This document shows, piece by piece, positions 1 to 55,352 of a stretch of DNA of 55,352 bases. Source of the stretch: a virus (lineage: Duplodnaviria; Caudoviricetes); the IMG/VR virus record IMGVR_UViG_3300037467_002425, positions 1-55,352 of that record. One strand, written 5' to 3'. The notes under the pieces are model-generated. The model did no database searches. It worked only from the letters and a program-made list of their open reading frames with translations, and was not told the origin of the DNA. The translations under genes and the position numbers were made by a program. Positions within the stretch are counted from its first letter, which is position 1; each line of letters starts with the position of its first letter.

Positions 1-127
1 TCCTCGATGATCAGCATATTAGCGATTGTTTTGCTAGCCCTTGTGAAGTATTTCGTGTTAATATCCTTGTTATGTTTAATCTTCCTTAATAAGTGCAGAA
101 TAAACTCTGATGGCATTTTATTTCCTT
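1..127. repeat. Terminal direct repeat, copy 1 (assembly overlap of a circular genome)
   Basis: 1-127 is identical to 55226-55352. A 127 nt overlap is typical of assembler k-mer overlap, and an ORF reads through the junction. Confidence 0.95.
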
Positions 128-299
128 TGTCCTGATTGCAGGGTCTGCAGACTACAAACCTGTTCCAGTGTCTGTTCGGTCCATCTTTATCCAGCGGGTA
201 AAAATGATCGAACGTGGCGGTTATTTTACCATGGAACACTTGTCCGCAATACCTGCAATGTGAAGCGGTTGCCCGTATTTTCTTCTGCTTGTTAGTCAC
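1..299 (-). CDS. HNH endonuclease (zinc-binding, McrA-like), 5' part; continues across the circular junction to 55186
   Basis: Manual translation from GTG at 299 gives MTNKQKKIRATASHCRYCG...DHFYP...N...CRPCNQDKG...EEQIWPLFEAKDIL (112 aa), with CxxC, DH, N and CxxCN motifs. Not in the ORF track. Confidence 0.85.
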   Translation of the reverse strand, partial: MTNKQKKIRATASHCRYCGQVFHGKITATFDHFYPLDKDGPNRHWNRFVVCRPCNQDKGNKMPSEFILHLLRKIKHNKDINTKYFTRASKTIANMLIIE

Positions 300-424
300 A
301 CCTCACCATGATAATATGTTTCATCCTTAAAGAAACATGCCAATAGACATATTCCTAGCAATATTAACGGCATCGTGACGAACAACACGATTGTTAGCAG
401 AGTAATTTTAATGATCTTTTTCAT
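296..424 (-). CDS. Small membrane protein (42 aa)
   Basis: MKKIIKITLLTIVLFVTMPLILLGICLLACFFKDETYYHGEV; its stop overlaps the HNH start (GTGA). Confidence 0.55.
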   Translation of the reverse strand: MKKIIKITLLTIVLFVTMPLILLGICLLACFFKDETYYHGEV

Positions 425-548
425 GATTTTTTACTGCCATAAGCCCGAACCTTGTTAGGTGTCGGGCTATGGTTTTCTAAACCTTAACCAAATTATGAAC
501 CATTAATCATTGGACCTCCTGTTTTAAATGTTCTTTGTTGTTACATAA

Positions 549-556
549 CAAATATA
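549..556 (-). promoter_or_regulatory. Bacteroidota -7 promoter element driving the leftward early operon
   Basis: TATATTTG on the minus strand in an AT-rich intergenic region; matches TAnnTTTG. Confidence 0.6.
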
Positions 557-601
557 AAAACTTATTTTTAATATTTACAAGTTTTTTATTAAAAATATTT
601 T

Positions 602-862
602 TTATGTTGCTGGTACCTCCGTAATAATCAGTTCAGGTGCTTCCAGTTCAGCAAATTGCTTTTGAGTAGCGTTCTGGACTTGACGCTTCGGGTAGCCTTT
701 ATCGTCCCACTCGACACGTTTATACGTGCGGATGATCCGCAGGATTTTGTAACGTTTTTCTTCAAAATAGAACATATCTCCTTCTTTGAGGTTCATGTCA
801 TTGAAGATTTCAGTATAGGCGAAAAGCTCCTTTTCGCCGAACAGGAATAGTTTGTATATCAT
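602..862 (-). CDS. Hypothetical protein
   Basis: 86 aa ORF coupled to the primase-helicase stop (ATGA overlap). Confidence 0.7.
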   Translation of the reverse strand: MIYKLFLFGEKELFAYTEIFNDMNLKEGDMFYFEEKRYKILRIIRTYKRVEWDDKGYPKRQVQNATQKQFAELEAPELIITEVPAT

Positions 863-2997
863 ATAAGTCCTTCTAATTTGTTGTCATCTATATCGATCAT
901 CCGGACAAGCTGGTATTTGCGGATGGTTGTTTTGCCGGTCTTGCGGTGCTTTTGCTCAAAGCCAAGTTTCTTCAGATATTTGCCCAGAGTGTTGCTGTTG
1001 ATATTGAGCCGGGTGCGTTGCTTCAGATAGTCAAACACCTCGCTGCTGGACATCTCAGTTACTTCTATCTCCGGTTTATCCGCTGGCAGTACAAAATGTT
1101 TGGCCAGCAATTCTTCTTCGGGCACAGACCGTTTAAACTGCTGCCCCCCGCTTTCCAGCAATGCAATGTCCTCGGCGGTCATCTGGTAGTTAAACCCTTC
1201 TATATACTCCAAATAACACTCATACAGCAATAGTTCTTTATCGATGGCGTTGTACGCCTCGAAATTGACGGACTTGATACCGATCACTATACGGCGTCGG
1301 TTACCGGTCGGGTCATCCACAATCTCATCATCATTGGCGGTCCCTGCAAGCATTGCGATCCGGTTCAGTGTTGAGGATGTTCTGCCAAACGGTACCCGGA
1401 GGTCGAGGGTTTGTTTGGATGAGATCGATTTCATTTTTCGTTCTTCCTGTTTGGACTTACCGCTGAGCTCATCATCCATAATGATCAGCTTTTTACTCAT
1501 CAGGATGAGATCGTCTTTTCCTTCATCCATTTTACTCTCCGCATAGTATTGCTGTAGTATAGGTGGTAGTAGCCTTCTAAACCATTCGGTCTTACCACAG
1601 TTCTGCGGTCCCTGCAGTATCAATTCCAAAACGCTATGTTGTCCGTAGGCGCTTGCGATCAAGGCTACCAACCACTTCTTTATAAAAGCATGGGCATAAA
1701 CAGTGTCTGTATCCAAAGTGTCGACCAGGGCCTTTATATGGCCTCGTAGTTGCTCCGGCGGCTCCTGATCGTATTTAGCCATCATATCTTTTACCAAATG
1801 GTACCGGGGCGTAAACCGACTATCTAGCACGTGATAGATAATGTCGCGTCCATTGATCTTGTCAATTACACTGCGGCAAAGAATATAGATCGTGTTCAAT
1901 AGCTCATCATCAAGGGTTTCTCCATTTACTTCCAATGAGCCTGTCATTTCGTTTTTACGGATCTTATAGGCCTTATGTACAAAGTTCTTAACCTGTATGA
2001 TCGGGTCCGTGGCCGGTATGTCGATTGTACCAAGCGTAGCATAAGTTAAGGGGCGTTCTTCACGGAGACCAGCGTCATATGCCCTTTTTTCTGCCAGTTC
2101 CTGCTGTATAAAGTCCGAGGTTCCTTTTCCGTAAGCCGTCAGGCCGTTCTTTTCGACTATATGATAAAACCAGTCTATCGTATGTTCGCCGGTTTTTGAC
2201 TTTAAAAGATGGTCGTATTTCGAGTCTACCTTGTCCGGGTCATATTCCGGGTGGAACATGCTGATCGTGTGGAACGGCTCACGACCTTCTTCACCAAATT
2301 TGTCAACCAGGCTGAACCCGCAATATATCCAGTCCTGGTAATTTGATGTAAGGTCCAGTTCAGCGGTTTTTATATCTTCCAGGATGCGCTGGAAATCTTC
2401 ATCGGTATAGAGGTATTTTTTCGGTTTTTCTTTTTTCTTTGGTGAAGGTTTTATCGGAGCAATTTGTGAATTTGGATTTATGTAAATGTCCGGGTCGTAA
2501 GAAACAAACCGCAGCCGGGAAACATCTTTGCATTTTTCATCAATGTTCAGGTTGTATTTAAGGAACATATGCTCAGACATAAAGTTGAATGATTCAATAT
2601 GGGCCTTCGGGTTGATGCGTACAAGCCCGCAAATGCCCCGTCCAGAGCATGAAATGAATAGGGCGTAGAAAAGGCTGTCCTGAATTAATTGTTCTTTAAT
2701 GGCGTTTATATTCGTTATATGGTCGATGTCTATAGCGAGGTAGCCCGAATGTTTTTCAAGGTTTTCAGGGGATGAGTTACGTACTTTGAAAGTGCCGGAG
2801 GCGGTCGTGGCAGGTATGGAGGTTTTTAACTTATCAATTTGTTTTTTGGAAAGGTTTTTTTGTACGGCGGCGCGTATTGGTAAAACCTGGTCCTGCCAAA
2901 AACCGTTTTTTATATTTTCTAAAAACTCATCAACTGTAATTTTTTCGGCACCGGTGGTAGTCCAGGCATCTGGATAAAGGTCAATTTTGGTTGTCAT
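859..2997 (-). CDS. Primase-helicase: BT4734/VirE N-terminal primase domain, PriCT-2, VirE/VapE-type ATPase and C-terminal winged helix
   Basis: AIDID and KDVSRLRFVSYD primase motifs; YQDW..GFSL PriCT-2; Walker A GPQNCGKT; Walker B IIMDDE; DPTGNRR arginine finger. Confidence 0.9.
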   Translation of the reverse strand: MTTKIDLYPDAWTTTGAEKITVDEFLENIKNGFWQDQVLPIRAAVQKNLSKKQIDKLKTSIPATTASGTFKVRNSSPENLEKHSGYLAIDIDHITNINAIKEQLIQDSLFYALFISCSGRGICGLVRINPKAHIESFNFMSEHMFLKYNLNIDEKCKDVSRLRFVSYDPDIYINPNSQIAPIKPSPKKKEKPKKYLYTDEDFQRILEDIKTAELDLTSNYQDWIYCGFSLVDKFGEEGREPFHTISMFHPEYDPDKVDSKYDHLLKSKTGEHTIDWFYHIVEKNGLTAYGKGTSDFIQQELAEKRAYDAGLREERPLTYATLGTIDIPATDPIIQVKNFVHKAYKIRKNEMTGSLEVNGETLDDELLNTIYILCRSVIDKINGRDIIYHVLDSRFTPRYHLVKDMMAKYDQEPPEQLRGHIKALVDTLDTDTVYAHAFIKKWLVALIASAYGQHSVLELILQGPQNCGKTEWFRRLLPPILQQYYAESKMDEGKDDLILMSKKLIIMDDELSGKSKQEERKMKSISSKQTLDLRVPFGRTSSTLNRIAMLAGTANDDEIVDDPTGNRRRIVIGIKSVNFEAYNAIDKELLLYECYLEYIEGFNYQMTAEDIALLESGGQQFKRSVPEEELLAKHFVLPADKPEIEVTEMSSSEVFDYLKQRTRLNINSNTLGKYLKKLGFEQKHRKTGKTTIRKYQLVRMIDIDDNKLEGLI

Positions 2998-2998
2998 G

Positions 2999-3169
2999 TT
3001 AGTTTACAGTTGATAAAAGTTTACGAAGAGCATGTTGTTTTCGGGCAGATAACCGGCGGTTCCCGACTAAGCATTGATAAAAATGATTAGGTACTATTCC
3101 TAGCTTTTGAGCAATAAATTTCTTTTTCAGGCCAGATTCGTTGACCATTGTAATAAGTTCTAAGTCCAT
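2999..3169 (-). CDS. Cro/XRE-like HTH DNA-binding protein (56 aa)
   Basis: SGLKKKFIAQKLGI...GNRRL HTH pattern. Start reassigned to ATG 3169, because the longer ORF runs through the iteron repeats. Confidence 0.7.
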   Translation of the reverse strand: MDLELITMVNESGLKKKFIAQKLGIVPNHFYQCLVGNRRLSARKQHALRKLLSTVN

Positions 3170-3214
3170 TTTGCTAATGTAAAAAGTATTATTTAGAATA
3201 CAAAATAAAATATT

Positions 3215-3540
3215 ACCTGTAAACCTGTAAACCAACCTGTAAACCGAAAAAGTGTGTTTAAATATATCTAAAAGCAATAAGTTTACAGGTTTACAGGTTT
3301 ACAGGTTGTTTTCTCGCGCTATAGAGAGAAATAAAAAAGTTTTGGTAATTTTAATAAATTATAAAAATGCTTGTGTTCGCGCGTATACGCGCGCGTGAGG
3401 AAAAACGTGTAAACCTGTAAACTTGTGATTAAAAACTGCGAAATTTTATATGCTGGATGGGTTTTTGTGGTTTACATGTTAGGTTTACATGTTGATTTTC
3501 AACCTGTAAACCTGTAAACCTTTTGTACTAAATTTAGTAC
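3215..3540. repeat. Iteron-like 8-bp repeat arrays and palindromes; probable replication origin
   Basis: ACCTGTAA/TTACAGGT arrays at 3215-3245, 3281-3307 (inverted), 3409-3422, 3469-3492 (variant) and 3501-3520. Perfect palindromes CGCGCGTATACGCGCG (3378-3393) and GTACTAAATTTAGTAC (3525-3540). Lies next to the primase-helicase. Confidence 0.75.
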
Positions 3541-3621
3541 GAATGTTAAAGAGCTGGGATTCAAATATACTAATAAAACGATAAAAACAAAATTTATTTT
3601 GAAAGTATACATCAGTTTACT

Positions 3622-3629
3622 TATATTTG
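3622..3629 (+). promoter_or_regulatory. Bacteroidota -7 promoter element
   Basis: TATATTTG 4 nt upstream of ATG 3634. Confidence 0.6.
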
Positions 3630-3633
3630 ATTT

Positions 3634-3882
3634 ATGGAAAATGTAAACTTAATGGCCGGTCAATTATCAGAAAATGACCTGGAACTACTTAAATCATATT
3701 TTATAAGTAGTGATCAGCATCGATGTACTTTTAAATCAATAAAAGAGCAACTTATTCAGAAAGGATTTCCCAAATATTCTGATAATGCTTTAGGTAAAGC
3801 TTTAAAAAGTTATGCCACATCAATAATTATTAAAAGAAATGGTACAACTTATCGTGGTTGGTTTGTAAAGTTTATTGGTTAA
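3634..3882 (+). CDS. Stand-alone winged-helix protein resembling the primase-helicase C-terminus
   Basis: ELLKSYF...SDNALGKALK...KRNGTTYRGWFV aligns by eye with ELLAKHF...NSNTLGKYLK...RKTGKTTIRKYQLV of 859..2997. Confidence 0.65.
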   Translation: MENVNLMAGQLSENDLELLKSYFISSDQHRCTFKSIKEQLIQKGFPKYSDNALGKALKSYATSIIIKRNGTTYRGWFVKFIG

Positions 3883-3904
3883 ATTTGAAATAAAAATAAT
3901 TTTT

Positions 3905-4432
3905 ATGGCAGCACCGGCGGGAAACAGATTTTGGGAATTTAGGTCTAAACATGGTCGAGATAAGCTTTTTTCAGATGCAGAACTGCTTTGGAAGGAATCC
4001 GTTAAATATTTCACCTGGTGTGAAAATAACCCGTTGATTGAAATAGATTATCGAGGTAAAGACGCGGTATTGGTGGAAATTCCAAAAGTGAGAGCATTCA
4101 CAATCAAGGGTTTATGCTTATTTTTACATGTGAATGAAGATTTTATGCTGCAATTTAGAAATACTTGCGCCGGTCGTGACGATCAAGAAAGTAAAGATTT
4201 TTCTCGGGTCATCTCCAACATTTATGATACTATATTCACTCAAAAATTCACCGCCGCCGCAGCAGGATTCCTAAAAGAGAACCTTATTGCACGTGAAACC
4301 GGCCTTGCAGAACGTCAGCAAGTCCACCAGATCAATCAAAATGCTTCAGACTATATCGAGTATACAGAGGTCTCCGATGAAGCCTTAAAAGAGATTAAGA
4401 ATGCAAATAAACGCCTCAAAAGCAATAGCTGA
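3905..4432 (+). CDS. terS: Terminase small subunit (P22 gp3-like)
   Basis: The N-terminus MAAPAGNRFWEFRSKHGR closely matches the P22 gp3 family; directly upstream of TerL. Confidence 0.9.
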   Translation: MAAPAGNRFWEFRSKHGRDKLFSDAELLWKESVKYFTWCENNPLIEIDYRGKDAVLVEIPKVRAFTIKGLCLFLHVNEDFMLQFRNTCAGRDDQESKDFSRVISNIYDTIFTQKFTAAAAGFLKENLIARETGLAERQQVHQINQNASDYIEYTEVSDEALKEIKNANKRLKSNS

Positions 4433-5927
4433 GCTTTGCCGTCGTTCGTTATATGAATTTGTGCAGGAGTTTTGGGATGTGATTATCCCTGAGGATCCGG
4501 TTTGGAACTGGCATATCGAATACATTTGCAATGAAGTGCAGGAAGCAATCATGCGGGTCGTTCGTTTGCCAGAGCGCCCGGCGGTTTTTGAGGGCGTTCG
4601 TTTTATAATGCCAAAAAAGCCACGTGAACAAAAATTATATGACCTGTTGGTCAATGTACCGCCAGGTTCGTTAAAATCAACCATAATCACCGTCATGGCG
4701 CCAGCGTGGGCATGGACTATTGACCAAACCTTGCGCATCATCAGCGCCTCTTATTCAGGCGATTTGAGCCAAGATCATGCCGTTCGTTCCAGGGACATTA
4801 TTCAGTCCGACAAATACAAATTATATTTCCCTGAAGTAGAAATTCGTGCGGACCAGAACAATAAAAACAACTATAAAAACACCATGAACGGGGAACGTTA
4901 TGCTACGTCCGTCGGTGGTACGGTCATGGGTATCCATGCGCATCTTATTATAATAGATGACCCGCTGAACACCAAACAATCTATATCTGAAGCTGATTTG
5001 CCAGCGGCGGCGGCGTTCGTGAATACGACATTATCTACCAGAAAGGTAGATAAGGCCGTAACCCTAACAATCATGGTTATGCAGCGTTTGAATGAATTGG
5101 ACCCGGCGGGGGTATGGCTTCGCCAACGGGACCAGGAAGGTCGCAAGATCAAACATATCTGTTTGCCGGTTCGTTCGTCGCCGAAAGTTTACCCGCCGGA
5201 GTTGGTCCAATACTACCAGGACGGACTATTAGACCCCGTTCGTTTGAACGAAGAAGTGCTGCAGAACGCAAAAATTGAGCTCGGTTCGTACGGGTTTGCC
5301 GGGCAAATGGATCAGGATCCGGCACCGGAGGGCGGCGGCGTATGGCAGAAGTGGTTCGTACCTGTTGCTGACAAAGATATGCCGCCCGTTAGTCAAATGA
5401 AAAATTACGGGACGGACTGGGACACCGCGTATACGGAAAAATTGAAAAACGCGAGTTCGGCGGCGGTTGTTAGCGGGATGTTTGAGGGAAAAATGTATAT
5501 AACCGACGTTCGTTGGTTTCATAAAGAGTTTCCGGACTTAATCAACACGATGAAATTATTCCCGGATCCGCACTATATCGAGGCGAAAGCGTCCGGCAAA
5601 TCAGCCAAGCAAACGCTATTAACCGCCGGTATACCTGCTGTTGAGGTTCAGGTAAACAGTGACAAGCTGGCCCGTGCCCGGGATGCGACACCGAAAGCGG
5701 AGGCCGGTTTAGTGTTCGTTCGTGCCTCAATACTTGAAAAAATCTACTATGACAGCGATCAGGGAATTTTAAAGTTCCCAAACGGGGCCAAACAGGATTT
5801 AGCGGATACGATTGCCCAGGCTATACAGCGGCATTTCGGCAGGCCTGAAAGGAAGTTTGCGGTCGGTTGGAAACGAAAACCGCCGATTGAAAGGGATCAA
5901 CCGGCGGTTAGTTTGATAAATGATTAA
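4401..5927 (+). CDS. terL: Terminase large subunit
   Basis: NVPPGSLKS Walker A, IIIDDP Walker B, MQRL coupling motif, DWDTAY and D..D..Q nuclease residues, IEAKASG. Confidence 0.93.
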   Translation: MQINASKAIAELCRRSLYEFVQEFWDVIIPEDPVWNWHIEYICNEVQEAIMRVVRLPERPAVFEGVRFIMPKKPREQKLYDLLVNVPPGSLKSTIITVMAPAWAWTIDQTLRIISASYSGDLSQDHAVRSRDIIQSDKYKLYFPEVEIRADQNNKNNYKNTMNGERYATSVGGTVMGIHAHLIIIDDPLNTKQSISEADLPAAAAFVNTTLSTRKVDKAVTLTIMVMQRLNELDPAGVWLRQRDQEGRKIKHICLPVRSSPKVYPPELVQYYQDGLLDPVRLNEEVLQNAKIELGSYGFAGQMDQDPAPEGGGVWQKWFVPVADKDMPPVSQMKNYGTDWDTAYTEKLKNASSAAVVSGMFEGKMYITDVRWFHKEFPDLINTMKLFPDPHYIEAKASGKSAKQTLLTAGIPAVEVQVNSDKLARARDATPKAEAGLVFVRASILEKIYYDSDQGILKFPNGAKQDLADTIAQAIQRHFGRPERKFAVGWKRKPPIERDQPAVSLIND

Positions 5928-6094
5928 GCTGTTAATTCTTTGTGAACATATAAATAATTAGAGTCTTTTATACGTTGTAAAATATCTTCTTTTACAGTTT
6001 CAAAGTTTTTAATGTTACCTTTCCAATCGGTTAAAAGATATTCGACTTGTTTTAACGTTGCGTTTAAACAGTCTTGCTGAGTTACTTTTTTCAT
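5924..6094 (-). CDS. Hypothetical protein (56 aa)
   Basis: Manual ORF MKKVTQQDCLNATLKQVEYLLTDWKG...ELTA; ATGA-coupled to the upstream gene. Confidence 0.6.
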   Translation of the reverse strand: MKKVTQQDCLNATLKQVEYLLTDWKGNIKNFETVKEDILQRIKDSNYLYVHKELTA

Positions 6095-6288
6095 AAATTC
6101 AAATCGTTTTTAATAATGTTTTCAATGTTAATTAATTCGGCGGCGGTGAAAGGCTTAGCTTTGCCACGGCCGTTTAGTTTATCATAGTAATTTTTCGGTT
6201 TTAAGCCTAGTTTTTCCGCAATTTGTGCGTTATTCAGCAACTTTGACCGGATATTAATGCTTATAAACGCTTCGTTTGGGTGTTTCAT
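6091..6288 (-). CDS. HTH DNA-binding protein
   Basis: NAQIAEKLGL..KNYYDKLNG....FT..EL, an XRE-like pattern. Confidence 0.7.
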   Translation of the reverse strand: MKHPNEAFISINIRSKLLNNAQIAEKLGLKPKNYYDKLNGRGKAKPFTAAELINIENIIKNDLNL

Positions 6289-6641
6289 AATGAGTTAAAA
6301 TAATCAAATTCAGTTTTAAGTATGTTGTGAAAACATTCTTCATCCTTTCTGTAAGCCCGGTATTCAGTGATATAAAAACCGGCGGCTAATAAAGCTTTTC
6401 TTTCATTATAAGCTTTAGTTAAAGGATGGTTTTCATTACCAAAAGGAATGTTAAAAGCATTACGTTTTAAGTATGCTTGCTCTTTTTCTTCTGCTACGTA
6501 GTTACGGCGTTGAGTGCACTCAACGCGACCGCCGGTATTTTTAAGAAATTCCATATGTGCCCGGCGGGTCATTATGCCTTCTTTATATCTGAATAGTTCA
6601 GATAATGTTTTTTCAATTTTTCCTTGTTGTAAAGTTTTCAT
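6285..6641 (-). CDS. Hypothetical early protein
   Basis: 118 aa ORF in a translationally coupled cassette. Confidence 0.7.
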   Translation of the reverse strand: MKTLQQGKIEKTLSELFRYKEGIMTRRAHMEFLKNTGGRVECTQRRNYVAEEKEQAYLKRNAFNIPFGNENHPLTKAYNERKALLAAGFYITEYRAYRKDEECFHNILKTEFDYFNSL

Positions 6642-6808
6642 TTTAATACTGAATAAAGATCATTAATACATAATTCCCACATATCCACTAAATAGCCAGG
6701 ATATGAGGTTTGATTGCTAAGAACATAGTGCTCAATTTCGATAAGATCGCTTTGACAGGTTACAGAGCCGATAATGTCAAAGATTTGATCAGGAGTGTAT
6801 AGTTTCAT
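6638..6808 (-). CDS. Hypothetical protein (56 aa)
   Basis: Manual ORF MKLYTPDQIFDIIGSVTCQSDLIEIEHYV...; stop overlaps the next ATG. Confidence 0.6.
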   Translation of the reverse strand: MKLYTPDQIFDIIGSVTCQSDLIEIEHYVLSNQTSYPGYLVDMWELCINDLYSVLK

Positions 6809-6809
6809 A

Positions 6810-6971
6810 TTAATAAGTGATTAAATACCCTAATCTTTCAATCAAACATAAATCCATATGGCTGAATGTTTTCTTGTTTAATAATTGAGCAAACAGTTTT
6901 GATTGATCACATACAGGATAAATTAAGTCATTACCATATACGTTTTTGATTTGTAGTTTTAAAGTTTTCAT
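6810..6971 (-). CDS. Small phage protein (53 aa)
   Basis: Manual ORF MKTLKLQIKNVYGNDLIYPVCDQSKLFAQLLNKKTF..., with an A-rich start AAAACTTAAAAACATG. Confidence 0.7.
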   Translation of the reverse strand: MKTLKLQIKNVYGNDLIYPVCDQSKLFAQLLNKKTFSHMDLCLIERLGYLITY

Positions 6972-7025
6972 GTTTTTAAGTTTTACTGAACCTACCGACC
7001 TATAAGGGCCGGTAACGCACGATTT

Positions 7026-7790
7026 TCACGCCTTAATCAGTTTACGGTTTTTGATAATTTTTAATCCTGCGGCTAATACTGAATTATGGTAGTCATTATC
7101 GGCGGTTATCTTTGAATATTCATAAATTGAATCCATTGTAACCGGTTTTATATGAAGGTCAATTAATGCTTTTAATTCAGGATGAGCGGCTAAAACTTCA
7201 TCATGTAAACATCCACATGATGATGAACTGAAGTAATAATCTGAGCGGTTATAAGTGAAATAATCACTAAACAGGCTTATATCTGCAATCCCTTCAATAC
7301 CATCATAACGAAGTATTTCAGCAACTTTTGCGCTTGCAGCGCGTTTAGATAAACCCTCTTCACTCATAAACATATCAATGTAACTTTCTTTGTTCCATGC
7401 TATTAAATCGGCGTATTTTTCAGGACGAACACTATCAGCAGTTACCGATACGTAACCACGTGATAAGTCAATCTTAGTTATCAATACTTCGCCGTCCTCA
7501 GTAACCGATACAAGATGTTTAACAGGCATGTTTGAATAACTGTCTTGTAGGTTCTTTGCAGCAATAGCAGTTATAATATACTGTTCTATGAACGCTTCAT
7601 TATCTCTAATAAAAGCAATCATTTGTTCTACGTTACCTTCATCAAACATCTTTGATCGAAAGTCATAACGTTGCTCAAAGTGATTAAGACTGAGCAACGA
7701 ACGACCGCTATTCCATAACACGATGATTGTACCGTCAAAGTTAAAATGATGATTTCCGGTTTGATTATTTAGATACTCTAATGTTTTCAT
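7026..7790 (-). CDS. Hypothetical early protein
   Basis: 254 aa ORF with the same start context AAAACTTAAAAACATG as the gene at 6971. Confidence 0.75.
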   Translation of the reverse strand: MKTLEYLNNQTGNHHFNFDGTIIVLWNSGRSLLSLNHFEQRYDFRSKMFDEGNVEQMIAFIRDNEAFIEQYIITAIAAKNLQDSYSNMPVKHLVSVTEDGEVLITKIDLSRGYVSVTADSVRPEKYADLIAWNKESYIDMFMSEEGLSKRAASAKVAEILRYDGIEGIADISLFSDYFTYNRSDYYFSSSSCGCLHDEVLAAHPELKALIDLHIKPVTMDSIYEYSKITADNDYHNSVLAAGLKIIKNRKLIKA

Positions 7791-7809
7791 GTTTTTAAGT
7801 TTTAAAGGT

Positions 7810-7929
7810 TTAACGCGCTGTTATAGCATCCTGAATGATGTTATGAACTAATGAGGGGAATGCGATTGCTACGAATGTGATAACGGCCAACACTATGAAG
7901 GCAGCTAAGATGATGTTTGATTTTTTCAT
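7810..7929 (-). CDS. Small membrane protein (39 aa)
   Basis: MKKSNIILAAFIVLAVITFVAIAFPSLVHNIIQDAITAR; first gene after the promoter. Confidence 0.55.
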   Translation of the reverse strand: MKKSNIILAAFIVLAVITFVAIAFPSLVHNIIQDAITAR

Positions 7930-7952
7930 GATCTTGTTTCTTTTTGTTGATA

Positions 7953-7982
7953 TAAAGATACGACATTTTACGTATTTGTCAA
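7953..7982 (-). promoter_or_regulatory. Promoter of the leftward early cassette
   Basis: TTGACA-N16-TATCTTTA on the minus strand; a variant of the -33/-7 elements. Confidence 0.55.
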
Positions 7983-8196
7983 GTGTTTTGTTGCAAAAGT
8001 TATCAACATTTTTAATTTAATTTGTTGATAATCAAAGAAGTAATATCTCAAAGGATCCATTAAAACAAAAAGGACAAACTTGTAAAATTGCCCGGCGCAG
8101 ACCCCATCTACAAAAATATTTGAGCAAAAACCGGCTCTTATGGAAATTATTTTTATTATATTTACAGCCTTAGCAGGAACGAAGTTCTTCATGTTG

Positions 8197-8235
8197 AAAA
8201 AGACCGCCGGAACATAAGGATTTCGGCGGTTTTTA
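8197..8235. terminator. Intrinsic terminator-like hairpin (possibly bidirectional)
   Basis: GACCGCCGGAA...TTTCGGCGGTT flanked by A and T tracts. Confidence 0.5.
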
Positions 8236-8347
8236 TTATATTTGTATTTTATGAAGGAATCCCGAGCGCCTTGGAAGCAAACAGACTCGGGTCCTTTATC
8301 TAAAATTTCCCGGAAAAATTTTTTCACCTATATGCGAAACTAATTTT

Positions 8348-8355
8348 TATATTTG
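8348..8355 (+). promoter_or_regulatory. Bacteroidota -7 promoter element of the portal gene
   Basis: TATATTTG 5 nt upstream of ATG 8361. Confidence 0.55.
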
Positions 8356-8360
8356 TTTTC

Positions 8361-9815
8361 ATGGGATTAATCGATTTCTTTTTCGGAAAGGCTATCAGTA
8401 AAAGAGTTACCGAACAAGTGTCGGGAATCACAGTTAACCAATTCAACCAAAACCTTAATCAACTGCTCAACAACGTCCAGGTTACCATCAACGCTAACCA
8501 GTATGATTACACCGTAAGGGGTTTTGAACAAGTAGGCGCAGTGTATGAATGCGTCGATCTGATTGTCAAGAAATTCGTTGCATGTCCATGGATTATCTAC
8601 CGTGTCAAAAATGTAAAAGAGTACAAAAAATACTTGCAACTATCTGAAAATGCCGACACTTTAGGCCCTGCCCTCCTTGCTAAAGCAAAAGCCCTGGAAG
8701 AAGTATCACACCAACAAATTGAAAAACTCCTGGAAAATCCGAACTCGGAAACGGAGGGAGATGACTTTTGGGAACTGCAGGCCGCGCTTCTCTTACTTCG
8801 CGGTAATGCGTACATCTATGGAAATGCTGGCAATGACCAGGACCGTGCTGCTGGCCGCTGGTCCGAGCTCTGGGGAGTACCCTCTGACATGACAATCACC
8901 GCCGGACAATCCTTTATGGATCCAATCATCTCTTATCAGATGACCAATTATTTGCAAAACCAAAAATTCCCCGCCAATCAAATTAAACATATCAAAACAC
9001 TAAACCCCCGCTACGATCCGGCTGGCTCTCAACGTTTTGGTATCCCGCCACTCAGAGCGTATCTGTACTCTATGGATATCCTGCGGAATACGGACAGAGA
9101 AGCGGATAAACAGGTAAAGAACGGTGGTACGATAGGTCTGCTGAACCCGGAGAATAAAGAGGATGTATGGGAAGAAACGCAGATAGCCCAAACCGGGCAG
9201 TCTCTTAAAGATGCGTATAACTCAACGGATAAACTGGACCGGATCGTACCGGTTGCTATTCCGTTGAAATGGACCCAAATAGGTCTTCCGATCGCCGACC
9301 TAAAATTACTTGAATTGTCAGACGCTAAGGCAGACGATATTTACCGTGGGTTTCACGTTCCCCTTCAGTTCAGAAATCAGGATACCGCAACATACAATAA
9401 CCTCCCGGTTGCCAACCGACAACTCGCTTATAATGCCATTGCGCCGATATGTCGGAAATTCTCAAAAGGTGTAACCTCATTCATTTGCAAACCGTACAAT
9501 ACCAGCCAGGCGACTTATATCGTGGAGAAAGACTTTCTGGGCTTACCGGAACTTAATGATGATATGAAAACGGTGGCGGAATGGCTAGATAAATCATGGG
9601 ATCTGACACCGAATGAAAAACGCGAGGTGAAGCGTTGGGGACGTAGCTCCGAGCCTGGTATGGACCAGATATGGGTACCGATCACCATTACACCGATGAA
9701 AGATATTCTCGACGGAAAGGTGCAGCAGGGTAGTGCGCACGTCCAGGTATCATCCGGACCACAGCAACCGCCTGCTGCGCCTAAAAGCTATTTTGAAAGT
9801 TTGAAAGAAGATTAA
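8361..9815 (+). CDS. Portal protein (HK97-like)
   Basis: VYECVDLI, LLENPN, LLLRGNAYIY, IKHIK..NP, RFGIPPL, IYRGFHVP, TYNN and LTPNEKR are portal signature segments. Confidence 0.92.
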   Translation: MGLIDFFFGKAISKRVTEQVSGITVNQFNQNLNQLLNNVQVTINANQYDYTVRGFEQVGAVYECVDLIVKKFVACPWIIYRVKNVKEYKKYLQLSENADTLGPALLAKAKALEEVSHQQIEKLLENPNSETEGDDFWELQAALLLLRGNAYIYGNAGNDQDRAAGRWSELWGVPSDMTITAGQSFMDPIISYQMTNYLQNQKFPANQIKHIKTLNPRYDPAGSQRFGIPPLRAYLYSMDILRNTDREADKQVKNGGTIGLLNPENKEDVWEETQIAQTGQSLKDAYNSTDKLDRIVPVAIPLKWTQIGLPIADLKLLELSDAKADDIYRGFHVPLQFRNQDTATYNNLPVANRQLAYNAIAPICRKFSKGVTSFICKPYNTSQATYIVEKDFLGLPELNDDMKTVAEWLDKSWDLTPNEKREVKRWGRSSEPGMDQIWVPITITPMKDILDGKVQQGSAHVQVSSGPQQPPAAPKSYFESLKED

Positions 9816-10033
9816 GAAGCCTTAATTGAATCAGGACTGATAATTATTGTATCACCTGAGTCTAAGGCTTCTATATTACATTTAGCTACGTCAAGACCCT
9901 CCAAATGAGTTTTTCTACGTACTTCTCTGAGTTTTAAAAGTCCGCTTCTGATTTGAAGAAATAAATCCACTTGTTCCCCGTGTGGTAATTTGTCAAATTC
10001 GGACAAGATACTGTCTACTAATTTTTGTTCCAT
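9812..10033 (-). CDS. Hypothetical protein, last gene of the glycosylation operon
   Basis: 73 aa ORF directly downstream of the GT gene. Confidence 0.6.
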   Translation of the reverse strand: MEQKLVDSILSEFDKLPHGEQVDLFLQIRSGLLKLREVRRKTHLEGLDVAKCNIEALDSGDTIIISPDSIKAS

Positions 10034-10037
10034 ATTT

Positions 10038-10583
10038 TTAAGTTATTAAATGTTTACATTCAGTTTTCGGATGATTGCTCCAAAGCCTATAGCTATGAAA
10101 TACATAAATGCCTTTCATTAATCCAACTTTAAAACCCATTTTCCGGGCCTCGAAGTCAAATAACCGGTCAAAGGCAAGCGATTCTTCGACAAAGCCACCT
10201 ACTACCTCCCAAACGTGTAATCGGAAACATAATAGGAAACCTGCCATTACACCCCGTGCGCCTACAACCATCGGCCCGGCGTTCTTCCAGCATTCCTGCG
10301 CTATCCGGATATGTTCCCTGATCCGGTCATCTTCATTGAAACGACCGCCGACAAGCTGTTCAGGTGACCGCAGGCGGTTGGTCATACAACCTAATACGTC
10401 ATATTCCGTCGTATACAAAATTTCCTCTACATGCGCCTTAGTGTCTGGTAATAGCCACATCATATCATGATCTGTAAGGCACAACCAATCATCCAGGAAA
10501 GGGCAAATTTGCTCTATAGCATCATTAATCGCTTTGCCAATATTTTTATCAGCGCGGTAGGGCTGTATGTAGTGAACACGCAT
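10038..10583 (-). CDS. GT-A fold glycosyltransferase (GT2-like)
   Basis: KNIGKAIN, LCLTDHD DxD motif, VGGFVE, GIYVFH. Confidence 0.8.
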   Translation of the reverse strand: MRVHYIQPYRADKNIGKAINDAIEQICPFLDDWLCLTDHDMMWLLPDTKAHVEEILYTTEYDVLGCMTNRLRSPEQLVGGRFNEDDRIREHIRIAQECWKNAGPMVVGARGVMAGFLLCFRLHVWEVVGGFVEESLAFDRLFDFEARKMGFKVGLMKGIYVFHSYRLWSNHPKTECKHLIT

Positions 10584-11582
10584 TTAATCTCTGTTAATGA
10601 ACCTGAACCACGTTAAAATAGCGGTATGGTTATAGGTAGCTAAGTCCTGGATATTATCCTCTACCAATTCTACTTTTCTTTTGATCACGTAGTCGAGGAC
10701 TTCTGCGATATGGCTTTCAGATGTAGGGTTTGCTTTCCTACAATTCAACCAGTTGATTTCTTTGCTCACTACTACCGGAACATGCGCTGCAATACAGTCT
10801 GCGGTTACGATATTAAACGTTTCTGTAAAACTCACTTGCATACAAGCGTCCATTTTAGCAATCAACTGGATAAAATCACTATGATCCAGCCAATCGATTT
10901 CAATAAGCTTGTGGCGAGTGCCAGAGAATAACGCCCGGATATTTTTTAATACGCTGTCCCCACGCTGCTCAACACGTGTTGAGTTAATATAGAAATGAAC
11001 GGAAGCGCGATGACTTTCTGCAAACATGATTGCCGCCATTGCTTGCGCTAACTGGTTTTTAAGGGGACGCACAGCACCGAAACAACCGATTCGGTAAAAA
11101 GTACGCCTTTTTTCTATTTCGCTACAGCCCACGTAACGAATATTAGGGTAAATGTTGGGTAAATAAGTATTTTGTATACCGATCTGAGCAAAATCACTGC
11201 TTGTATCCACCGAGTTAAAAGAAACAATAGCTTCTTTGGCATATTCACGGATCCATTCAATAGCGTTTCCTTCCATGGCTAAAAAAGGTGTTTTACTATG
11301 TATCCTTACCACAAAACGAATATGCGGGTATAAACCGATCAGTTCCCGGAGTTTGGCAGGAGTAACCCAAATCGCTTCAATGATACAGATTTGGGGTTTT
11401 ATTTTATAAAGAAACTTATCAATACTATTCCCGTCTATGCAAAATTCGAGGGACGCTTCCACCCCTGCGAATTGGTTAATTGCGTCTATAACAAAGCGAG
11501 CAGAGTTTCTCAAACCGGATTTTGAGGGTAAAATACTGTCACCATACTCTGAGGTGGCTTTTACCAGGAATAATATTTTCAT
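10584..11582 (-). CDS. GT-B fold glycosyltransferase (GT4-like)
   Basis: IGCFGAVRPLKNQ and QVSFTETFNIVTADCIAAHVPVVVS, the E-x7-E/D-type C-terminal motif. Confidence 0.8.
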   Translation of the reverse strand: MKILFLVKATSEYGDSILPSKSGLRNSARFVIDAINQFAGVEASLEFCIDGNSIDKFLYKIKPQICIIEAIWVTPAKLRELIGLYPHIRFVVRIHSKTPFLAMEGNAIEWIREYAKEAIVSFNSVDTSSDFAQIGIQNTYLPNIYPNIRYVGCSEIEKRRTFYRIGCFGAVRPLKNQLAQAMAAIMFAESHRASVHFYINSTRVEQRGDSVLKNIRALFSGTRHKLIEIDWLDHSDFIQLIAKMDACMQVSFTETFNIVTADCIAAHVPVVVSKEINWLNCRKANPTSESHIAEVLDYVIKRKVELVEDNIQDLATYNHTAILTWFRFINRD

Positions 11583-12244
11583 TGTTTTTCGATTATTAAT
11601 TTACTTACCCACGAGTTTAAAAGTTCACAGTTAGGAAGAACGCAATGCCCACCTATTTTACCTTCGCTATGTTTCAGAATATATTTTTTAAATTGAGGCA
11701 TTCCAAGCAATGCGTATCCGGAGTTATAAGTAGCATTTGCCAAGGTGTACACCGTATCAAAATTAAGATTATTTTCAGTACAAAACCGGTGTATTTCTTT
11801 TTCCAGTAAAATATTTAATCCGTAAATTGTGGTATCCCATAATTTCATGGCTTCAACCGATTCTGAATCGAGAAAACAAGCTACTTTGATATTGTATACA
11901 GCAAAAAACTTAGATGCTTTTTCAGCCTCCACACCACCAAAAAATTTAACGAAAGTGCGTATTCCTTTTTCAAGGTAGGGATGTACGCCCCGGCAGGGAG
12001 ATGATACCGCATTAAGTATTTTACAAGTACCAATCGGAACGGTAGAATGGATGATAGTAAGTTCAGCACGGTGTTTAACCTGGTAATTTTTTACCGTTTC
12101 GATGAATAAACCATTGTAAGGAATACAGATATGAAGGATTTCATAATTGCCGTCGGTTCCTTCTTTATCGGCTCCATCACATTCCAGGATAGATTGAATG
12201 GCCCGGCCTATTTCACCAAGGCCAATAACAAGATGTTTATTCAT
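11579..12244 (-). CDS. UDP-glucose/GDP-mannose dehydrogenase family protein (short form)
   Basis: VIGLGEIG Rossmann motif, IIHSTVPIGT, EAMKL catalytic Lys, GKIGGHCV catalytic Cys. Confidence 0.82.
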   Translation of the reverse strand: MNKHLVIGLGEIGRAIQSILECDGADKEGTDGNYEILHICIPYNGLFIETVKNYQVKHRAELTIIHSTVPIGTCKILNAVSSPCRGVHPYLEKGIRTFVKFFGGVEAEKASKFFAVYNIKVACFLDSESVEAMKLWDTTIYGLNILLEKEIHRFCTENNLNFDTVYTLANATYNSGYALLGMPQFKKYILKHSEGKIGGHCVLPNCELLNSWVSKLIIEKQ

Positions 12245-12858
12245 CGTATAAAAATTATATTTTCAGCGTTTTCAAGTACACTTACAAGGCCAAAGTTACG
12301 GCAGTAACCTTTGTAGGCATCTATTAAGTTTTTGTTACTATTGTGTTCGATGATCAGGCATTTACAATCTACGGCCGCAAGATCGATCTGTTCCAAGATA
12401 TCCAGGTCATAGCCTTCCGCGTCAATGGAAATAAAGTCTAATTGAGCAAAATCAGTCATTTCCCACAGGAAGGCAAATGGAACGACATTCACTTTTATTT
12501 TGTGGAAATCGACATTCGACCAACGCTGTGTTTCGTTGAAGTTCAATGTTGATACCAGGGCTTTATCTATACCGTTTGGAACATGAGCGCCAGACTCATA
12601 AAAATCAACAATTCCTTGTTCTATGCCAACGGCTACATTATAGCATTGTACTTTTTCATTGTATAGATAAAGCCGTTTCAGGTCATAGAAAACGCTCGAG
12701 GGCTCAACTAAATGTGCTGAAAATCCATTCTCAATAAGTAAACGAGCATTTGAAAAATCTAAACCATTATTTTCGCCTATTGATAATAAAGTACCTTTAA
12801 AATCACCAAAATAGTTTTTTATGAATAAGTCTTCCTGATTCTGAGAAAATGATTTCAT
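12241..12858 (-). CDS. FkbM family SAM-dependent methyltransferase
   Basis: SQNQED start, LSIGENNG, LVEP, FISIDAEG, IIEH. Confidence 0.88.
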   Translation of the reverse strand: MKSFSQNQEDLFIKNYFGDFKGTLLSIGENNGLDFSNARLLIENGFSAHLVEPSSVFYDLKRLYLYNEKVQCYNVAVGIEQGIVDFYESGAHVPNGIDKALVSTLNFNETQRWSNVDFHKIKVNVVPFAFLWEMTDFAQLDFISIDAEGYDLDILEQIDLAAVDCKCLIIEHNSNKNLIDAYKGYCRNFGLVSVLENAENIIFIR

Positions 12859-13583
12859 ATAATTTGTTTATTTAAATGTCTTGTTCTATTGTTTATTCCT
12901 GTTTCAAAAAGACCTTTAGCTAATCCAGTTTTAACGGCATGTTTCATATTTTCATTGGCAGTGACCCATTCCAAATTATACAGTGATAGGTTCATTCGAT
13001 TGCCATCTTTATGATTAATATAAGGTTTATTATAAGGGTTAGGAATAAAATGTAATGCTACCAATCTGTATAGATAAAATAATTTTGTTGTATTATTTTT
13101 CCATAATCTGATCGCAATACATTTATTAGCTATAGAATATGTCCAAGCTACTTTATCAGAAGTTTTTATATTAAGTACTATTCCTTTTTTATTTATTACA
13201 TATGAAGGGTAATCTGTTATAGGTACAAAAAATTTCTCTCTTACTTTATGTATTTGAAAAACTGTTTTTAAGATTAAGTTATTTTTATTGTTATTTAAAA
13301 TATTACCATCTTTGTGTACTATAAATAAATTTTCTGGGATTAAACTTTTAAAAGTTATATAAACTAAGTAGTCAATTTTATACTCTTTTCTATTTTTACC
13401 TTTGCCTATAGCTATTTGAGGTCCTACACCAACAATTCTACTTTTTAATATTAAATTAGGTTTTGAAAAAGGAACTTTTTTACCATTTTTAGCGTTAACT
13501 ATTCTCGGTAATGACTTTACTCTACCAAAAGATGAAACTGCATAGTTGCTATCAAAAGGCAATATTTTCCAAATTTCTTTCAT
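12855..13583 (-). CDS. NUMOD4-HNH homing endonuclease (duplicated NUMOD4/HNH units)
   Basis: EIWK..YAVSSFGRVKS; HKDGN...N and INHKDGNRMN..NLEWVT; strongly AT-rich. Confidence 0.88.
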   Translation of the reverse strand: MKEIWKILPFDSNYAVSSFGRVKSLPRIVNAKNGKKVPFSKPNLILKSRIVGVGPQIAIGKGKNRKEYKIDYLVYITFKSLIPENLFIVHKDGNILNNNKNNLILKTVFQIHKVREKFFVPITDYPSYVINKKGIVLNIKTSDKVAWTYSIANKCIAIRLWKNNTTKLFYLYRLVALHFIPNPYNKPYINHKDGNRMNLSLYNLEWVTANENMKHAVKTGLAKGLFETGINNRTRHLNKQII

Positions 13584-14809
13584 GATATCCCATCCGCGAG
13601 TAAAACAGTTTGTTCAGTTATTGTTGGTTCATCATCTTTACCGTATACAAAAAACGTATTTCCTGGTTGCAATTTCAATCCCATTTTATAAGCGATCAAT
13701 GATGCGGCGCTTTGATCGTGGCGATAAATATCCCAGGAGCCATTGAACATACCGTCACGCATAGCCTGGGTCCATTGATCAAAGAATTTATAGCCTATTT
13801 CACTATCCAGATCAAGCCCAAGCACTCCTGAGCTCAGCATGGGGCCTTCATCCGTACCAAAATAAGCTAGTGCTTCAGCATGTGTCCAGCGAGAGTTCAG
13901 CCAGCCACTATCCTGGAAAAAATATCCATCCCGTTCAATGATCTCAAATATCACGTCAATGTTCTTTATTGCCCGCATGGAAGCATCCAGCCAAAGTATT
14001 TGCCGATACCCGGCTTCGTAAGCTTTGATCATGGCCATAGGTTTAAAGCTGTAATTCATCTCCGCATGCGGTGCAGCACCTACTTCTTCCTCACTTTCAA
14101 AAAGAAGTACTGTAGCGTTTGTATTGTTGCGTAAACTGGTTGCCAAACGCTTCTGGCCCTTACGATATTTATCAGTAGATACGTTTACAATACATCTGCT
14201 GATTACTTTTTTATGATTCGGGTTGGTCCAGTAAGGATTATCTTCCGTAGATGCCTCTGTTATTTTCGGGTCGAAGTTATATTTGAACAAAACCTTATCG
14301 ATAAAATGTTCTGTACGGACTACTGATAAACATTCCTGTACAAAAGCCCAGTCCTCGCCATAACTGATATCAGGAAAAGAACATCCAAGCACTTTATGGG
14401 TATTCCAGGCGCAGTTTGGGAAAGGAGGTCTTTTACAGTCCAGGTATTTACCGTCCTTGGTATTATGTTCAACCTCGTTACCTAGTTGCTGCGTAATGAT
14501 AAAACTGGATCCGTCAGGATTGGTACACTGTGCTTTGAAATCGATCACGTCAACATCCAGGAAAGTAGCTTCATAGATTTCGTCTAAGGAGACAAACTCA
14601 TCATCCGAATCACAGAACAAAAAGAATTTACCTTGTACCAAAGATTTAGCAGCTTCACGTTTCGCACCGATAGTTCGTTTTCGGTTATCGAAAATCATCA
14701 CCAGTTCAATTTCACGATCACCGATCATAGCAAGCAAATTTCTATAAAGCTCCATGGACATTTCTGCCCTGGATTCCGTAGTGATGATTAAAACAGATAA
14801 CTGTATCAT
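13580..14809 (-). CDS. Two-domain glycosyltransferase (GT2 fused to a second GT-A domain)
   Basis: N-terminal domain TIGAKR..FCDSDD..FPDISYGED; C-terminal domain FKP....WLDAS...RHDQS. Confidence 0.85.
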   Translation of the reverse strand: MIQLSVLIITTESRAEMSMELYRNLLAMIGDREIELVMIFDNRKRTIGAKREAAKSLVQGKFFLFCDSDDEFVSLDEIYEATFLDVDVIDFKAQCTNPDGSSFIITQQLGNEVEHNTKDGKYLDCKRPPFPNCAWNTHKVLGCSFPDISYGEDWAFVQECLSVVRTEHFIDKVLFKYNFDPKITEASTEDNPYWTNPNHKKVISRCIVNVSTDKYRKGQKRLATSLRNNTNATVLLFESEEEVGAAPHAEMNYSFKPMAMIKAYEAGYRQILWLDASMRAIKNIDVIFEIIERDGYFFQDSGWLNSRWTHAEALAYFGTDEGPMLSSGVLGLDLDSEIGYKFFDQWTQAMRDGMFNGSWDIYRHDQSAASLIAYKMGLKLQPGNTFFVYGKDDEPTITEQTVLLADGIS

Positions 14810-15348
14810 TTTTTCGTTCTGTAATCGTAATGGTAAATAGGTTCTGATATTAATACTTCGGTTTTAAGTAAGGGAAGCAGTCGCATAGAATACTCAAAAT
14901 CTTCGGCGAATTTAACTTCGGGGAATCCTGCCTGTAAAGCTAATTCACGTTTAACCGGGGATATATGGTTTGGTGTACGGTAATAAGTATTGCCTCTTAA
15001 AAACCAACGTCCATACTCTTTAGAAATAAACCATTGTTGAGAATTTTTACCATTAGTTGTTAAAATACCGTTTATGCCAATACAATCCGGGTTACTTTGT
15101 GTGGCCCGGATAATCAGTTCTATATAATTAGCAGGCACATGATCGTCCGAGTCTATAAAAACGATATATTCTCCTGAAGCCCTGGCCAAAAGATCATTTC
15201 GCTTTTTACCGATGCAATTGGTTTCATGGTAATCTAGCAATATTTCTACTTGCTCAGTAGCTTGTTCCTGCAAACCACGTAGTAATTCATAGGTCATTTC
15301 TTGCCGTTCCATAGTACTAGCAATCAAAATACTGAGCTTTATCTCCAT
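14806..15348 (-). CDS. GT2 glycosyltransferase
   Basis: LSILI, IGKKRN, FIDSDD, FPEVKFAED. Confidence 0.88.
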   Translation of the reverse strand: MEIKLSILIASTMERQEMTYELLRGLQEQATEQVEILLDYHETNCIGKKRNDLLARASGEYIVFIDSDDHVPANYIELIIRATQSNPDCIGINGILTTNGKNSQQWFISKEYGRWFLRGNTYYRTPNHISPVKRELALQAGFPEVKFAEDFEYSMRLLPLLKTEVLISEPIYHYDYRTKK

Positions 15349-15851
15349 GTTTTGTTATTTATAATACGTGAAATATTAGCTTGAGTAGTGTTATATTTCT
15401 TAGCAATTGAACGTTGAGTAAGATTTTTAATAGTTCTTATTTCTTCAACTTGATCTTGGTTTAAACATGCGTTCGCCCTGTGATTTTTAGAAAAATTTTT
15501 TAACCCAGTTTTATGTGCATGTATTTCGTTTTCACTTACTGTACACCACTCTAAATTTGAAACAGCATTATTACTTTTATCACCATCTATATGATTTACA
15601 ATTGGCTTATTATTTGGATTCGGTAAAAATGTTAAAGCTACAAGTCTATGCAAAAGGTAACGTTTCATTAATCCATCTTTTTGACTGCCTAGAGCGAATG
15701 AAAAGTATCCTGATTTAGAAATATTTGGCTTTAGTAATTTTTGTCTTTTAAAAGTACCATGTCTACTTTTAAAAATTAAAGAATACACATTTCCTAGATT
15801 AGATATTGCATATTCTTTCTCATATCCGGGTAGTGGTTTAATTATCTCCAT
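15339..15851 (-). CDS. NUMOD4-HNH homing endonuclease
   Basis: YAISNLGNVYS, LHRLVA, VNHIDGDKSNNAVSNLEW, C-terminal HTH. Confidence 0.9.
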   Translation of the reverse strand: MEIIKPLPGYEKEYAISNLGNVYSLIFKSRHGTFKRQKLLKPNISKSGYFSFALGSQKDGLMKRYLLHRLVALTFLPNPNNKPIVNHIDGDKSNNAVSNLEWCTVSENEIHAHKTGLKNFSKNHRANACLNQDQVEEIRTIKNLTQRSIAKKYNTTQANISRIINNKTWR

Positions 15852-16516
15852 TTTATATCAGAATAAGCCATTATTGGTTCCGTAATTCCAAAATTTGTTT
15901 TTAATCTTTCGTTAAATAAGTTTTCACCTTGCTTCCAAGTCAAATCGTTCTTGACATTGATCTCATCTTTTGGTGATTTTCCAGTACTATAGTGCAAGTG
16001 TTCAAACTTCAAAGGCAATTTTATATATTTACCAGTCATCAACGCTACAGCAGTTAATTCCTGATCGCAAAACATGTGAGAATAGCCATTGTAGTATACA
16101 TATCCGTACCGTTCATAATACGTCCGGTCCATTATTGGCATAGTGATGAGTGTAGGCTGTAAGCCATCATCAGTTTTCGCACAGAAATCAGATTTACCTT
16201 CAAGGGCTTCAAGAAGTAGCGTGTCCCAGTTTTCAGGGCAATCTGTGTCATCAGAGATAATAACAAATAAATCACCAGTAGCTATTTTGGCACCCTCATT
16301 AATAGCTTCAATAGCTGATTTGTTAGGACGTAAGCAGATTGAAATTATACTATCTTCATAAAAAAATTCACGATAATATTCTTCACAAGCGTCTTCGTCC
16401 CAACATAAAATATACTCAATTTCATTTTTTAAATCAGATTTTCCCCTCCAATTCCAAAAAGTATCATAAGCTTGTTTAGCTCTGTTTCGTGAAGGGAATA
16501 TTACAGATATTTTCAT
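15842..16516 (-). CDS. GT2 glycosyltransferase
   Basis: ISVIFPSRNR, AINEG, IISDD, MFCDQE, FEHLH. Confidence 0.85.
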   Translation of the reverse strand: MKISVIFPSRNRAKQAYDTFWNWRGKSDLKNEIEYILCWDEDACEEYYREFFYEDSIISICLRPNKSAIEAINEGAKIATGDLFVIISDDTDCPENWDTLLLEALEGKSDFCAKTDDGLQPTLITMPIMDRTYYERYGYVYYNGYSHMFCDQELTAVALMTGKYIKLPLKFEHLHYSTGKSPKDEINVKNDLTWKQGENLFNERLKTNFGITEPIMAYSDIKWR

Positions 16517-17175
16517 TTATAAGGTATAAATTGATTACTTAATTTTGTTTCTTCCCAGTATTTTTTATTGGCCCGAATTGCTTTACTACGTTCATAAGGA
16601 TCAAATGATGACTGAGCCGTATTTTCTTCATCGTGTGAATAAAATAATCCTTTTGAATGTGGAATATCAATGTAAGGTGCAGGGGTCATATTCATATTAA
16701 AAATTCGCCTGGATAGTTCTGCATGCTCATAGCAGTTTTTGAAATTGGTATCAAAACCTCCTGCTTTTTCAATACAATGCTTAGTAAAATAAAGTAGACA
16801 ACCCCGCGGCAAATCGTAAGCTTTATAATCAGGTTCTTTCCATAATAATTTTCTATTAAAAATATAACAAGCATGCTGCAAGTTACTATGAGTATACCAA
16901 GTAGCCCAATGAGCATCTAAAGCATATACATCTTCATCTGCTAAAAATATGTGATCCGCGTTTTCAGCTAATTGCAAACACATATTTTTAGCGGTTGATA
17001 TACCTACATTATTTTCAAATCTGTAATCAGCATCTGGGTAAGGTGGATTTGAAGCGTCGTCAACTATAAAAATATCGCAATTAGCGGGAGCAAGTTTTTG
17101 CCATTGCTCAATACTATGTTTAGCAATTTCAGGACGATTATGAACAGTGATACAAAGAGCTATACGTGTTTCCAT
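16513..17175 (-). CDS. GT2 glycosyltransferase
   Basis: ITVHNR, IVDDAS, NVGISTAKN, FLADED, GGFD, YEHAELS. Confidence 0.9.
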   Translation of the reverse strand: METRIALCITVHNRPEIAKHSIEQWQKLAPANCDIFIVDDASNPPYPDADYRFENNVGISTAKNMCLQLAENADHIFLADEDVYALDAHWATWYTHSNLQHACYIFNRKLLWKEPDYKAYDLPRGCLLYFTKHCIEKAGGFDTNFKNCYEHAELSRRIFNMNMTPAPYIDIPHSKGLFYSHDEENTAQSSFDPYERSKAIRANKKYWEETKLSNQFIPYK

Positions 17176-17693
17176 GTCTGCCCCCGTTTGATCGCATAAA
17201 TAGTTACTTTGTTAACACCGTGTTCTTTTGCGATATGAGCGCCAGGAACACCTTCTTTTAGTTGTCTTTTTATTTTTTCTACTTTGATTTCATTTAATTT
17301 AGAACATTTCGGTTTTTCACTTCCTTTAGCAGTATTCATTATTCCTAAAGAAAGTCCATGAATAGTATTTTCAGAAGAAGTAACCCATTCAAGATTTGAT
17401 GCGTAATTATTTATTTTTATGCCATCTTTATGATTAACTTCTGTTTTATCTTCAGATTTTTCACAAAAATGTAAAGCGACTATTCTATGTAATTGATGAG
17501 ATTTTGCTTTTCCATCTTTACACATAGTAAACCCGCAATATCTGAATTTTTGTTTTGGAGGGCTTATTTTTAAAATACGATCATCAGGAGAAGCACCACT
17601 ACCTTTTCTTCCTAAAGATTTAATTCGGCCAAAATTAGAAACTTGATAAAGTCCTTCATAGCCAACCACATCTTTCCAAATTTCTTGTTCCAT
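17160..17693 (-). CDS. NUMOD4-HNH homing endonuclease
   Basis: EIWKDVVGYEGLYQVSNFGRIKS, HRIVA, VNHKDG...NLEWVT, C-terminal HTH. Confidence 0.92.
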   Translation of the reverse strand: MEQEIWKDVVGYEGLYQVSNFGRIKSLGRKGSGASPDDRILKISPPKQKFRYCGFTMCKDGKAKSHQLHRIVALHFCEKSEDKTEVNHKDGIKINNYASNLEWVTSSENTIHGLSLGIMNTAKGSEKPKCSKLNEIKVEKIKRQLKEGVPGAHIAKEHGVNKVTIYAIKRGQTWKHV

Positions 17694-17932
17694 CAGTTTG
17701 AACTTCTTATTACGTCAGGCATCATCATTTTCGGATTAACCTTAAAATAATTAATGATCAGTGATTGTAATTTCTCAGCGTCAAAATCCGAGAAATCACC
17801 GTTAGTAACAATATCCAGTTGTATCATACCTTCAAACCGCTTGTTGATCTGCTCAAACGTATCAGGGTTAAATTCATTTTTGAATTCGACCTTAACGGCT
17901 ACACCTGTGATTGAAAATTTTCTTAAAGGCAT
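17693..17932 (-). CDS. Hypothetical protein
   Basis: 79 aa ORF coupled to both neighbours. Confidence 0.65.
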   Translation of the reverse strand: MPLRKFSITGVAVKVEFKNEFNPDTFEQINKRFEGMIQLDIVTNGDFSDFDAEKLQSLIINYFKVNPKMMMPDVIRSSN

Positions 17933-18114
17933 TATTTTTTTATAATATGATTATATAATTCCTGACTAACTTGACCGCTTTCATCTTTTGAGATACCTTC
18001 GGTAATATATTTTCGGGCGAGATTTGATTCTGACCGCCCCTGCTTTTTTACCTGGGCTTTGAACTTTTCAATGCCCTCATCCGATAATATAACTTGAATA
18101 CGATTTTTCTTCAT
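17932..18114 (-). CDS. Ribbon-helix-helix (CopG/Arc-like) regulator heading the glycosylation operon
   Basis: RIQVIL beta strand, then helix, GRSESNLARKYI. Start reassigned to ATG 18114. Confidence 0.8.
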   Translation of the reverse strand: MKKNRIQVILSDEGIEKFKAQVKKQGRSESNLARKYITEGISKDESGQVSQELYNHIIKK

Positions 18115-18120
18115 ATTACT

Positions 18121-18143
18121 CAAAGGTACTATTAAGTACTATT
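18121..18143 (-). promoter_or_regulatory. Promoter -7 element with an overlapping tandem-repeat operator
   Basis: TACCTTTG (minus, 18121-18128). GTACTATT occurs at 18126-18133 and 18136-18143. Confidence 0.55.
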
Positions 18144-18194
18144 CATTACAAGTATTTTGCAAAATAATTTTTTTAATTAAGTTACTTTTATGCC

Positions 18195-18323
18195 ATGAGT
18201 GACAAAAACCAGAAGGAACAAATCGAAAAGCTAGAAAAGCTTAAAGAGAAAAACCTGCCTGAAAACGTCCAGAAATCAATCGCGGAGAAGCAAAAGCACA
18301 TTCAGAAGCCTTTCAACAAATGA
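18195..18323 (+). CDS. Small Lys/Gln-rich protein (42 aa)
   Basis: Manual ORF MSDKNQKEQIEKLEKLKEKNLPENVQKSIAEKQKHIQKPFNK; ATGA-coupled to the protease gene. Confidence 0.6.
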   Translation: MSDKNQKEQIEKLEKLKEKNLPENVQKSIAEKQKHIQKPFNK

Positions 18324-19156
18324 GTAAAATCTATTGCAAAGAACTTGATAAGAAATTTTTATCCAAGGATGAAATGTTTTTTGCATTGAAGGCAAATGTG
18401 GATAAAATCATCTCGATCAAGAAAGCAGCCATCAAAGATAGTGATGGTGTTTCTTTTCAGTTTCGTGAAAATGTTGAAAATGTTACTAAAGCTGCACCAG
18501 CCGAAACTTTAAAAGCAGTAAAAGATGGAGATACTATTTATCCGGTCATCAATACCACAAACTGGCTGGACAGTCACGGAGATGTTCACCTGGACGGTAT
18601 CTGGGATACCTCAATAGCTCAGCAACAAGGTAAAATATTTTATGCAGTTAATCATGAATTAAAACTCGGTTCTATCATCAGTTATCAAGATGAAGTGACC
18701 ATGAGTGTTAAAACAATGAACTGGACCGATCTTGGAGAAAATTATCCTGGTCAAACTCAGGCATTAATTTTTGCGGCTAAATTGACTGATGCTTCTAATA
18801 AAGCAGCTACAAAGGCTATCAAAGCACAAAAACCACTGGAAAATAGCGTTCGTATGCAATATGTGGATATGGTTTTATGTGTAGACAGCTCCGCCAAAGG
18901 TCTTGAACAGGAAAGGATGAATTTTTACACATACCTACCCAAGATCGCCAATAAAGAAGATGCTACGGCCGCAGGATATTTCTGGGCTATCAAGCAAGCT
19001 AAAATTGTTAAAGAAGGAAGCGCGGTACTCGCAGGATCCAACCGCGTTACACCTATTTTATATACTGACCCGTCTAACAAACAGTCAACCAAAGAAACCG
19101 AACCGCCCGCAAACAGCAGCACTGAGGTTAAATCAGATTATTTTTATGAACTTTAA
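18320..19156 (+). CDS. Prohead maturation protease (HK97-like, divergent)
   Basis: DSHGDVH, NHE, SVRMQY, EGSAV..GSN motifs; directly upstream of the capsid gene. Confidence 0.72.
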   Translation: MSKIYCKELDKKFLSKDEMFFALKANVDKIISIKKAAIKDSDGVSFQFRENVENVTKAAPAETLKAVKDGDTIYPVINTTNWLDSHGDVHLDGIWDTSIAQQQGKIFYAVNHELKLGSIISYQDEVTMSVKTMNWTDLGENYPGQTQALIFAAKLTDASNKAATKAIKAQKPLENSVRMQYVDMVLCVDSSAKGLEQERMNFYTYLPKIANKEDATAAGYFWAIKQAKIVKEGSAVLAGSNRVTPILYTDPSNKQSTKETEPPANSSTEVKSDYFYEL

Positions 19157-19168
19157 AAACAACCCAAA

Positions 19169-20464
19169 ATGAAATTTGAGTATTTAACCAAAGCGCAATT
19201 CGATGCTCTTACTGATTATCAGAAAGAGAAATACGCTGATGATAAGCGTAACCACGAAATGAAGGAAACGCAGGAAGCCGCTAAAGTAGCCGCTGAAACT
19301 GCTGCGGACGAAAAAGTCAAAGTAGTTAAGGAAGAACTGACAAAAACAATCGAAGCCCAAAAAGTTGAGATTGATGCATTAACAGTTAAAATTGACGAAA
19401 CTGACAAAAAACGTGAAGCTGTTGAGGCTAAGATGGAGCGTATCCAGGCCAAGCAAAAAGAAGCTGAGATTTCAGGCTTGAAAGCTGAGATAACTGAAAT
19501 GTTCACTAATAAAGAAAGTGAAGGCTACAAACAGCTCGCCGGGTTTAAAACCAAAAAATCTTTCAATGTAGAATTGGAAGGCAAAGGCTTATTGGCCGAA
19601 AAAGCACCTGGGGTGATCGGAGTGCCTTCAGGTACTACCGCACAGCAATGGTTACAGCCTATCGGTATTCCGCATGAAACTGTGCAGGCCCGTGATATTA
19701 TTCCAGTGTACCCAACTGAGTTTCCATCTATCAACTATGTTCAGTTCACTAAAAAGGACGGTAGCATTGCTTCCGTTGCTGCAGGTGCAACTAAACCACA
19801 ATTTGATTATACACCTACCGGGAAATTGGCACCAGTTATCAAAATCGCTGGTTGGGTGAGCGTTCAGGAAGAATTTCTGGATGATGTTGTAGGTTCTGGT
19901 GCATTTTTAGCTCAGGAATTACCATGGGCGTATAAAGATGAAGAAACTCGTCAAGTATTTAAAGGTAACGGTACATCTGAACTGAATGGTTTATTTGCAA
20001 ATGTGGCGACTGCATTGAATTTTGCAGGTTTTGAAACCGCAGGCTCGGATTCGAATAACTGGGACAAAATCGTAGTTGGTTTGACTAACTCACGCCGTAG
20101 CTTACGTCCAGGCGATGCTATCTGGGTTTCCCCTGAGGCTTATGCTGAACTTTTGATGAACAAATCAGAAGGTGCAACCCAGGAATATGATTACCCAATC
20201 CAAGCTACTACCGCTGGTCAGTTGGCTATCGGGGGTATTCCGATTTACTTCCATACTGTATTTAATGCATTGGAAGGTTTATCTGGTAACTTTAGTCGTG
20301 GTGTAGCATTGTGGCAACGTAAAGGTATTACCTTACGTACTTCGACCGAAGCTGATCAGAACTTCTTCAAGAACTTAGTAACATTCTTAATTGAAGCACG
20401 TATGGCAATGACTCCTTTCTTTCCTGAGTCATTCAAAAAGATCGACTTTACCCGTACTACTTAA
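19169..20464 (+). CDS. Major capsid protein (HK97 fold, N-terminal coiled-coil delta domain)
   Basis: Charged helical N-terminus; KIAGW..V..E.LDD, GNGTS.LNG, F.KNLVT...E.R motifs. Confidence 0.92.
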   Translation: MKFEYLTKAQFDALTDYQKEKYADDKRNHEMKETQEAAKVAAETAADEKVKVVKEELTKTIEAQKVEIDALTVKIDETDKKREAVEAKMERIQAKQKEAEISGLKAEITEMFTNKESEGYKQLAGFKTKKSFNVELEGKGLLAEKAPGVIGVPSGTTAQQWLQPIGIPHETVQARDIIPVYPTEFPSINYVQFTKKDGSIASVAAGATKPQFDYTPTGKLAPVIKIAGWVSVQEEFLDDVVGSGAFLAQELPWAYKDEETRQVFKGNGTSELNGLFANVATALNFAGFETAGSDSNNWDKIVVGLTNSRRSLRPGDAIWVSPEAYAELLMNKSEGATQEYDYPIQATTAGQLAIGGIPIYFHTVFNALEGLSGNFSRGVALWQRKGITLRTSTEADQNFFKNLVTFLIEARMAMTPFFPESFKKIDFTRTT

Positions 20465-20488
20465 TCGTTTTTCATGTTTTTCAGGTTT

Positions 20489-20524
20489 AGTCCCACGTAT
20501 ACTGAATATGTGGGACTTTTTTAT
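20489..20524 (+). terminator. Intrinsic terminator after the capsid gene
   Basis: AGTCCCACGTAT...ATATGTGGGACT followed by a T tract. Confidence 0.75.
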
Positions 20525-20525
20525 T

Positions 20526-20533
20526 TATATTTG
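20526..20533 (+). promoter_or_regulatory. Bacteroidota -7 promoter element of the neck/tail operon
   Basis: TATATTTG 4 nt upstream of ATG 20538; same context (TATATTTGATTTATGGA) as at 3622. Confidence 0.55.
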
Positions 20534-20537
20534 ATTT

Positions 20538-21095
20538 ATGGATGCACTTGATATCATATCTCTGGCTATGGCAAAAAATTGGATCAGTGTTGACGTAACC
20601 GATACGCAGTGGGACGAAGATATCGGGCGGCTCATTAGAACTGCTATTGATCGAGTAGAACGTTATACCTCCTGGCGGCTTTATCAGCGTACAGAAACGC
20701 TTTATAATCGTCAGCAGCCTTATTATAACCCCGCCAATTATTTCCCGCCAGCGGGTTCGGGAGAATGGCACGGAAGTACAGGAGTGAGATCAGTACCGGG
20801 AGGATTATCGATTTACTTATTTCCGTTCACTATCACTTCTGTAAAAGATAGCAATGGCGCGGATGTAACTTATACAACCGTTATACAGCCTTTAAAAACA
20901 CTTTTATATGCGTTACCGAATAGTATTATTACGCTGCAGACAGGTTTTACTGATGTAACAAAAATTCCACAAACATTTATCGACGCGGCATTGAAATTAA
21001 TTACTGACATGTTTGAAAACCGGGATAATTATACCACCTCGATGCCAACTGAAGTGCAATATATGCTCAATCAATACCGGAGGGCGTTGATATGA
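20538..21095 (+). CDS. Head-tail adaptor (HK97 gp6/SPP1 gp15-like)
   Basis: ISLAMAKNWI.VD...D..I..LI..A...VE.YT and C-terminal A.L.LI..MFENR. Confidence 0.85.
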   Translation: MDALDIISLAMAKNWISVDVTDTQWDEDIGRLIRTAIDRVERYTSWRLYQRTETLYNRQQPYYNPANYFPPAGSGEWHGSTGVRSVPGGLSIYLFPFTITSVKDSNGADVTYTTVIQPLKTLLYALPNSIITLQTGFTDVTKIPQTFIDAALKLITDMFENRDNYTTSMPTEVQYMLNQYRRALI

Positions 21096-21478
21096 GTAAA
21101 AAGAAATTTGCTAATAAAACGTTTCTCGATCCGGGCAGGTTTCGTTACAATATTTCTTTTTATGAACATTCAACTACGATTAATAATTATGGTGATCAAA
21201 CGATAACAGATACTTTAGTAATGAGCACCCGGGCTTCAAAACAAAATATACAAAACCGTCCCGGAAGTATTTATTCACAATTAGAGGAAGAAGCCGGTGC
21301 TACTTTAATGAACGGTGATACTTATTTTACGATTCGTTTAAGACAGGATTGGCAGCCGAAAAAAGATATGCACGCTGTAGTAGACGGAATTAAATATGTT
21401 GTAAGAGCACTTATACCTTTAGATTACCCACAAAACTACTGGCGCATTTTATGCACCACAATACAAATAGGAGAATGA
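21092..21478 (+). CDS. Head closure/stopper protein (SPP1 gp16-like)
   Basis: DPGRFRYNISF, YGDQ, FTIR, Y.V; synteny. Confidence 0.75.
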   Translation: MSKKKFANKTFLDPGRFRYNISFYEHSTTINNYGDQTITDTLVMSTRASKQNIQNRPGSIYSQLEEEAGATLMNGDTYFTIRLRQDWQPKKDMHAVVDGIKYVVRALIPLDYPQNYWRILCTTIQIGE

Positions 21479-21882
21479 TAAAGAACTTACAGGAAGCACT
21501 GGACCCTCTATTACTACTTCAGAAAGAAGCAAGGTTAGCCGTCAGACGCGGGGAGTTAACTGTTGCTAACCGTATTGCTGAAGAAGCAAGGGCAGAAGCG
21601 CCAGGCAGTCTTGGAAGTAAAATATCAGTGGAACAAACAGAAGACGAAACGATTATTGATGCGGGGGATGAGCTTTCTGCGTATGTGGAGTTTGGTACAG
21701 GCCAGAACGCAGAAGATTTTTTAGCAGGGAAACCAGATGAACAAGTAGCTGAAGCAAAGAAATTTTTTGTAAATGGTCAAGGTACTTTAAAAGCACATCC
21801 GTTCTTTTTTCCTGCGATTTACAGACATAGAGATGAAATTTCTGAAGAAGTTGATAATGAGTTAAACAAAATAAATGCGTAA
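21475..21882 (+). CDS. Tail completion/neck protein (HK97 gp10-like)
   Basis: AP..GSL..I, SAYVEFGT, AHPFFFPA. Start reassigned to ATG 21475. Confidence 0.82.
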   Translation: MIKNLQEALDPLLLLQKEARLAVRRGELTVANRIAEEARAEAPGSLGSKISVEQTEDETIIDAGDELSAYVEFGTGQNAEDFLAGKPDEQVAEAKKFFVNGQGTLKAHPFFFPAIYRHRDEISEEVDNELNKINA

Positions 21883-22609
21883 TCCTGATAAATATTTGCG
21901 TGAAGGTTATTTAACCGCTTTACAAGCGCAAGGGTTAACCGTTTACAATAAAACTATTCCTGTTGATACTATTCCCGACCCAAACGGATATGTGCTGATC
22001 GAATCACAATCTAAAACGACTACTGAACGTAGTAAAACTGATTTTGAATGGAACAGTCGAATAACAATGCATATCATCAAAGTAAGTACTCGTGGGTATT
22101 CATCTACCAGCACTGTAGATGATATGGAAGAAAAATGTATCAATGCTGTTGAAAGTGGTATATTAGTTAATAATTTTTATTTGAAATCTACTTATCAGAT
22201 TGAAAGTATGAATCTGGATATGTCAGATAAAACAAATACAATTGAACGACGAGTTTTGATTTATGAACATTGGTTAGCTGAAGTAGGAAATAATAGTTTT
22301 GGGCCATCAAATCCGGGGTCGATTGCTCCTTTAGGTCCAATTTTAATCCCTGCGGGAACTCCAATTCCTTATTTTTTAGCCGTACCTGTAAGGTTTAATG
22401 AAAATTCAGAAGTTATTACAGAAGTAATTTGGGAAGACCCGCAAACGAATACTTTAACTGGTGAATTAGTTAGAGTTTATAATATGCCTGTAGTTAAACA
22501 AGACACAAACGGGGATGGTACAGGTAGTTTTATAGGTTGGAATATTTATGGACATAGTAACGATAATTCACTTACTTTTCAAGAGGATACATATATTACT
22601 TTAAGATAA
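21875..22609 (+). CDS. Tail terminator with an extra C-terminal domain of about 90 aa
   Basis: Synteny and an N-terminal tail-terminator-like region; the C-terminal part is homologous to 31648..32091. Confidence 0.65.
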   Translation: MRNPDKYLREGYLTALQAQGLTVYNKTIPVDTIPDPNGYVLIESQSKTTTERSKTDFEWNSRITMHIIKVSTRGYSSTSTVDDMEEKCINAVESGILVNNFYLKSTYQIESMNLDMSDKTNTIERRVLIYEHWLAEVGNNSFGPSNPGSIAPLGPILIPAGTPIPYFLAVPVRFNENSEVITEVIWEDPQTNTLTGELVRVYNMPVVKQDTNGDGTGSFIGWNIYGHSNDNSLTFQEDTYITLR

Positions 22610-22610
22610 A

Positions 22611-23084
22611 TTGATACCAGGGAGATTAATCGGATTAAAAGTTAACGGCATATTTATAAGCTGTGAGTTATCTTGTGATTTTAATTTTCAGGCCGAAATG
22701 CTTCCTGCGTCCGCTATCGACAGCGCAGCTTGGAAAGAATTTATCGCAGGTATCCGTTCCTGGTCTATGGGGGTAAGTGGTCAACTATTAGCCGAGGCAG
22801 TAGGTGCTGATTTCAAAACTATTCTTAATTCATTTTTTACACGAATACCTGTTTTAGTGATCTGGGGCACCAGACCATCAGCTACAACACAATTAAGTAT
22901 GTCAGGGAGTGCTTTAGTATCCGGGGGAAGTGCTACAGGACCAAATAAAGGTGCGGCGACTTATACTATAACTTTTCAGGGGACTGGGCCTTTAACAACT
23001 AATTTTGAGGATTATTCACTCATTATCGATGCGATGGAACCTCGTGATGATTGGCCAATTATAGTTAATGAGAATGTAACATAA
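22611..23084 (+). CDS. Tail tube protein paralog 1
   Basis: WKEFIAGIRSWSMGVSG and ATYTITFQGTGPL, a TP901-1-like tube signature; TTG start. Confidence 0.78.
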   Translation: MIPGRLIGLKVNGIFISCELSCDFNFQAEMLPASAIDSAAWKEFIAGIRSWSMGVSGQLLAEAVGADFKTILNSFFTRIPVLVIWGTRPSATTQLSMSGSALVSGGSATGPNKGAATYTITFQGTGPLTTNFEDYSLIIDAMEPRDDWPIIVNENVT

Positions 23085-23422
23085 TGAATAATGGAATAGG
23101 TTTTATTGTATGGGATGAAGGCTTTGCATGTTCAGATGAAGTCGTATTTGATATTGAGAGAGATCCAGTAATAGACCCTGAGGGTAAAAAAAATATCACT
23201 GAAACTAAAACTTTGAAATATATCAGTATATTTGAGGGAGCAGGCTTGATAGTTAAGGGGTTAAAAGTGCGTTGCTTATTTAAGTCCGGTGAGAAAAAAT
23301 ACGCTTTCACAGGAGAAGTAAGAGGAAAAAGTGGTAATCTTACTATTATAGATATAAATACTAAATCTGATCGAATTAACGAAATTATAGAAAAAATCAA
23401 ATCTTTTAAAGGAGGAAAATAA
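23084..23422 (+). CDS. Hypothetical protein between the tail tube paralogs
   Basis: 112 aa ORF, co-oriented and coupled to its neighbours. Confidence 0.6.
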   Translation: MNNGIGFIVWDEGFACSDEVVFDIERDPVIDPEGKKNITETKTLKYISIFEGAGLIVKGLKVRCLFKSGEKKYAFTGEVRGKSGNLTIIDINTKSDRINEIIEKIKSFKGGK

Positions 23423-23423
23423 A

Positions 23424-23885
23424 ATGAATGCACTTCCCGGCAAGCTTTTAGGGGTAACCTTAGACGGCGTTTATTACAAATGCCAGACAAATGCCGATCT
23501 GACCTTCACCGCAGCAGTTACTGCGGATGATACCTGTAAACCTGACCAGGGAGTAGGCGCAGATCCGATACAGTGGGTAACAAACACTGTTGACAGTAAA
23601 AGTTGGGTGATCACTTTCAGCGCGAAAGCTTTTGCTGACGGACTTGGCGCTTCTGGTAATCAATTATCACGTTTCTTTATTGAAAGTGATCTTGCGGTTA
23701 CTGCGCACTTTATGACCAATCCGGATCTAGGAGATGGAATTATCAGTGATGACGTTCTGTATGAAGGTAGCGGTTTACTGACAAGCCTTAAATTGAACGG
23801 CCCGGAAAAAGGCGCTTCAACTTATGATGCGACTATTACTGGTAATGGTCCGATGACAATTACGGAGACTAACCGTACTACATAA
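23424..23885 (+). CDS. Major tail tube protein (paralog 2)
   Basis: PGKLLG, KSWVITFS, STYDATITGNGPM; shortly upstream of the chaperones. Confidence 0.8.
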   Translation: MNALPGKLLGVTLDGVYYKCQTNADLTFTAAVTADDTCKPDQGVGADPIQWVTNTVDSKSWVITFSAKAFADGLGASGNQLSRFFIESDLAVTAHFMTNPDLGDGIISDDVLYEGSGLLTSLKLNGPEKGASTYDATITGNGPMTITETNRTT

Positions 23886-23889
23886 TCAG

Positions 23890-24078
23890 ATGCCTTCGGG
23901 TACTGTGATACAACGCTGCACATCCTATCGGGGTAACCGTTGGGTGTGCAGCTATATTGTTTGGTTACCTTGCGGATGCCGATATGACCGGTTCACAATA
24001 ACACTTACCCAAGTCACTCAGCCCACAGACGAAGAAATCTTAAAAGCTATAATCGAAAATAATGAAGATAACGATTGA
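23890..24078 (+). CDS. Small Cys-rich hypothetical protein
   Basis: 62 aa ORF filling the gap between the tube and chaperone genes. Confidence 0.5.
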   Translation: MPSGTVIQRCTSYRGNRWVCSYIVWLPCGCRYDRFTITLTQVTQPTDEEILKAIIENNEDND

Positions 24079-24469
24079 CGGAAACGAATACGGAATTTAC
24101 TGGGGGCTTAATTGTATAGATAGGTTCTGTGATGTGGTCGATATGGAAATGGCCGCTGCCATTGGTCTTTTGATGCAAAAAGACTCTGGGGTAAAAGGAA
24201 CGGTTGTTTTAGCTAAATTTATTGTATGTGCTATTGATACTCATGCGATTATCAATGACCAACCGTTACCAGGTATTTCTTATCAAAAAGTAATTGTCGA
24301 GATTGATAAACGCGGGGAAGATTTTACCTCGCCTATCGTAAAAGATTTTTTCAATTCCTATTTGTATGGCAAATCAGTTGCTGAGCTGATGGGTATTGTG
24401 ATGGAGGAAACTAACAAAGCAGCACCAGTAGCAAAAAAAAAGTCGGGATCGCGGAAATCCTCATCTTAG
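24062..24469 (+). CDS. Tail assembly chaperone (G-like)
   Basis: ITIDGNEY..; ends in KKK encoded by an A9 run; position upstream of the TMP. Confidence 0.8.
   Translation: MKITIDGNEYGIYWGLNCIDRFCDVVDMEMAAAIGLLMQKDSGVKGTVVLAKFIVCAIDTHAIINDQPLPGISYQKVIVEIDKRGEDFTSPIVKDFFNSYLYGKSVAELMGIVMEETNKAAPVAKKKSGSRKSSS
24433..24442 (+). other. -1 programmed ribosomal frameshift site
   Basis: GCA AAA AAA AAG; the -1 frame (KVGIAEILILAYEMG...) is open into 24478..24738. Confidence 0.8.
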
Positions 24470-24477
24470 CTTATGAA

Positions 24478-24738
24478 ATGGGCTTAAAGCCCGATGAAGT
24501 AGAGCGCTGTACATTAGGTCAGTTTAACCTCATGCTATTAGGATACCAGCGCAGACAGGAAAAAGAATGGGACAGAACACGACATATTATGGCTTTTATA
24601 CTGAACTATGCAGGGTTCGGTGCAAAAGAGTTTCATCATCCAAAAGATATTTTTCCCCTGCATATGGATAATGAGGATAAGAAAAAACGAATTAATTCAA
24701 TTAAACAGGCATACGCCTTACTAAAAGAATTTGAATAA
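24478..24738 (+). CDS. Tail assembly chaperone T-part (frameshift product)
   Basis: GLKPDE...T..QF..GY..R..WDRTR; in the -1 frame relative to the upstream chaperone. Confidence 0.78.
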   Translation: MGLKPDEVERCTLGQFNLMLLGYQRRQEKEWDRTRHIMAFILNYAGFGAKEFHHPKDIFPLHMDNEDKKKRINSIKQAYALLKEFE

Positions 24739-27700
24739 TGGCAAGGCTTATATACGAAATAGGTGGTGACGTAACCGGACTTGAAAATGCCATTAATCAA
24801 GGTTTAAATCTTCTCAAACAGTTTGATGCCAAATCAACTGAAGTAAAAATAACCGTTCCGGATATATCTCCCCAGTTCCGTGCCGGAATAGCTGCTCTGG
24901 ATCAGCTAGGTGAAAAACTTCTCGTAGTTCAGGGTAATACTACTTTATTCGGAGAAAGTGTTAAGCTACAGTCACAGGAAGTTGCTGCTTATCAATCTGC
25001 TTTGAATTCATTACTCGCTAATGGATTTGATCCAATGGATGCTGATGTTCAGCGGTTAAAACAGCGAATTGATGATCTTACACAATCTCTTAAAAATATA
25101 AGGGGGGTTCAGCCGCCAGGATCTTTTATAAATGATACGTCTCCATTACCCTCTGCTGAAAATGTAGCAAGACCTGATTTAACAGGGGCAGTAGGCCAAC
25201 AATCTGAACTGATTTCGCAACTTAATCAGCAGTTAGCGCAAGGTACTATAACTACTGAGCAGTATAATCAGGCGCTTTTAGGTGCCAATTCTACTTTAAA
25301 TACTTTAAGTGAAAGTACAGCAAATGCAACAGGAGCTTTAGAGTCTGAGATCGGCATAATAGCTGGAATGAAGCAAGCACTTGCGGATCTTAATTCGATA
25401 AGGCTTAACACACTTAATGAGCAGGATTTACCTAAACTTAATGCAGAAATACAGCAAACCGAGTTCGAGATAAAAAGGCTTTCTAACATTGGAAAAGAAG
25501 GGTTTGATAGTTTTGGAAACGCTATAAAAGGCGTTTCTGTACAGAACGTAAACGGTCAGTTAATATCTTTGTCTAACAATCTTTTTGGTGCCAGGCAGAT
25601 ATCCCGTGACCTGGTAAGGACTTTAGATGCAGGATCAATTTCAGGATTCGCCAAAGCGGTAGGTTTATTGGCTGTCGATTTCTTATTCTTTGCCCAGAAC
25701 GCGCAGTTCGCCCGCACTTCTACAATAGGGGCAACCGCAGCTATAGCAGCAGAAGGTGAAGTGGCTGCAGGTTCCGCTTTAACGACAGGCGCTTTGGGTG
25801 CCGCTTTTTCTTCTTTACTTACCCCGACCAGTTTGATTGTTTTAGGTATCGCCGCAGCGGGGGCGGCTTTTATTGCTTATGAAAAAAGCCAGAAAACTGC
25901 TACTGAAACAGCTACAGAACATTTAAAAGCTTTAAGAGAACAGAAGCAGGCTTTAGCTGATTACGTTTCTACTCTTACACCTGCACAACAGGTAGAGGCC
26001 AACGCAGCGCAGAATTATGCGGAATCCACTATAAAACTGGAAGAACTGGTATTTGCAGTTAAGAATAATACAGGGGCGATTTTTGACGGTAAGACAGCCC
26101 TTGAAGATTTACAGAAACTGTACCCCGTATTTTTTGCCAATATCGATGAGGCCGCGTCTAAAACCGATAAGTTCACTGCTGCTGCAAATGCTGCTAAAGA
26201 GTCTTTACAGGCTTTGGGTGAGTTTCAGGCAGCTAATAAATTGGCGCAACAGTTTCGCGAAGTGGCGGTGTCCAATCAAGCGGCGGCGAATAGTTTATTG
26301 AAGCCACTTACAGATATAAAAACTCAACTTGACCAGGCAACTGAAAGTTTTAAAAAAGCAGGTAGTCAATTTACTCAGTCTTTTAGCGGGCCTGGGGGTG
26401 GTGGGGCTAGTAGCGCAGCTACAGGATTAAATCAGCTTCAGGTACAGTATAATAATCTGCTTGAAAAAATAAAAGGATATAATCAAGCAGTAGCCGAAGC
26501 AAATCAAAAAACCCAGTCGTTTATTGATATCGCTAATTCACGGGCACCTAAAGCCGGGCTTGTTACTGTAAAACCTGAAAAAGATACTGCTGATGTAATT
26601 AACCAGTTTGACACGTTAAAACAAAAACTGGATGAAATTATACAGAAAAACAGTGCTTTAGCCGGAAATAATGGGCTTAAAGGATATGCCGCGGATGTAG
26701 CTGATATAGTTAAACAGTTTACGGATCTTAACAATGCAGTATCATCATTTGCTATCCAGGTTAATAAAGCTTTTGAAAGAGGGGCGTTGACTGCATCTCA
26801 AAGGGATAAATTATTAGCACCGTTACCTTCTATAAAAACGGCTATTCCTCAAAATGAAGATGCTGCGATCAACCAAGCCAAAATAAAAGATGCCCAGGCA
26901 ACTGCAGATGCTATACAGAAAATAAACGATCAGTTTGGTATAAAAGAACAGGCCGGGTTCAACGAGGAATTGTCACGTATTAAAAAACTATATGATAGCA
27001 TTCTCGAAGAAGCCCGTAAAAGTACATTAACAAGACAGCAGATTGAAGAAAATTATCAGCGGGCAGTACAGAACGCCCAAGGTAATTCAACGGCACTAGC
27101 GAACGCTAAACGTATCCATGATGCGCAAGTGCAGCAGGCGCAGGATGCTGATGCTCGTATAGTGGCCGCACAGAAAGATATTTTACCTGCCATACTTGCC
27201 GTGGATGAAAAGTATATCCAGCAAGAGCAGCAGACCTACGGTAAAATAATTGACATTGCAAATCAAGCTTTTGAGGCTTTGGATAGCGGGGAAGCATCGC
27301 GTACAGATAAGATTAATCTGGAATGGCAGAAACGTATTACTTCTGCTAATGCTTATTTTGATAAGTTACGCGATCTGGCTAAAGCCGCTAATCTGCCTCA
27401 ATCATCTACGGATAATATTAATACTATCCAGGCGCAGGTTAATGTTTTATTAAAAGCTGCTAATGCGCAGCAGGTATCTGTAGAGATATCTAAACCATTT
27501 GCTGACGCGCTTCAGGGGGCTACCGATAGTTTTGTAAAAAATTTCTATGATAGTTTAACTGGATTAGGTCAAGCCCGGCAGACAATTGATGATAAATATT
27601 TTTCACAATTAGCCGCAGCTACTGATCAGGCTACAATCAATCAGATTAATAGCCTGAAAAAGATCGAGCAGCAAGCTACGACTTCTTTTGGCGCTATTTT

Positions 27701-28634
27701 TAGCTCTCTGGTAAGTAAATTCAGTGCGTCTTTTAACCAAAGCATTCTTTCCAGTTTCACTAAACAACTGACGGAAAATTTAGGAAAAACCTTAATCGCT
27801 CCAACAGATAAACAATTAACTATTTCTCCTGAAGAACAAGCAGCTCAGAATGTAGCCGACACGCTTAAAAATGCAGGTAATAACTTAGCAGAAGAAATAA
27901 AACAAGCAGGAGTGGCTTTTGCAAATTCTATAAAAGGCGCGAGTATTAATCCATTAAGCAACACTGGCGTAAATGCAAAAGGTGACTTAGTTCCATTGGA
28001 TACTGGAACAGGTTCATTTACCGGAAATTTTAATACTGCAGATTTTGGTAATACGGTTACTGATTCAGCCAGTACTTTTTCCAATACGACTACAGAAGCT
28101 GCCACTAAAGCGGGTAATAAAATTACTAGTGGAGGTGCATCTGCCGGGCAGTCCATTTCTGATAGTGGTAATAAATTATCCTTATCAGTCGCAAGAGCTG
28201 CGTCTGCATTAAGTATAGCGGGCGGTATTGTGTCAGGTGTAACGTCTCCAACAAGTACTGTAGGACAAGGAATAGGTGGCGCTTTATCAGGTGCTGGTGA
28301 AGGCGCATTAATTGGTTCTGCCATTGCACCGGGTATTGGAACTTTAGTAGGGGCTGTAGGTGGATTTATTGTAGGTGGTATCAGCGGTATATTTGGCGCG
28401 TCCAAAGCTAAGAAACAGGAAGAATTACAGCAAAAGCAATTAGAGCAGCAGAAATTGACTAATGAATTACTTGCACGGCAAAATGCTTTGGCCTATACTT
28501 CATCTATTATAGGCCGGATGACTCAGCAAGGTATTGTCACTGGCGTTGATCTTAATTCATTTGGAGAACTAACCGCTACTGTTAGCGGTAAAGATTTGCA
28601 ATTCGTATTGGGGAGGGCAGCAAATGGGCGTTAA
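24738..28634 (+). CDS. Tape measure protein
   Basis: 1298 aa, Ala/Gln-rich and helical with Gly-rich hydrophobic segments; follows the chaperones. Confidence 0.92.
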   Translation: MARLIYEIGGDVTGLENAINQGLNLLKQFDAKSTEVKITVPDISPQFRAGIAALDQLGEKLLVVQGNTTLFGESVKLQSQEVAAYQSALNSLLANGFDPMDADVQRLKQRIDDLTQSLKNIRGVQPPGSFINDTSPLPSAENVARPDLTGAVGQQSELISQLNQQLAQGTITTEQYNQALLGANSTLNTLSESTANATGALESEIGIIAGMKQALADLNSIRLNTLNEQDLPKLNAEIQQTEFEIKRLSNIGKEGFDSFGNAIKGVSVQNVNGQLISLSNNLFGARQISRDLVRTLDAGSISGFAKAVGLLAVDFLFFAQNAQFARTSTIGATAAIAAEGEVAAGSALTTGALGAAFSSLLTPTSLIVLGIAAAGAAFIAYEKSQKTATETATEHLKALREQKQALADYVSTLTPAQQVEANAAQNYAESTIKLEELVFAVKNNTGAIFDGKTALEDLQKLYPVFFANIDEAASKTDKFTAAANAAKESLQALGEFQAANKLAQQFREVAVSNQAAANSLLKPLTDIKTQLDQATESFKKAGSQFTQSFSGPGGGGASSAATGLNQLQVQYNNLLEKIKGYNQAVAEANQKTQSFIDIANSRAPKAGLVTVKPEKDTADVINQFDTLKQKLDEIIQKNSALAGNNGLKGYAADVADIVKQFTDLNNAVSSFAIQVNKAFERGALTASQRDKLLAPLPSIKTAIPQNEDAAINQAKIKDAQATADAIQKINDQFGIKEQAGFNEELSRIKKLYDSILEEARKSTLTRQQIEENYQRAVQNAQGNSTALANAKRIHDAQVQQAQDADARIVAAQKDILPAILAVDEKYIQQEQQTYGKIIDIANQAFEALDSGEASRTDKINLEWQKRITSANAYFDKLRDLAKAANLPQSSTDNINTIQAQVNVLLKAANAQQVSVEISKPFADALQGATDSFVKNFYDSLTGLGQARQTIDDKYFSQLAAATDQATINQINSLKKIEQQATTSFGAIFSSLVSKFSASFNQSILSSFTKQLTENLGKTLIAPTDKQLTISPEEQAAQNVADTLKNAGNNLAEEIKQAGVAFANSIKGASINPLSNTGVNAKGDLVPLDTGTGSFTGNFNTADFGNTVTDSASTFSNTTTEAATKAGNKITSGGASAGQSISDSGNKLSLSVARAASALSIAGGIVSGVTSPTSTVGQGIGGALSGAGEGALIGSAIAPGIGTLVGAVGGFIVGGISGIFGASKAKKQEELQQKQLEQQKLTNELLARQNALAYTSSIIGRMTQQGIVTGVDLNSFGELTATVSGKDLQFVLGRAANGR

Positions 28635-30606
28635 ATACATGGTGCAGTATCGTTCTGATAATGATGTTGCGTGGCAGGTAAATATTGAAAAGCCCAATTA
28701 TAACGGAGATATAATTGTATTGCGTGGTGTTTCCGGACAGGCGGCACAGTTAGATTATGAAGCAGAAAGCGCAGATGATCCTTTTAACGAGTTTGTTCCT
28801 TCGGTACTGACTGTGAATGTATATAATGAGGGAACTGTCGACGTAGATGAGTTAATGCGGGCAGGGGATAAAGACTTCAATGTAAAATGGTTTGCGAACG
28901 GGGTATTACAGTGGGCGGGATATTTAAAACCGGAAAATATGCAGTGGAATTTTTTAACGCCGCCACAGAAACTTGCGATCACTTTTGCTTGCGGACTAGC
29001 ACTTTTAGATAATATTCCTTACGTGCATACTGATCTGATGGGGACAACAGGTTCATTAAGCCGGTGCCCGATGAATTATATCCGGAATATTTTATTTAGT
29101 AATCTTGACATTAAATTGCCGATACGCTGGACCAACCAGTTACAGTGTACAGCTTTCACAGACGATGTTTTTACGGGTGGTGTACAGTGGTCACCTTTTA
29201 ATGAAGGATTTTATACCTATCAGCAAGGTATTAATGGTGACCAACCAGGAGCTGCGCAGAAATGCGGTTATATCTTACGGGGCTTTATGAAAGCTATGCA
29301 GTGTCGTATATACCAGTCTAAAGGAAAATGGATTATAAGGCGGGTAAACGATGTAATAGCAGGTAGTGTTCCATTTAAAGAAATAGCGGCGAATCTTGGT
29401 ATGATGAGCGTTGTCCAGGGAGTAGATTCATTAAGTAAACGTATAGGCCGCTTGGGGTATCGTTTCGTTAATGAGAACGCAGTGGTAACTGTCATACAAG
29501 GTATAAAATCATTTAAAACAACCTATACTGCTAATATTCGCACTAATATTGTCCCGAACGGCAACTATGATATTTTAAACAGTAATTTAACTGTTGTTGA
29601 AGTCTTATCAGGGGGAATTTTTTTATACTGGGGCAGCTATGACTCTCTTGTAGTGAATAATGAGGCGTCATTAGATGGAAGAAACGGATATTGTGCTCAG
29701 CTTACAAACGTAAGCGGAGACGAGTATTTTACAATGGTTTCTGATGGAGGAATTTTAGGTAAAGATGGTTTGCCTGTTGATGTTTATACACTTATTAAAA
29801 TTATCAACTTCAGTTTTACTTTTTCGCCCGGAACAGGATTTGCACCTGTAGATGGAAGTGATTTTATTATTTGGACGAGCAACCCTCTTCAGTTCAAAAT
29901 GATATTAAATGTAGGAGCCACGCAATATTTTTTGAATGAATACGGGACTTGGCAAACAGTCGATCACTGGATACCGATCACTGTACAAGGACTGAAAATA
30001 GGTGATATTGCACAAATCAATTTTGATAAATTTCAGGGGGTAAAAGTGCCGCAACCCCCTACTCAGCCACAAGCAGGAGATACCTGCGACCTGCAAATTA
30101 TTTTTAAAGTACAGTCGGGACAAACTTATTCATTGGATAACGTAAAGATTACGATCGATAATGGAAACGATGTATATGAGGCCATCAATGATGATAATAC
30201 AAATACATCAACCGGTAATACAGAACTCAATATAAGCACTAGTTTTGGCGGGTATATGTTGAGTAATTTTATGACCTCTCCATTTAAGTCAGATTCAGAA
30301 TGTAAATTTAATGATGGTATTCTTTATAGTGGGACACTGACGGGACTGAACTCTCATGCCCGTATGCGGTTTCTTTATAAATCATCGCAAGTAATGAACA
30401 CTGATATGTACACAGATGGCGCGATATGGTCATTTGATGAAATTTACAGTGTAGATACTTTATTAGGTAAAAAATTTCTACCTTTAAATGCAAAGTATTA
30501 TAGTGAAAAGGATATTGTGAATATAGTAGCGATAGAATCCCGAAATGATAATATTACACTTCGGGAAAATTTTTATAGTTCAAACGATCAGCAAAACAGC
30601 AACTAA
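28624..30606 (+). CDS. Tail tip/hub protein
   Basis: 660 aa beta-rich protein directly after the TMP; W.GY..P, GLA.L, RIYQ..GKW.I pattern. Confidence 0.65.
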   Translation: MGVKYMVQYRSDNDVAWQVNIEKPNYNGDIIVLRGVSGQAAQLDYEAESADDPFNEFVPSVLTVNVYNEGTVDVDELMRAGDKDFNVKWFANGVLQWAGYLKPENMQWNFLTPPQKLAITFACGLALLDNIPYVHTDLMGTTGSLSRCPMNYIRNILFSNLDIKLPIRWTNQLQCTAFTDDVFTGGVQWSPFNEGFYTYQQGINGDQPGAAQKCGYILRGFMKAMQCRIYQSKGKWIIRRVNDVIAGSVPFKEIAANLGMMSVVQGVDSLSKRIGRLGYRFVNENAVVTVIQGIKSFKTTYTANIRTNIVPNGNYDILNSNLTVVEVLSGGIFLYWGSYDSLVVNNEASLDGRNGYCAQLTNVSGDEYFTMVSDGGILGKDGLPVDVYTLIKIINFSFTFSPGTGFAPVDGSDFIIWTSNPLQFKMILNVGATQYFLNEYGTWQTVDHWIPITVQGLKIGDIAQINFDKFQGVKVPQPPTQPQAGDTCDLQIIFKVQSGQTYSLDNVKITIDNGNDVYEAINDDNTNTSTGNTELNISTSFGGYMLSNFMTSPFKSDSECKFNDGILYSGTLTGLNSHARMRFLYKSSQVMNTDMYTDGAIWSFDEIYSVDTLLGKKFLPLNAKYYSEKDIVNIVAIESRNDNITLRENFYSSNDQQNSN

Positions 30607-31646
30607 TGAGCGGACCTTATACCATTCTTAATGCCAGGGTGCAGCAGAAAAAAGGTACTGAAGCTGAATGGCTGGCGCAGGAAGCTGAGCTAGGCCCTAT
30701 TCTTGACGGTGAACAGGCTTTTGTTGTAGATACTGCCGGAGTCGGTATAAATTTTAAAATAGGGGATGGTACAAAGTTATTTTCGGAACTCCCATATTTT
30801 ATTCAGTATAACGCGAGGGCGTCCAATATTAAAAGTCTTCCTTTTATTGACGCGAATACCGACCAGATTGTTACCAGTGTATTTCGAAACTTCAGTTGTT
30901 TATATGATATTATTTTAATCAATAATAGCGGCGTAACTCTTGATTTTAAAGTAGGAACTACACTAGGTGGTAACGAGATAATGGAAATATCGGTACCTAC
31001 CGGCATTTACCCTATTTCTTTACGTAAAGTTTTTCAGGCAGATACTACTGTTTATTTCTCGGGGCTGGCAGGACATAGTTACAGTATGTTCCTGATGTAC
31101 TTCCAGTATGACGAAGCACCAGCGACTACCTCAGGAATTGGTTCTTTCCGTTGGCCACGTTGTTTTAAAGGTGCATTCGAACCTTTAAATGATACTGATC
31201 TGGATGCTAACTGGGATTTTACAACTGGAAGGGGGATCGCCGGTACTGTATGGGAAAACTGCGCTATATCTGGTACTAATGGAACAGAGGATATGGGTCG
31301 TTTTTACCCTGTAGGGTGGAAAGTAGGTGATAGCCTTAGACCCGCGACTACATTCGGCAATTCAGGAGGATTAGTGACTTTAACTGAAGAAAATATACCG
31401 GAGCATGCGCATAAAATGTTTTCAGGCGCAGCCCCTGCAGGAGAATTATTACCGGATCCGGATGGTACAAATGCGGTTGCATGGGCTTTGAATGTAGATA
31501 CAAAACGAGATTACCAAATGAAAAAGGCGGCTGACAGTAATGTTAGTGCAGGAACTACTTCTAAATACGGACAGGCGATCCCTACAGCGATAGATGTTCG
31601 TCCTTTATCAAAAGTTTGTTTATACTGGGTAGCTATATCAGATTAA
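30606..31646 (+). CDS. Baseplate/fibre attachment protein
   Basis: N-terminal W....LDGE...FKIGDG..F..LPY fibre-anchor motif; C-terminal collar-like VTLT..NIP.HAH...IDVRP. Confidence 0.7.
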   Translation: MSGPYTILNARVQQKKGTEAEWLAQEAELGPILDGEQAFVVDTAGVGINFKIGDGTKLFSELPYFIQYNARASNIKSLPFIDANTDQIVTSVFRNFSCLYDIILINNSGVTLDFKVGTTLGGNEIMEISVPTGIYPISLRKVFQADTTVYFSGLAGHSYSMFLMYFQYDEAPATTSGIGSFRWPRCFKGAFEPLNDTDLDANWDFTTGRGIAGTVWENCAISGTNGTEDMGRFYPVGWKVGDSLRPATTFGNSGGLVTLTEENIPEHAHKMFSGAAPAGELLPDPDGTNAVAWALNVDTKRDYQMKKAADSNVSAGTTSKYGQAIPTAIDVRPLSKVCLYWVAISD

Positions 31647-31647
31647 A

Positions 31648-32091
31648 ATGAGCGGAATTGTATATATAGCGGATATTGTAAAAGCTTCTGTACCAGAAGA
31701 AATCATCTTGATCGATGATAGGATGGGGTACGACCAGACACGCCTAGCTTCTGATTTGACAGATAATGAATTCGCTACTGTAGGCATGTTGGGAATGATA
31801 AGCGGCGGCGATGTTTTTACAATTCCTGCAGGAACTCCTATACCATTTTTCATTGATATTTCCTTACATGCAGGTAAAACTGCAAATACAGAAGTAATTA
31901 CAAAAGCTACATCTTATGATCCATCTACAGGCATTGCTACGGGCCGGTTACAACGGTGGTATGATATGCTTATTGAAGATCAGGATACGAATAATGACGG
32001 TACAGGAGATTTTACAGGCTGGAATATTTACGGGCATGATGATGGCGCCGGTAATTTTAAAGAAGATACAATCATAATTTTGAAAGGATGA
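31648..32091 (+). CDS. Virion accessory protein with a domain shared with the tail terminator
   Basis: IPAGTPIP...[17 protein letters not shown]...F.EDT.I.L. Confidence 0.65.
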
Positions 32092-33863
32092 AAAAATTAT
32101 TATTTTTTATTTTTCTATTACCTGTTTGGTGCTTTGCTCAAACAAATTTTGCACCTCAGTTCAAAAGAAATATTCCTGCGGATAGCTTATTAGGATATTC
32201 TATACCAGGTATTAACGGTAATCACTGGTTACCGGATACGAACTGGGTTAAAAAACATGGCGGACAAGATTTAATTTCTAAAGCGACTGATTTTGAAGGG
32301 GTAGGAACAACGAGTGATAAGTTTGGATTGAGAGATACGCTGTTAAAATCTCATTGGGTTATAGCTAGCGGAGATGTACTAAATCCTGCTTTAACATTAG
32401 TGCAAAAAGGTTCCCAACCTGGATTACGCATTGAAAATGGAGAAAATGTTGATGGCCGGTCAGTTATATGGTATATATCTACTAAAGGAAGTAAATTTTT
32501 TGAAGTTGGTGTTAATTCCGCGGGCCTTAATCATGATTATGCAATTAGAAATGTAAACGGAGCTATTACACCGGCTGTTGATTTTATAATGACAATTGAT
32601 ACAGATATTACAAGATGGTATCATCCGGTAATATTTAGTGGACAACGAACAGCTTCAACAGCGGATAGTGTGTGGGGGGTAAAGAATGATACATTAGTTA
32701 AAGTACCGTTTTCAAGCAGTAGTGGTACAGTTACATCTATCACCCCAGGTATTGGATTCACGAGCCATACGCCAATTACCAGCGTAGGCACGATGAATGT
32801 TGATACGGTATCAACTATTGCTACTCTGTATTATGCATCTACAATCGTTGGACCTGATGGAGTAGTTACCGGCATGAGCCCCGTAACGGTTTCAGGAACT
32901 ACGGCAACCGTCCCATCGGGAACTTATAGGCTTAACAATACTTTAATTACCAAAGGGTCAAGTACCAACGTTACCATCGACCCCCAGGATGCAACATCGG
33001 ATAGGATTGATCTGATTGTAGGTGATGCATCAGGAGTATTAAGTAAAGTCAGCGGTTCGCTTGCGGCTACACCGGCTCAGCCTGATGTTCCGTCAAACAA
33101 AGCACTTATTTCATGGGTGTATATTCCCGCAACCGGGGGAACGGTAACTACAGGCGGTGGGGGAAGCACAAAAGGCACTGTTACAACTGTAAAAGGAGTT
33201 AACGCTAATGGGTTTACGTTTTCAATAGTAAATCCCACCACAACGCCAACTATTACTTTGGCTTTGCAAAATGCTACGGCATCACAATCCGGCCAGTTGA
33301 CTTCAACAGATTGGAATACGTTTAATAATAAGCAATCGGCATTAACATTTTCAACTGGATTGATAAACAACTCAGGAACCGTAAAGGGCGATACTACGGT
33401 TTTACAAACAATTGCTAATTTCTTCCCAAAAGGCGATACGAGGTATTATAAGGCATCTAACCCATCTGGATATATAAGCACCATTTCGGGCATAGCAGCT
33501 GGCGGGGATCTCACTGGTACATACCCTAATCCTACGTTGGCTAATACCGCCGTAACAGCCGGGTCATACACCAACGCTAACATTACTGTTGATGCTAAAG
33601 GGCGTATTACAGCGGCGGCAAATGGTAGTGGCGGCGGCTTAGCATCTTCCAATTTCGTTTACGGTGAGGTGCCGTCCGGTAGTATTAACAGCACTAACGT
33701 TACTTATACGCTTGCAAATACACCCACATCAGGAACGGTAAACGTATTCTTAAACGGCAATAGACAGACTATTACTACCAATTACACAATATCAGGTTCG
33801 ACCATAACATTTACTTTCCCTCCGCAAACAGGGGATGTTATCGCAATTAATTACATGAAATAA
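32088..33863 (+). CDS. Tail-fibre-like protein with an N-terminal Sec signal peptide
   Basis: [17 protein letters not shown]|Q. Fibre repeats [33 protein letters not shown] and DWNTFNNKQ; small C-terminal beta domain. Confidence 0.75.
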
Positions 33864-33864
33864 G

Positions 33865-35928
33865 ATGAAAAAATTACTTTTTATATTACTGCTATTTCCT
33901 TTGTTTTCCTTCGGTCAACAGGGTGGAATAACTATAAATCAGATTCAGCCTAATTTTCAAACGGGGGGCGTTTGGCATCCAATGGCTACTGCTATGACGC
34001 CAGACCTTGTTGCTGACGCGTCTAATATACAGGAGCCGTGCGTACTCTACGAGGGATCACCACAGGTAATAACAGATGCAACGGGAAGCGTTTATAAAAT
34101 GCTTTTTACAGCAGGAGGCAGCACACAAAATATAATGTATGCAGAGTCGGTAGATGGTAACGATTGGGTAAGGCGCAGCACTATATGTATAGCCAATCAC
34201 GCGAGAACATCACTTTTAAAAGTGGGTTCGACTTATTACTGCTATTGTGTGCCGACATCTGGATTCGGTCAGGTAGATGTTTACACGTCTACAGATATGA
34301 TTAACTGGACATTGGCGGCGGCGGCAATCATAACCAAAGGAAGCGCAGGCACATGGAATGGTAGTTCCGTAGCTAATATGGCGCTTTATTACGACGGAAC
34401 CACATATCATATGTTGTTATCTGGCACAAATGGAGGTACTGCACCATTTACTACCGGATATTATCATTCAACGTCTCCAACAAGCGGATGGACTGCTTAC
34501 GCTAGCAACCCCGTATTGGGAGTTATGAACGGTAACGCTATGCAAGCCTCTTATCTCACAAAAGTAGGCAGTACTTATTACTGCTGGGCTTTTGGAAATA
34601 GCGTAAATAATTTTTTACCTTCAGATATTTATACATATGAATCAACTAATTTAACTACATGGACTGCGCATAATAGCGGCAATCCGACTTTTCCTAGATC
34701 GCAAAGTGACGAAGGCGTAGGAAGATCTGCCGGGCAAGTAGCTAATCCATTTTTAGTTGAAGTGTCAGGTAAAACTCATATGTTCTATGAAGCAGGAGGC
34801 GATGGCTCTGGTAGTGGCGCAGGTGCGCATATAAAACACGCTATAGCAAATTTGACTATTGCAAATTTAGCTTTAACAACTGAGGGGAATGGCTCTGCTT
34901 TAACACCAGAGCAGGTCGTTAATTCATATACAAAAACAGCTAGCGATTTAAATTATATTCCTAATGCAACCAATGTGGGGGCTAATGCTACATGGACGCC
35001 AGGTTCTATTTTACTAGGTGTTGATCCTGCAAATGATTACGGTATAAGACTTAGAAACTCGACTACAACTACAACCTTTTCATTTCTTGATTATAGCAAT
35101 TTGGCTTTTTATGCTTCCGGTGGAGTAAATAATAATTTTGCTGGAAATAGTACTGGCATTACTCTTAACGCGTGGAATAATATTAATTTTAAAAATGTAT
35201 CAGGATCTGGCACAACGAGCTTGGGGAATTTTGACAATACGGGTTTGTTAACCACTACTAACGGCGTTAATACAAAAGGGGGCGGTTTTTTCTTTTCACC
35301 GACTTCTGCCTATGGGGCATCTGTAAACCCTGCTGTTAATTTACAAAATAGTAGTGCAGCTACTTCTGGAACAGTTTCAAGATATTCTCCTGCTATTTAT
35401 CAAGTGGGGTCTGCATGGACTGGATCGGCATCTCAACAAGCTCAATTTTATTCCATTCTTGAGCCTGTCTCCGGAACAAATCCAATTACGTATAATTATC
35501 TCTGGCGCCATAATATAAATTCAGGAGGGGATGCAGATGTAATGAAATTAAATAGCAATGGCACATTATACCCATCGCATTTGGGCAGTCTAACATCCGC
35601 CCCAACTATAGCCGCCGGAACAGGAGCAGGTACATCGCCAACTGTTTCAATAGCAGGAAATGACATTGCTCAAAAAGTAACTATAACCACCGGCTCAAGC
35701 CCTACGGCATCTGCTACCGTTGCAACTATCACATTTAATGTGGCCTATACTACTGCGCCTAGGGTAATATTAACGCCTGCCAACGCCAATGCAGCAGGAC
35801 TTTCGGGCGCATCTCAGGTGTATGTAGATGATTCTAGTATAGGAACAACCTCATATGTTATTTCAGTTGGTTCTGGAGGTCTTACAGCAAGTACAACCTA
35901 TTTATTTTATGCGCACGTAATACAATGA
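33865..35928 (+). CDS. Fibre/spike-like protein with a signal peptide and a five-bladed beta-propeller glycoside-hydrolase-like domain
   Basis: MKKLLFILLLFPLFSFG|Q. Propeller blades EPCVLY, YAESVDG..W, S.D..NW, NPVL, NPFLVE; Ser/Thr/Gly-rich C-terminal half. Confidence 0.7.
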   Translation: MKKLLFILLLFPLFSFGQQGGITINQIQPNFQTGGVWHPMATAMTPDLVADASNIQEPCVLYEGSPQVITDATGSVYKMLFTAGGSTQNIMYAESVDGNDWVRRSTICIANHARTSLLKVGSTYYCYCVPTSGFGQVDVYTSTDMINWTLAAAAIITKGSAGTWNGSSVANMALYYDGTTYHMLLSGTNGGTAPFTTGYYHSTSPTSGWTAYASNPVLGVMNGNAMQASYLTKVGSTYYCWAFGNSVNNFLPSDIYTYESTNLTTWTAHNSGNPTFPRSQSDEGVGRSAGQVANPFLVEVSGKTHMFYEAGGDGSGSGAGAHIKHAIANLTIANLALTTEGNGSALTPEQVVNSYTKTASDLNYIPNATNVGANATWTPGSILLGVDPANDYGIRLRNSTTTTTFSFLDYSNLAFYASGGVNNNFAGNSTGITLNAWNNINFKNVSGSGTTSLGNFDNTGLLTTTNGVNTKGGGFFFSPTSAYGASVNPAVNLQNSSAATSGTVSRYSPAIYQVGSAWTGSASQQAQFYSILEPVSGTNPITYNYLWRHNINSGGDADVMKLNSNGTLYPSHLGSLTSAPTIAAGTGAGTSPTVSIAGNDIAQKVTITTGSSPTASATVATITFNVAYTTAPRVILTPANANAAGLSGASQVYVDDSSIGTTSYVISVGSGGLTASTTYLFYAHVIQ

Positions 35929-36119
35929 CCTTCACCACCATCATACAAGCCATCGACCCACATACAGGCGAATTCGCTGAGTACGCAGGCCCGCTGATCG
36001 AGGCTGAGAGTTGGGAGCAGGCGCAGTATAAATGCGATACAACGGGGTTGGGATATTGCAAGGTAGACGGAGAATTTACAGGAGAACATACACATATTTT
36101 TAAACACGAACTAAATTAA
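35925..36119 (+). CDS. Hypothetical protein
   Basis: 64 aa ORF, ATGA-coupled. Confidence 0.6.
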   Translation: MTFTTIIQAIDPHTGEFAEYAGPLIEAESWEQAQYKCDTTGLGYCKVDGEFTGEHTHIFKHELN

Positions 36120-36126
36120 AATCACG

Positions 36127-36294
36127 ATGGGAGATTTACAACAAATCATTAGCGACCTGATCAATCAGCATGGTCAGGAAGCGGTACAAGAAGCGGTTAA
36201 TAGGCACTTGGCAAGTCAGGACATGGTAGTGCCACCAAAATGTCCTTCTGGCTATTACTGGAACGGTTCTGAATGCGTTTTGGATGTAGGATGA
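36127..36294 (+). CDS. Small peptide with a C-terminal Cys loop (55 aa)
   Basis: Manual ORF MGDLQQIISDLINQHGQEAVQEAVNRHLASQDMVVPPKCPSGYYWNGSECVLDVG; stop overlaps ATG 36291. Confidence 0.65.
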   Translation: MGDLQQIISDLINQHGQEAVQEAVNRHLASQDMVVPPKCPSGYYWNGSECVLDVG

Positions 36295-36662
36295 AAGCGA
36301 GGCTCATTATAACAACGATTGCGCTAATCTTATATCTTGCTTTGTTCAACCTGTATATATTTGAAATAAAGCGCCTCGATATTCAATCCTATAAACTGTT
36401 TTACAATTACCTAACGGCAGGAATGACCGTTTTTTATGTAGCCGATTGGAAGGCAGGATTTGTAAATAGGTATCACGAACATATAAATTTTATTTGTATA
36501 TTGTGCGTATTAGTTAACTATTTAATAATAATCCTTACACATCACACAGTGTTACATCAAGATAAACCAATAGAGTTGTTCTACGCTTTTAACGGCTCGG
36601 TTTTTGCAGTTACGGTATTGATTGTTATTAACTTCATTAAGCATGGCTACTATAAAAGCTAA
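36291..36662 (+). CDS. Multi-pass membrane protein (about 4 TM)
   Basis: Four hydrophobic segments; start reassigned to MKARLII. Confidence 0.7.
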   Translation: MKARLIITTIALILYLALFNLYIFEIKRLDIQSYKLFYNYLTAGMTVFYVADWKAGFVNRYHEHINFICILCVLVNYLIIILTHHTVLHQDKPIELFYAFNGSVFAVTVLIVINFIKHGYYKS

Positions 36663-36663
36663 G

Positions 36664-36909
36664 ATGGCAAATTTACCTATCCCTACTAATCAATGGTTAC
36701 AGCTTGTAGAAGACCTGCTACCATACCTTACTGTTTTTGGCTTAATGTGGAAGGCGTTTGACCTTGTGTTTAAGTACTTCTCAGATAAGCAGAGAGAGGC
36801 TGTTAAGGAGCTTATACGAACAGAGGTAAAGCCGGATATAGAAAGATTGAATGGTAATTTTGAGAGTCTTGAAAAGGCTATCTGGGCATTAGAGAAGAAG
36901 ATAACATGA
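36664..36909 (+). CDS. Membrane-anchored coiled-coil protein (holin/antiholin-like)
   Basis: One hydrophobic helix followed by a coiled coil; lysis region. Confidence 0.55.
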   Translation: MANLPIPTNQWLQLVEDLLPYLTVFGLMWKAFDLVFKYFSDKQREAVKELIRTEVKPDIERLNGNFESLEKAIWALEKKIT

Positions 36910-37175
36910 ACTCCGAAGACGTTTTTCTCAAATACGGCTTACCGGGTGTTTTTATTTTAATCTTATTGGTAGCTATAAAATGGGGTGCGACATTACTTCA
37001 AAAGATAGTAGCTGACCATAAATTAGAGCGTGAAGAATTGGAAAGATTACACAGGCAGGAAAGGGACGAATTTAGGAAGACCATAGAAAGGCAATTTGAA
37101 GACTCCAACCGGACTACGACAAATGCCACATCAGCACTAACAGAATTGACAACCCTTTTAAAATCACGGAAATGA
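36906..37175 (+). CDS. Holin-like single-TM coiled-coil protein
   Basis: YGLPGVFILILLVAIKW TM followed by a charged coil. Confidence 0.6.
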   Translation: MNSEDVFLKYGLPGVFILILLVAIKWGATLLQKIVADHKLEREELERLHRQERDEFRKTIERQFEDSNRTTTNATSALTELTTLLKSRK

Positions 37176-37459
37176 TTTACGAAATGATAGCTTCCCAAAT
37201 TATGTTTTGGGGGATAACATTATTTTCTTGCCTGATATGGTGGGAGTTTTATAAGTCAATAAACGGGCGTATGCGGGTGCTTGTTCTTCGCCTTTTTGCC
37301 ACTAAAATCTGGATTTATGGATTAGCGGGAGCTTACTACTTAGCATGGGATTTTGGATATTTCAGGGATATGTCAGGCTTATGGTTAAGATTGATCTGTA
37401 ACCTACCCATGGTGATCGTCATGTTTGAATGGTATAAGTATGTAAAGTATAAAAAATAA
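37172..37459 (+). CDS. Three-TM membrane protein
   Basis: Three hydrophobic segments and a basic C-terminus. Confidence 0.6.
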   Translation: MIYEMIASQIMFWGITLFSCLIWWEFYKSINGRMRVLVLRLFATKIWIYGLAGAYYLAWDFGYFRDMSGLWLRLICNLPMVIVMFEWYKYVKYKK

Positions 37460-37490
37460 TGTTTAGCTTTATACATAATTTGACAATCAA

Positions 37491-38552
37491 ATGAAAAAAC
37501 TATTGATTCTATTACTCATTCCTTTGTGGTGTACCGCCCAGACAACCAGTACATCCAGTTCAACGCGAACGGTACTCTCCACGCTTGACACGTTAGTCAG
37601 CACCACAACTGTTACAACTACGGTAAACACGGCGGTTAAGTATGATACGTTGAAGTATAAGAAGCCACCATCAACAAATCCTGGTGGAATCATTAGCGGC
37701 CCTGTTATCTGCCAGTCAAATACAACCTACAAATATCTCACGATTGACTTAACCAATACACCGTATAGTAAAGGGTTCAATGTTTCAGGAAAAACAAATG
37801 TGCACATTACACATTGCAAAATCATTAATGGCAAAAGTTGGGCCGTATGGATTGGTTCCGGATCATCGAATATAGTTTGCGATAGTAATTTAGTAAGTAA
37901 TATCGGAGCCGCTTTTTATGCTGAAAATTCATCTTCTATAAAATTCAATGCAAACCAGGTACTAAATGTAAACGGCAATGGTACACTTTGGACTTTTGGG
38001 CATGATTTTCAATTTGTGAATATTTCAGGTTCCGGCAATCAGATCAATTATAACAAGGGAGAAGATATTGCAGGAGTCGCGATTAATCCCCATGATCGAA
38101 TATCCGTATATAAATGTTTTCCGTCGGATACAATTTTTATCTGCTATAACCAGTTCAGGGGCGGACAGCGTGCTTTAAATAGTACTGGAAATGGGGGCGC
38201 TTGCGGGATAACTGTGACTGATGTTTCTGGTAATCTTCAAGTTGTAAGGGGTAATATACTCGTTAATACTGGATATGCCGGGATACAGTGCATTGGATCC
38301 GGTACAAGAGTTAAGATCGATCATAATAAGGTCTTTAGTGCGGTTACTCCAATATCATTACTAGGTATTTCAATACAGGACGCAAACCAAATATATTTTG
38401 GATATAATCAGGTTAAATGGTACAGGTCAAATGGCACTATTTTTAATTACTGGACTTCCTCGTCTCCGATACCAATAGGATGGAATACGAACACTTGGTC
38501 TGCAAATATTGACGGAAGTATTTTGCCATTAAAGTTGATTACCTGGCAATAA
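37491..38552 (+). CDS. Secreted right-handed beta-helix (pectin-lyase-fold) protein A
   Basis: Signal MKKLLILLLIPLWCTA|Q, Thr-rich linker, repeated N.I..N ladder. Confidence 0.8.
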   Translation: MKKLLILLLIPLWCTAQTTSTSSSTRTVLSTLDTLVSTTTVTTTVNTAVKYDTLKYKKPPSTNPGGIISGPVICQSNTTYKYLTIDLTNTPYSKGFNVSGKTNVHITHCKIINGKSWAVWIGSGSSNIVCDSNLVSNIGAAFYAENSSSIKFNANQVLNVNGNGTLWTFGHDFQFVNISGSGNQINYNKGEDIAGVAINPHDRISVYKCFPSDTIFICYNQFRGGQRALNSTGNGGACGITVTDVSGNLQVVRGNILVNTGYAGIQCIGSGTRVKIDHNKVFSAVTPISLLGISIQDANQIYFGYNQVKWYRSNGTIFNYWTSSSPIPIGWNTNTWSANIDGSILPLKLITWQ

Positions 38553-38579
38553 TTTAGTATATTAGTATTTAATTAATCC

Positions 38580-38663
38580 GGGGTTCAGCCTGCATTAAAA
38601 AGATATTAAAATCCTTAAGACGGGGCGAGGCTGAACACTCAAACCGTACTTAGGGATTTTTTA
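38580..38663 (+). promoter_or_regulatory. Structured leader of the HNH gene
   Basis: Stem AAAATCCTTAAG/CTTAGGGATTTT, plus 5' GTTCAGCCT complementary to AGGCTGAAC inside the hairpin. Confidence 0.5.
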
Positions 38664-38665
38664 CT

Positions 38666-39151
38666 ATGGTAATTAGATACGGAACTTATCTTAAAAGATT
38701 AAACAAGGGATATAAAATTGTTGAATCTGGTTGTTGGGAGTGGCAAGGTAAATTAACTAAAAAGGGTTATGCAAGATTTTTATATGAAGGTGTCAGGACT
38801 TTTGCTCATAGAGTTTCTTATCTGTTATTTATAGGTGAAATAAATGATCCAAAATTACACGTTTGTCATAAATGCGATAATCCTAGATGTTGTTCACCGT
38901 TTCATTTATTCTTAGGTACGCCAAAAGAAAATGACACCGATTCAAGAATAAAAGGAAGACAACCTACTTTAAAACACGGAACGTATAGTATGTATAAGAA
39001 TCGCAAATGCAGATGTGCACTATGTATAGAGGCGGCTCATGTTTATTTTATTGATTACGCTTTAAGGAATAAAGAAAAAATATCAACATATCAAAAACAA
39101 TATAAGCTAAACCAAAAAGCTTTGAGATTAGCTAATAAAAATGTAGCTTAG
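38666..39151 (+). CDS. HNH endonuclease (HNH_3 type with C-terminal Cys cluster)
   Basis: CWEW.G, AHRVSY, VCHKCDNPRCC.P.HLFLGT, HG..SMY...CRC.LC. Confidence 0.9.
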   Translation: MVIRYGTYLKRLNKGYKIVESGCWEWQGKLTKKGYARFLYEGVRTFAHRVSYLLFIGEINDPKLHVCHKCDNPRCCSPFHLFLGTPKENDTDSRIKGRQPTLKHGTYSMYKNRKCRCALCIEAAHVYFIDYALRNKEKISTYQKQYKLNQKALRLANKNVA

Positions 39152-39155
39152 TTGA

Positions 39156-40199
39156 ATGAAATATATTTTATTATTTCTACTATGCCCGTTAAATGCATTA
39201 TGTCAATTTTGCAATTATACAGCCCATGCAAATTATAATTTAAATGGAGTAAACGATGTAACCATTACTGGGGATAGTGTATCTAGCATAATATTAACAA
39301 ACTGTAATCGTATTCATATATTTAAAGTACGCGTACAGGGAGCAACGGGTCAGGCTATAAGAATAATAGGTGGAAGCGATATTACAATTGATTCATGCTA
39401 TATTGAAAATTGTGTACAAGGTATTTATGCTCAAAGCACCACAAACGTTATCGTAAAACACAATTACTTCCATAATATATTAGGTGCTCCAAGCCCTGCT
39501 ACATACCATCCAATACAATATAACCAAGTTTTTCACGGACATATAGATACTAATAAAATCTTGGAAGATCCTGGTGTAACTCAATATTCTCACGATCAAA
39601 TAAGCCTTTATAAATGCAACGGGAGCGTAGGTGATTCCGTGACAGTGATTGGCAACGAAATTATTGGGGGCCAAACGGTTATGAACGGAAGTGGTCCGGG
39701 AGGCTTTACTGGGGGAAATAATGGAGCCTGTGGGATTAATCTTACCGATTCAGGTGGTGCGTACCAGGTAGCTAGAGGGAATTATGTAATCAATTGTGGT
39801 TATATAGGTATGCAGGTTGACGGTGCCGGCAGTAGTGCAAAGATGGATCATAATTTCATCTATAGTTCACGGACAGATATTTCTCTTGTCGGTATCAGTT
39901 ACTATACAACTACGCATGTTTATCCTGGGCCTTCATCCATTGAGATCAGCCATAATCATATCACATGGAATAAGAACAGCGGAGGGATTTATAATAAATA
40001 TCATGATGTATCATTGAGCACACCAATCGGCTGGACAACAAATACAGTCGATAATAGCTCTGACGGGTTAGCGAACAGCACCATGATCATCTCACCCATG
40101 GTAACGTCATGTGCTGCGCCTTCACCTCCTACGCCACCTGCGCCTGACACTACAGCGGGACTAAGAATACACAGAATTTCAAAGATTAAATATGAGTAG
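39156..40199 (+). CDS. Secreted right-handed beta-helix protein B (paralog of 37491..38552)
   Basis: Signal MKYILLFLLCPLNALC|Q. Shares HD.IS.YKC, GGQ, GACGI..TD, RGN..N.GY.G.Q, K.DHN and PIGW.TNT with protein A. Confidence 0.8.
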   Translation: MKYILLFLLCPLNALCQFCNYTAHANYNLNGVNDVTITGDSVSSIILTNCNRIHIFKVRVQGATGQAIRIIGGSDITIDSCYIENCVQGIYAQSTTNVIVKHNYFHNILGAPSPATYHPIQYNQVFHGHIDTNKILEDPGVTQYSHDQISLYKCNGSVGDSVTVIGNEIIGGQTVMNGSGPGGFTGGNNGACGINLTDSGGAYQVARGNYVINCGYIGMQVDGAGSSAKMDHNFIYSSRTDISLVGISYYTTTHVYPGPSSIEISHNHITWNKNSGGIYNKYHDVSLSTPIGWTTNTVDNSSDGLANSTMIISPMVTSCAAPSPPTPPAPDTTAGLRIHRISKIKYE

Positions 40200-40278
40200 A
40201 GCAGTAGGTATGTTAATATTTTTGTTTATTTGTGCATTAGTATTTTTCTATGCACTTGCAATAGCTTTTGGATCATGA
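40192..40278 (+). CDS. Tiny single-TM peptide (28 aa)
   Basis: MSRAVGMLIFLFICALVFFYALAIAFGS; stop overlaps the endolysin ATG. Confidence 0.45.
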   Translation: MSRAVGMLIFLFICALVFFYALAIAFGS

Positions 40279-40736
40279 TGAGCTCAATAGATAAACTTAA
40301 TCTTCTTCACCCGAAAATACGCCAGGCAGCGTTAGAGGCCTATGCTGAGGCTGTAAAAGCCACACCAGTTGACGTTCATCCTATAATTGATCAGACCTAC
40401 CGAAGTTTTGAAGAAAGTGATAAACTATATCAACAAGGCCGCACAACTCCCGGAGAGATTGTGAGTAACGCGAAACCGGGACAATCCTACCACAATTATG
40501 CGATGGCTTTGGACTTTCATTTACAAGTTAATGGTAAAGATGTTTGGGATGTTGATCATAACTGGATGATCGTAGTGAATATATTCAAAAGCTATGGATT
40601 TCAATGGGGCGGCGATTTTCAAAATTTCAAAGATTATCCGCACCTTGAAAATAAACTAGGGCACAATTGGAGAGATTTATTAACTTTATATAATGCCGGA
40701 AATTTCATTTCGGGAACTAATTACTTAAACATTTAA
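40275..40736 (+). CDS. Endolysin, M15 family (L-Ala-D-Glu peptidase-like)
   Basis: YRS....LY.QGRT.PG.IV.NA..GQSYHNY..A.D, WGGDF, DYPHLE zinc motifs. Confidence 0.92.
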   Translation: MMSSIDKLNLLHPKIRQAALEAYAEAVKATPVDVHPIIDQTYRSFEESDKLYQQGRTTPGEIVSNAKPGQSYHNYAMALDFHLQVNGKDVWDVDHNWMIVVNIFKSYGFQWGGDFQNFKDYPHLENKLGHNWRDLLTLYNAGNFISGTNYLNI

Positions 40737-40739
40737 ATC

Positions 40740-41048
40740 ATGGACAATCAAAACTCATTCCTTAACACCAATATCAAACCAATACTTGCAATCATTATAG
40801 TAGTGCTTGGCTTCGGCTATTTTTATATGTGCTCGATCAGGAATATTAAGCCCGACCCGCAGATATTGATCGCCATGGTAGCAGCTGTTGCGGCCGCAAC
40901 GGGGTATTATTTTGGATCTTCACAAGGCAGTAGTAAAAAAGATGATGCTTTAGTATCGAATGTCGGTAACCCGACTGTCACAGGCGATAGTCCTACGGTA
41001 AACGTTATACCGAAGCCTGAACAACCTGTAAACACATTAACCACTTAA
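40740..41048 (+). CDS. Holin (2 TM)
   Basis: Two TM helices, then GYYFGSS.GS..KD, typical of a phage holin family; adjacent to the endolysin. Confidence 0.78.
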   Translation: MDNQNSFLNTNIKPILAIIIVVLGFGYFYMCSIRNIKPDPQILIAMVAAVAAATGYYFGSSQGSSKKDDALVSNVGNPTVTGDSPTVNVIPKPEQPVNTLTT

Positions 41049-41049
41049 T

Positions 41050-41080
41050 AAAAAAGCCTCTGAGAAATTCAGAGGCTTTT
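41050..41080. terminator. Bidirectional intrinsic terminator
   Basis: AAAAGCCTCTGA-GAAAT-TCAGAGGCTTTT between convergent operons. Confidence 0.85.
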
Positions 41081-41099
41081 ACATTTATTATAAGATCAG

Positions 41100-41573
41100 T
41101 TAAAGTTTGACAAATGTCTGCAGCGCATATTCGATAATACCCAAAGACAGGGTTACCCAATCTAAAGACCCTTGTGTCAAGTACCCCGCGGCAAACTTAG
41201 CTATATCCTGCCAAATAGCGTTCCATTTGTTATTCGTTACGCCTTCCTGTATCTTATCTGCTATATGATCGAGATATTCCTGTACAGAGGCTGTATTAAC
41301 GCCATTTTCTTTAGCTATATGCAGAACTGTTTGCTCAGCCACATCACTCGGTAGTCCAGTTACTTTAGTGATTTCACCGAGTACCCATTCAGCGCCATTT
41401 TTATAGCCGGTCTTTAATATTTGACTGATATTCGTTCCATCAATAGCAGCTTTCTGCTGGTCAGGCGGGAGATTATTAAATGCAGCACCAGCACTGTGAA
41501 AAATAGCAACTACGAACCCTCCAATAGCTGCAAGCAGTCTACCAACTGCGGTTTTGTGTTTTTGATCAGACAT
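41100..41573 (-). CDS. Hypothetical protein with an N-terminal amphipathic/hydrophobic helix
   Basis: 157 aa ORF with an A-rich start, ending at the terminator. Confidence 0.7.
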   Translation of the reverse strand: MSDQKHKTAVGRLLAAIGGFVVAIFHSAGAAFNNLPPDQQKAAIDGTNISQILKTGYKNGAEWVLGEITKVTGLPSDVAEQTVLHIAKENGVNTASVQEYLDHIADKIQEGVTNNKWNAIWQDIAKFAAGYLTQGSLDWVTLSLGIIEYALQTFVKL

Positions 41574-41669
41574 GATTTTTTGTTTAATGGTAATATTTCT
41601 AAATGATAAATTAACTCTTTTTGTGAATAGTTTTTGTCGGGTTTTTCCTGGGCAAGACGTTGAAAATAA

Positions 41670-41948
41670 TTAGTTTTTCTTACCATCCTTTTTAGTCTCC
41701 GGACGCGGGGTAAGTATGTAGAAACTTTGCTGGTAAACACTATCCAGTTTATCGCGAAGTATGCCGTCAATATGCAGATTATGTATCTGCTGTTGAATGA
41801 TCAGCATATTTCGCTGCAAAGTTTGAATATCCTTTTTATTAATTGTGGTGTCAGATTTAGTCTGAGCATTTACTCCGATGCTACAAAGGAGTAAAAAGGC
41901 TACCCCGATCAAGGGTAGCCTTATAATTTTACATGATGTCATCATCTT
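41670..41948 (-). CDS. Small exported protein (signal peptide followed by Gln); start uncertain
   Basis: KIIRLPLIGVAFLLLCSIGVNA|QTKSDTT...; helical mature region. Confidence 0.55.
   Translation of the reverse strand, partial: KMMTSCKIIRLPLIGVAFLLLCSIGVNAQTKSDTTINKKDIQTLQRNMLIIQQQIHNLHIDGILRDKLDSVYQQSFYILTPRPETKKDGKKN
41893..41922 (-). terminator. Intrinsic terminator after the SSB gene
   Basis: Minus strand AAGGCTACCC-TTGATCG-GGGTAGCCTTTTT. Confidence 0.65.
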
Positions 41949-42468
41949 CAAATTCAATTTCATCAAACTCATCGGCAGCATTGGTTACTGAGCCAAGCGG
42001 TTCGCCGTCTTTTACCTTTTGGACGTGATTTAAGCCCACAGCAACGCCGCTGTTGCCGTTTACGTTGAACGGATAGAAATTCAGGCTTACATTGCCCCAA
42101 TCGCCCGATTTGATCTCAGACGGATCAAGGATCGGTTGCACCTTGCGGTCCACAAGACCGGGACGATTTTTCGCATTAGCGTTAAGGAAGAAAGAATCCG
42201 CGTAAGCAGCATCTTCGCGTTCCTCATCACCATCACGAAGCGGCAATTTTTTTGCTTTGAAGCTTTTGCCGAACTTTTCTTTACCGAGTTCAGCGGCGGC
42301 TTCAATTGCTGCATTAATCAATTTCAAAGTCTTTTTATTGGACTTCGGAATGATCAAAGAAAGACCGTACTTAGGTTCTGTAGCACCTGGTGCTAACTTA
42401 GGTTCGGTCAAATTTACATAGGAAAACCTACATAACTCAGGGGTTGACACTTTTGTCTCTGTGTTCAT
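41929..42468 (-). CDS. ssb: Single-stranded DNA-binding protein (DUF2815/T7 gp2.5-like)
   Basis: RFSYVNL.EP, KY..SLIIPK, LPLRDGD, FYPFNVNGN.GVA.GLN.VQK..DGEPLG, acidic tail DDDIM. ATG start at 42468. Confidence 0.9.
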   Translation of the reverse strand: MNTETKVSTPELCRFSYVNLTEPKLAPGATEPKYGLSLIIPKSNKKTLKLINAAIEAAAELGKEKFGKSFKAKKLPLRDGDEEREDAAYADSFFLNANAKNRPGLVDRKVQPILDPSEIKSGDWGNVSLNFYPFNVNGNSGVAVGLNHVQKVKDGEPLGSVTNAADEFDEIEFEDDDIM

Positions 42469-42486
42469 TTTACTCAATTTAATTGT

Positions 42487-43131
42487 TTACAATATATCAC
42501 TTAAAGATTTTATCCAAAGATAGAGTTTTTTAGTTGCCTCAACGTCTGTTGAAGCATGATGAGCGCCGGACATTTTCTCTCCGAAAGCATACTCATAAGC
42601 CACTTCCAGTTTCGGCCAGCTGTATTCACCTTTAAAGCCTGGTAATTTTAATATCGGAGTACCCAGTAACTTTGTACATTCCTTTTGTAAAGGAACTCCC
42701 TCAGGCCGTAATCCGTGTTTTATCTGAACGTTGTTTAACACTAATTGTCTGCGAACTGCTTTCGGGTATATTTTGTACCGGAAAAGTTCGCATTCGATGA
42801 TCGGTTTATCGTAGCTGAGGTTGTGGCAAACCATTACATCAGCACAGTTCATAGCGATTGCCAATTGTGTAAAAGCTATGATCGGATCCACGCCATTCAA
42901 CAAACTTTCATCCTCACTAAATCCGTTTTCTTTCCAGAAATCCCCGGCAGGAAAACGCCAGCCATCCGGATATATCAGATCACAAGCTTTCTCAATAGTT
43001 TCTCCGTTCTCCCAACATAATTCCCAGGCCAATTCTATGATATGTGGCCAGTTATCCACATCCTGAAATGAAGCGGTATATGTAACCGGCAAACCTGTAG
43101 TTTCGGTATCAACTATGAGATATTTCTGCAT
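42487..43131 (-). CDS. DEDDh 3'-5' exonuclease (DnaQ-like)
   Basis: VDTETTG, CHNLSYD, AHHASTDV. Confidence 0.9.
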   Translation of the reverse strand: MQKYLIVDTETTGLPVTYTASFQDVDNWPHIIELAWELCWENGETIEKACDLIYPDGWRFPAGDFWKENGFSEDESLLNGVDPIIAFTQLAIAMNCADVMVCHNLSYDKPIIECELFRYKIYPKAVRRQLVLNNVQIKHGLRPEGVPLQKECTKLLGTPILKLPGFKGEYSWPKLEVAYEYAFGEKMSGAHHASTDVEATKKLYLWIKSLSDIL

Positions 43132-43370
43132 ATAAATTTTTTATGACATCTACATTTTACTAATAGTGAGCCTCTTAACAAAAGTTGATCATAATTCATT
43201 TTTGAAATTTTAGTTTCTAACTTACAATTAGGACATCTATATTTGAAACATCTTAAAATATTGGTTCTATTGAGAAAAGTAGATTCAAATAAAACTACTT
43301 CCTCATGAACAAATGAACTATTATTTGATTTAATTTTTCCAAGTAAAAGACGTTTCTTTTTGTTAATCAT
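43113..43370 (-). CDS. Hypothetical Cys-containing protein
   Basis: 85 aa, CPNC and CRC, AT-rich. Confidence 0.5.
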   Translation of the reverse strand: MINKKKRLLLGKIKSNNSSFVHEEVVLFESTFLNRTNILRCFKYRCPNCKLETKISKMNYDQLLLRGSLLVKCRCHKKFICRNIS

Positions 43371-43657
43371 TTCACGATTACCTCAACATTTTCAACCCTG
43401 TGATTACTCTGTTCGTTATTAACACCTGCGTAGTAAAGTTTCTTTTCATCAATTCTGCTTACTACATGCCAGTCATTCTCATCTGAGCCTTTATATCTGA
43501 AGGTATCATGCGGCTGCAGGTCTGCTAAAGTTTTAAAACTTTTTGGACCGAACTGCCTGATATCTTTCTCGGCTTGCTTATTGAAAAGCAGGCAATAACC
43601 GTTCTTATGCTGATCACAAGTGGTTGGGTTTTCTTTGTTGCAAAGTTCGCAAATCAT
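43367..43657 (-). CDS. Hypothetical protein
   Basis: 96 aa ORF, coupled; N-terminal Cys cluster. Confidence 0.65.
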   Translation of the reverse strand: MICELCNKENPTTCDQHKNGYCLLFNKQAEKDIRQFGPKSFKTLADLQPHDTFRYKGSDENDWHVVSRIDEKKLYYAGVNNEQSNHRVENVEVIVK

Positions 43658-44019
43658 AACTCAAATTCAGTTTGTTGAGAACTTAACTCATTGCGCTTCT
43701 CAATTGCCATTTTTAATAGGGTGAAAAGCTTATCCCATATCTCACGGTAAATTTTCTTTTGTTCTTCATCTGCGCAATAACTTTTCAGCATTTCAATAGA
43801 TTTTAGAATAACCGTGTCGAGTTGCCGGGTAGTACATGAAAGAAAACAATCATAAGGAGCATCTGAATAATTAAACATATTCATGTTACCGTACCAGAAA
43901 TGGCCTATTGTAGCTTCATGGCTTTTCTCACCGTTTTTAATAGCCTCAGTTAAAAGATCAAATTGAATTTTGTTTAAAGTAAACTCTACGTATACTTCAA
44001 CGACAAGTTGCGCTCTCAT
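43654..44019 (-). CDS. Hypothetical protein
   Basis: 121 aa ORF, ATGA-coupled. Confidence 0.65.
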   Translation of the reverse strand: MRAQLVVEVYVEFTLNKIQFDLLTEAIKNGEKSHEATIGHFWYGNMNMFNYSDAPYDCFLSCTTRQLDTVILKSIEMLKSYCADEEQKKIYREIWDKLFTLLKMAIEKRNELSSQQTEFEL

Positions 44020-45167
44020 ATATCTTCGTCTGCAATTACTTTAAACTCTCCGGCAGCAACACTATAAGGCTGACGTTTATCACTCTCTTTGACTAATGTT
44101 GGTGCGCCTGGTGGCTTGATCAGAAGTGGTTCAACAATTTCAGCGAATACAGGCTTTGTAAGCTTCTTCTCCATCTCCCCCAGTGGCAATAACGCCTTCG
44201 GCTTATAAATGTCAACATAGCCCGCCATTTCAAGCTTTGTGGCAACAATAATCTCACTATTGTACTTGCGATTTGATCTCCCTTCAACCACTTTCATACC
44301 TGGCCATTGTTTCTCACCGGAGACGGCGGTTGCCAAAGCATAATTTTCAACTGAAGCAATCCATTTAGTAAACATATCTGAACGATCAATAACCTCTAGC
44401 ACTTCCTCATCTGTGAGTAAATCCGGGTTTTTAAAATCCAACGCTGCCAACTCCATATTATAATCATGCAGAGCTCTGCAGGTTGCCTTTGCCCTACAGA
44501 ATGTACAGGCTTTTCCCGGTGCAAATTCACCTTCGCCCGCATAAGCCAATGCTGCTTTCGGCTTCAGGTCTTTCTTGGCCCACTCCAAAAGCTCAGCGAC
44601 GCTGATCTCCCATGACGAGATATTATCGATACGCGGTTGGTAGATATTCATCTGGATGCGGTCGATCTCATATATCTCTTTGAACATCTCATAAGCGCCC
44701 AAGGCATAGATCATGAGCTGAGCATTATTGGGGGCATAGACAGGAACACCCTTGCCGTGTTTGTAATCATCAAAGATCAGAACCTTCTCACCGATGATAA
44801 GTGCATCGGCCGTACCGAACCCATCCTCGATCCACTCGGTCATATCCAAACGGGTCTCAATGAACAGGTGCGTTTTGCCTGGCTTGCATTGGTTCCACAC
44901 GAAATACGCATAACCCTCAGCATAATCGTGCAGTTCTTTGCTATAATACTGGTTGTTTATGTGAACGGCCATGATCATTTCTGCCTCGGCTGAAGTGATC
45001 ATTCCGGAAAGCTGGCGCAGGATGCATTCGCCCACGGCGTGCGCTAGCGTGCCCTCGTCAGCATAAGAGGAAGAAGTATTTGGAAATTCCTGTTCTAGTC
45101 TGGCAGACGGTGTACAGGTCAGCCACCGACTCGCTGCCGATGGGGATAAGATTGCGTGTTTTGACAT
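44016..45167 (-). CDS. Cas4-like PD-(D/E)XK exonuclease (DUF2800)
   Basis: HAILSPSAASRWLTC, EGT.AH, GFGTAD, DYKHGKG, QLMIYALG, IYQPR, CTFC.A...C. Confidence 0.92.
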   Translation of the reverse strand: MSKHAILSPSAASRWLTCTPSARLEQEFPNTSSSYADEGTLAHAVGECILRQLSGMITSAEAEMIMAVHINNQYYSKELHDYAEGYAYFVWNQCKPGKTHLFIETRLDMTEWIEDGFGTADALIIGEKVLIFDDYKHGKGVPVYAPNNAQLMIYALGAYEMFKEIYEIDRIQMNIYQPRIDNISSWEISVAELLEWAKKDLKPKAALAYAGEGEFAPGKACTFCRAKATCRALHDYNMELAALDFKNPDLLTDEEVLEVIDRSDMFTKWIASVENYALATAVSGEKQWPGMKVVEGRSNRKYNSEIIVATKLEMAGYVDIYKPKALLPLGEMEKKLTKPVFAEIVEPLLIKPPGAPTLVKESDKRQPYSVAAGEFKVIADEDI

Positions 45168-45168
45168 T

Positions 45169-45384
45169 TCAATATTCTATTTGAAATTGTAATTTGCGAA
45201 CGAACTCTCTAAATAGATTTTCTTGCTTTTCAGCTTCTGTTGCTTCCAAAGGACAAATGTCGCTTTGCGACTGCCAAAAATCGGTAAGAAGATTTTCTAA
45301 AGGGCGGTCAGTAGCCCAAAGACCACAGGTGCAATCTTTGTGATGAATTAATTTTTTAATTTCTTCGGTTGATAAATTTTCCAT
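45169..45384 (-). CDS. Hypothetical protein
   Basis: ORF sharing its start context with ssb; ATG at 45384. Confidence 0.6.
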   Translation of the reverse strand: MENLSTEEIKKLIHHKDCTCGLWATDRPLENLLTDFWQSQSDICPLEATEAEKQENLFREFVRKLQFQIEY

Positions 45385-45414
45385 TTTACTCAATTTAAAC
45401 AGTTTAACAATTTT

Positions 45415-45515
45415 TATATTCCGGGAGTACCTTTGCAGCCTTCACTGCCCTCGCAAGCTCGTTCGGTTTTATAACGTTATTATTACCCGTCTGTAGGCTT
45501 TACTCCCGGAATATA
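45415..45515 (-). ncRNA. Candidate structured RNA element C
   Basis: Perfect 15-bp closing stem TATATTCCGGGAGTA/TACTCCCGGAATATA around small inner hairpins; intergenic. Confidence 0.5.
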
Positions 45516-45517
45516 TT

Positions 45518-46006
45518 TTATCCGATCGCGTTGAACGCGTCCATCAATGCTGCGTAATCCTCTGGTTTTACCGGGTTCTTATCAGCTTGTGAGATAGAGT
45601 CAGCGCCAAACTTTTTAATGGTTTCCGTCACCTCGGCTTTTTTACCGTTACGTATCAGGTTGACTGCTTTTTCCTGCAGCATTTCTTTGGTGATCGCAGA
45701 AACAGGCTGTTTAGTTTCCGACTCTTCTTCATTAGCTTGTTCAATGGTTGGACCATCTTGAATATTAGTAGTACCTAATTGTTCCTCAATGGCAGGTTTA
45801 GCCGCTGCTAAAGTTTTCTCGGCTTTGGTCTGACGTTTTCTTGGCTGTCCTTCTTCCGTTTTTAGGGCATCAAAATTTTCGGTAATTTTTTCGTCCTTTA
45901 TGGAAATTTCCGGTTTACTTTCAATCTGAATAGTACCACCTAATAATTCCATTAACGCCTGACGGGCTTCTGCGCCGGTAGGAAATTCAAGTTCAATTTT
46001 AATCAT
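45518..46006 (-). CDS. Phage protein typically found upstream of DUF2800/SSB
   Basis: Low-complexity middle and C-terminal IT.E.L......GKK..V...I.KFGA..IS......EDY..LM domain. Confidence 0.7.
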   Translation of the reverse strand: MIKIELEFPTGAEARQALMELLGGTIQIESKPEISIKDEKITENFDALKTEEGQPRKRQTKAEKTLAAAKPAIEEQLGTTNIQDGPTIEQANEEESETKQPVSAITKEMLQEKAVNLIRNGKKAEVTETIKKFGADSISQADKNPVKPEDYAALMDAFNAIG

Positions 46007-46038
46007 TATATTGTCTTTTTAAGTTTCTTAATTTCAAA

Positions 46039-46162
46039 ACAGGGGTTACAATCCTCATGCCTGAGTTTATAACTGGTTGCTCACCTACACCGTCAACATG
46101 CCAATGGAGCGGATGCCTGTCTCACTCGTTTCCGGGGTATCAGCCCGGTGGTTATTCCCTGT
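46039..46162 (-). ncRNA. Candidate structured RNA element B (multi-branch)
   Basis: Closing ACAGGG/CCCTGT with inner hairpins CCGGG/CCCGG, GAGTG/CGCTC, GGT/ACC and GTTATAA..CTCA-GGCA-TGAG..TTGTAAC. Confidence 0.55.
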
Positions 46163-46202
46163 ATTGTTTTAGCTGTCTTTCCAGCTTGTCATTGCAATAT
46201 CG

Positions 46203-46301
46203 TTTACACAAAAACTATCAAATTACCCGCTAAAATAATTCTTGCCAAGTTAGCGCCTGACTGACTACCGATTACTCGCGTTTGCCACGCCCTTGTGTAA
46301 A
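46203..46301 (-). ncRNA. Candidate structured RNA element A (multi-branch)
   Basis: Closing TTTACACAAG/TTTGTGTAAA with inner GCGT/ACGC, CGA-GTAA-TCG and CGCTAA/TTAGCG. Confidence 0.5.
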
Positions 46302-46307
46302 ACTTCT

Positions 46308-46505
46308 TTATAGTATATCTCCTGCCAAACTCGCCTGGTAATCTTCCCAGTAGCCGTTTTGCTTTAACCAGTCTTGCATAGCAAGTTCGGTTAATTGAGA
46401 AATTTTAATCTTCCTGTCATCATACACCTTACCCTGTACAAATTGTATCATTGGCAGCGGCCAGGTTACCGTGACGGAAAATCGTGATTTTTGTTTTTGT
46501 GCCAT
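46308..46505 (-). CDS. Ribbon-helix-helix-like regulator
   Basis: FSVTVTW alternating beta strand, helix, KISQLTELAMQDWL; first gene after the promoter. Confidence 0.6.
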   Translation of the reverse strand: MAQKQKSRFSVTVTWPLPMIQFVQGKVYDDRKIKISQLTELAMQDWLKQNGYWEDYQASLAGDIL

Positions 46506-46525
46506 TGTTTCTTAAATTCAATATC

Positions 46526-46585
46526 CAAAGGTAATATTTTATTTTTATTATATGCAAGAAAAATAAAAAATATTTTTTACTTTTG
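46526..46585. promoter_or_regulatory. Divergent promoter pair
   Basis: TACCTTTG on minus (46526-46533) and TACTTTTG on plus (46578-46585, 5 nt before ATG 46591). Confidence 0.6.
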
Positions 46586-46590
46586 TTTTG

Positions 46591-46827
46591 ATGAAAGCAT
46601 TTGATTGGCTTTGGTTCCGTTTTTACGATATACTGTTTTATCTTGACAGCGAAGAACCTCCTATTGTTCAATGGCTTGTTGATGATTTTAAAAAAGAATG
46701 TTATTTCAATAATATCTATACAGACGATGAAATTTGGTTTATAATCTTACGTAAATTCGATAAATGGTTTGATGAATTTATGTGGTTAGAGCAACTGGAA
46801 ATTAATAAAAGAAATGGAAAAACTTGA
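46591..46827 (+). CDS. Hypothetical aromatic-rich protein
   Basis: 78 aa ORF from ATG 46591. Confidence 0.55.
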   Translation: MKAFDWLWFRFYDILFYLDSEEPPIVQWLVDDFKKECYFNNIYTDDEIWFIILRKFDKWFDEFMWLEQLEINKRNGKT

Positions 46828-46984
46828 ATACTTACAATCGCAAAAACTGATCTACGAAGCGCAGATCAAAGCCCTGGACAAAATGCGGGTAGCCTCTGCC
46901 TTTGAGTGGATGATCGCTTTAAAAGCGGGCCTCGCTGAGATCGAACGGCAAATTGATGAACTTGAAAATTCCGATATATTATGA
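46814..46984 (+). CDS. Small helical protein (56 aa) ending in DIL
   Basis: Manual ORF MEKLEYLQSQKLIYEAQIKALDKMRVASAFEWMIALKAGLAEIERQIDELENSDIL; ATGA-coupled to the HNH gene. Confidence 0.7.
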   Translation: MEKLEYLQSQKLIYEAQIKALDKMRVASAFEWMIALKAGLAEIERQIDELENSDIL

Positions 46985-47421
46985 GTATGATAAGACTTCT
47001 TAAAGGTATCAAAGTTAATTTTGAAACAGAATGTTGGGAATGGCAGGGTGCAATTCGGTCTAAAAATTCTGGGTATGGTTGCATTGATATAGGGGGTAAA
47101 GTAAATGGTATTTTATGGAATGTTCATAGATATTCTTATACCATTTTTAAAGGTGAAATACCTAAAGGCCTTTTAGTGCTTCATAAATGTGATAATAAAA
47201 TTTGCTGTAACCCAAATCATTTATTCTTAGGTACTCAAAAAGATAATATTCGTGATATGGATAATAAAAAACGTAGAGGAAGGTATGCGGAGCATGGTAA
47301 ATCTTTTTCTATGTATAATAAAAATAAATGTCGTTGTGAATTGTGCAAAAGTTTTATGAAATCTTATTGGTTAAAAAGATCAATAATTTTGAAGCAAAGA
47401 AAGGCTGAAAATGCTTCATAG
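46981..47421 (+). CDS. HNH endonuclease (paralog of 38666..39151)
   Basis: CWEWQG, VHRYSY, LHKCDNKICCNPNHLFLGT, HG..SMY...CRC.LC. Confidence 0.9.
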   Translation: MSMIRLLKGIKVNFETECWEWQGAIRSKNSGYGCIDIGGKVNGILWNVHRYSYTIFKGEIPKGLLVLHKCDNKICCNPNHLFLGTQKDNIRDMDNKKRRGRYAEHGKSFSMYNKNKCRCELCKSFMKSYWLKRSIILKQRKAENAS

Positions 47422-49579
47422 TTTATCATTGGATTTAGAAGATTTCAGCCCGGTTGATATTAAGTACGGCGTACATAAACGCGCTGAGTCCGGTGAGATT
47501 ATTTTGCTGGCTTATTCTCTTGATTACTCGCCTGTTGAAGTTATCGATCTTACTAGTGAAGAAATGCCCGAATGGTTATTTTATGCACTTACTGATCCGG
47601 AATATATTAAAAAAGCGTTCAATGCCCCGTATGAACGGAATTACCTGAACATTACTCTCGGTATTTACTCACCTCCTGAACAGTGGGAATGTACCCAGGC
47701 CCGTGCAGCCATGTGCGGCTTACCTTTAAGCCTGGATGACGCCAGTAAAGCATTAGGATTGATCGAAAAGAAAGACCCGATAGGTAAATCGCTTATCCGT
47801 TATTTCTGTATGCCTTGTAAACCTACAGCGGCTAATGGATATCGTACCCGGAATTTACCTGAACATGACCCGGAGAAATGGGAACAATTCATTGAATATA
47901 ACCGTCAGGATGTTGTGGTCGAACAGAATGTTGATAAAGCCTGCCAGTGGTATAAAATACCTGCGGTAGAACATCATATCTGGTGTCTGAACGAACGGAA
48001 GAACGAACGCGGGGTAATGGTAGATATGCAGCTCATTGATTCCGCGATCATTATTAATAAAGAGTTCCGGGAAGAACTGATCGAGGAAGCTACTGAGCTC
48101 TCCGGGCTATCAAACGTCAACTCCCCCAAACAGCTGAAAGAATGGCTATCAGCTGAAATGGAGGAAGAAGTCACTACATTAAATAAACTTGCTGTACGGC
48201 AAATGCTGATCAATGAAGAAGATCCTGCGGTACGACGTATCCTTCAGATCAGGCAGCTAATGTCCAAATCCAGTATTACTAAATACCTGGCGCTAAAATA
48301 CGGCGCGTGTGAGGATTTACGTGTCCGGGGTATGATACAATACTACGGTGCAAACAGAACAGGCAGAGAAGCCGGCAGAGGCCCGCAGCCCCAAAATTTC
48401 CCGCGTATCGATGAGGACTTTGCAAAACTTCTGGACGATACTCGCGAACTGGTGCGCGAACGGGATACGGAAAGCCTGCACATGGTCTTTCCGAACTTGT
48501 CAAATATACTATCACAATTGTTACGGCCAACATTTGTCGCTGCACCTGGTAAAGAGTTTATTGTGCTTGACTTCTCATCGATTGAGTCACTTGCAAGTGC
48601 TTGTTTAGCCGGGGAGCAGTGGCGTATTGACTTTTTTAAAGAAGGCGGTGATATTTATAAAGCCTCAGGTTCGATGATGTTCCATAAGCCGATCGAGCAG
48701 ATCACTAAAGATGATCGGCAAAAATCGAAGGTGTCGGAGCTACTTTTCCAGTATGGCGGCGGTGAAAAAGCCATGGAACGAAACAACGATACAATTGAGG
48801 ATCCGAAAAAGCGTATTCCCATAGCGGAGATTCCAGGACTTGTCAAGACTTGGCGAAAAGCAAACCCCGCGATTGTACAAATGTGGTGGGATATGGACGC
48901 GGCCGCGAAATTGGCAATCAATACAGGACAATTGGTACCCGTTAAAAACGGTGTGGCTTTTGGTATGAAGAACGGCAATTTATTAATGAAACTACCATCC
49001 AGCAGATGCCTGGTTTACCAGAAAGCATTCCTGCAGAAATTTTATATCGCCAAAGTGCCTGTTGTTGATGATAAACTCATGCCGAAAATTCACTTTGACG
49101 AAGAAAACAACCCATACGTAAAATTCCTGTCAGTAAAGATCGGCAAGGTTCAGAAAGACACGCCTGAAGAATATCAGTATTTACTCAAAAGAGCCGGACT
49201 TGCTTATGATACCAGTAGGTTTAATGAATACCTGCGAGAGTTCGGACTTACTTATGAAAAGCCGAAACCCGGTAAACGCGAGACAGTATGTTTCTGGGGA
49301 ATGGATGGTATCTGGAAAGTCATTGAGACATATGGGCCGAAAACTTTTGAGAATTTAGTTCAGGCAGCGTGTAGGGATTTATTAATGAACTCTATTATAA
49401 ATATTGAAAAAGCCGGATATCCGATTGTTTTATCGGTTCATGATGAGGTAGTAATCGAAATTCCTAAAGATAGTGTTTCTTTTGATAAAGTAAAGGAAAT
49501 CATGTTACAACTACCGGACTGGGCTTCCTGGTGGCCGGTTCGGGCAGATGGGTTTATCGGTGATTATTATATGAAATAG
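47411..49579 (+). CDS. polA: Family A DNA polymerase (SPO2-like) with 3'-5' exonuclease
   Basis: LDLE and AFNA.YER exonuclease motifs; YYGANRTGR; motif A DFSSIE; motif B RQKSKVSELLFQYG; motif C VHDE. Confidence 0.93.
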   Translation: MLHSLSLDLEDFSPVDIKYGVHKRAESGEIILLAYSLDYSPVEVIDLTSEEMPEWLFYALTDPEYIKKAFNAPYERNYLNITLGIYSPPEQWECTQARAAMCGLPLSLDDASKALGLIEKKDPIGKSLIRYFCMPCKPTAANGYRTRNLPEHDPEKWEQFIEYNRQDVVVEQNVDKACQWYKIPAVEHHIWCLNERKNERGVMVDMQLIDSAIIINKEFREELIEEATELSGLSNVNSPKQLKEWLSAEMEEEVTTLNKLAVRQMLINEEDPAVRRILQIRQLMSKSSITKYLALKYGACEDLRVRGMIQYYGANRTGREAGRGPQPQNFPRIDEDFAKLLDDTRELVRERDTESLHMVFPNLSNILSQLLRPTFVAAPGKEFIVLDFSSIESLASACLAGEQWRIDFFKEGGDIYKASGSMMFHKPIEQITKDDRQKSKVSELLFQYGGGEKAMERNNDTIEDPKKRIPIAEIPGLVKTWRKANPAIVQMWWDMDAAAKLAINTGQLVPVKNGVAFGMKNGNLLMKLPSSRCLVYQKAFLQKFYIAKVPVVDDKLMPKIHFDEENNPYVKFLSVKIGKVQKDTPEEYQYLLKRAGLAYDTSRFNEYLREFGLTYEKPKPGKRETVCFWGMDGIWKVIETYGPKTFENLVQAACRDLLMNSIINIEKAGYPIVLSVHDEVVIEIPKDSVSFDKVKEIMLQLPDWASWWPVRADGFIGDYYMK

Positions 49580-50003
49580 AATTATCAAAAATTACTATCA
49601 TCGAAGGGAATGGTGCCGGTTGTTTACTACTGCCAAATTTTAATCGCCCTTTAATAAACCGGATTTCGTATTTTTTATAACAATACTGATGAAACCAAGG
49701 CGTATCTGTTCTTGAAGGTACCAGCATTACCACTATAGTATTTGGTTTTAAAGCTTCTTCATAACATTTTTTAACCCAAATTTTAGTAGTATTTTTACCG
49801 TAAGGTGGGTTACAAAAAACCGTTTCACCAGACCAGTCTTGTTTTAATCCATCATCTTCAGGTGTAAAATAATTAAAGCATTTTGTAGAACTAACAAGAC
49901 AGCAGGGATCAAGTGTAAAATTAAATTCTTTATTTAACTCATCAAATAACCAATCCGGCGTTTCCCAGGTATCTATTTCAGTACTATAAACCTTACCATT
50001 CAT
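49554..50003 (-). CDS. Phage N6-adenine DNA methyltransferase (Dam-like)
   Basis: WETP, FTLDPC, DGLKQDW, FCNPPY, LVPSRTDT.WF, GRLKF, APFPS. Confidence 0.92.
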   Translation of the reverse strand: MNGKVYSTEIDTWETPDWLFDELNKEFNFTLDPCCLVSSTKCFNYFTPEDDGLKQDWSGETVFCNPPYGKNTTKIWVKKCYEEALKPNTIVVMLVPSRTDTPWFHQYCYKKYEIRFIKGRLKFGSSKQPAPFPSMIVIFDNSISYNNHR

Positions 50004-51361
50004 AAATATCGTTTTAAAGCGTTCATAAGCTTCTCTTGTGTCTCATGTTTCCCCGCCAATCTCTCAATTACCAACTGCTCTATACTATCTTTTACAACAA
50101 AATATTTCACGATAGTTGGTTTAGTTTTACCTTGACGGTCAATCCTGCCTAACATTTGGGTCATTACCTCTAAATCCCAATTTAACCCATAAAAGTATAA
50201 ATGATTTCCTCCTTGTTGTAAATTAATGCCATAAGCCAGAGATTGTATCTGCGCGCAGGCTACCGGTATCTTGCCAGCGTTCCAGTCATCAATATCCTGG
50301 TCGGTTGATACTTTTTTGACGCCTGGGATGGCTTTGAGCATGCGCTCATAATCCGAAGTGAACTGATAAGCAATAAATACCGGATCTCCGTCCAGTGCTT
50401 CTACATCTTCCGCCAATGCTTCCAATTTGGAGTTGTCCACAACTTCATACGATCCATCGCCGCGATACACAGCACCATTGCAGTACTGCAGCAGTTTGGA
50501 GTACATGGATGCCGCATTAACTGGCGTAAGATTGAAGTCATTGCTGAGCTGTAGTACTTCGGTTTCTTTGAACTCTTTGTACCGCTCATAGCTTTGTAGT
50601 TCAACTTCCTCGTAAATATCAATCCGTGGCGGAAGGTCCAGATAATCGGCTGTTTTCATACTCAGGCAAATGTCCGAGATTTTAGCAAACATCTTTTCCT
50701 CAGCATCTTTACGTGGTATCCAGTTAAATATGATATGCCCCTGTCTTGCGCCAGGAAGAAAGTATTCATCTTTAAACCCTCCGAATGTCGGCCCGAGGCG
50801 TTGGCCTTTATCCAAAAGATAGACCTGCGCCCAAAGTCCTAAAAGCTGGTTGGGTGCCGGTGTGCCGGTTAGCCCGATTACCCTGCGGCAATACGGTAAT
50901 ATTCTTTTGATCGCTTTGAAACGTTGTGCTGATGGATTTTTAAAATTGCTGAGCTCATCTAGGATGATTGCATCAAACGGCCATTTGCCTTTGTTCTTAC
51001 CAATATAAAAAACTAACCAGGCGATCATATCCCGCGAGACAGCATAAATATCAGCTTTAGTGTAAAGTGCTTGTATGCGCTGCTTTTCGGTACCGTTGAT
51101 CACGGATATTTTCAAATGCCGGGTGTGGTCCCATTTTTTGATCTCTGAAGGCCAAGTGTGTGATATTACCCGTTTTGGCCCTATGATCAATGGCTTATCA
51201 ACACCTAATGTACCAAGTAGCCATTCAATAGCAGTTAACGTCATAATACTTTTCCCGAGACCTACCTGGGCAAAGAGAGCTGCGTAAGGATTATCTAATA
51301 AGTGTTGTGTACCTTTTTCCTGGTACAAGTGAGGCTTGTAGATCAAAGAATATCCTCCCAC
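50000..51361 (-). CDS. SNF2-like SF2 helicase
   Basis: GLGKS, IILDELS, GLTGTP, GINLQ.GG, Q..GRIDRQG. Confidence 0.92.
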   Translation of the reverse strand: MGGYSLIYKPHLYQEKGTQHLLDNPYAALFAQVGLGKSIMTLTAIEWLLGTLGVDKPLIIGPKRVISHTWPSEIKKWDHTRHLKISVINGTEKQRIQALYTKADIYAVSRDMIAWLVFYIGKNKGKWPFDAIILDELSNFKNPSAQRFKAIKRILPYCRRVIGLTGTPAPNQLLGLWAQVYLLDKGQRLGPTFGGFKDEYFLPGARQGHIIFNWIPRKDAEEKMFAKISDICLSMKTADYLDLPPRIDIYEEVELQSYERYKEFKETEVLQLSNDFNLTPVNAASMYSKLLQYCNGAVYRGDGSYEVVDNSKLEALAEDVEALDGDPVFIAYQFTSDYERMLKAIPGVKKVSTDQDIDDWNAGKIPVACAQIQSLAYGINLQQGGNHLYFYGLNWDLEVMTQMLGRIDRQGKTKPTIVKYFVVKDSIEQLVIERLAGKHETQEKLMNALKRYL

Positions 51362-52365
51362 AATAAAGGTTCAAATAAATGAACGATGGTGTCTACGTTC
51401 CAGCCATTGCCGAGCATTTTATAAGCCTGTGTATCATTAACTGAGGACGTATAACCTTCGCAAACGCCTTGTAATTTTTCTGCTTCAACAGTATAAAGCA
51501 TTCTGATAGAATCACCATCCTGGATATGAATTGTTTCTCTCGCGCCCTTAATTACAGTTGAACATAAAGATTTTGCTTTTTTATTTATGGCATCTGGGAA
51601 CTTCATTATACCCATTCTATTACCAGATTTCCAAACTTTGCCGGCGTATTTAATTTTAGCTCTTTCTACTTCAGCCGCAGTTAAAAATACCATCGTTCTT
51701 TGACCATGATTATCAACACCCTTATAATAATTGGCGTCTAAACACATTGCTTTTTCAGAACGCTCAAAATATTCTTCACGATTTTTTATAATACCAATTC
51801 CTTCAGTTATTAAAATATCCTTTAATAACAATCCTTTATCATTTGGCAAATCAGCCAAAGCAATGTTTGTCCAATATAACCTTTTTCTGGTTTGTGCACT
51901 TAGAATAGCGCTATTTATAAAAATCGGCTCAATACCTAAAGCTTTGCTGATCACTGCCTGGTATTCCTTCTTCATCACCACGTTTTCTAGGAACACTTTT
52001 ACGTCCGGATGTTCGACTTTTATTTCTTCATAGATGCGGACGAACTCAAAGAACAGCTTGCTGCGCGGATCCTCAAAGTTCAATTGTTTGCCTGCAAATG
52101 AAAAACCCTGGCACGGACTGCCTCCGCAGATCAAACCTTTAGCAAAACTGACCTCATACTGCCCGAACTCCGTGTACAGAACACCTTCAAAGTAATGTAC
52201 TTTGGTAACATCGCCGATATGAATAATATTGGGCCAATTCGCCTTACTTACCTGTATAGCATATTTATCGATCTCGCTGGCAAAGTATCTCTCAACAGGT
52301 ATTCCTACGCGTTTTAGCGCGATCATTGCACAACTACATCCGTCAAAGAGACTTAATACATTCAT
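51343..52365 (-). CDS. C5-cytosine DNA methyltransferase
   Basis: LSLFDG, SEID, GGSPCQGFS, LENV, Q.RKRLYW, LGNGW. Confidence 0.93.
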   Translation of the reverse strand: MNVLSLFDGCSCAMIALKRVGIPVERYFASEIDKYAIQVSKANWPNIIHIGDVTKVHYFEGVLYTEFGQYEVSFAKGLICGGSPCQGFSFAGKQLNFEDPRSKLFFEFVRIYEEIKVEHPDVKVFLENVVMKKEYQAVISKALGIEPIFINSAILSAQTRKRLYWTNIALADLPNDKGLLLKDILITEGIGIIKNREEYFERSEKAMCLDANYYKGVDNHGQRTMVFLTAAEVERAKIKYAGKVWKSGNRMGIMKFPDAINKKAKSLCSTVIKGARETIHIQDGDSIRMLYTVEAEKLQGVCEGYTSSVNDTQAYKMLGNGWNVDTIVHLFEPLLWEDIL

Positions 52366-52612
52366 CTATATTTTCCTGATTAATTACCCAAACCTCAAAT
52401 CCAAGCCCTTTCAGCACACGAATAACAGCTTCCTGCCTCACTGATAGTTTTCCGCGACCGTATTTAAACTCCGCAAAAAATAATCGTCCTCCGGGTAACA
52501 GAATCAGTCTGTCGGGCAAACCAGTGAACGAGACCGCGACCAGCTTGATCGCTAAACCGCCGCGAGACTTGACCGCCAGCCGAAACCGTTGCTCAGTTTG
52601 TTTCTCCGGCAT
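52343..52612 (-). CDS. VRR-NUC nuclease
   Basis: E...E, GLPDR, FAEFK...GKLS..Q. Confidence 0.9.
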   Translation of the reverse strand: MPEKQTEQRFRLAVKSRGGLAIKLVAVSFTGLPDRLILLPGGRLFFAEFKYGRGKLSVRQEAVIRVLKGLGFEVWVINQENIDECIKSL

Positions 52613-52822
52613 CTACAAATTAATTACTGTTACCAAATCGTCGCATTTTTCATATGGGGCGTTTTTAGGCAACGGATAAGTATTTGTACCCGGTAGTGGT
52701 AAATACCAAAAATTATTATGTAGTGAAACAAACAAATAACTGTTTTTATTTTCACCCGCATATAAACCGCTCACGTCTTTTTGACCGTCCAAAAAATAAC
52801 GTTTTCCTATTTTTAATTTCAT
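52613..52822 (-). CDS. Hypothetical protein
   Basis: 69 aa coupled ORF. Confidence 0.6.
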   Translation of the reverse strand: MKLKIGKRYFLDGQKDVSGLYAGENKNSYLFVSLHNNFWYLPLPGTNTYPLPKNAPYEKCDDLVTVINL

Positions 52823-53373
52823 AATATATCGGTTACATCATATTTATCTCCAAAACGTTTCAGGAACAAGGCCTGGTTGCAGATATCCTGTCCTTGCTCA
52901 TTTCTGAACATCCAGTTCTTCGGCGCCAGGCAAGTCGTTTCAAGTCCCAGGCGATCACCCGCCACACAACAAGCCTCATCTAAACCTGTCTGGCCCCCAT
53001 TTCTTAATTCAATTTCTTCCCCATACATTTCAAAAATAACTACCCGTAAAAAATCGGTCATATAATCATTGATCTGATCCTGAGTGATACCAAACTTCTT
53101 TAAAGTGTATATACCGTTACCTGCGATATTTAAAGTTTTTACCTTTTGTTTATATAGAAGCTCGGCCACACCTTGTTTCATTATTGACGGTGCTTTAGGT
53201 GTAAAAAATTGTAAAGACATTCCGTGATATTTCCCGTATGCCGCTTTCCTGGTCAATACTTCTCCCGGTGTAGTGAAGTCAACGGAAAAAGCAATTGTGA
53301 GGTCACTGAGCCGGGCGTTATCCCAGGTACGCATGGCATAACCTGTTTGCTCATGTTCGATAAACTTTATCAT
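52819..53373 (-). CDS. SLOG superfamily protein (YpsA/cpYpsA-like, permuted)
   Basis: Y..RT..N...SD.TIAF, PGE.LT, LNIAGN, GGQTGLDEA. Confidence 0.75.
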   Translation of the reverse strand: MIKFIEHEQTGYAMRTWDNARLSDLTIAFSVDFTTPGEVLTRKAAYGKYHGMSLQFFTPKAPSIMKQGVAELLYKQKVKTLNIAGNGIYTLKKFGITQDQINDYMTDFLRVVIFEMYGEEIELRNGGQTGLDEACCVAGDRLGLETTCLAPKNWMFRNEQGQDICNQALFLKRFGDKYDVTDIL

Positions 53374-53720
53374 ATAAAAAGCTTATTTTTAAAACTAAAG
53401 CCTTTAAAATGTTCATATGACAAAAGTGCTGGTTCAAGCCATCCTACATCTACTGTCAATCCAGTAGGCGAAAATTTAATAATCGGAAGCTTATCATTAT
53501 GTACAAAATTTTTCCTGTATTCTTCATAATCAAAACCTAAGGCTTCTGTGCTATTGGTTATACCTGCAGGGTTCATACGTTTAGCAGGTAAATTAATGCA
53601 AACTGTTAAACCAAACTGACCAACTATCGCTTCAGCGTCACCCAATATTAATCCTAGTTCCACTACATTAGGATAGTGCTCAACTAATACTTTATAACCT
53701 TCTTCTGATTTCATAACCAA
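53370..53720 (-). CDS. Hypothetical protein
   Basis: 116 aa coupled ORF. Confidence 0.6.
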   Translation of the reverse strand: MVMKSEEGYKVLVEHYPNVVELGLILGDAEAIVGQFGLTVCINLPAKRMNPAGITNSTEALGFDYEEYRKNFVHNDKLPIIKFSPTGLTVDVGWLEPALLSYEHFKGFSFKNKLFI

Positions 53721-53811
53721 TATGCTTTACTTATACTACTTTCTTTACAAATCGAACAGGTGCAACTCTCCATACAGATCGGGTCGTCGATGCTTTCGTA
53801 ATACGCATAGA

Positions 53812-54054
53812 TCAATTCCCCCTGCGCGCCTGAGTGGTCAAATGCGCCCACTGGCGATATGTATTCCATTGGATGATCTTATCACTCGCTGTTCCATAAA
53901 TAACGTCACCACGATTTCCTCCTTTAACCTCGTACGTTTCGCCTCGAACAGTAAAAGAACAGATTACACTATCTCCAATTTTAAACTCATCAGGAAATAT
54001 AATCCTTCCTTCACACTCAAAACTTTCACCGTCTATTGTTACAATATATTTCAT
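53812..54054 (-). CDS. Hypothetical protein
   Basis: 80 aa ORF in the operon. Confidence 0.55.
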   Translation of the reverse strand: MKYIVTIDGESFECEGRIIFPDEFKIGDSVICSFTVRGETYEVKGGNRGDVIYGTASDKIIQWNTYRQWAHLTTQARRGN

Positions 54055-54055
54055 A

Positions 54056-54271
54056 TCAATTAAGTATTATCATTGCGTGACACTTCGGATTGTACAATGT
54101 TTCAGAGGCGGTACAATAAACCGGTGAAAGAGTAAACCAGAAAATAGCAGTAGTTTTCAAATTTGCTTTGCGAAAGTTTATCCACTCCCGAGATGTTCCA
54201 AACTGCTGATCAAACCGTAGGTTATGACAGAAAACACTACCTACAATCGGTTCTTCAATTACTAACTTCAT
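54056..54271 (-). CDS. Hypothetical protein
   Basis: 71 aa ORF in the operon. Confidence 0.5.
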   Translation of the reverse strand: MKLVIEEPIVGSVFCHNLRFDQQFGTSREWINFRKANLKTTAIFWFTLSPVYCTASETLYNPKCHAMIILN

Positions 54272-54509
54272 AAAAATCGTCCTCTTGAATTACCCAATAA
54301 CTTTCTTCATTCACGACAAAAGCGGTTTGATGATATAAATCTTCCAGCACAAAATAATGTGTTCCAACAAATACAATTTTACCGGGACTTCCGATATTTT
54401 CTAAAGTACCGGCACCGTGTAGATATGCATCTGCGGTTACTAAACCGACTTTTGGTATAAAATTAATCATTGATATATTTCTCCGTAAATAATGAAGTTT
54501 GAAGATCAA
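54255..54509 (-). CDS. Hypothetical protein (start probably further downstream)
   Basis: ORF in the operon; an internal ATG near 54470 is more plausible. Confidence 0.5.
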   Translation of the reverse strand: MIFKLHYLRRNISMINFIPKVGLVTADAYLHGAGTLENIGSPGKIVFVGTHYFVLEDLYHQTAFVVNEESYWVIQEDDFYEVSN

Positions 54510-54792
54510 TTATACTGAGCGTGAAAAACCGGCTATAATCCTGTTGGATTAATTCTTCGATCTTTCGTTCGAAAAAATGAAGTGCTTCATTTTTATCATT
54601 GAATAAAGCTATTCTTTCAGCCAAAGTAATTTTATCCGATTTGTCCTTGTTCAATAGTACTAAATATCTGAACGAGTACTCGATACTTTTATAGAGATCA
54701 GAACTTTCGTTGTAAGTCTCTACAGCGTTTAAAATATGTTCATCGCATGAAGCACATTTTATACTTGCTAATAATTGTTCTTCTTTTGTCAT
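54463..54792 (-). CDS. Hypothetical protein
   Basis: 109 aa ORF, ATGA-coupled. Confidence 0.6.
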   Translation of the reverse strand: MTKEEQLLASIKCASCDEHILNAVETYNESSDLYKSIEYSFRYLVLLNKDKSDKITLAERIALFNDKNEALHFFERKIEELIQQDYSRFFTLSIIDLQTSLFTEKYIND

Positions 54793-54926
54793 CGCGTTAA
54801 CCTTTCCATCGGCTTAGTGCCGGTTAATTTATTGACCTGCTGGTTGACATAAGCCATCCATTTATTGTAATCCCTGCCTGTATAGCCTTTCGGGGTAACT
54901 GGCTGCTGTGTAAATGTCCGTTTCAT
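54789..54926 (-). CDS. Hypothetical protein (45 aa)
   Basis: Manual ORF MKRTFTQQPVTPKGYTGRDYNKWMAYVNQQV...; coupled on both sides. Confidence 0.55.
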   Translation of the reverse strand: MKRTFTQQPVTPKGYTGRDYNKWMAYVNQQVNKLTGTKPMERLTR

Positions 54927-55189
54927 GGTTTGCCTCCTAACTGAAATCTTCTAACATTAAAATAGTTAAATGAATCACAATATAATTGGGCTATGTTGCT
55001 ATATTTATCAGCAATATTATCAAATGAATCGGCTTTTAAACCATCGGTGTGAATGTACTTCATTGAAAAATTACGGGCTATAGATGCTTTATCAAAATAT
55101 AGCATTGCACTGTCGTGCATCCTACTTGCATGACGAAGATTCCCGGTGCATGAAGTTAATGTTATCACGTAAATTAAGATCCGTTTCAT
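54923..55189 (-). CDS. Putative lipoprotein
   Basis: MKRILIYVITLTS|C lipobox-like signal. Confidence 0.6.
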   Translation of the reverse strand: MKRILIYVITLTSCTGNLRHASRMHDSAMLYFDKASIARNFSMKYIHTDGLKADSFDNIADKYSNIAQLYCDSFNYFNVRRFQLGGKP

Positions 55190-55225
55190 AATATATCCTT
55201 TGCTTCAAATAAAGGCCAAATTTGT
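55186..55225 (-). CDS. 3' end of the junction-spanning HNH endonuclease
   Basis: Encodes ...EQIWPLFEAKDIL*, in frame with 1-299 after circularisation. Confidence 0.85.
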
Positions 55226-55352
55226 TCCTCGATGATCAGCATATTAGCGATTGTTTTGCTAGCCCTTGTGAAGTATTTCGTGTTAATATCCTTGTTATGT
55301 TTAATCTTCCTTAATAAGTGCAGAATAAACTCTGATGGCATTTTATTTCCTT
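55226..55352. repeat. Terminal direct repeat, copy 2
   Basis: Identical to 1-127. Confidence 0.95.

Follow-up and report, generated by a model that had tools for sequence, protein, structure and literature searches.

A candidate virion glycosylation cassette within the head module of a siphovirus probably infecting Bacteroidota

A cluster of glycosyltransferase (GT) genes lodged among phage head genes raises the question of what its products modify: the phage's own virion proteins, its DNA or the envelope of its host. The window (the whole 55,352-bp stretch of DNA analysed) is a complete siphovirus genome, and its host group is probably the Bacteroidota. A minus-strand block of 14 tightly packed open reading frames (ORFs; 9812–18123, 8,312 bp), in which neighbouring ORFs overlap or are separated by gaps of ≤4 nt (from coordinates), lies between plus-strand head genes. 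On one side is the portal protein gene (8361–9815; PF04860, E = 2.3e-36; phrog_12), the stop of which is convergent with the final block ORF (4-nt overlap); on the other are a gene for a 278-amino-acid head-module protein (18320–19156) and the gene for an HK97-fold major capsid protein (19169–20464; PF05065, E = 5e-18). The original prediction of an antisense block of ~8.3 kb splitting the head module is therefore correct, but its 'protease' label for the 278-amino-acid protein is not backed by family searches: Pfam, PHROGs, NCBIfam and the PDB returned no match, and a role as protease or scaffold is suggested by position only, the gene immediately preceding the capsid gene in all relatives.

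The block carries, as had been claimed, six GT genes with seven GT domains (all block genes are on the minus strand). The two most widely conserved cassette genes are GT181 (10038–10583), which encodes a compact GT-A-like enzyme with a DxD motif (phrog_14179, E = 5e-44; no Pfam match and no PDB sequence match) in whose family D38-x-D40 and H163/Y165/R166 are invariant across 13 homologues, and GT220 (16513–17175), which encodes a GT-A enzyme (phrog_1579, E = 1.5e-46). GT180 (14806–15348; PF00535, E = 1.3e-7; phrog_14775, E = 7e-32) and GT224 (15842–16516; PF00535, E = 3e-9; phrog_14945, E = 7e-16) are GT2-type GT-A enzymes. In GT409 (13580–14809), structural modelling (pLDDT 91) resolved two GT-A domains: a GT2-type domain (residues 1–193) paralogous to GT180, with TarP, WrtF and TarS as top structural matches (Z 16.8–17.5), and a GT6-like domain (residues 199–409) matching BoGT6a (Z 15.2) and the PBCV-1 capsid GT A64R (2p73; Z 14.6), which occurs as a stand-alone gene of 215–238 amino acids in three relatives (L002–L004). 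GT4_332 (10584–11582), a GT4/GT1-like protein, is a probable GT-B glycosyltransferase: a search at E ≤ 1e-3 gave 1,072 cluster representatives, and atlas feature matches of 0.98 pointed to clusters composed entirely (100%) of PF00534, whereas the matches to Glyco_trans_1_4 (E = 2e-4) and GT4-conflict (E = 6e-4) did not reach the cut-off and the best profile match in the PDB had E = 0.18.

Among the other block genes, the FkbM-family methyltransferase and the RHH gene of the original prediction were both recovered, and three HNH genes and two small ORFs had been overlooked. The FkbM gene (12241–12858; PF05050, E = 1.8e-13, above cut-off; TIGR01444, E = 4e-9) is kept in L002–L006, L015 and L017, and would make O-methylation of a glycan plausible. 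Separately, in L058 an FkbM gene lies behind the capsid gene. The RHH (Arc/CopG-like) DNA-binding protein is encoded by the block's first gene (17932–18123; PF07878, E = 4e-6; phrog_3431), with homologues in L003, L015 and L016; visual inspection of L002 and L006 showed RHH-like ORFs of <60 amino acids. Neither small ORF matched a family: the 73-amino-acid ORF that ends the block (9812–10033) has same-position homologues in L002, L004 and L006 (42–55% identity), and the conserved 79-amino-acid ORF (17693–17932) is 94% identical in L002 and 50–58% identical in L003, L005 and L006. The HNH genes encode free-standing homing endonucleases, invaders of the cassette that stand outside the pathway; together, these three NUMOD4 + HNH_3 genes total 1,776 bp, or 21% of the block. 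One has two tandem NUMOD4/HNH modules (12855–13583; HNH_3, E = 9.5e-14 over two stretches; NUMOD4; phrog_59, E = 5e-42); another (15339–15851; NUMOD4 + HNH_3 + HTH by Pfam/PHROGs) occupies a slot that also holds an HNH gene in L002 and L004 and none in L003, L005 and L006; and the third (17160–17693; NUMOD4 + HNH_3) has a counterpart at the equivalent place in L010.

The claim of a nucleotide-sugar dehydrogenase stands for the NAD-binding and central domains and falls for the UDP-binding domain. DH221 (11579–12244; PF00984, E = 0.006; model pLDDT 95) is a 'mini' UDP-sugar-6-dehydrogenase-like protein of 221 amino acids, compared with ~390–450 in UDP-glucose and UDP-ManNAc 6-dehydrogenases (PF03721, PF00984, PF03720; 4r16, 3pjg, 1dli), and its model covers the NAD-binding and central helical domains of these enzymes (TMq 0.75–0.80; best Foldseek matches 4r16 and 3pjg, TMq 0.77). 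It retains GxGxxG, a STVPxGT-like stretch and a GGHC motif, presumably the place of the catalytic Cys in UDP-sugar 6-dehydrogenases (GxGxxG and GGHC are invariant), but fails one defining family feature because the C-terminal UDP-binding domain is entirely missing. Since DH221 lacks this nucleotide-binding domain and is absent from L002–L006, leaving the window its sole carrier among six close relatives, the uronic-acid content proposed for the glycan is unproven. 'Self-contained' likewise overstated the case, as the genome yielded no enzyme for making NDP-sugars, be it a nucleotidyltransferase, an epimerase or another type.

To our knowledge, such a sugar coat has been measured so far only on phages of mycobacteria, and a literature search found no paper describing such virion glycosylation for Bacteroidota phages, in agreement with the original prediction. 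Virion O-glycosylation loci of mycobacteriophages were reportedly described by Freeman et al. in Cell Host Microbe in 2023, and are said to comprise Che8 gp108–110, the loci of related cluster F phages (Taj gp107/gp109, for example) and those of Corndog and Myrna. Two enzyme families are common to these loci and the window by sequence. GT180 aligned to the N-domain of Che8 gp108 (residues 6–183; 32% identity, E = 1e-25), as did the GT409 N domain to Che8 gp108 (E = 1e-13), and GT220 aligned to the N-terminal half of Taj gp107 (residues 19–245; ~37% identity, E = 7e-40); by tblastn, GT220 matched 605 phage records at ~37% identity, and 565 of these belong to Mycobacterium phages. The two-domain, full-length GT220-family proteins of relatives were 39–44% identical to Taj gp107 over 464–469 alignment columns (E = 3e-101 and 3e-131). 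For GT181, no relationship with either Che8 gp110 or Taj gp109 could be detected. Three reports state that Che8 glycosylates its own capsid and tail tube with its own GTs (PMC12363180), that the Che8 capsid is glycosylated in this way (PMC11256854) and that mycobacteriophage glycans are located at the C-termini of capsid and tail-tube proteins (PMC12619734).

Similarities extend to the soluble nature of the phage-encoded GTs, which have no membrane partner, to an HNH gene next to the GT genes, present in Che8 and Taj as well, and to a short C-terminal hydroxy-amino-acid motif shared by the capsid and tail-tube proteins (..TGS in Che8 and ..DGS in Taj). In contrast, the mycobacteriophages infect Actinobacteria and carry their loci at the right genome end, whereas the window cassette is antisense within the head module of a phage of probable Bacteroidota; and in place of the two or three GT genes annotated in Che8 and Taj, the window cassette has seven GT domains together with a mini-dehydrogenase and a methyltransferase. 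Acceptor recognition is not simply transferable, because the mycobacteriophage termini are Gly-Ser and those predicted for the window phage are Thr-Thr. Overall, the comparison supports placing the cassette with the known mycobacteriophage type of virion glycosylation.

In the window, the capsid protein ends in ...DFTRTT, and its terminal ...TRTT is a predicted glycan acceptor. Two tail-tube paralogues are encoded on the plus strand: TTP157 (22611–23084; PF06199, E = 4e-6; phrog_1407) ends in ...NVT, with the Val-Thr terminus present in 6/6 genomes of the window's clade (window counted), and TTP153 (23424–23885; phrog_1407, E = 7.5e-7) ends in ...NRTT, a predicted second acceptor. The RTT terminus is thus common to the capsid protein and TTP153, in a genome where only 3 of the 81 ORFs end in TT and 9 of the 81 in T.

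Synteny with head genes, proposed as a check on the cassette, is kept among relatives. The cassette lies between the portal and capsid genes in 5/5 close relatives that span the interval (L002–L006), and in distant relatives GT181 adjoins the portal or capsid gene, and GT181/GT220 occupy either the portal–capsid interval, in one orientation or the other, or the position immediately following the capsid gene. Terminal residues varied with the presence of these genes across 77 distinct capsid rows (24 GT-positive; 24 GT-negative, counted where the portal–capsid interval was visible; and 29 excluded for truncated context, of which 7 are TT-ended with GT status not visible). Capsids of GT-positive loci ended in T or S in 24/24 cases (T in 22, S in 2; TT in 17/24), as opposed to 3/24 of those of GT-negative loci (T in 1, S in 2; TT in 0/24). 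On a capsid tree computed without the last 12 residues, terminal T/S accompanied GTs in 5.7 of 6 independent pairs, and the reverse never occurred (median sign-test P = 0.031). Tube proteins behaved similarly: TTP153-like proteins were identified in 17 GT-positive loci and ended in TT in all of them, and 0/8 tube-like proteins (150–165 amino acids) of GT-negative loci ended in T. In an independent genome set, cassette GTs were found in only two of the 80 loci, L106 and the Chitinophaga eiseniae prophage L179, both with TT-ended capsids, and 1 of the 78 loci without them had a TT-ended capsid. Fifteen representatives of the GT-negative loci were searched with Pfam and contained no GT family; L066, the capsid of which ends in TT, has a Pfam GT_PLOD match that the GT profiles missed, and the exceptions without a recognized GT are L058 (Ser-Thr) and L077/L078 (Val-Ser). 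More distant GT-negative relatives are also Thr-rich at their tails (L011, ...STATA; L013, ...LTVPA), so the difference is confined to the last one or two residues. Three GT-negative lineages, each nested separately among GT-positive ones, showed a switch from T/S to A or P (L030 versus L034, L043 versus L044 and L013 versus the L010 group), with the tube protein shifting in parallel where visible (L030 ...PVTP versus ...PVTT).

From these sequence data, we consider it likely that the phage encodes, in this block, a virion glycosylation cassette through which the C-terminal Thr of capsid and tail-tube proteins is modified; GT homology, the position among head genes and the co-variation of terminal Thr/Ser all support the cytoplasmic virion-protein target originally proposed. 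It is unlikely that the enzymes instead glycosylate other proteins (tail fibres, other virion proteins or host proteins), with Thr-Thr kept for a reason such as assembly. The capsid and tube acceptor site is predicted only, head-completion and tail-terminator homologues are also TT-ended in GT-positive L010, L015 and L017, and Thr-rich tails persist in GT-negative relatives, as this alternative would have it; but against it stand the three separate switches away from terminal T/S, with their parallel in the tube, and the two proteins concerned are those reported to carry mycobacteriophage glycans at their C-termini (PMC12619734).

Action on a host envelope glycopolymer (lipopolysaccharide, capsule or another lipid-linked precursor) at the cytoplasmic face, blocking superinfection or altering the cell surface as the TarP prophage enzyme or Gtr seroconversion does, seems quite improbable. 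Structurally, the GT409 N domain is closest to TarP, TarS and RmlT (Z 16–17.5), and two of these, TarP and TarS, modify host wall teichoic acid; GT180 and GT224 have weak NCBIfam matches, far below cut-off, to GTs of lipid-linked glycans; and the host is probably polysaccharide-coated, because GH43 and beta-helix domains are encoded among its tail genes. However, none of the block ORFs contains a hydrophobic 19-residue segment, no protein genome-wide has >3 such segments and six-frame searches found no GtrA, in keeping with the claimed absence of a membrane partner. Seroconversion is typical of temperate phages, and genome scans recovered no integrase or repressor module (no integrase-family match in Pfam or PHROGs). 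Envelope modification would also leave unexplained the head-module location and the tracking of the last capsid and tube residues.

Glycosylation of phage DNA, with hypermodified bases evading restriction, is more improbable still. Besides thymidylate-synthase homologues, TET/JBP enzymes are a source of the hydroxylated bases needed. Pyle et al. (2024) reportedly described phage GT clusters that build glycans on DNA bases. Multi-enzyme phage GT clusters of this kind are described in PMC13326640, with known routes that require a hydroxylated base from a thymidylate-synthase homologue. The window phage does encode a C5-cytosine methylase and a Dam methylase, and a hydroxylase of an unrecognized family could be present, because about half of the small ORFs match no family. 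As the original prediction had stated, however, no base-hydroxymethylating enzyme was detected: six-frame searches returned neither Thymidylat_synt nor Tet_JBP, with PF00303 detected and PF12851 never above cut-off in control genomes. The cassette is embedded in head genes, not in the replication module, and DNA glycosylation does not predict co-variation with protein termini.

For the favoured virion glycosylation, we infer glycan attachment itself, the modified residue, the enzyme order, the sugar types and the timing as follows. Late in infection, the soluble block enzymes would act in the host cytoplasm, using host nucleotide sugars, and assemble an O-linked oligosaccharide on the outermost Thr residues at the C-termini of the capsid (...TRTT) and tube (...NRTT and ...NVT) proteins. 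The core pair of GT181 and the Taj-gp107-like GT220, both recurring in many related phages, would start the chain, which GT180, the two-domain GT409, GT224 and the GT4-like enzyme would extend; the FkbM enzyme would probably O-methylate a sugar, and DH221 may oxidize one. The benefit to the phage would presumably be shielding, stability or adhesion.

A further parallel is offered by the chlorovirus PBCV-1, a eukaryotic virus and in that respect unlike the window phage, in which the virus-encoded cytoplasmic GT-A enzyme A64R (2p73) acts on the major capsid protein of the virus itself. The likeness of A64R to the GT409 C domain (Z 14.6, rmsd 3.3, 177 residues aligned) is at the level of fold only, with 12% identity, and GT6 enzymes tie with A64R as matches (BoGT6a, Z 15.2). 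In PBCV-1, the glycans are attached by N-linkage at internal sites and contain methylated sugars.

The antisense block between the portal gene and the genes for a 278-aa head protein and the capsid is, we are fairly confident, a cassette for mycobacteriophage-type glycosylation of the virion, carried by a phage probably of Bacteroidota, with threonines at the C-termini of the capsid and tail-tube proteins as the predicted acceptors. Among mycobacteriophages, Che8 (cluster F) reportedly glycosylates its capsid and tail tube with glycosyltransferases (GTs) that it encodes, and mycobacteriophages are, to our knowledge, the only phages in which virion glycosylation has been measured. The original prediction knew of no account of such a system for Bacteroidota phages, and the part of the literature that was searched contained none, nor any of a C-terminal threonine acceptor.

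The block comprises 14 minus-strand ORFs running from 18123 down to 9812, with gaps of at most 4 nt and most neighbours overlapping by 1–16 nt, which fits one translationally coupled operon; GC content within it drops to 0.32–0.34 in places, compared with 0.39 genome-wide. Pfam, PHROGs and a structural model together bore out the six GT genes and seven GT domains counted originally. GT180 (14806–15348) and GT224 (15842–16516) match PF00535 above the cut-off, GT220 (16513–17175) matches phrog_1579 (E = 1.5e-46) and, below the cut-off, PF00535 (E = 1e-3), and GT181 (10038–10583), for which there was no Pfam match and no match of its profile to the PDB, matches phrog_14179 (E = 5e-44) and has an invariant DxD motif. 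GT4_332 (10584–11582) is probably GT1/GT4-like, although below the Pfam cut-off (PF13692, 21.9 bits where 27 is needed; PDB profile, E = 0.18), with Atlas feature matches of 0.98 to Glycos_transf_1 (PF00534) clusters and a family of 1,072 cluster representatives. For GT409 (13580–14809), which had 0 matches among PDB sequences, the model (pLDDT 91) has two domains, both GT-A (Z = 14–17.5): residues 1–193 resemble TarP, WrtF and TarS (Z = 16.8–17.5), and residues 199–409 are similar to GT6 enzymes (BoGT6a, Z = 15.2) and to A64R, a capsid GT of PBCV-1 (Z = 14.6). Family scans also upheld the FkbM methyltransferase (12241–12858; PF05050, 51.4 bits against a gathering cut-off of 22.7) and the RHH regulator (17932–18123). 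The inventory first drawn up was thus right for the GT, FkbM and RHH genes, and had left out three HNH genes and two small conserved ORFs (9812–10033 and 17693–17932). The operon had also been called self-contained, a description that fails because the block encodes no nucleotide-sugar-making enzyme.

Regulatory signals were sought around the operon. A 14-bp palindrome, TATTTTGCAAAATA (18153–18166), was dropped as a candidate RHH operator, as 14 of 100 shuffles gave a match and the corresponding spacer lacks it in seven relatives; sigma-70 promoters and terminators in 8000–19500 were no more numerous than in shuffled sequence, and that consensus is not applicable to Bacteroidota. A Bacteroidota −7 motif (TAnnTTTG) can be read at 18121–18128, overlapping the TTG start of the RHH ORF.

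The gene originally named a nucleotide-sugar dehydrogenase (DH221; 11579–12244, minus strand) encodes a 221-aa UDP-sugar-dehydrogenase-like protein without the UDP-binding domain. In its model (pLDDT 95), the N-terminal NAD-binding and central dimerization domains of the family are present, and these first two domains match UDP-ManNAc and UDP-glucose 6-dehydrogenases (TMq 0.75–0.80; Foldseek against 4r16 and 3pjg, E = 5e-10, TMq 0.77). The model ends after the central domain, the C-terminal UDP(GDP)-sugar-binding domain (PF03720) being absent, and TMt reaches only 0.42–0.47 against targets of 377–418 residues. Sequence matches were weak and below cut-off (PF00984, E = 0.006; TIGR03026, E = 4e-4), but 30 homologues all keep two motifs unchanged, GxGxxG and GGHC, the latter presumably the catalytic-cysteine site of the dehydrogenase family. 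The DH221 family numbers 1,125 proteins at E ≤ 1e-3 (searched lengths, 121–387 aa), with homologues of 216–258 aa among the 120 matches listed, and its members, mostly of some 220–245 aa, are widespread in viral contigs (298 viral relatives). In 19 of the 27 viral loci examined (from L188–L267), the DH221 relative has a GT or a nucleotide-sugar enzyme no more than two genes away, and in some viral loci a capsid or adaptor gene is equally close. Structural match, conserved motifs and neighbours together mark DH221 as a predicted sugar-pathway enzyme of phage glycosylation cassettes. The claim that the glycan contains uronic acid is not established, as DH221 stops before the UDP-binding domain.

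The three HNH genes in the block (NUMOD4 plus HNH_3; 12855–13583, 15339–15851 and 17160–17693) account for 21% of it. They have the NUMOD4 and HNH_3 domains and the presence/absence polymorphism between related genomes that characterize free-standing HNH homing endonucleases, and their slots are filled or empty as a patchwork among relatives, as expected for mobile homing genes. We rejected the idea that HNH genes split a GT gene, since GT180 and GT224 each span a whole PHROG family profile. With two more elsewhere (38666–39151 and 46981–47421), the 55-kb genome has five HNH genes, one of them a tandem double module (242 aa), one lying between two beta-helix tail genes and another directly before the DNA polymerase gene. 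The homing endonucleases scattered through the block, together with slots whose genes can be swapped, illustrate how cassettes of this kind diversify.

The window is the entire virus record (55,352 bp), with direct terminal repeats and a completeness rating of 100%, and family scans gave it a siphovirus layout: small and large terminase (3875–5927), portal (8361–9815), the 278-aa head protein (18320–19156), an HK97-type capsid protein (19169–20464), connector proteins, two tail-tube paralogues (22611–23084 and 23424–23885), a 1,298-aa tape measure, an M15 endolysin and a replication module on both strands. The products of plus-strand tail-region genes at 33865–35928, 37491–38552 and 39156–40199 contain GH43 and right-handed beta-helix domains and probably act as depolymerases on a host surface polysaccharide. 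The 278-aa protein had been called a protease; searches of Pfam, PHROGs, NCBIfam and a PDB profile found no match to it, leaving that assignment unproven. Overlapping the start of its gene is a 42-aa ORF (MSDKNQKEQIEKLEKL...; 18196–18324, plus strand) that falls below the length needed to enter the ORF lists; since the same reading frame precedes the 278-aa gene in seven relatives (L002–L006, L018 and L015), this ORF is probably genuine and part of the head module.

Several weak lines suggest that the host is probably a member of Bacteroidota: Shine–Dalgarno cores are scarce (upstream of 8 of 81 ORFs, against a background of 7.8%), the primase has BT4734-like and DUF3874 domains, and a Chitinophaga eiseniae prophage has a distant relative of the capsid gene and carries the same GT pair. 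No near-identical DNA was found in the phage collection, and tblastn of the capsid against named phages gave matches of only 24–27% identity from many hosts, uninformative for host or synteny.

Capsid-based searches of viral and metagenome contigs recovered close relatives (L002–L006 and L018, with capsids 74–95% identical) and many more distant ones; an initial scan of genome contigs with the close capsid alignment found no relative. Synteny with the head genes, originally suggested as a check, is kept: an antisense GT cassette lies between portal and capsid in all five close relatives that cover the interval. Its content varies among these genomes, with DH221 present in the window only and a GT-D-like gene (PF22882) in its slot in L005 and L006, the C-terminal domain of GT409 a separate gene in L002–L004, and the first cassette gene encoding an RHH protein in some and a different small protein in others. 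Far outside the clade of the window, GT181 recurs, and so does the GT220 family, the latter often as a two-domain protein of 438–484 aa; in distant relatives these two genes are found in the portal–capsid interval, in either orientation, or as the next gene after the capsid.

As in mycobacteriophages, the GTs of the window are soluble and phage-encoded, and three of them have homologous sequences there (GT180, the GT409 N-domain and GT220). GT180 is 32% identical to the N-domain of Che8 gp108 (E = 1e-25), to which the GT409 N-domain also aligns (E = 1e-13), and a tblastn search with GT220 matched 605 phage records, 565 of them from Mycobacterium phages, at ~37% identity. GT220 aligns with residues 19–245 of gp107 of Taj, another cluster F phage (E = 7e-40), and two-domain members of its family align with full-length Taj gp107 at 39% (L019) and 44% identity (the Chitinophaga prophage, L053/L179). 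The latter, a 483-aa GT encoded at 2220–3671 on the plus strand of the C. eiseniae prophage, matches along its full length (E = 3e-131), an unusually high level of conservation for phages of different phyla. The genomic positions of Taj gp107 and Che8 gp108 coincide, and these two phages have identical capsid and tube termini. Matches of the GT181 profile to the PLOD-type GT of a further relative (L066), Che8 gp110 and Taj gp109 were not significant, with alignment confined to the DxD region. The GTs of Che8 are reported to glycosylate the phage's own capsid and tail-tube proteins (PMC12363180, PMC11256854 and PMC12619734), and citing papers attribute to virion glycosylation in mycobacteriophages a shielding of particles from antibodies. 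The capsid and tube termini of the mycobacteriophages are Gly-Ser, whereas those of the window's capsid and tail-tube paralogue TTP153 are Thr-Thr.

In the window, the capsid ends ...DFTRTT and the tail-tube paralogues TTP153 and TTP157 end ...NRTT and ...NVT; threonine is the last residue of 9 of the 81 ORFs, and Thr-Thr ends 3 of the 81. Profiles built locally for the GT families of the window, and for capsid, tube and portal proteins, were run over all retrieved loci, giving 77 distinct capsid rows: 24 GT-positive, 24 GT-negative with the whole portal–capsid interval, and 29 set aside because their context was cut off (17 of these end ..GNVA or ..FGNV, and 7 end TT). The last residue is Thr in 22 and Ser in 2 of the GT-positive capsids (Thr-Thr in 17), against Thr in 1 (L058), Ser in 2 (L077 and L078) and Thr-Thr in none of the GT-negative capsids; GT-negative relatives also have Thr-rich tails. 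On a capsid tree made without the last 12 residues, the GT label needs six changes and there are only six independent pairs; terminal Thr/Ser follows the GTs in 5.7 of the 6 and opposes them in none (median sign-test P = 0.031), a test that falls short of significance for Thr-Thr alone (median P = 0.125). Surrounded by GT-positive relatives on this tree are three GT-negative lineages (L030 next to L034, L043 next to L044 and L013 next to the L010 group), and each has lost the terminal Thr/Ser, its capsid ending in Ala. Tail-tube proteins behave similarly: wherever a TTP153-like protein was found in a GT-positive locus (17 loci), it ends in Thr-Thr, against a terminal Thr in 0 of 8 tube-like proteins of 150–165 aa in GT-negative loci (for example, ...PVTP in L030). 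In a Pfam scan of 150 ORFs, taken from 15 GT-negative loci and L066, none of the 15 showed a GT family; L066, with a capsid ending ...VPTT, has by Pfam a PLOD-type GT and a methyltransferase, and this GT, missed by the local profiles, is predicted by the terminal-Thr rule. Bacterial genomes and MAGs supplied an independent set of 80 loci, in which these GTs occur only in L106 and L179, both with capsids ending in Thr-Thr; among the other 78, one capsid does so (L128, context cut off). L179, the prophage of C. eiseniae DSM 22224, encodes GT181 and a Taj gp107-like GT, and its capsid ends ..GATT.

GT homology, head-module position and co-variation with terminal Thr/Ser make the virion the best reading of the glycan's target, as had been proposed, on predictions from sequence. 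Glycosylation of host envelope glycans would be expected to involve a membrane partner, yet a hydrophobicity scan found no hydrophobic segment in any block ORF and at most three in any gene-like ORF (a 129-aa lysis-region protein; three weak ones in the tape measure), and a search for GtrA (PF04138) gave 0 matches, so that the original statement that no GtrA-like or other membrane partner is seen stands. No lysogeny genes were seen in the phage, nor any integrase-family match in the family scans of the window, and we regard the host envelope as a quite improbable target. Modification of the phage's own DNA is more doubtful still: a glycosylated 5-hydroxycytosine route starts from a thymidylate-synthase homologue (PMC13326640), and six-frame searches for PF00303 (thymidylate-synthase homologue) and PF12851 (TET/JBP) gave 0 matches at E ≤ 1, in agreement with the earlier view that no base hydroxymethylase is seen. 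Both targets leave the co-variation and the location among the head genes unexplained. It is also unlikely that the cassette acts on proteins elsewhere than at the capsid and tube C-termini.

A broader reading is conceivable, although we would put it somewhat short of an even chance: capsid and tail-tube proteins that end in Thr-Thr (or Thr/Ser) could thereby bear a glycosylation tag that is genetically encoded and portable, and that is recognized by a core of two enzymes, GT181 and the Taj gp107-like GT220, common to phages of very different hosts. To this the widespread 221-aa dehydrogenase may add oxidation of a sugar that has already been transferred to the protein-bound glycan, in place of oxidation at the UDP-sugar stage. 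Were this true, virion glycosylation and its acceptor could be predictable from sequence alone across tailed phages. Homologous enzymes are indicated in an uncultured, probably Bacteroidota, phage lineage and in other lineages, and the rule is simple and testable: presence of the GT pair is matched by a Thr-Thr end on the capsid and tail-tube proteins. Such a rule would let glycosylated virions be found in metagenomes and would supply a short tag as acceptor, along with a few enzymes, with which phage particles or carrier proteins could be glyco-engineered, with relevance to phage stability, adhesion and immune recognition, and thereby to phage therapy and ecology.

Relatives without a recognized GT showed other gene arrangements near the head genes. 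FkbM or Methyltransf_23 genes, flanked by family-less ORFs, lie just behind the capsid or neck genes in L058 (10424–11059), L100 (11071–12144), L069 (13543–14166) and L078 (12894–13517), and may belong to other virion-modifying cassettes or accompany unrecognized GTs. The capsid and tail-tube proteins of L086 both end ...V-T-G, as does the capsid of L093, with no GT found nearby; this terminus, reminiscent of the ..GS pair of Che8 and Taj, may mark another modification system. Finally, in the GT-negative L011/L030, an antisense block directly after the capsid gene starts with an adenylosuccinate-synthetase-like gene (9967–11043, minus strand; 358 aa; PF00709, E = 7.5e-37), which might encode a PurZ-type enzyme of 2-aminoadenine DNA synthesis.

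Follow-up and report, generated by a model that had tools for sequence, protein, structure and literature searches.

The window, by which we mean the whole 55,352-nucleotide stretch of viral DNA analysed here, encodes a major capsid protein and a major tail tube protein that end in the same three residues, along with a second tube paralogue.

19169..20464, + strand: major capsid protein, HK97 fold (Pfam PF05065, Phage_capsid, 5e-18; phrog_10)
20453..20464, + strand: capsid C-terminal R-T-T plus stop, with the terminal T-T as proposed acceptor
22611..23084, + strand: second tube paralogue (tube1), ending NVT (Pfam Phage_tail_2, 4e-6; phrog_1407, 3e-17)
23424..23885, + strand: major tail tube protein (tube2; phrog_1407, 7.5e-7; AF2 and Foldseek)
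23874..23885, + strand: tube C-terminal R-T-T plus stop, with the terminal T-T as proposed acceptor

Read directly, the 431-aa capsid ORF (19169-20464) closes with CGT ACT ACT TAA and the 153-aa tube ORF (23424-23885) with CGT ACT ACA TAA, which confirms the ends DFTRTT (20453-20464) and ETNRTT (23874-23885) given in the first-pass annotation. Its statement that the two folds are unrelated is borne out by AF2 models and Foldseek together with the Pfam and PHROG matches. The capsid model (pLDDT 72, falling to 54 at the last residue) matched HK97 gp5 and D3 at E values of 1e-19 to 3e-20, with a helical delta or scaffold-like domain in residues 1 to ~130; the tube2 model (pLDDT 79) matched the monocin tube MttP, the 80alpha tube and lambda gpV, and the folds are therefore unrelated. 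In both models the tail is a coil of lowered confidence past the last strand, namely TRTT after strand 423-426 in the capsid and a 4-residue coil containing the terminal T-T behind strand 145-149 in tube2. The tube2 gene, just upstream of the chaperone and tape-measure genes, is kept by all relatives and is the type found where there is a single tube gene; tube1 is present in some lineages only, along with ORF 23084-23422.

Sharing of a C-terminal tripeptide is common in this genome. Among the 79 window ORFs of at least 60 aa, four such tripeptides (IND, RTT, YMK and DIL) are common to two or more ORFs, with 0.66 sharing pairs expected from random internal tripeptides, so the RTT coincidence alone is not significant; for two proteins named in advance, the probability is ~2e-4. 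At the DNA level, the 15-base pattern common to both ends occurs at those two sites only, the expectation being 2.3 matches when up to 3 mismatches are allowed. Across relatives the Thr codons vary synonymously (ACT/ACG/ACA) and the residues are kept, which indicates selection on the protein; a DNA-level motif at the two sites is unlikely.

Conservation of the terminal residues

Of 52 capsid relatives, with identities from 100 down to 34%, 51 keep a terminal T or S (T-T, T-S or V-T as the last two residues), whereas positions -3 to -6 vary. Eight of 68 distant HK97 capsids end in T or S, and the final dipeptide of these distant capsids is TV in 28 and AA in 17. All 28 capsid relatives with 72% identity or more have Arg at -3, as does a single protein from further away, P0062. 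The same Arg is invariant in 23 tube sequences; tube2 ends in RTT in 19 of 22 close relatives, the other three ending RAT, RNT and RVS. Across the wider tube superfamily a T or S end occurs in 66 of 150 representatives (44%), alongside many TP, AP and A ends, which makes the tube result less specific than at first sight, and a Thr/Pro-rich tail may be a general feature of tube proteins. The conserved unit is T-[T/S]-COOH and not RTT, and position -2 also tolerates V or I.

The glycosyltransferase operon and its association with the ends

Between the portal and capsid genes lies an operon of glycosyltransferase (GT) genes.

8361..9815, + strand: portal protein, left border of the operon (Pfam Phage_portal, 2e-36)
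10038..10583, - strand: small GT-A glycosyltransferase (GT_a; phrog_14179, 5e-44; invariant DxD)
10584..11582, - strand: weak GT-B (GT4-like) glycosyltransferase (Glyco_trans_1_4, 2e-4, under the Pfam cut-off)
11579-12244: ORF of unknown function, adjoining 10584..11582
12241..12858, - strand: FkbM-family SAM methyltransferase (Pfam Methyltransf_21, 1.8e-13)
12855..13583, - strand: NUMOD4/HNH homing endonuclease inserted in the operon (Pfam HNH_3, NUMOD4; phrog_59)
13580..14809, - strand: 409-aa protein whose N-terminal half is a Che8 gp108-like GT (phrog_8858, 1.4e-17; blastp to Che8 gp108, 3.7e-12)
14806..15348, - strand: GT family 2 protein (GT2_180) of the Che8 gp108 GT-domain family (phrog_14775, 7e-32; phrog_8858, 7e-30)
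15339-15851 and 17160-17693: two more homing endonucleases
15842..16516, - strand: GT family 2 protein (GT2_224; Pfam Glycos_transf_2, 3e-9; phrog_14945)
16513..17175, - strand: GT-A glycosyltransferase (GT2_220; phrog_1579, 1.5e-46; phrog_2456, 2.8e-43)
18320..19156, + strand: 278-aa head-morphogenesis protein, right border of the operon (protease or scaffold, by position)

The 278-aa protein had no Pfam or PHROG match and in relatives keeps its place immediately before the capsid gene; the GT-B-like protein had no PHROG match. Residues D38 and D40 of GT_a are invariant in 9 homologues, and in other lineages (L084, L147) GT_a neighbours GTs of the phrog_1579 type. The FkbM methyltransferase, conserved within the operon in relatives, probably methylates the glycan. 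Because no operon protein contains a strongly hydrophobic 19-residue stretch (maximum Kyte-Doolittle mean 1.57), the GTs are probably soluble. A Pfam scan of 70 ORFs returned no hydroxymethylase or DNA-hypermodification enzyme, only Dam and a C5 methylase.

Following a proposal in the first-pass annotation, we compared C-terminal S/T ends with GT genes in relatives, and the two co-occur. Wherever the structural module contains GT genes (15/15 genomes or contigs), the capsid ends in T or S, against 1 of 5 relatives without them (G010 TA, L021 PA, L069 AV and L071 AP; the exception, L070, ends TS with no GT within 17 kb), giving a Fisher p of 0.001 that is not corrected for phylogeny. Tubes end in T or S in 12/12 GT-carrying genomes with a known tube and in 0/4 GT-free relatives (G010 and L071 TP, L069 and L070 SV), L021 contributing no tube since its contig stops short of that gene. 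At L072, the sixth GT-free locus and one that the tree does not include, the capsid fragment ends KP and the tube TP. All GT-free records are fragments (G010 rated 43% complete, L021 of 9 kb, L069-L072 loci of 13-17 kb), so GT genes could lie elsewhere in those genomes.

Several changes are matched between the two proteins. The G001 clade and G004 each underwent a separate T-to-S change at the capsid end, and tubes ending VTS and FVS occur in exactly those genomes; G010 has lost the terminal T from both. In one tree L021 (no GT, PA) and L022 (a GT2 fragment, TT) are sister rows with support 94, a placement that a smaller tree leaves unresolved. Independent contrasts between GT-carrying and GT-free lineages number 2 on well-supported branches and 4 on all, none discordant; a sign test on 2-4 phylogenetically independent contrasts cannot reach significance.

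The association extends to other phage lineages. A GT2_220 relative is encoded by 387 viral contigs, and at 72 new loci carrying such a relative, every capsid found by HMMs (37/37: 34 ETT, plus QTT, NIT and PST) and every tube so found (36/36: 34 IPT, plus VTT and ATT) ends in T; of the remaining 953 ORFs, 14.9% end in T or S. Capsids assigned to other families by PHROG end likewise (L080, phrog_29, TPTT; L145, phrog_617, TPTT; L089, phrog_247, QASS). In all, capsids end in T or S in seven further lineages carrying this GT family and in four capsid PHROG families, wherever the GT2_220 family is found with a capsid gene. In relatives and other lineages alike, the GT cassette always lies within the structural module.

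A candidate glycosylation acceptor and its alternatives

We propose, with a probability of roughly 0.68, that the terminal T-T of capsid and tube (T-S in some relatives) is an O-glycosylation acceptor for the phage's own enzymes. Late in infection, a probably soluble GT-A enzyme encoded within 10038-17175 would add the first sugar to the hydroxyl of a terminal threonine, other GTs would extend the chain, the FkbM-type methyltransferase would methylate it, and the assembled head and tail would then bear a dense glycan coat. From sequence we infer the sugar transfer itself, the residue that would bear the glycan and the GT that would start the chain; the coat may serve shielding, stability or adhesion. 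The first-pass annotation had named RTT-COOH as the acceptor for the GT operon. Its terminal hydroxy residues stand, backed by conservation, GT co-variation, the other lineages and the homology of two GTs to mycobacteriophage enzymes; the Arg does not.

To our knowledge, a sugar coat made by a phage's own enzymes has so far been shown only for phages of mycobacteria, and the present reading, if true, would place C-terminal virion O-glycosylation, in a Thr-tag form, outside them. Virion O-glycosylation of mycobacteriophages (Che8 gp108-110, Corndog gp35-38, Myrna), for which the source study is reportedly Freeman et al. 2023, Cell Host Microbe 31:1216, is described in citing passages of PMC12619734, PMC12363180, PMC10877033 and PMC11256854; the excerpted text of PMC12619734, citing Freeman et al. 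2023, places glycans at the C-termini of Mycobacterium phage capsid and tail-tube subunits, and that of PMC12363180 calls Che8 gp110 and Corndog gp38 essential for capsid glycosylation. A tblastn search with GT2_220 returned 609 phage records, of which 569 came from Mycobacterium or Mycolicibacterium phages; the best match was Taj gp107 (36.8% identity, 2e-33), a protein that stands where gp108 does, in a phage that is sister to Che8, and whose N-terminal domain belongs to the same family (shared phrog_1579 and phrog_2456). By blastp, GT2_180 matched Che8 gp108 residues 6-183 (32% identity, 6e-24), and Che8 gp108 itself falls in phrog_8858 and phrog_14775.

Both systems combine a phage cassette of small GT-A enzymes (probably soluble in the window) and a methyltransferase with a capsid and tail tube that each end in a hydroxy amino acid, and in Corndog, as in the window, the portal and capsid genes flank the methyltransferase and GT genes (gp35-38 in Corndog). 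The tags differ, being Thr-Thr (Thr-Ser) here and Gly-Ser or Asp-Ser there (capsid and tube ends KTGS and SDGS in Che8 and Taj, LVGS and KGDS in Corndog). The window phage probably infects a Bacteroidota bacterium, not an actinobacterium, judging by the relatives that occur in the assembly of a Sphingobacterium isolate and in a Mucilaginibacter MAG. Its operon is larger (~6 GT-like genes), is interrupted by three homing endonucleases and lies on the other strand from the head genes. No gp110/gp38 or gp109/gp37 homologue was found: phrog_854 (Che8 gp110, Corndog gp38) and phrog_1721 (Che8 gp109) had no window match at E <= 0.001, and a profile comparison of GT_a with Che8 gp110 gave nothing (probability 0.4%); the window has phrog_14179 and phrog_14945 GTs instead. 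Mycobacteriophage glycans have been observed, whereas those of the window system are predicted from sequence.

Other known systems share parts of this arrangement. In Pseudomonas aeruginosa 1244, the C-terminal serine of PilA is glycosylated by PilO/TfpO, a membrane oligosaccharyltransferase that works in the periplasm, transferring a lipid-linked O-antigen unit. There too the acceptor is the obligatorily last hydroxy residue of a highly repeated structural protein, whereas the window enzymes are probably soluble GT-A proteins (by hydropathy scan), unrelated to PilO. Flagellin systems (Maf, FlmG) likewise glycosylate Ser/Thr of a polymer-forming surface protein in the cytoplasm, with dedicated soluble transferases encoded beside the structural gene, but on internal surface residues and not the C-terminus; Pfam and PHROG found no Maf or FlmG family match in the window.

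Each terminus might instead be conserved for its own structural or assembly reasons, such as capsomer or tube-ring packing, with the GTs acting elsewhere (on phage DNA or host polysaccharide) and T-T arising by convergence or compositional bias of exposed Thr/Pro-rich tails. HK97 capsid families with no known GT link do keep fixed ends, as the TV and AA groups illustrate, T/S ends are frequent among tube representatives, the tree-corrected GT association is not significant, and the PHROGs category of these GTs is 'moron, auxiliary metabolic gene and host takeover'. We nevertheless consider this account unlikely: it must place the same dipeptide on two unrelated folds, match T-to-S changes and loss between capsid and tube, accommodate loss of the capsid end in 4/5 GT-free relatives and explain why four capsid PHROG families share the end when found with the GT family. 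The lack of strongly hydrophobic segments in the GTs, the absence of DNA-hypermodification matches in the Pfam scan and the constant position of the cassette in the structural module also speak against it.

There is a small chance that T-T-COOH is read by something other than a GT, whether for another modification (such as phosphorylation, or methyl-esterification by the operon methyltransferase), by a chaperone, or to keep off host proteases that recognise C-termini. A methyltransferase is constant in many cassettes (FkbM type here; phrog_27561 beside the GTs in G002, G003 and L022), but the tag goes with the GT family and not with the methyltransferase: in the cassettes of G001, G005 and L147, GTs are present and no methyltransferase is called. 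The modification in the only characterised relatives is moreover a glycan, according to excerpts of PMC12619734 and PMC12363180. About as small is the chance that full RTT identity arose by coincidence, was fixed through common ancestry within a single narrow clade and has no meaning beyond it. It fits with the commonness of tripeptide sharing in this genome and with Arg at -3 occurring in both proteins only within the clade of at least 72% capsid identity, hence as one evolutionary event; it accounts for the Arg only, whereas T-[T/S] is kept far past the clade and co-varies with GT genes. The constancy of Arg in the 23 tubes and 28 near-clade capsids suggests some selection on that residue too.

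Other proteins with the same end

The T-[T/S] end also occurs, in some relatives, on head-closure, tail-terminator, portal or other tail proteins. Ten GT-carrying records, nine of them rated complete, each contain 2-5 ORFs ending TT or TS among 50-82, against ~0.65 expected for 80 ORFs, and most of these ORFs encode virion proteins, including head closure, terminator, portal and tail. Within the window, a 102-aa protein with a hydrophobic segment (40740-41048), encoded after the endolysin, ends TLTT, so a TT end alone is not diagnostic.

The first-pass annotation held that the other tube paralogue lacks the motif. Tube1 indeed has no RTT, ending NVT, but its counterparts in 5 near relatives end SVT, RVT (3) or DVT. 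The V-T end is thus present in 6/6 near-clade genomes, the window included, and in 0/3 distant ones (EGF, NIL, DVV); because all six near-clade genomes have it, tube1 may be a further glycosylation substrate.

Gene content of the window and its two RTT-ending proteins

The window is an uncultivated viral contig, complete at 55,352 bp with direct terminal repeats, and Pfam and PHROG scans gave it a siphovirus gene content:

3875-5927, small and large terminase
8361-9815, portal
10038-17175, glycosyltransferase (GT) operon, on the strand opposite to the head genes and between the portal and head genes
10038-10583 (-), GT_a
13580-14809 (-), 409-aa protein
14806-15348 (-), GT2_180
16513-17175 (-), GT2_220
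18320-19156, conserved 278-aa head protein
19169-20464, HK97-type capsid
structural module, adaptor, head-closure, neck and terminator proteins
22611-23084 and 23424-23885, two tube paralogs
24738-28634, tape measure, with chaperone-position genes also present
remaining gene content, tail proteins, M15 endolysin and replication module

The operon holds about six glycosyltransferase-like genes, an FkbM methyltransferase gene and three NUMOD4/HNH homing endonuclease genes (Pfam, PHROG). Five HNH homing-endonuclease genes were found across the window (12855-13583, 15339-15851, 17160-17693, 38666-39151 and 46981-47421), three also with NUMOD4; three are interleaved with GT genes and one lies between two beta-helix proteins (37491-38552 and 39156-40199). 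The tail terminator (21875-22609) is 244 aa long, as in contig L026, against 137-152 aa in most relatives, implying a C-terminal extension of about 100 residues with no function assigned. A 687-aa tail-region protein (33865-35928) contains a glycoside hydrolase family 43 domain (7e-10) and is likely a polysaccharide-degrading receptor-binding protein. Relatives of the phage were found in a Mucilaginibacter MAG and, as a separate contig of 53 kb (G003), in the assembly of the isolate Sphingobacterium sp. SGG-5; its host is therefore probably a member of the Sphingobacteriaceae.

Direct reading confirmed that the capsid ends DFTRTT and the tube at 23424-23885 ends ETNRTT. The two proteins had also been called unrelated folds, which AF2 models and Foldseek bore out. 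The capsid scored 65.9 bits against Pfam PF05065 (cut-off 24.2) and matched HK97 gp5 (E 1e-19, target TM 0.71-0.84), giving it the HK97 fold. The tube matched phrog_1407 (7.5e-7) and, by Foldseek, monocin MttP, 80alpha, GTA and lambda gpV (E 1.5e-5 to 5.5e-4), with no Pfam match; its gene lies between those for the tail terminator and the chaperone and tape measure. In the monomer models both tails are coil of lowered confidence beyond the last strand, and from these models and the general character of the folds they may be exposed in the assembled particle. Separately, C20 and C38 of the tube are invariant across all 41 aligned tube proteins, down to ~17% identity, which suggests a conserved disulfide or metal site.

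Conservation of the terminal residues and co-occurrence with glycosyltransferases

Within the window taken alone, the RTT coincidence is weak; its 79 ORFs of 60 aa or longer show four C-terminal tripeptides that occur more than once, where 0.66 sharing pairs are expected. One of the four, DIL, arises from the start/stop overlap motif GATATATTATGA. D-I-L ends five window ORFs (42487-43131(-), 46814-46984(+), 52819-53373(-), 55186-55341(-) and 51343-52365(-)), four of which have in common the DNA GATATATT[A/G] followed by a stop; in three the DNA reads GATATATTATGA, with the stop TGA overlapping ATG. These endings look less like a protein motif than like a start/stop coupling junction that recurs.

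Relatives were more informative about RTT. Among near relatives (capsid 79-95% identical), the capsid ends RTT in four of five contigs with a complete capsid end (RVT in the other), and the tube does so in all four contigs that reach it. Tube relatives of at least 67% identity keep RTT in 19 of 22, the rest ending RAT, RNT or RVS. We then graded 52 capsid proteins from 100% down to 34% identity: 51 of the 52 ended in T or S, the penultimate residue was T, V, I or S in all 52, positions -3 to -6 varied freely, and Arg at -3 was confined to the 28 members at 72% identity or above, plus one other. Because the terminal T/S is kept while the Arg and its neighbours vary, the conserved unit, as read from the alignments, is T-[T/S]-COOH and not RTT; of the RTT that the first-pass annotation took as the tag, the last two residues belong to this unit and the Arg does not. 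T or S ends only 8 of 68 HK97 capsids that are more distant.

Searches of the GenBank phage collection returned capsid matches only at ≤27% identity and no tube match. A tube profile (A1) run against viral and genome contigs recovered four known contigs, no new family member and one 17-residue match in a Planctomycetota MAG; a second (A5) recovered five more distant loci (L069-L073), used as outgroups, and the Sphingobacterium contig again. A single metagenome scan gave six loci, mostly short.

To relate endings to GT genes, we compared ten related viral records in full, together with shorter contigs. The capsid ends in TT (11), TS (2) or VT (2), hence T or S in 15 of 15, wherever GT genes lie in the structural module (G000-G009, L002, L022, L023, L025 and L026; L022 is so classed because its contig end carries a GT2 fragment beside a methyltransferase of the type adjoining the GTs in G002 and G003). 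The tube end, known in 12 of these, is TT in ten, TS in one and VS in one; the window itself is TT for both proteins. The set with no GT in the sequenced structural module is small and fragmentary: record G010 (capsid TA, tube TP, with a PurZ-like gene where the GTs would be), contig L021 (capsid PA) and outgroup loci L069 (capsid AV, tube SV), L070 (TS, SV) and L071 (AP, TP). Capsids thus end in T or S in 15 of 15 with GTs and one of five without, L070 being the exception (Fisher p = 0.001, uncorrected for phylogeny). The tree gave two independent contrasts on well-supported branches and four on all branches, none discordant, too few for a sign test that takes at least six concordant ones to reach significance. 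The proposed co-occurrence of S/T tags with GT genes therefore held in the raw counts and fell short of significance in the phylogenetic test.

Paired changes were also seen. At the capsid end T gave way to S on separate branches, once in the G001 clade and once in G004, with tube ends VTS and FVS in just those genomes, and G010 lost the terminal T from both proteins. The matched T-to-S changes and the double loss point to one shared reader of both tails. As a side observation, the PurZ-like adenylosuccinate synthetase of G010 (L019 9967-11043; phrog_1211, 8e-51) lies with kinase-like and other genes between the capsid and adaptor genes, and the genome of this phage may contain 2-aminoadenine (Z).

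Across ten GT-carrying records, nine rated complete, two to five of 50-82 ORFs per record end in TT or TS (~0.65 expected for 80 ORFs), and most of these encode virion proteins. Beyond capsid and tube they comprise head closure and terminator proteins (G006, G002, G009), a portal (G004) and tail proteins (G002, G006); G000, G005, G007 and G008 supply the exceptions, four ORFs that have no virion assignment. The window's own exception (40740-41048, 102 aa, ending NTLTT; the G007 homologue ends TNLTT) directly follows the M15 endolysin gene and has a hydrophobic segment. The product is probably a holin or a spanin, and a link between this TT ending and the virion tag is therefore unlikely.

Other explanations would place the signal in the DNA or direct the GTs at other substrates. 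A DNA-level motif behind RTT is unlikely: the two RTT sites do have a 15-base pattern in common, but it occurs at these two sites only, and Thr codons in relatives vary synonymously while the residues are kept. Against phage DNA as GT target, no hydroxymethylase or other DNA-hypermodification enzyme had a Pfam match among the 70 ORFs scanned, where only Dam and a C5 methylase were found. Modification of the host envelope also fits poorly; none of the GT-operon proteins has a strongly hydrophobic segment, which counts against membrane-bound modification of host polysaccharide. Across the tube superfamily, 66 of 150 representatives (50% clustering) end in T or S and many others in TP, AP or A, so the system is very widespread unless Thr/Pro-rich tails are frequent on some other account.

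Comparison with mycobacteriophage glycosylation

Virion glycosylation was reportedly established by Freeman et al. 2023. That study is also cited in PMC10877033 and PMC11256854. According to PMC12619734, the capsid and tail-tube subunits of Mycobacterium phages carry glycans at their C-termini, and PMC12363180 describes Che8, Corndog and Myrna as glycosylated, with Che8 gp110 and Corndog gp38 essential for capsid glycosylation. In GenBank records, the capsid and tube end KTGS and SDGS in Che8 and its sister phage Taj, and LVGS and KGDS in Corndog. The known systems thus also place the same terminal hydroxy residue on both proteins: GS/GS in Che8 and Taj and GS/DS in Corndog; the window has TT/TT. 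A blastp comparison of the Che8 and Corndog capsids gave no match at E <= 0.01. Corndog further resembles the window in having a methyltransferase and three GTs between portal and capsid.

Homology of the enzymes to the mycobacteriophage cassette is partial. GT2_180 is 32% identical to Che8 gp108 (6e-24); the gp108 GT domain (phrog_8858, phrog_14775) is matched by GT2_180 and also by the N-terminal part of the 409-aa protein. GT2_220 is 36.8% identical to Taj gp107 (2e-33; phrog_1579 and phrog_2456 in common), which occupies the gp108 position in Taj, and 569 of its 609 tblastn matches in the phage collection are to Mycobacterium or Mycolicibacterium phages. The window therefore encodes GTs homologous to the enzyme at the gp108 position (Che8 gp108 or Taj gp107). 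No homologue of Che8 gp110 or Corndog gp38 (phrog_854) was detected: neither phrog_854 nor phrog_1721 was detected among 26 window proteins scanned, whole operon included, at E <= 0.001, and of the Che8 and Corndog GTs only gp108 matched window ORFs by blastp. Profile comparison gave no sign of remote homology between GT_a (phrog_14179) and Che8 gp110 (hhalign probability 0.4%). Only by its position is GT_a, a small DxD enzyme, a candidate for starting the glycan chain; its family accompanies phrog_1579-type GTs in G001, G005, L084 and L147, as phrog_854 does in Taj.

As far as can be told from sequence alone, the window system would work like mycobacteriophage virion glycosylation, with two enzyme families and the two-protein end-tag logic in common; the differences lie in the chemistry of the tag (Thr-Thr), the phylum of the host, the enzyme set and how the operon is laid out. 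A literature search outside most subscription papers turned up no printed account either of a Thr-Thr tag or of glycosylated virions in Bacteroidota siphoviruses.

Other lineages carrying the glycosyltransferase family

Scanning with a GT2_220 alignment, we found relatives encoded on 387 viral contigs and fetched 80 loci, 72 from contigs new to the analysis. Capsid and tube HMMs identified 37 capsids and 36 tubes in the 72 new loci; all 73 end in T. One large group supplies 34 of the capsids (ETT) and 34 of the tubes (IPT). By comparison, T or S ends 14.9% of the other 953 ORFs in these loci. The remaining identified ends were QTT and VTT (capsid and tube of L142), NIT and ATT (L151) and PST (capsid of L147). 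PHROG scans added capsids beside the GT in L080 (phrog_29, TPTT) and L089 (phrog_247, QASS) and a protease-capsid fusion in L145 (phrog_617, TPTT). Outside the family, the tag was therefore present in all seven further lineages, spanning four capsid PHROG families; five others with no capsid gene identified (L083 with L082, L093, L100, L122, L150, L152) were uninformative. The cassette lies within the structural module (portal-capsid or capsid-connector) in every lineage examined except L083/L082, where it follows tail-fibre and lysis genes.

We put at somewhat under even odds (roughly 45%) the wider reading in which phage particles use a general, portable 'glycosylate me' code, a terminal Ser/Thr with free carboxylate. 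Its reader would be a mobile cassette made up of small GT-A enzymes (phrog_1579/2456, phrog_8858/14775, phrog_14179) that has spread over phages of different bacterial phyla and lands in structural modules; capsid, tube and sometimes connector proteins would gain or lose the tag as the cassette comes or goes, and which residue serves as tag (Thr, Ser or Gly-Ser) would co-evolve with the enzyme set. To our knowledge, bacteriophage virion glycosylation has been demonstrated only for a few mycobacteriophages. Were the portable-code reading true, virion glycosylation would be common in environmental phages, given the 387 contigs with a GT2_220 relative. If the window's Thr-Thr ends act as glycan acceptors, virion glycosylation reaches Bacteroidota phages and a large number of phages that are uncultivated. 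In that case glycosylated virions could be predicted from genome sequence by a simple signature, the two-residue C-terminal tag, which could also be moved onto other proteins for phage display, vaccine scaffolds or reporter substrates in GT discovery. The question would also arise of what a sugar coat brings to phages that antibodies never reach; it might protect against proteases, keep particles colloidally stable, help them adhere to polysaccharide matrices or let them evade lectins on the host surface.

Two unrelated GT-bearing phages, L080 and L084, also encode proteins with similar ends. L084 has two unassigned proteins ending TPTT and LITT. Proteins at L080 9310-9849 (179 aa, PPTT) and L084 6731-7339 (202 aa, TPTT) have no family match, lie near a phrog_1579-type GT and could be additional virion proteins that bear the tag, such as decoration or tube proteins.

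What the first reader, a model, noticed from the sequence alone, without database searches (positions are those of the whole stretch)
41929..55225. Six unrelated early proteins end in the same tripeptide DIL, resembling the SSB tail
Seen C-termini: DEDDh exonuclease SDIL, RHH-like 46308..46505 GDIL, 46814..46984 SDIL, C5 methyltransferase EDIL, SLOG TDIL and junction HNH KDIL. SSB ends DDDIM and the Cas4-like nuclease ends DEDI. No structural gene ends this way. The codons differ (Leu TTG, CTA, CTT, TTA; Ile ATA, ATT) and three cases lack an ATGA overlap, which points to protein-level selection. Known: acidic-hydrophobic SSB C-termini are docking peptides for replication partners. Inference: a phage-wide C-terminal tag that recruits diverse enzymes to one hub (for example PolA or the primase-helicase) or acts as a shared degron.
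Basis: partly seen in the sequence, partly recalled or inferred. Interest (0 to 1): 0.8.

Follow-up and report, generated by a model that had tools for sequence, protein, structure and literature searches.

The report
Shared Asp-Ile-Leu tail on phage DNA enzymes
In this uncultured soil phage and its relatives, many unrelated DNA-handling enzymes, including nearly every DNA methyltransferase, end in the same three residues as the tip of the phage's own DNA-coating protein, which most likely tethers them all to one still unidentified partner.

Summary
Six proteins of the replication/early arm end in D-I-L (0 of 10,000 permutations reach 5; 6 of 36 early versus 0 of 57 other genes).

Selection is mainly at the protein level:
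- Two complete relatives and a 3.7-kb fragment keep the tail. They also carry it on non-orthologous enzymes: other DNA methyltransferase families and a prim-pol.
- In the SLOG family the tail is a clade-specific appendix of about 9 residues. 44 of 44 clade members end [DE]-[ILM]-L, against 0 of 69 distant members.
- 43 of 45 clade exonucleases end polar-[ILVM]-[LMI], against 1 of 48 distant ones.
- The gp2.5/Enc34-type SSB of the clade ends D-I-[M/L/I] in 28 of 41, and exactly DDIL in one relative.

The string GATATATTATGA is a secondary layer. It is fixed only where the next gene starts in an ATGA overlap (11 of 11). 79 of 90 ATGA junctions lack it.

Best reading (about 0.55): a lineage-specific C-terminal docking tag copied from the SSB tail tip. 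It works like the shared tails of T4 gp43/gp55/gp33 or T7 gp2.5/gp4. The partner is unknown.

This scan's unchecked notes describe analogous shared tails in other, unrelated phages. I rate it a new variant of a known kind.

The parts
42487..43131 (-). Epsilon-like DEDDh 3'-5' exonuclease, 214 aa, ends SDIL (DIL codons 42490-42498, GATATATTG, then TAA). No ATGA overlap.
   Evidence: phrog_192; clade homologs; distant homologs carry PF00929; AF2 pLDDT 94.4; the last helix 193-213 runs to the C-terminus.
46308..46505 (-). 65-aa protein of no known family, ends GDIL (codons 46311-46319, GATATACTA, then TAA). No gene start lies downstream.
   Evidence: orthologs in G001 and G002 end GDIL; 7 of 11 aligned family members end DIL.
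46814..46984 (+). 56-aa protein, probably all-helical by eye (not modelled), ends SDIL (codons 46973-46981). Its stop overlaps the start of an HNH_3 gene in ATGA.
   Evidence: (G001 ortholog GDIL; G002 ortholog EDIL encoded GATATCCTG).
51343..52365 (-). C5 cytosine DNA methyltransferase, 340 aa, ends EDIL (codons 51346-51354, GATATTCTT, then TGA). The stop overlaps a probable TTG start of SNF2.
   Evidence: (PF00145; the domain ends at residue 333 of 340).
52819..53373 (-). cpYpsA-type SLOG protein, 184 aa, ends TDIL (codons 52822-52830), with an ATGA overlap.
   Evidence: the tail is a clade-specific appendix; AF2 pLDDT 94.5; the last 4 residues 68.
55186..55352 (-). 3' part of the HNH endonuclease gene, ends KDIL (codons 55189-55197), with an ATGA overlap. 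Positions 55226-55352 are the second copy of the 127-nt terminal repeat.
1..299 (-). 5' part of the same HNH gene (112 aa once the record is circularised).
   Evidence: PF14279/PF01844.
41929..42468 (-). gp2.5/Enc34-type SSB (DUF2815), 179 aa from the ATG, acidic tail ...EFDEIEFEDDDIM. It is followed by a hairpin plus a T-run.
44016..45167 (-). DUF2800 / PD-(D/E)XK (Cas4-like) nuclease, ends DEDI in all three genomes. This is a related but shorter tip.
47411..49579 (+). Family A DNA polymerase, 722 aa, without the tail. A candidate partner, by inference only.
859..2997 (-). VapE/PriCT-type primase-helicase with a BT4734-like N-terminal domain. It ends EGLI here. The G002 ortholog ends NDLV, and the unrelated prim-pol of G001 ends LDIL.
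50000..51361 (-). SNF2-type helicase without the tail. A conserved candidate partner, by inference only.

Best explanation
The terminal [D/N/E]-[I/L]-[L/M]-COOH is a short linear docking peptide. It is selected at the protein level, is the same as the tip of this phage lineage's own gp2.5/Enc34-type SSB tail, and has been appended to many unrelated DNA-transaction enzymes. These are DNA methyltransferases of at least six types, an epsilon-like exonuclease, an HNH nuclease, a SLOG protein, primases and two small proteins.

The likely function (inferred, not shown) is to tether these enzymes to one common partner at replicating phage DNA. DNA modification, processing and priming would then be coupled to synthesis, as a tool-belt without a phage clamp.

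The partner is not identified. My candidates and guessed odds are:
- the family A polymerase, by analogy with T7, about 0.25;
- the tail-accepting beta-sheet groove of the SSB itself, about 0.15-0.2;
- a host factor such as the beta clamp, about 0.15.

Where the next gene starts in an ATGA overlap, the same nine bases also form part of an A/T-rich, Shine-Dalgarno-less start context. That fixes the codon choice (GATATATTATGA) without creating the peptide.
For: (1) Enrichment far beyond chance, confined to the replication/early arm.

(2) Retention in relatives. The two complete relatives (DUF2800 nuclease 89% and 82% identical) have 6 and 7 DIL ends. L062, a 3.7-kb fragment of a fourth phage, has 2 DIL ends and 1 NIL end among 9 ORFs.

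(3) The tail sits on non-orthologous proteins. 10 of the 11 DNA methyltransferases seen in the four phages end polar-[IV]-[LI]:
- C5 methyltransferases only 33% identical to each other (EDIL, LDIL);
- N6_N4 methyltransferases (YDIL, YDVI);
- phrog_757 methyltransferases (NDIL, ENIL);
- MT-A70 (LDIL);
- D12-class (KSIL, NTIL);
- Dam-type (NNIL in G001).
The exception is the window's Dam-type protein. The G001 prim-pol ends LDIL and the G002 primase-helicase ends NDLV.

(4) The tail is an appendix. The SLOG family core ends ...LFKxRF plus 0-4 residues in 69 distant members, 0 of which have the motif. 44 of 44 clade members carry about 9 extra residues ending [DE]-[ILM]-L: DIL 35, DLL 7, EML 2.

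(5) Substitutions are conservative for the peptide but destroy the DNA string. Clade exonucleases end DIL, NIL, EIL, ELL, DLM, EII, DIM and so on (43 of 45), against 1 of 48 distant ones.

(6) Synonymous change between orthologs: the 56-aa protein uses GATATATTA, GATATATTA, GATATCCTG; the 65-aa protein uses ...CTA or ...TTA. The 7 ends without an ATGA overlap use ATA, ATT, ATC and TTG, CTA, CTT, TTA, CTG.

(7) The SSB of the clade ends D-I-[M/L/I] in 28 of 41, and DDIL in G002. More distant SSBs of the family end DDDFLS and the like.

(8) Translational coupling does not need the motif: 79 of 90 ATGA junctions pooled over the three genomes lack it.

(9) Tail-less controls. The HNH_3-type homing-endonuclease-like genes, the glycosyltransferases and all structural genes lack it. 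In 39 loci of more distant DUF2800-SSB phages only 8 of 874 ORFs end [DEN][ILVMF][LMIF], several of them SSBs.

(10) The last four residues of the SLOG model are its least confident part (pLDDT 68 against 95 before them).

(11) Established precedent, from passages I read:
- T4 gp43, gp55 and gp33 share interchangeable hydrophobic-acidic C-termini that bind the clamp gp45 (PMC2988020).
- The T7 gp2.5 tail anchors on the polymerase front basic patch, and a gp4-tail peptide is seen on gp5 (PMC12339929).
- T7-type and DUF2815 SSBs have acidic tails implicated in polymerase and primase-helicase contacts (PMC5686142).
Against: - No binding was shown and the partner is unknown.
- There is a nucleotide-level signal. 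15 of the 18 non-SSB DIL ends use the Ile codon ATA (background 0.32-0.35; 6 of 22 internal DIL), and all 11 ATGA-coupled ends are GA[TC]ATATTATGA. The three SLOG orthologs (57-59% identical as proteins) have identical tail codons.
- Apart from the D at -3, the non-SSB tails are not acidic runs like SSB tails.
- In the exonuclease the tail is the end of a confidently modelled helix (pLDDT 80), not a free tail.
- Pairing proteins to genomes by equal contig length (a heuristic), position -2 agrees between SLOG and exonuclease in 6 of 6 pairs but between SLOG and SSB in only 2 of 6. There is thus no clear co-variation with the SSB tip.
- The window's own primase-helicase (EGLI) and Dam-type methyltransferase (NNHR) lack the D/polar-I-L form.
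- Only three complete genomes and one fragment gave DNA.
Confidence: 0.55

Rival explanations
1. The primary selected object is the RNA/DNA string GAUAUAUUAUGA. It would be a termination-reinitiation or regulator-binding signal for the downstream gene (for example a RegA-like translational repressor site), and the peptide would be a by-product.
For: - All 3 copies of GATATATTATGA in the window, and all 4 in each of the two relatives, lie at such gene ends. One of the G001 copies is the relic of the HNH gene end.
- All 11 ATGA-coupled DIL ends use the same codons.
- A is favoured at -3 of starts (0.48-0.57), and the genome has no Shine-Dalgarno signal.
- ATA is over-used at terminal DIL compared with internal DIL.
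Against: - 7 of 18 DIL ends have no ATGA overlap and use other codons.
- The 65-aa gene has no downstream start.
- The SSB tail (GACATCATG or GACATTCTT) is followed by a terminator-like hairpin.
- Family-wide variants (DLL, EML, NIL, ELL, DLM) keep the peptide class and break the string.
- 79 of 90 ATGA junctions do without it.
- No Rfam family matches the window.
Confidence: 0.08
2. The tail is a shared C-terminal degron. It would be read by a host or phage protease or adaptor and would time the removal of early enzymes.
For: - The tail has two terminal aliphatic residues with a free carboxylate.
- It is restricted to early genes.
- That non-polar C-termini can target proteins to bacterial proteases is general knowledge, recalled and not checked here.
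Against: - SSB, which is needed stoichiometrically throughout replication, carries the same tip in 28 of 41 clade members.
- The tail sits on primases and on nearly all DNA methyltransferases, which should act as long as DNA is being made. This is inference.
- The conserved Asp at -3 is not typical of known non-polar degrons (recalled).
Confidence: 0.12
3. The tail mimics a host motif to plug phage enzymes into, or to block, a host hub. The hub could be the beta sliding clamp or a protein that reads the host SSB tip, rather than a phage protein.
For: - No phage clamp was found with PF00712 or PF02916.
- The D-I-L tip resembles the last three residues of the clamp-binding pentapeptide and the D-D-D-I part of bacterial SSB tips (both recalled, not tested).
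- The phage exonuclease's nearest cellular homologs are the exonuclease domains fused to Pol III alpha in Flavobacterium and Pedobacter.
- In T4, clamp clients share such C-termini (PMC2988020).
Against: - Most tails lack the Gln that begins clamp-binding motifs.
- The tail is specific to one phage lineage, whereas a host hub should be usable by unrelated phages of the same hosts. That was not testable here.
- The host is unknown.
Confidence: 0.15
4. The shared ends are cassette boundaries. Short conserved junction sequences would mediate or survive gene swapping, so new genes inherit the last codons of the slot.
For: - G001 keeps relics of replaced genes at such junctions: the last 15 codons of the HNH gene, ending in the same AKDIL tip, and the W-type methyltransferase 3' end upstream of SNF2.
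- Contigs of relatives show indels at gene boundaries.
- Different methyltransferases occupy the same slot before SNF2.
Against: - Similarity among the ends within one genome stops exactly at the three codons.
- The incoming G001 methyltransferase brought its own differently coded tail beside the relic.
- Nine bases are too short for homologous exchange (inference).
- Protein-class conservation across about 45 diverged SLOG and exonuclease clusters needs selection on the peptide.
Confidence: 0.05

Closest known systems
T4 sliding-clamp clients: the shared hydrophobic-acidic C-termini of gp43, gp55 and gp33 that bind gp45 (PMC2988020, passages read)
   Same: Unrelated phage proteins carry near-identical short hydrophobic and acidic peptides at the extreme C-terminus. 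In T4 these peptides are interchangeable and dock on one hub.
   Different: No clamp gene was found in this phage. The motif is different, at three residues. There are many more clients of other kinds: methyltransferases, nucleases, a SLOG protein and primases. The SSB itself carries the tip.
T7 replisome tails: the acidic C-terminal tails of gp2.5 (SSB) and gp4 (helicase-primase) that dock on gp5 polymerase (PMC12339929; PMC5686142)
   Same: The SSB is of the same structural type (gp2.5/Enc34, PF10991). In two relatives a primase carries the same tip as the SSB.
   Different: The terminal residues are aliphatic (I-L or I-M), not aromatic. The non-SSB tails lack the long acidic run. The tip has spread to enzymes outside the core replisome. 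The polymerase aligns with solved family A polymerases over only about 90 residues, so the basic patch cannot be compared.
Bacterial SSB C-terminal tip (SSB-Ct) interaction hub (general knowledge; the motif is recalled)
   Same: An acidic-then-hydrophobic tip with a free carboxylate serves as a docking peptide. The phage SSB tail ...F-E-D-D-D-I-M resembles it.
   Different: The topology is reversed. In bacteria one SSB tip is read by many partners. Here many proteins carry the tip and presumably one reader exists.
Earlier notes of this scan on other phages (e1-3483587, e1-3634780, e1-5962270, e1-5999391, e1-5842337, e1-3444957; unchecked AI notes)
   Same: Lineage-specific C-terminal peptides shared by unrelated early proteins. 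One case includes both DNA methyltransferases and another the primase-helicase.
   Different: The genomes and motifs are different. No sequence relation to this window was found. None names a demonstrated partner.

Membership tests
T7/SSB-type acidic C-terminal docking tails | Motif at the extreme C-terminus with a free carboxylate | tested here: met
   All cases end at the stop codon.
T7/SSB-type acidic C-terminal docking tails | A run of acidic residues before the hydrophobic tip | tested here: not met
   Met for the SSB, where positions -3 to -6 are mostly D/E. Not met for the clients: in SLOG positions -4 and -5 are T and I/V; in the exonuclease -4 is E/N and -5 is L/M. Only position -3 is acidic or polar.
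T7/SSB-type acidic C-terminal docking tails | A flexible, unstructured tail | tested here: inconclusive
   The last 4 residues of SLOG have pLDDT 68 against about 95 before them. The exonuclease tail is the end of a helix with pLDDT 80.
T7/SSB-type acidic C-terminal docking tails | Binds the polymerase and/or the helicase-primase | not testable with these tools
   Needs binding assays. The sequence data are silent on this.
T4-type shared clamp-binding C-termini | The same hydrophobic-acidic C-terminal epitope on unrelated proteins of one phage | tested here: met
T4-type shared clamp-binding C-termini | A phage-encoded sliding clamp as reader | tested here: not met
   There is no match to PF00712 (beta clamp) or PF02916 (T4-type clamp) in the complete genome at E <= 1. 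Only these two families were searched.
Bacterial beta-clamp-binding motif (QL[SD]LF / QLxLxL; consensus recalled) | A conserved Gln at the first motif position and hydrophobic residues at positions 4 and 5 | tested here: not met
   The hydrophobic pair is present. Gln is absent from the SLOG, methyltransferase, HNH and small-protein tails, and occurs at about -7 in only some exonucleases.
Translation-coupling / start-context nucleotide motif | Always precedes an overlapping start, and is general to coupled junctions | tested here: not met
   11 of 18 DIL ends have an ATGA overlap and 7 do not. 79 of 90 ATGA junctions lack the motif.
gp2.5/Enc34-type SSB (PF10991, DUF2815), for the SSB itself | A full-length match to the family profile, plus an acidic C-terminal tail | tested here: met
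   PF10991 E 1e-58 over residues 8-181; phrog_112. The tail is ...EFDEIEFEDDDIM.

The most novel reading that the evidence does not exclude
A clamp-less 'tool-belt'. This phage lineage would have copied the last three residues of its SSB tail onto almost every DNA methyltransferase it acquires, and onto nucleases, a SLOG enzyme and primases. All of them would then ride on one reader at the fork, either the family A polymerase or the tail-accepting groove of SSB molecules coating ssDNA. The result would be replication-coupled DNA modification as an anti-restriction strategy. Acquiring the tag would be the entry ticket for newly captured genes. Together with the analogous tails noted by this scan in unrelated phages, this would make lineage-specific C-terminal address tags a general, undescribed organising principle of phage early proteomes.
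Probability: 0.3. Interest if true: 0.85.

Novelty: new variant of a known kind. Interest (0 to 1): 0.66.

Why it matters
If the tail is a docking tag, it gives a three-residue handle for finding the organising hub of a widespread but uncultured group of soil phages. It would also explain how horizontally acquired methyltransferases are plugged into replication so that nascent DNA is protected from restriction. It further suggests a simple sequence signature, recurrent C-terminal peptides matching the SSB tip, for predicting replisome-associated proteins among phage genes of unknown function.

The principle is known from T4 and T7 for two or three proteins. What is not described in the literature I could search is the breadth here: six to eight clients per genome, at least six methyltransferase types, and a family-level demonstration that the tail is an appendix.

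Tried and rejected
- Complex prediction of the polymerase (alignment A3) with the last 40 residues of the SSB (alignment A5): verdict 'no answer', score 0.00, controls not run. This counts neither for nor against binding.
- Close DNA relatives among deposited phages: none by megablast. By tblastn the SSB is below 60% and the polymerase about 42% identical to any deposited phage, so no cultured relative or host could be named.
- The metagenome scan with the polymerase alignment gave only distant relatives (37-45%). The viral scan with the SLOG alignment gave the same two relatives again. The genome scan gave one 3.7-kb clade fragment.
- Looking for the same trick in distant DUF2800-SSB phages: no recurrent tripeptide in 39 loci, nor in the distant metagenome loci.
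- Candidate adaptor proteins conserved in all three genomes (162 aa at 45518-46006; 96 aa at 43367-43657): no Pfam family, only PHROGs of unknown function, and no usable Atlas lead.
- Comparison of a T7-like basic patch: not possible. T7 gp5 is not among the PDB sequence matches, and only about 90 residues align to solved family A polymerases.
- Consensus promoter and terminator scan: promoter-like sites 49 versus 39 +/- 6 in shuffles, uninformative. No Rfam family. No tRNA.
- Laying contigs of four public runs: relatives at 80-95% identity exist in three runs recorded as soil or rhizosphere metagenomes. Most differences were not listed (385 not shown), so no codon statistics were taken from it. 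The small-share runs are not used as habitat evidence beyond this remark.
- Two papers could not be opened. Supplementary files were not consulted. Supplementary Fig. S1 of PMC5686142, on tail-mediated crystal contacts, may bear on the SSB-groove idea.

Full report
WHAT THE WINDOW IS. The 55,352-nt window is a complete uncultured-virus record with a 127-nt direct terminal repeat (unique length 55,225). Its gene map is as follows.
- Terminase, portal and a long + strand structural block, about 18.2-41.0 kb.
- A - strand cluster of glycosyltransferase-like genes interspersed with HNH_3-type homing-endonuclease-like genes, 10.0-17.7 kb.
- A replication/early arm, 41.1-55.2 kb, continuing across the record ends to 3.3 kb.

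The replication arm holds these genes:
- a gp2.5/Enc34-type SSB (PF10991);
- an epsilon-like DEDDh exonuclease;
- a DUF2800/PD-(D/E)XK nuclease;
- a family A polymerase;
- a Dam-type methyltransferase;
- an SNF2 helicase;
- a C5 methyltransferase;
- a VRR-NUC-like protein;
- a cpYpsA SLOG protein;
- an HNH nuclease;
- a VapE/PriCT primase-helicase with a BT4734-like N-terminal domain and DUF3874.

Gene starts have an A/T-rich context without a Shine-Dalgarno signal. The exonuclease's nearest cellular homologs are the exonuclease domains fused to Pol III alpha in Flavobacterium and Pedobacter. Together these hint at a Bacteroidota host, but the host is not established. No deposited phage is close.

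Among all 341 six-frame ORFs of 35 aa or more, they are the only ones ending in DIL. Internal DIL is no more common than composition predicts (7 of 17,816 tripeptides). About 0.036 C-terminal DIL are therefore expected in 92 genes (Poisson P = 5e-10 for the five in the greedy gene set). When one random internal tripeptide is drawn per protein, no tripeptide reached a count of 5 in 10,000 draws in any of three genomes. The observed counts are 6, 6 and 7. The six lie among 36 replication/early genes. None of the 57 other genes ends this way (Fisher P = 0.0026).

RELATIVES KEEP IT, ALSO ON DIFFERENT PROTEINS. Two complete relatives were found and fetched whole. I call them G001 and G002; their DUF2800 nucleases are 89% and 82% identical to the window's.
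- G001 has six DIL ends: SLOG, exonuclease, the 65-aa and 54-aa proteins, a 501-aa C5 methyltransferase only 33% identical to the window's, and an 841-aa prim-pol.
- G002 has seven: HNH, SLOG, the 56- and 62-aa proteins, a 215-aa phrog_757 DNA methyltransferase, a 258-aa N6_N4 methyltransferase, and the SSB itself (...EEDDIL).
- L062, a 3.7-kb fragment of a fourth relative, has SLOG TDIL, an MT-A70 methyltransferase LDIL and a phrog_757 methyltransferase ENIL among 9 ORFs.

Near-variants also occur: the G001 N6_N4 methyltransferase ends YDVI, the D12-class methyltransferases KSIL and NTIL, the G001 Dam-type NNIL, and the G002 primase-helicase NDLV. In all, 10 of the 11 DNA methyltransferases seen in the four phages end polar-[I/V]-[L/I]. 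The exception is the window's Dam-type protein (NNHR).

PROTEIN LEVEL OR DNA LEVEL. Large protein searches give the clearest answer.
- SLOG family. The conserved core ends ...LFKxRF followed by 0-4 residues in 69 distant members, none of which has the motif. All 44 members of this phage clade carry about nine extra residues ending [DE]-[ILM]-L (DIL 35, DLL 7, EML 2). A small sister group of 7 ends N-[DN]-I.
- Exonuclease. 43 of 45 clade members end polar-[ILVM]-[LMI] (DIL, NIL, EIL, ELL, DLM, EII, DIM and so on), against 1 of 48 distant members.
- 65-aa family. 7 of 11 aligned sequences end DIL.

These substitutions conserve the chemistry of the peptide and destroy the nucleotide string.

In the three genomes, orthologs differ synonymously. 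The 56-aa protein uses GATATATTA, GATATATTA, GATATCCTG; the 65-aa protein uses ...CTA or ...TTA. The seven ends without an ATGA overlap use three Ile and five Leu codons.

There is nevertheless a nucleotide layer. All 11 ends whose stop overlaps the next start as ATGA read GA[TC]ATATTATGA. 15 of the 18 non-SSB DIL ends use ATA, against a background of about 0.33 and 6 of 22 internal DIL. This is explained at least partly by the start context. A is favoured at -3 (0.57 in the 79 ATGA junctions without DIL), and -3 is the third base of the Ile codon. The Leu codon must end in A to form ATGA. Coupling itself does not need the motif: 79 of 90 ATGA junctions lack it. I conclude that the peptide is the selected object, and that the DNA string is a secondary optimisation at coupled junctions.

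LINK TO THE SSB. The SSB of the window ends ...EFDEIEFEDDDIM. Of the 41 closest SSB clusters (61-96% identical), 28 end D-I-[M/L/I]: DIM 15, DIL 9, DII 4. More distant members of the family mostly end D-D-D-F-L-S. In 39 loci of those more distant phages, no other protein shares the SSB tip. Only 8 of 874 ORFs match a loose acidic-hydrophobic-hydrophobic end, several of them SSBs. The spread of the tip to other proteins is therefore specific to this lineage. The DUF2800 nuclease ends DEDI in all three genomes, a related but shorter tip.

STRUCTURE. The AlphaFold2 models of the SLOG protein and the exonuclease are confident (mean pLDDT 94.5 and 94.4). In SLOG the last four residues are the least confident part (68). 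In the exonuclease the tail continues the final helix, residues 193-213 (80). The tail is thus exposed at a chain end, but it is not uniformly a disordered peptide.

HOW IT MOST LIKELY WORKS. Shown:
- a lineage-specific C-terminal tripeptide class that is conserved at the protein level;
- it is appended to unrelated families;
- it is restricted to proteins that act on DNA;
- it is identical to the tip of the SSB tail.

Inferred: it is a docking peptide that brings these enzymes to one reader on replicating DNA. Precedents:
- In T7, the gp2.5 tail anchors on the polymerase front basic patch, and a gp4-tail peptide is seen on the polymerase (PMC12339929, passages).
- T7-type SSBs, including DUF2815 proteins, have acidic tails implicated in contacts with polymerase and primase-helicase. 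In crystals these tails lie in the concave beta-sheet of neighbouring SSB molecules (PMC5686142, passages).

No clamp gene was found. Candidates are the polymerase, the SSB groove or a host factor. The near-universal presence of the tail on methyltransferases suggests replication-coupled DNA modification (inference).

RIVALS.
- A pure RNA/DNA signal is disfavoured by the uncoupled and recoded cases and by the family-wide variants.
- A degron is not excluded, but it fits poorly with SSB and the primases carrying the tip.
- A cassette-boundary effect exists. G001 retains relics of a replaced HNH 3' end and of the W-type methyltransferase 3' end, and contigs of relatives show indels at gene borders. 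It cannot, however, explain conservation of the peptide class across about 45 diverged clusters per family.
- A host hub is a variant of the docking idea.

Weak points. No binding data exist. DNA is available from only three genomes and one fragment.

COMPARISON AND NOVELTY. The principle of a shared C-terminal epitope on unrelated phage proteins docking on one hub is known from T4 and T7. New here are:
- the motif;
- the absence of a phage clamp;
- the number and kind of clients;
- the family-level evidence that the tail is an add-on;
- the identity with the SSB tip.

My literature searches found no description of this (listings and abstracts only, except for the passages cited above). Unchecked notes of this scan report analogous, differently spelled shared tails in unrelated phages. 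None of them is related in sequence to this window. I class the finding as a new variant of a known kind, with interest 0.66.

Noticed in passing
L004:302-358 (G001) and L004:3435-3455: G001 keeps relics of replaced genes. One is a 16-codon ORF equal to the last residues of the window's HNH, ending in the same AKDIL tip and stop. The other is the 3' end of the window-type C5 methyltransferase (coding EDIL and a stop in another frame) at the start of the SNF2 ORF, beside the incoming 501-aa methyltransferase that has its own tail.
   Followed up: partly
window 51343-51361: The SNF2 ORF as listed starts at a GTG 19 nt inside the methyltransferase gene. The G002 ortholog starts at MIYKPH. In the window that position corresponds to a TTG overlapping the methyltransferase stop (TTGA), so this 'uncoupled' DIL end may be coupled through a TTG start.
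   Followed up: partly
window 10038-17693 (-): A cluster of at least six glycosyltransferase-like genes (PHROG matches) and a methyltransferase-like gene. It is interrupted by HNH_3/AP2-type homing-endonuclease-like genes (12855-13583, 17160-17693; 15339-15851 is related by BLAST only). A fourth HNH_3 gene sits just before the polymerase (46981-47421). None of these carries the tail.
   Followed up: partly
proteins P0162-P0240; loci L006-L044: More distant DUF2815 SSBs have a strikingly uniform tip, D-D-D-F-L-S. DFLS occurs in 32 of the 70 sequences tallied. This is one residue longer than an acidic-aromatic-Leu end. Its reader is equally unknown.
   Followed up: no
proteins P0041-P0047: A sister group of the SLOG clade carries a different appendix ending Y-[IVT]-N-[DN]-I. 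It resembles the DEDI tip of the DUF2800 nuclease and may be a second tail class.
   Followed up: no
window 42487-43131; proteins P0293-P0336: The phage exonuclease is closest to the N-terminal exonuclease domain of Pol III alpha-type proteins (PF00929+PF02811) of Flavobacterium and Pedobacter. Two distant homologs (P0290, P0292) end ...EMQDLF(G), which looks like a clamp-binding type end (motif recalled).
   Followed up: no
window 52587-53711, 53369-53711, 53754-54789 (table 5): Contigs of relatives in two public runs skip whole small genes at gene borders (the 116-aa ORF; SLOG plus its neighbours; the 53.7-54.8 kb block). This indicates cassette-level mosaicism in the early arm.
   Followed up: no
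window 47411-49579: The family A polymerase aligns with solved family A polymerases over only about 90 residues (best E 6e-10). It has an N-terminal DxE-type exonuclease motif by eye, so it is a very divergent PolA.
   Followed up: no
window 41896-41922: A G+C-rich hairpin followed by a T-run on the - strand lies directly after the SSB stop. It is the likely end of the - strand replication operon.
   Followed up: no
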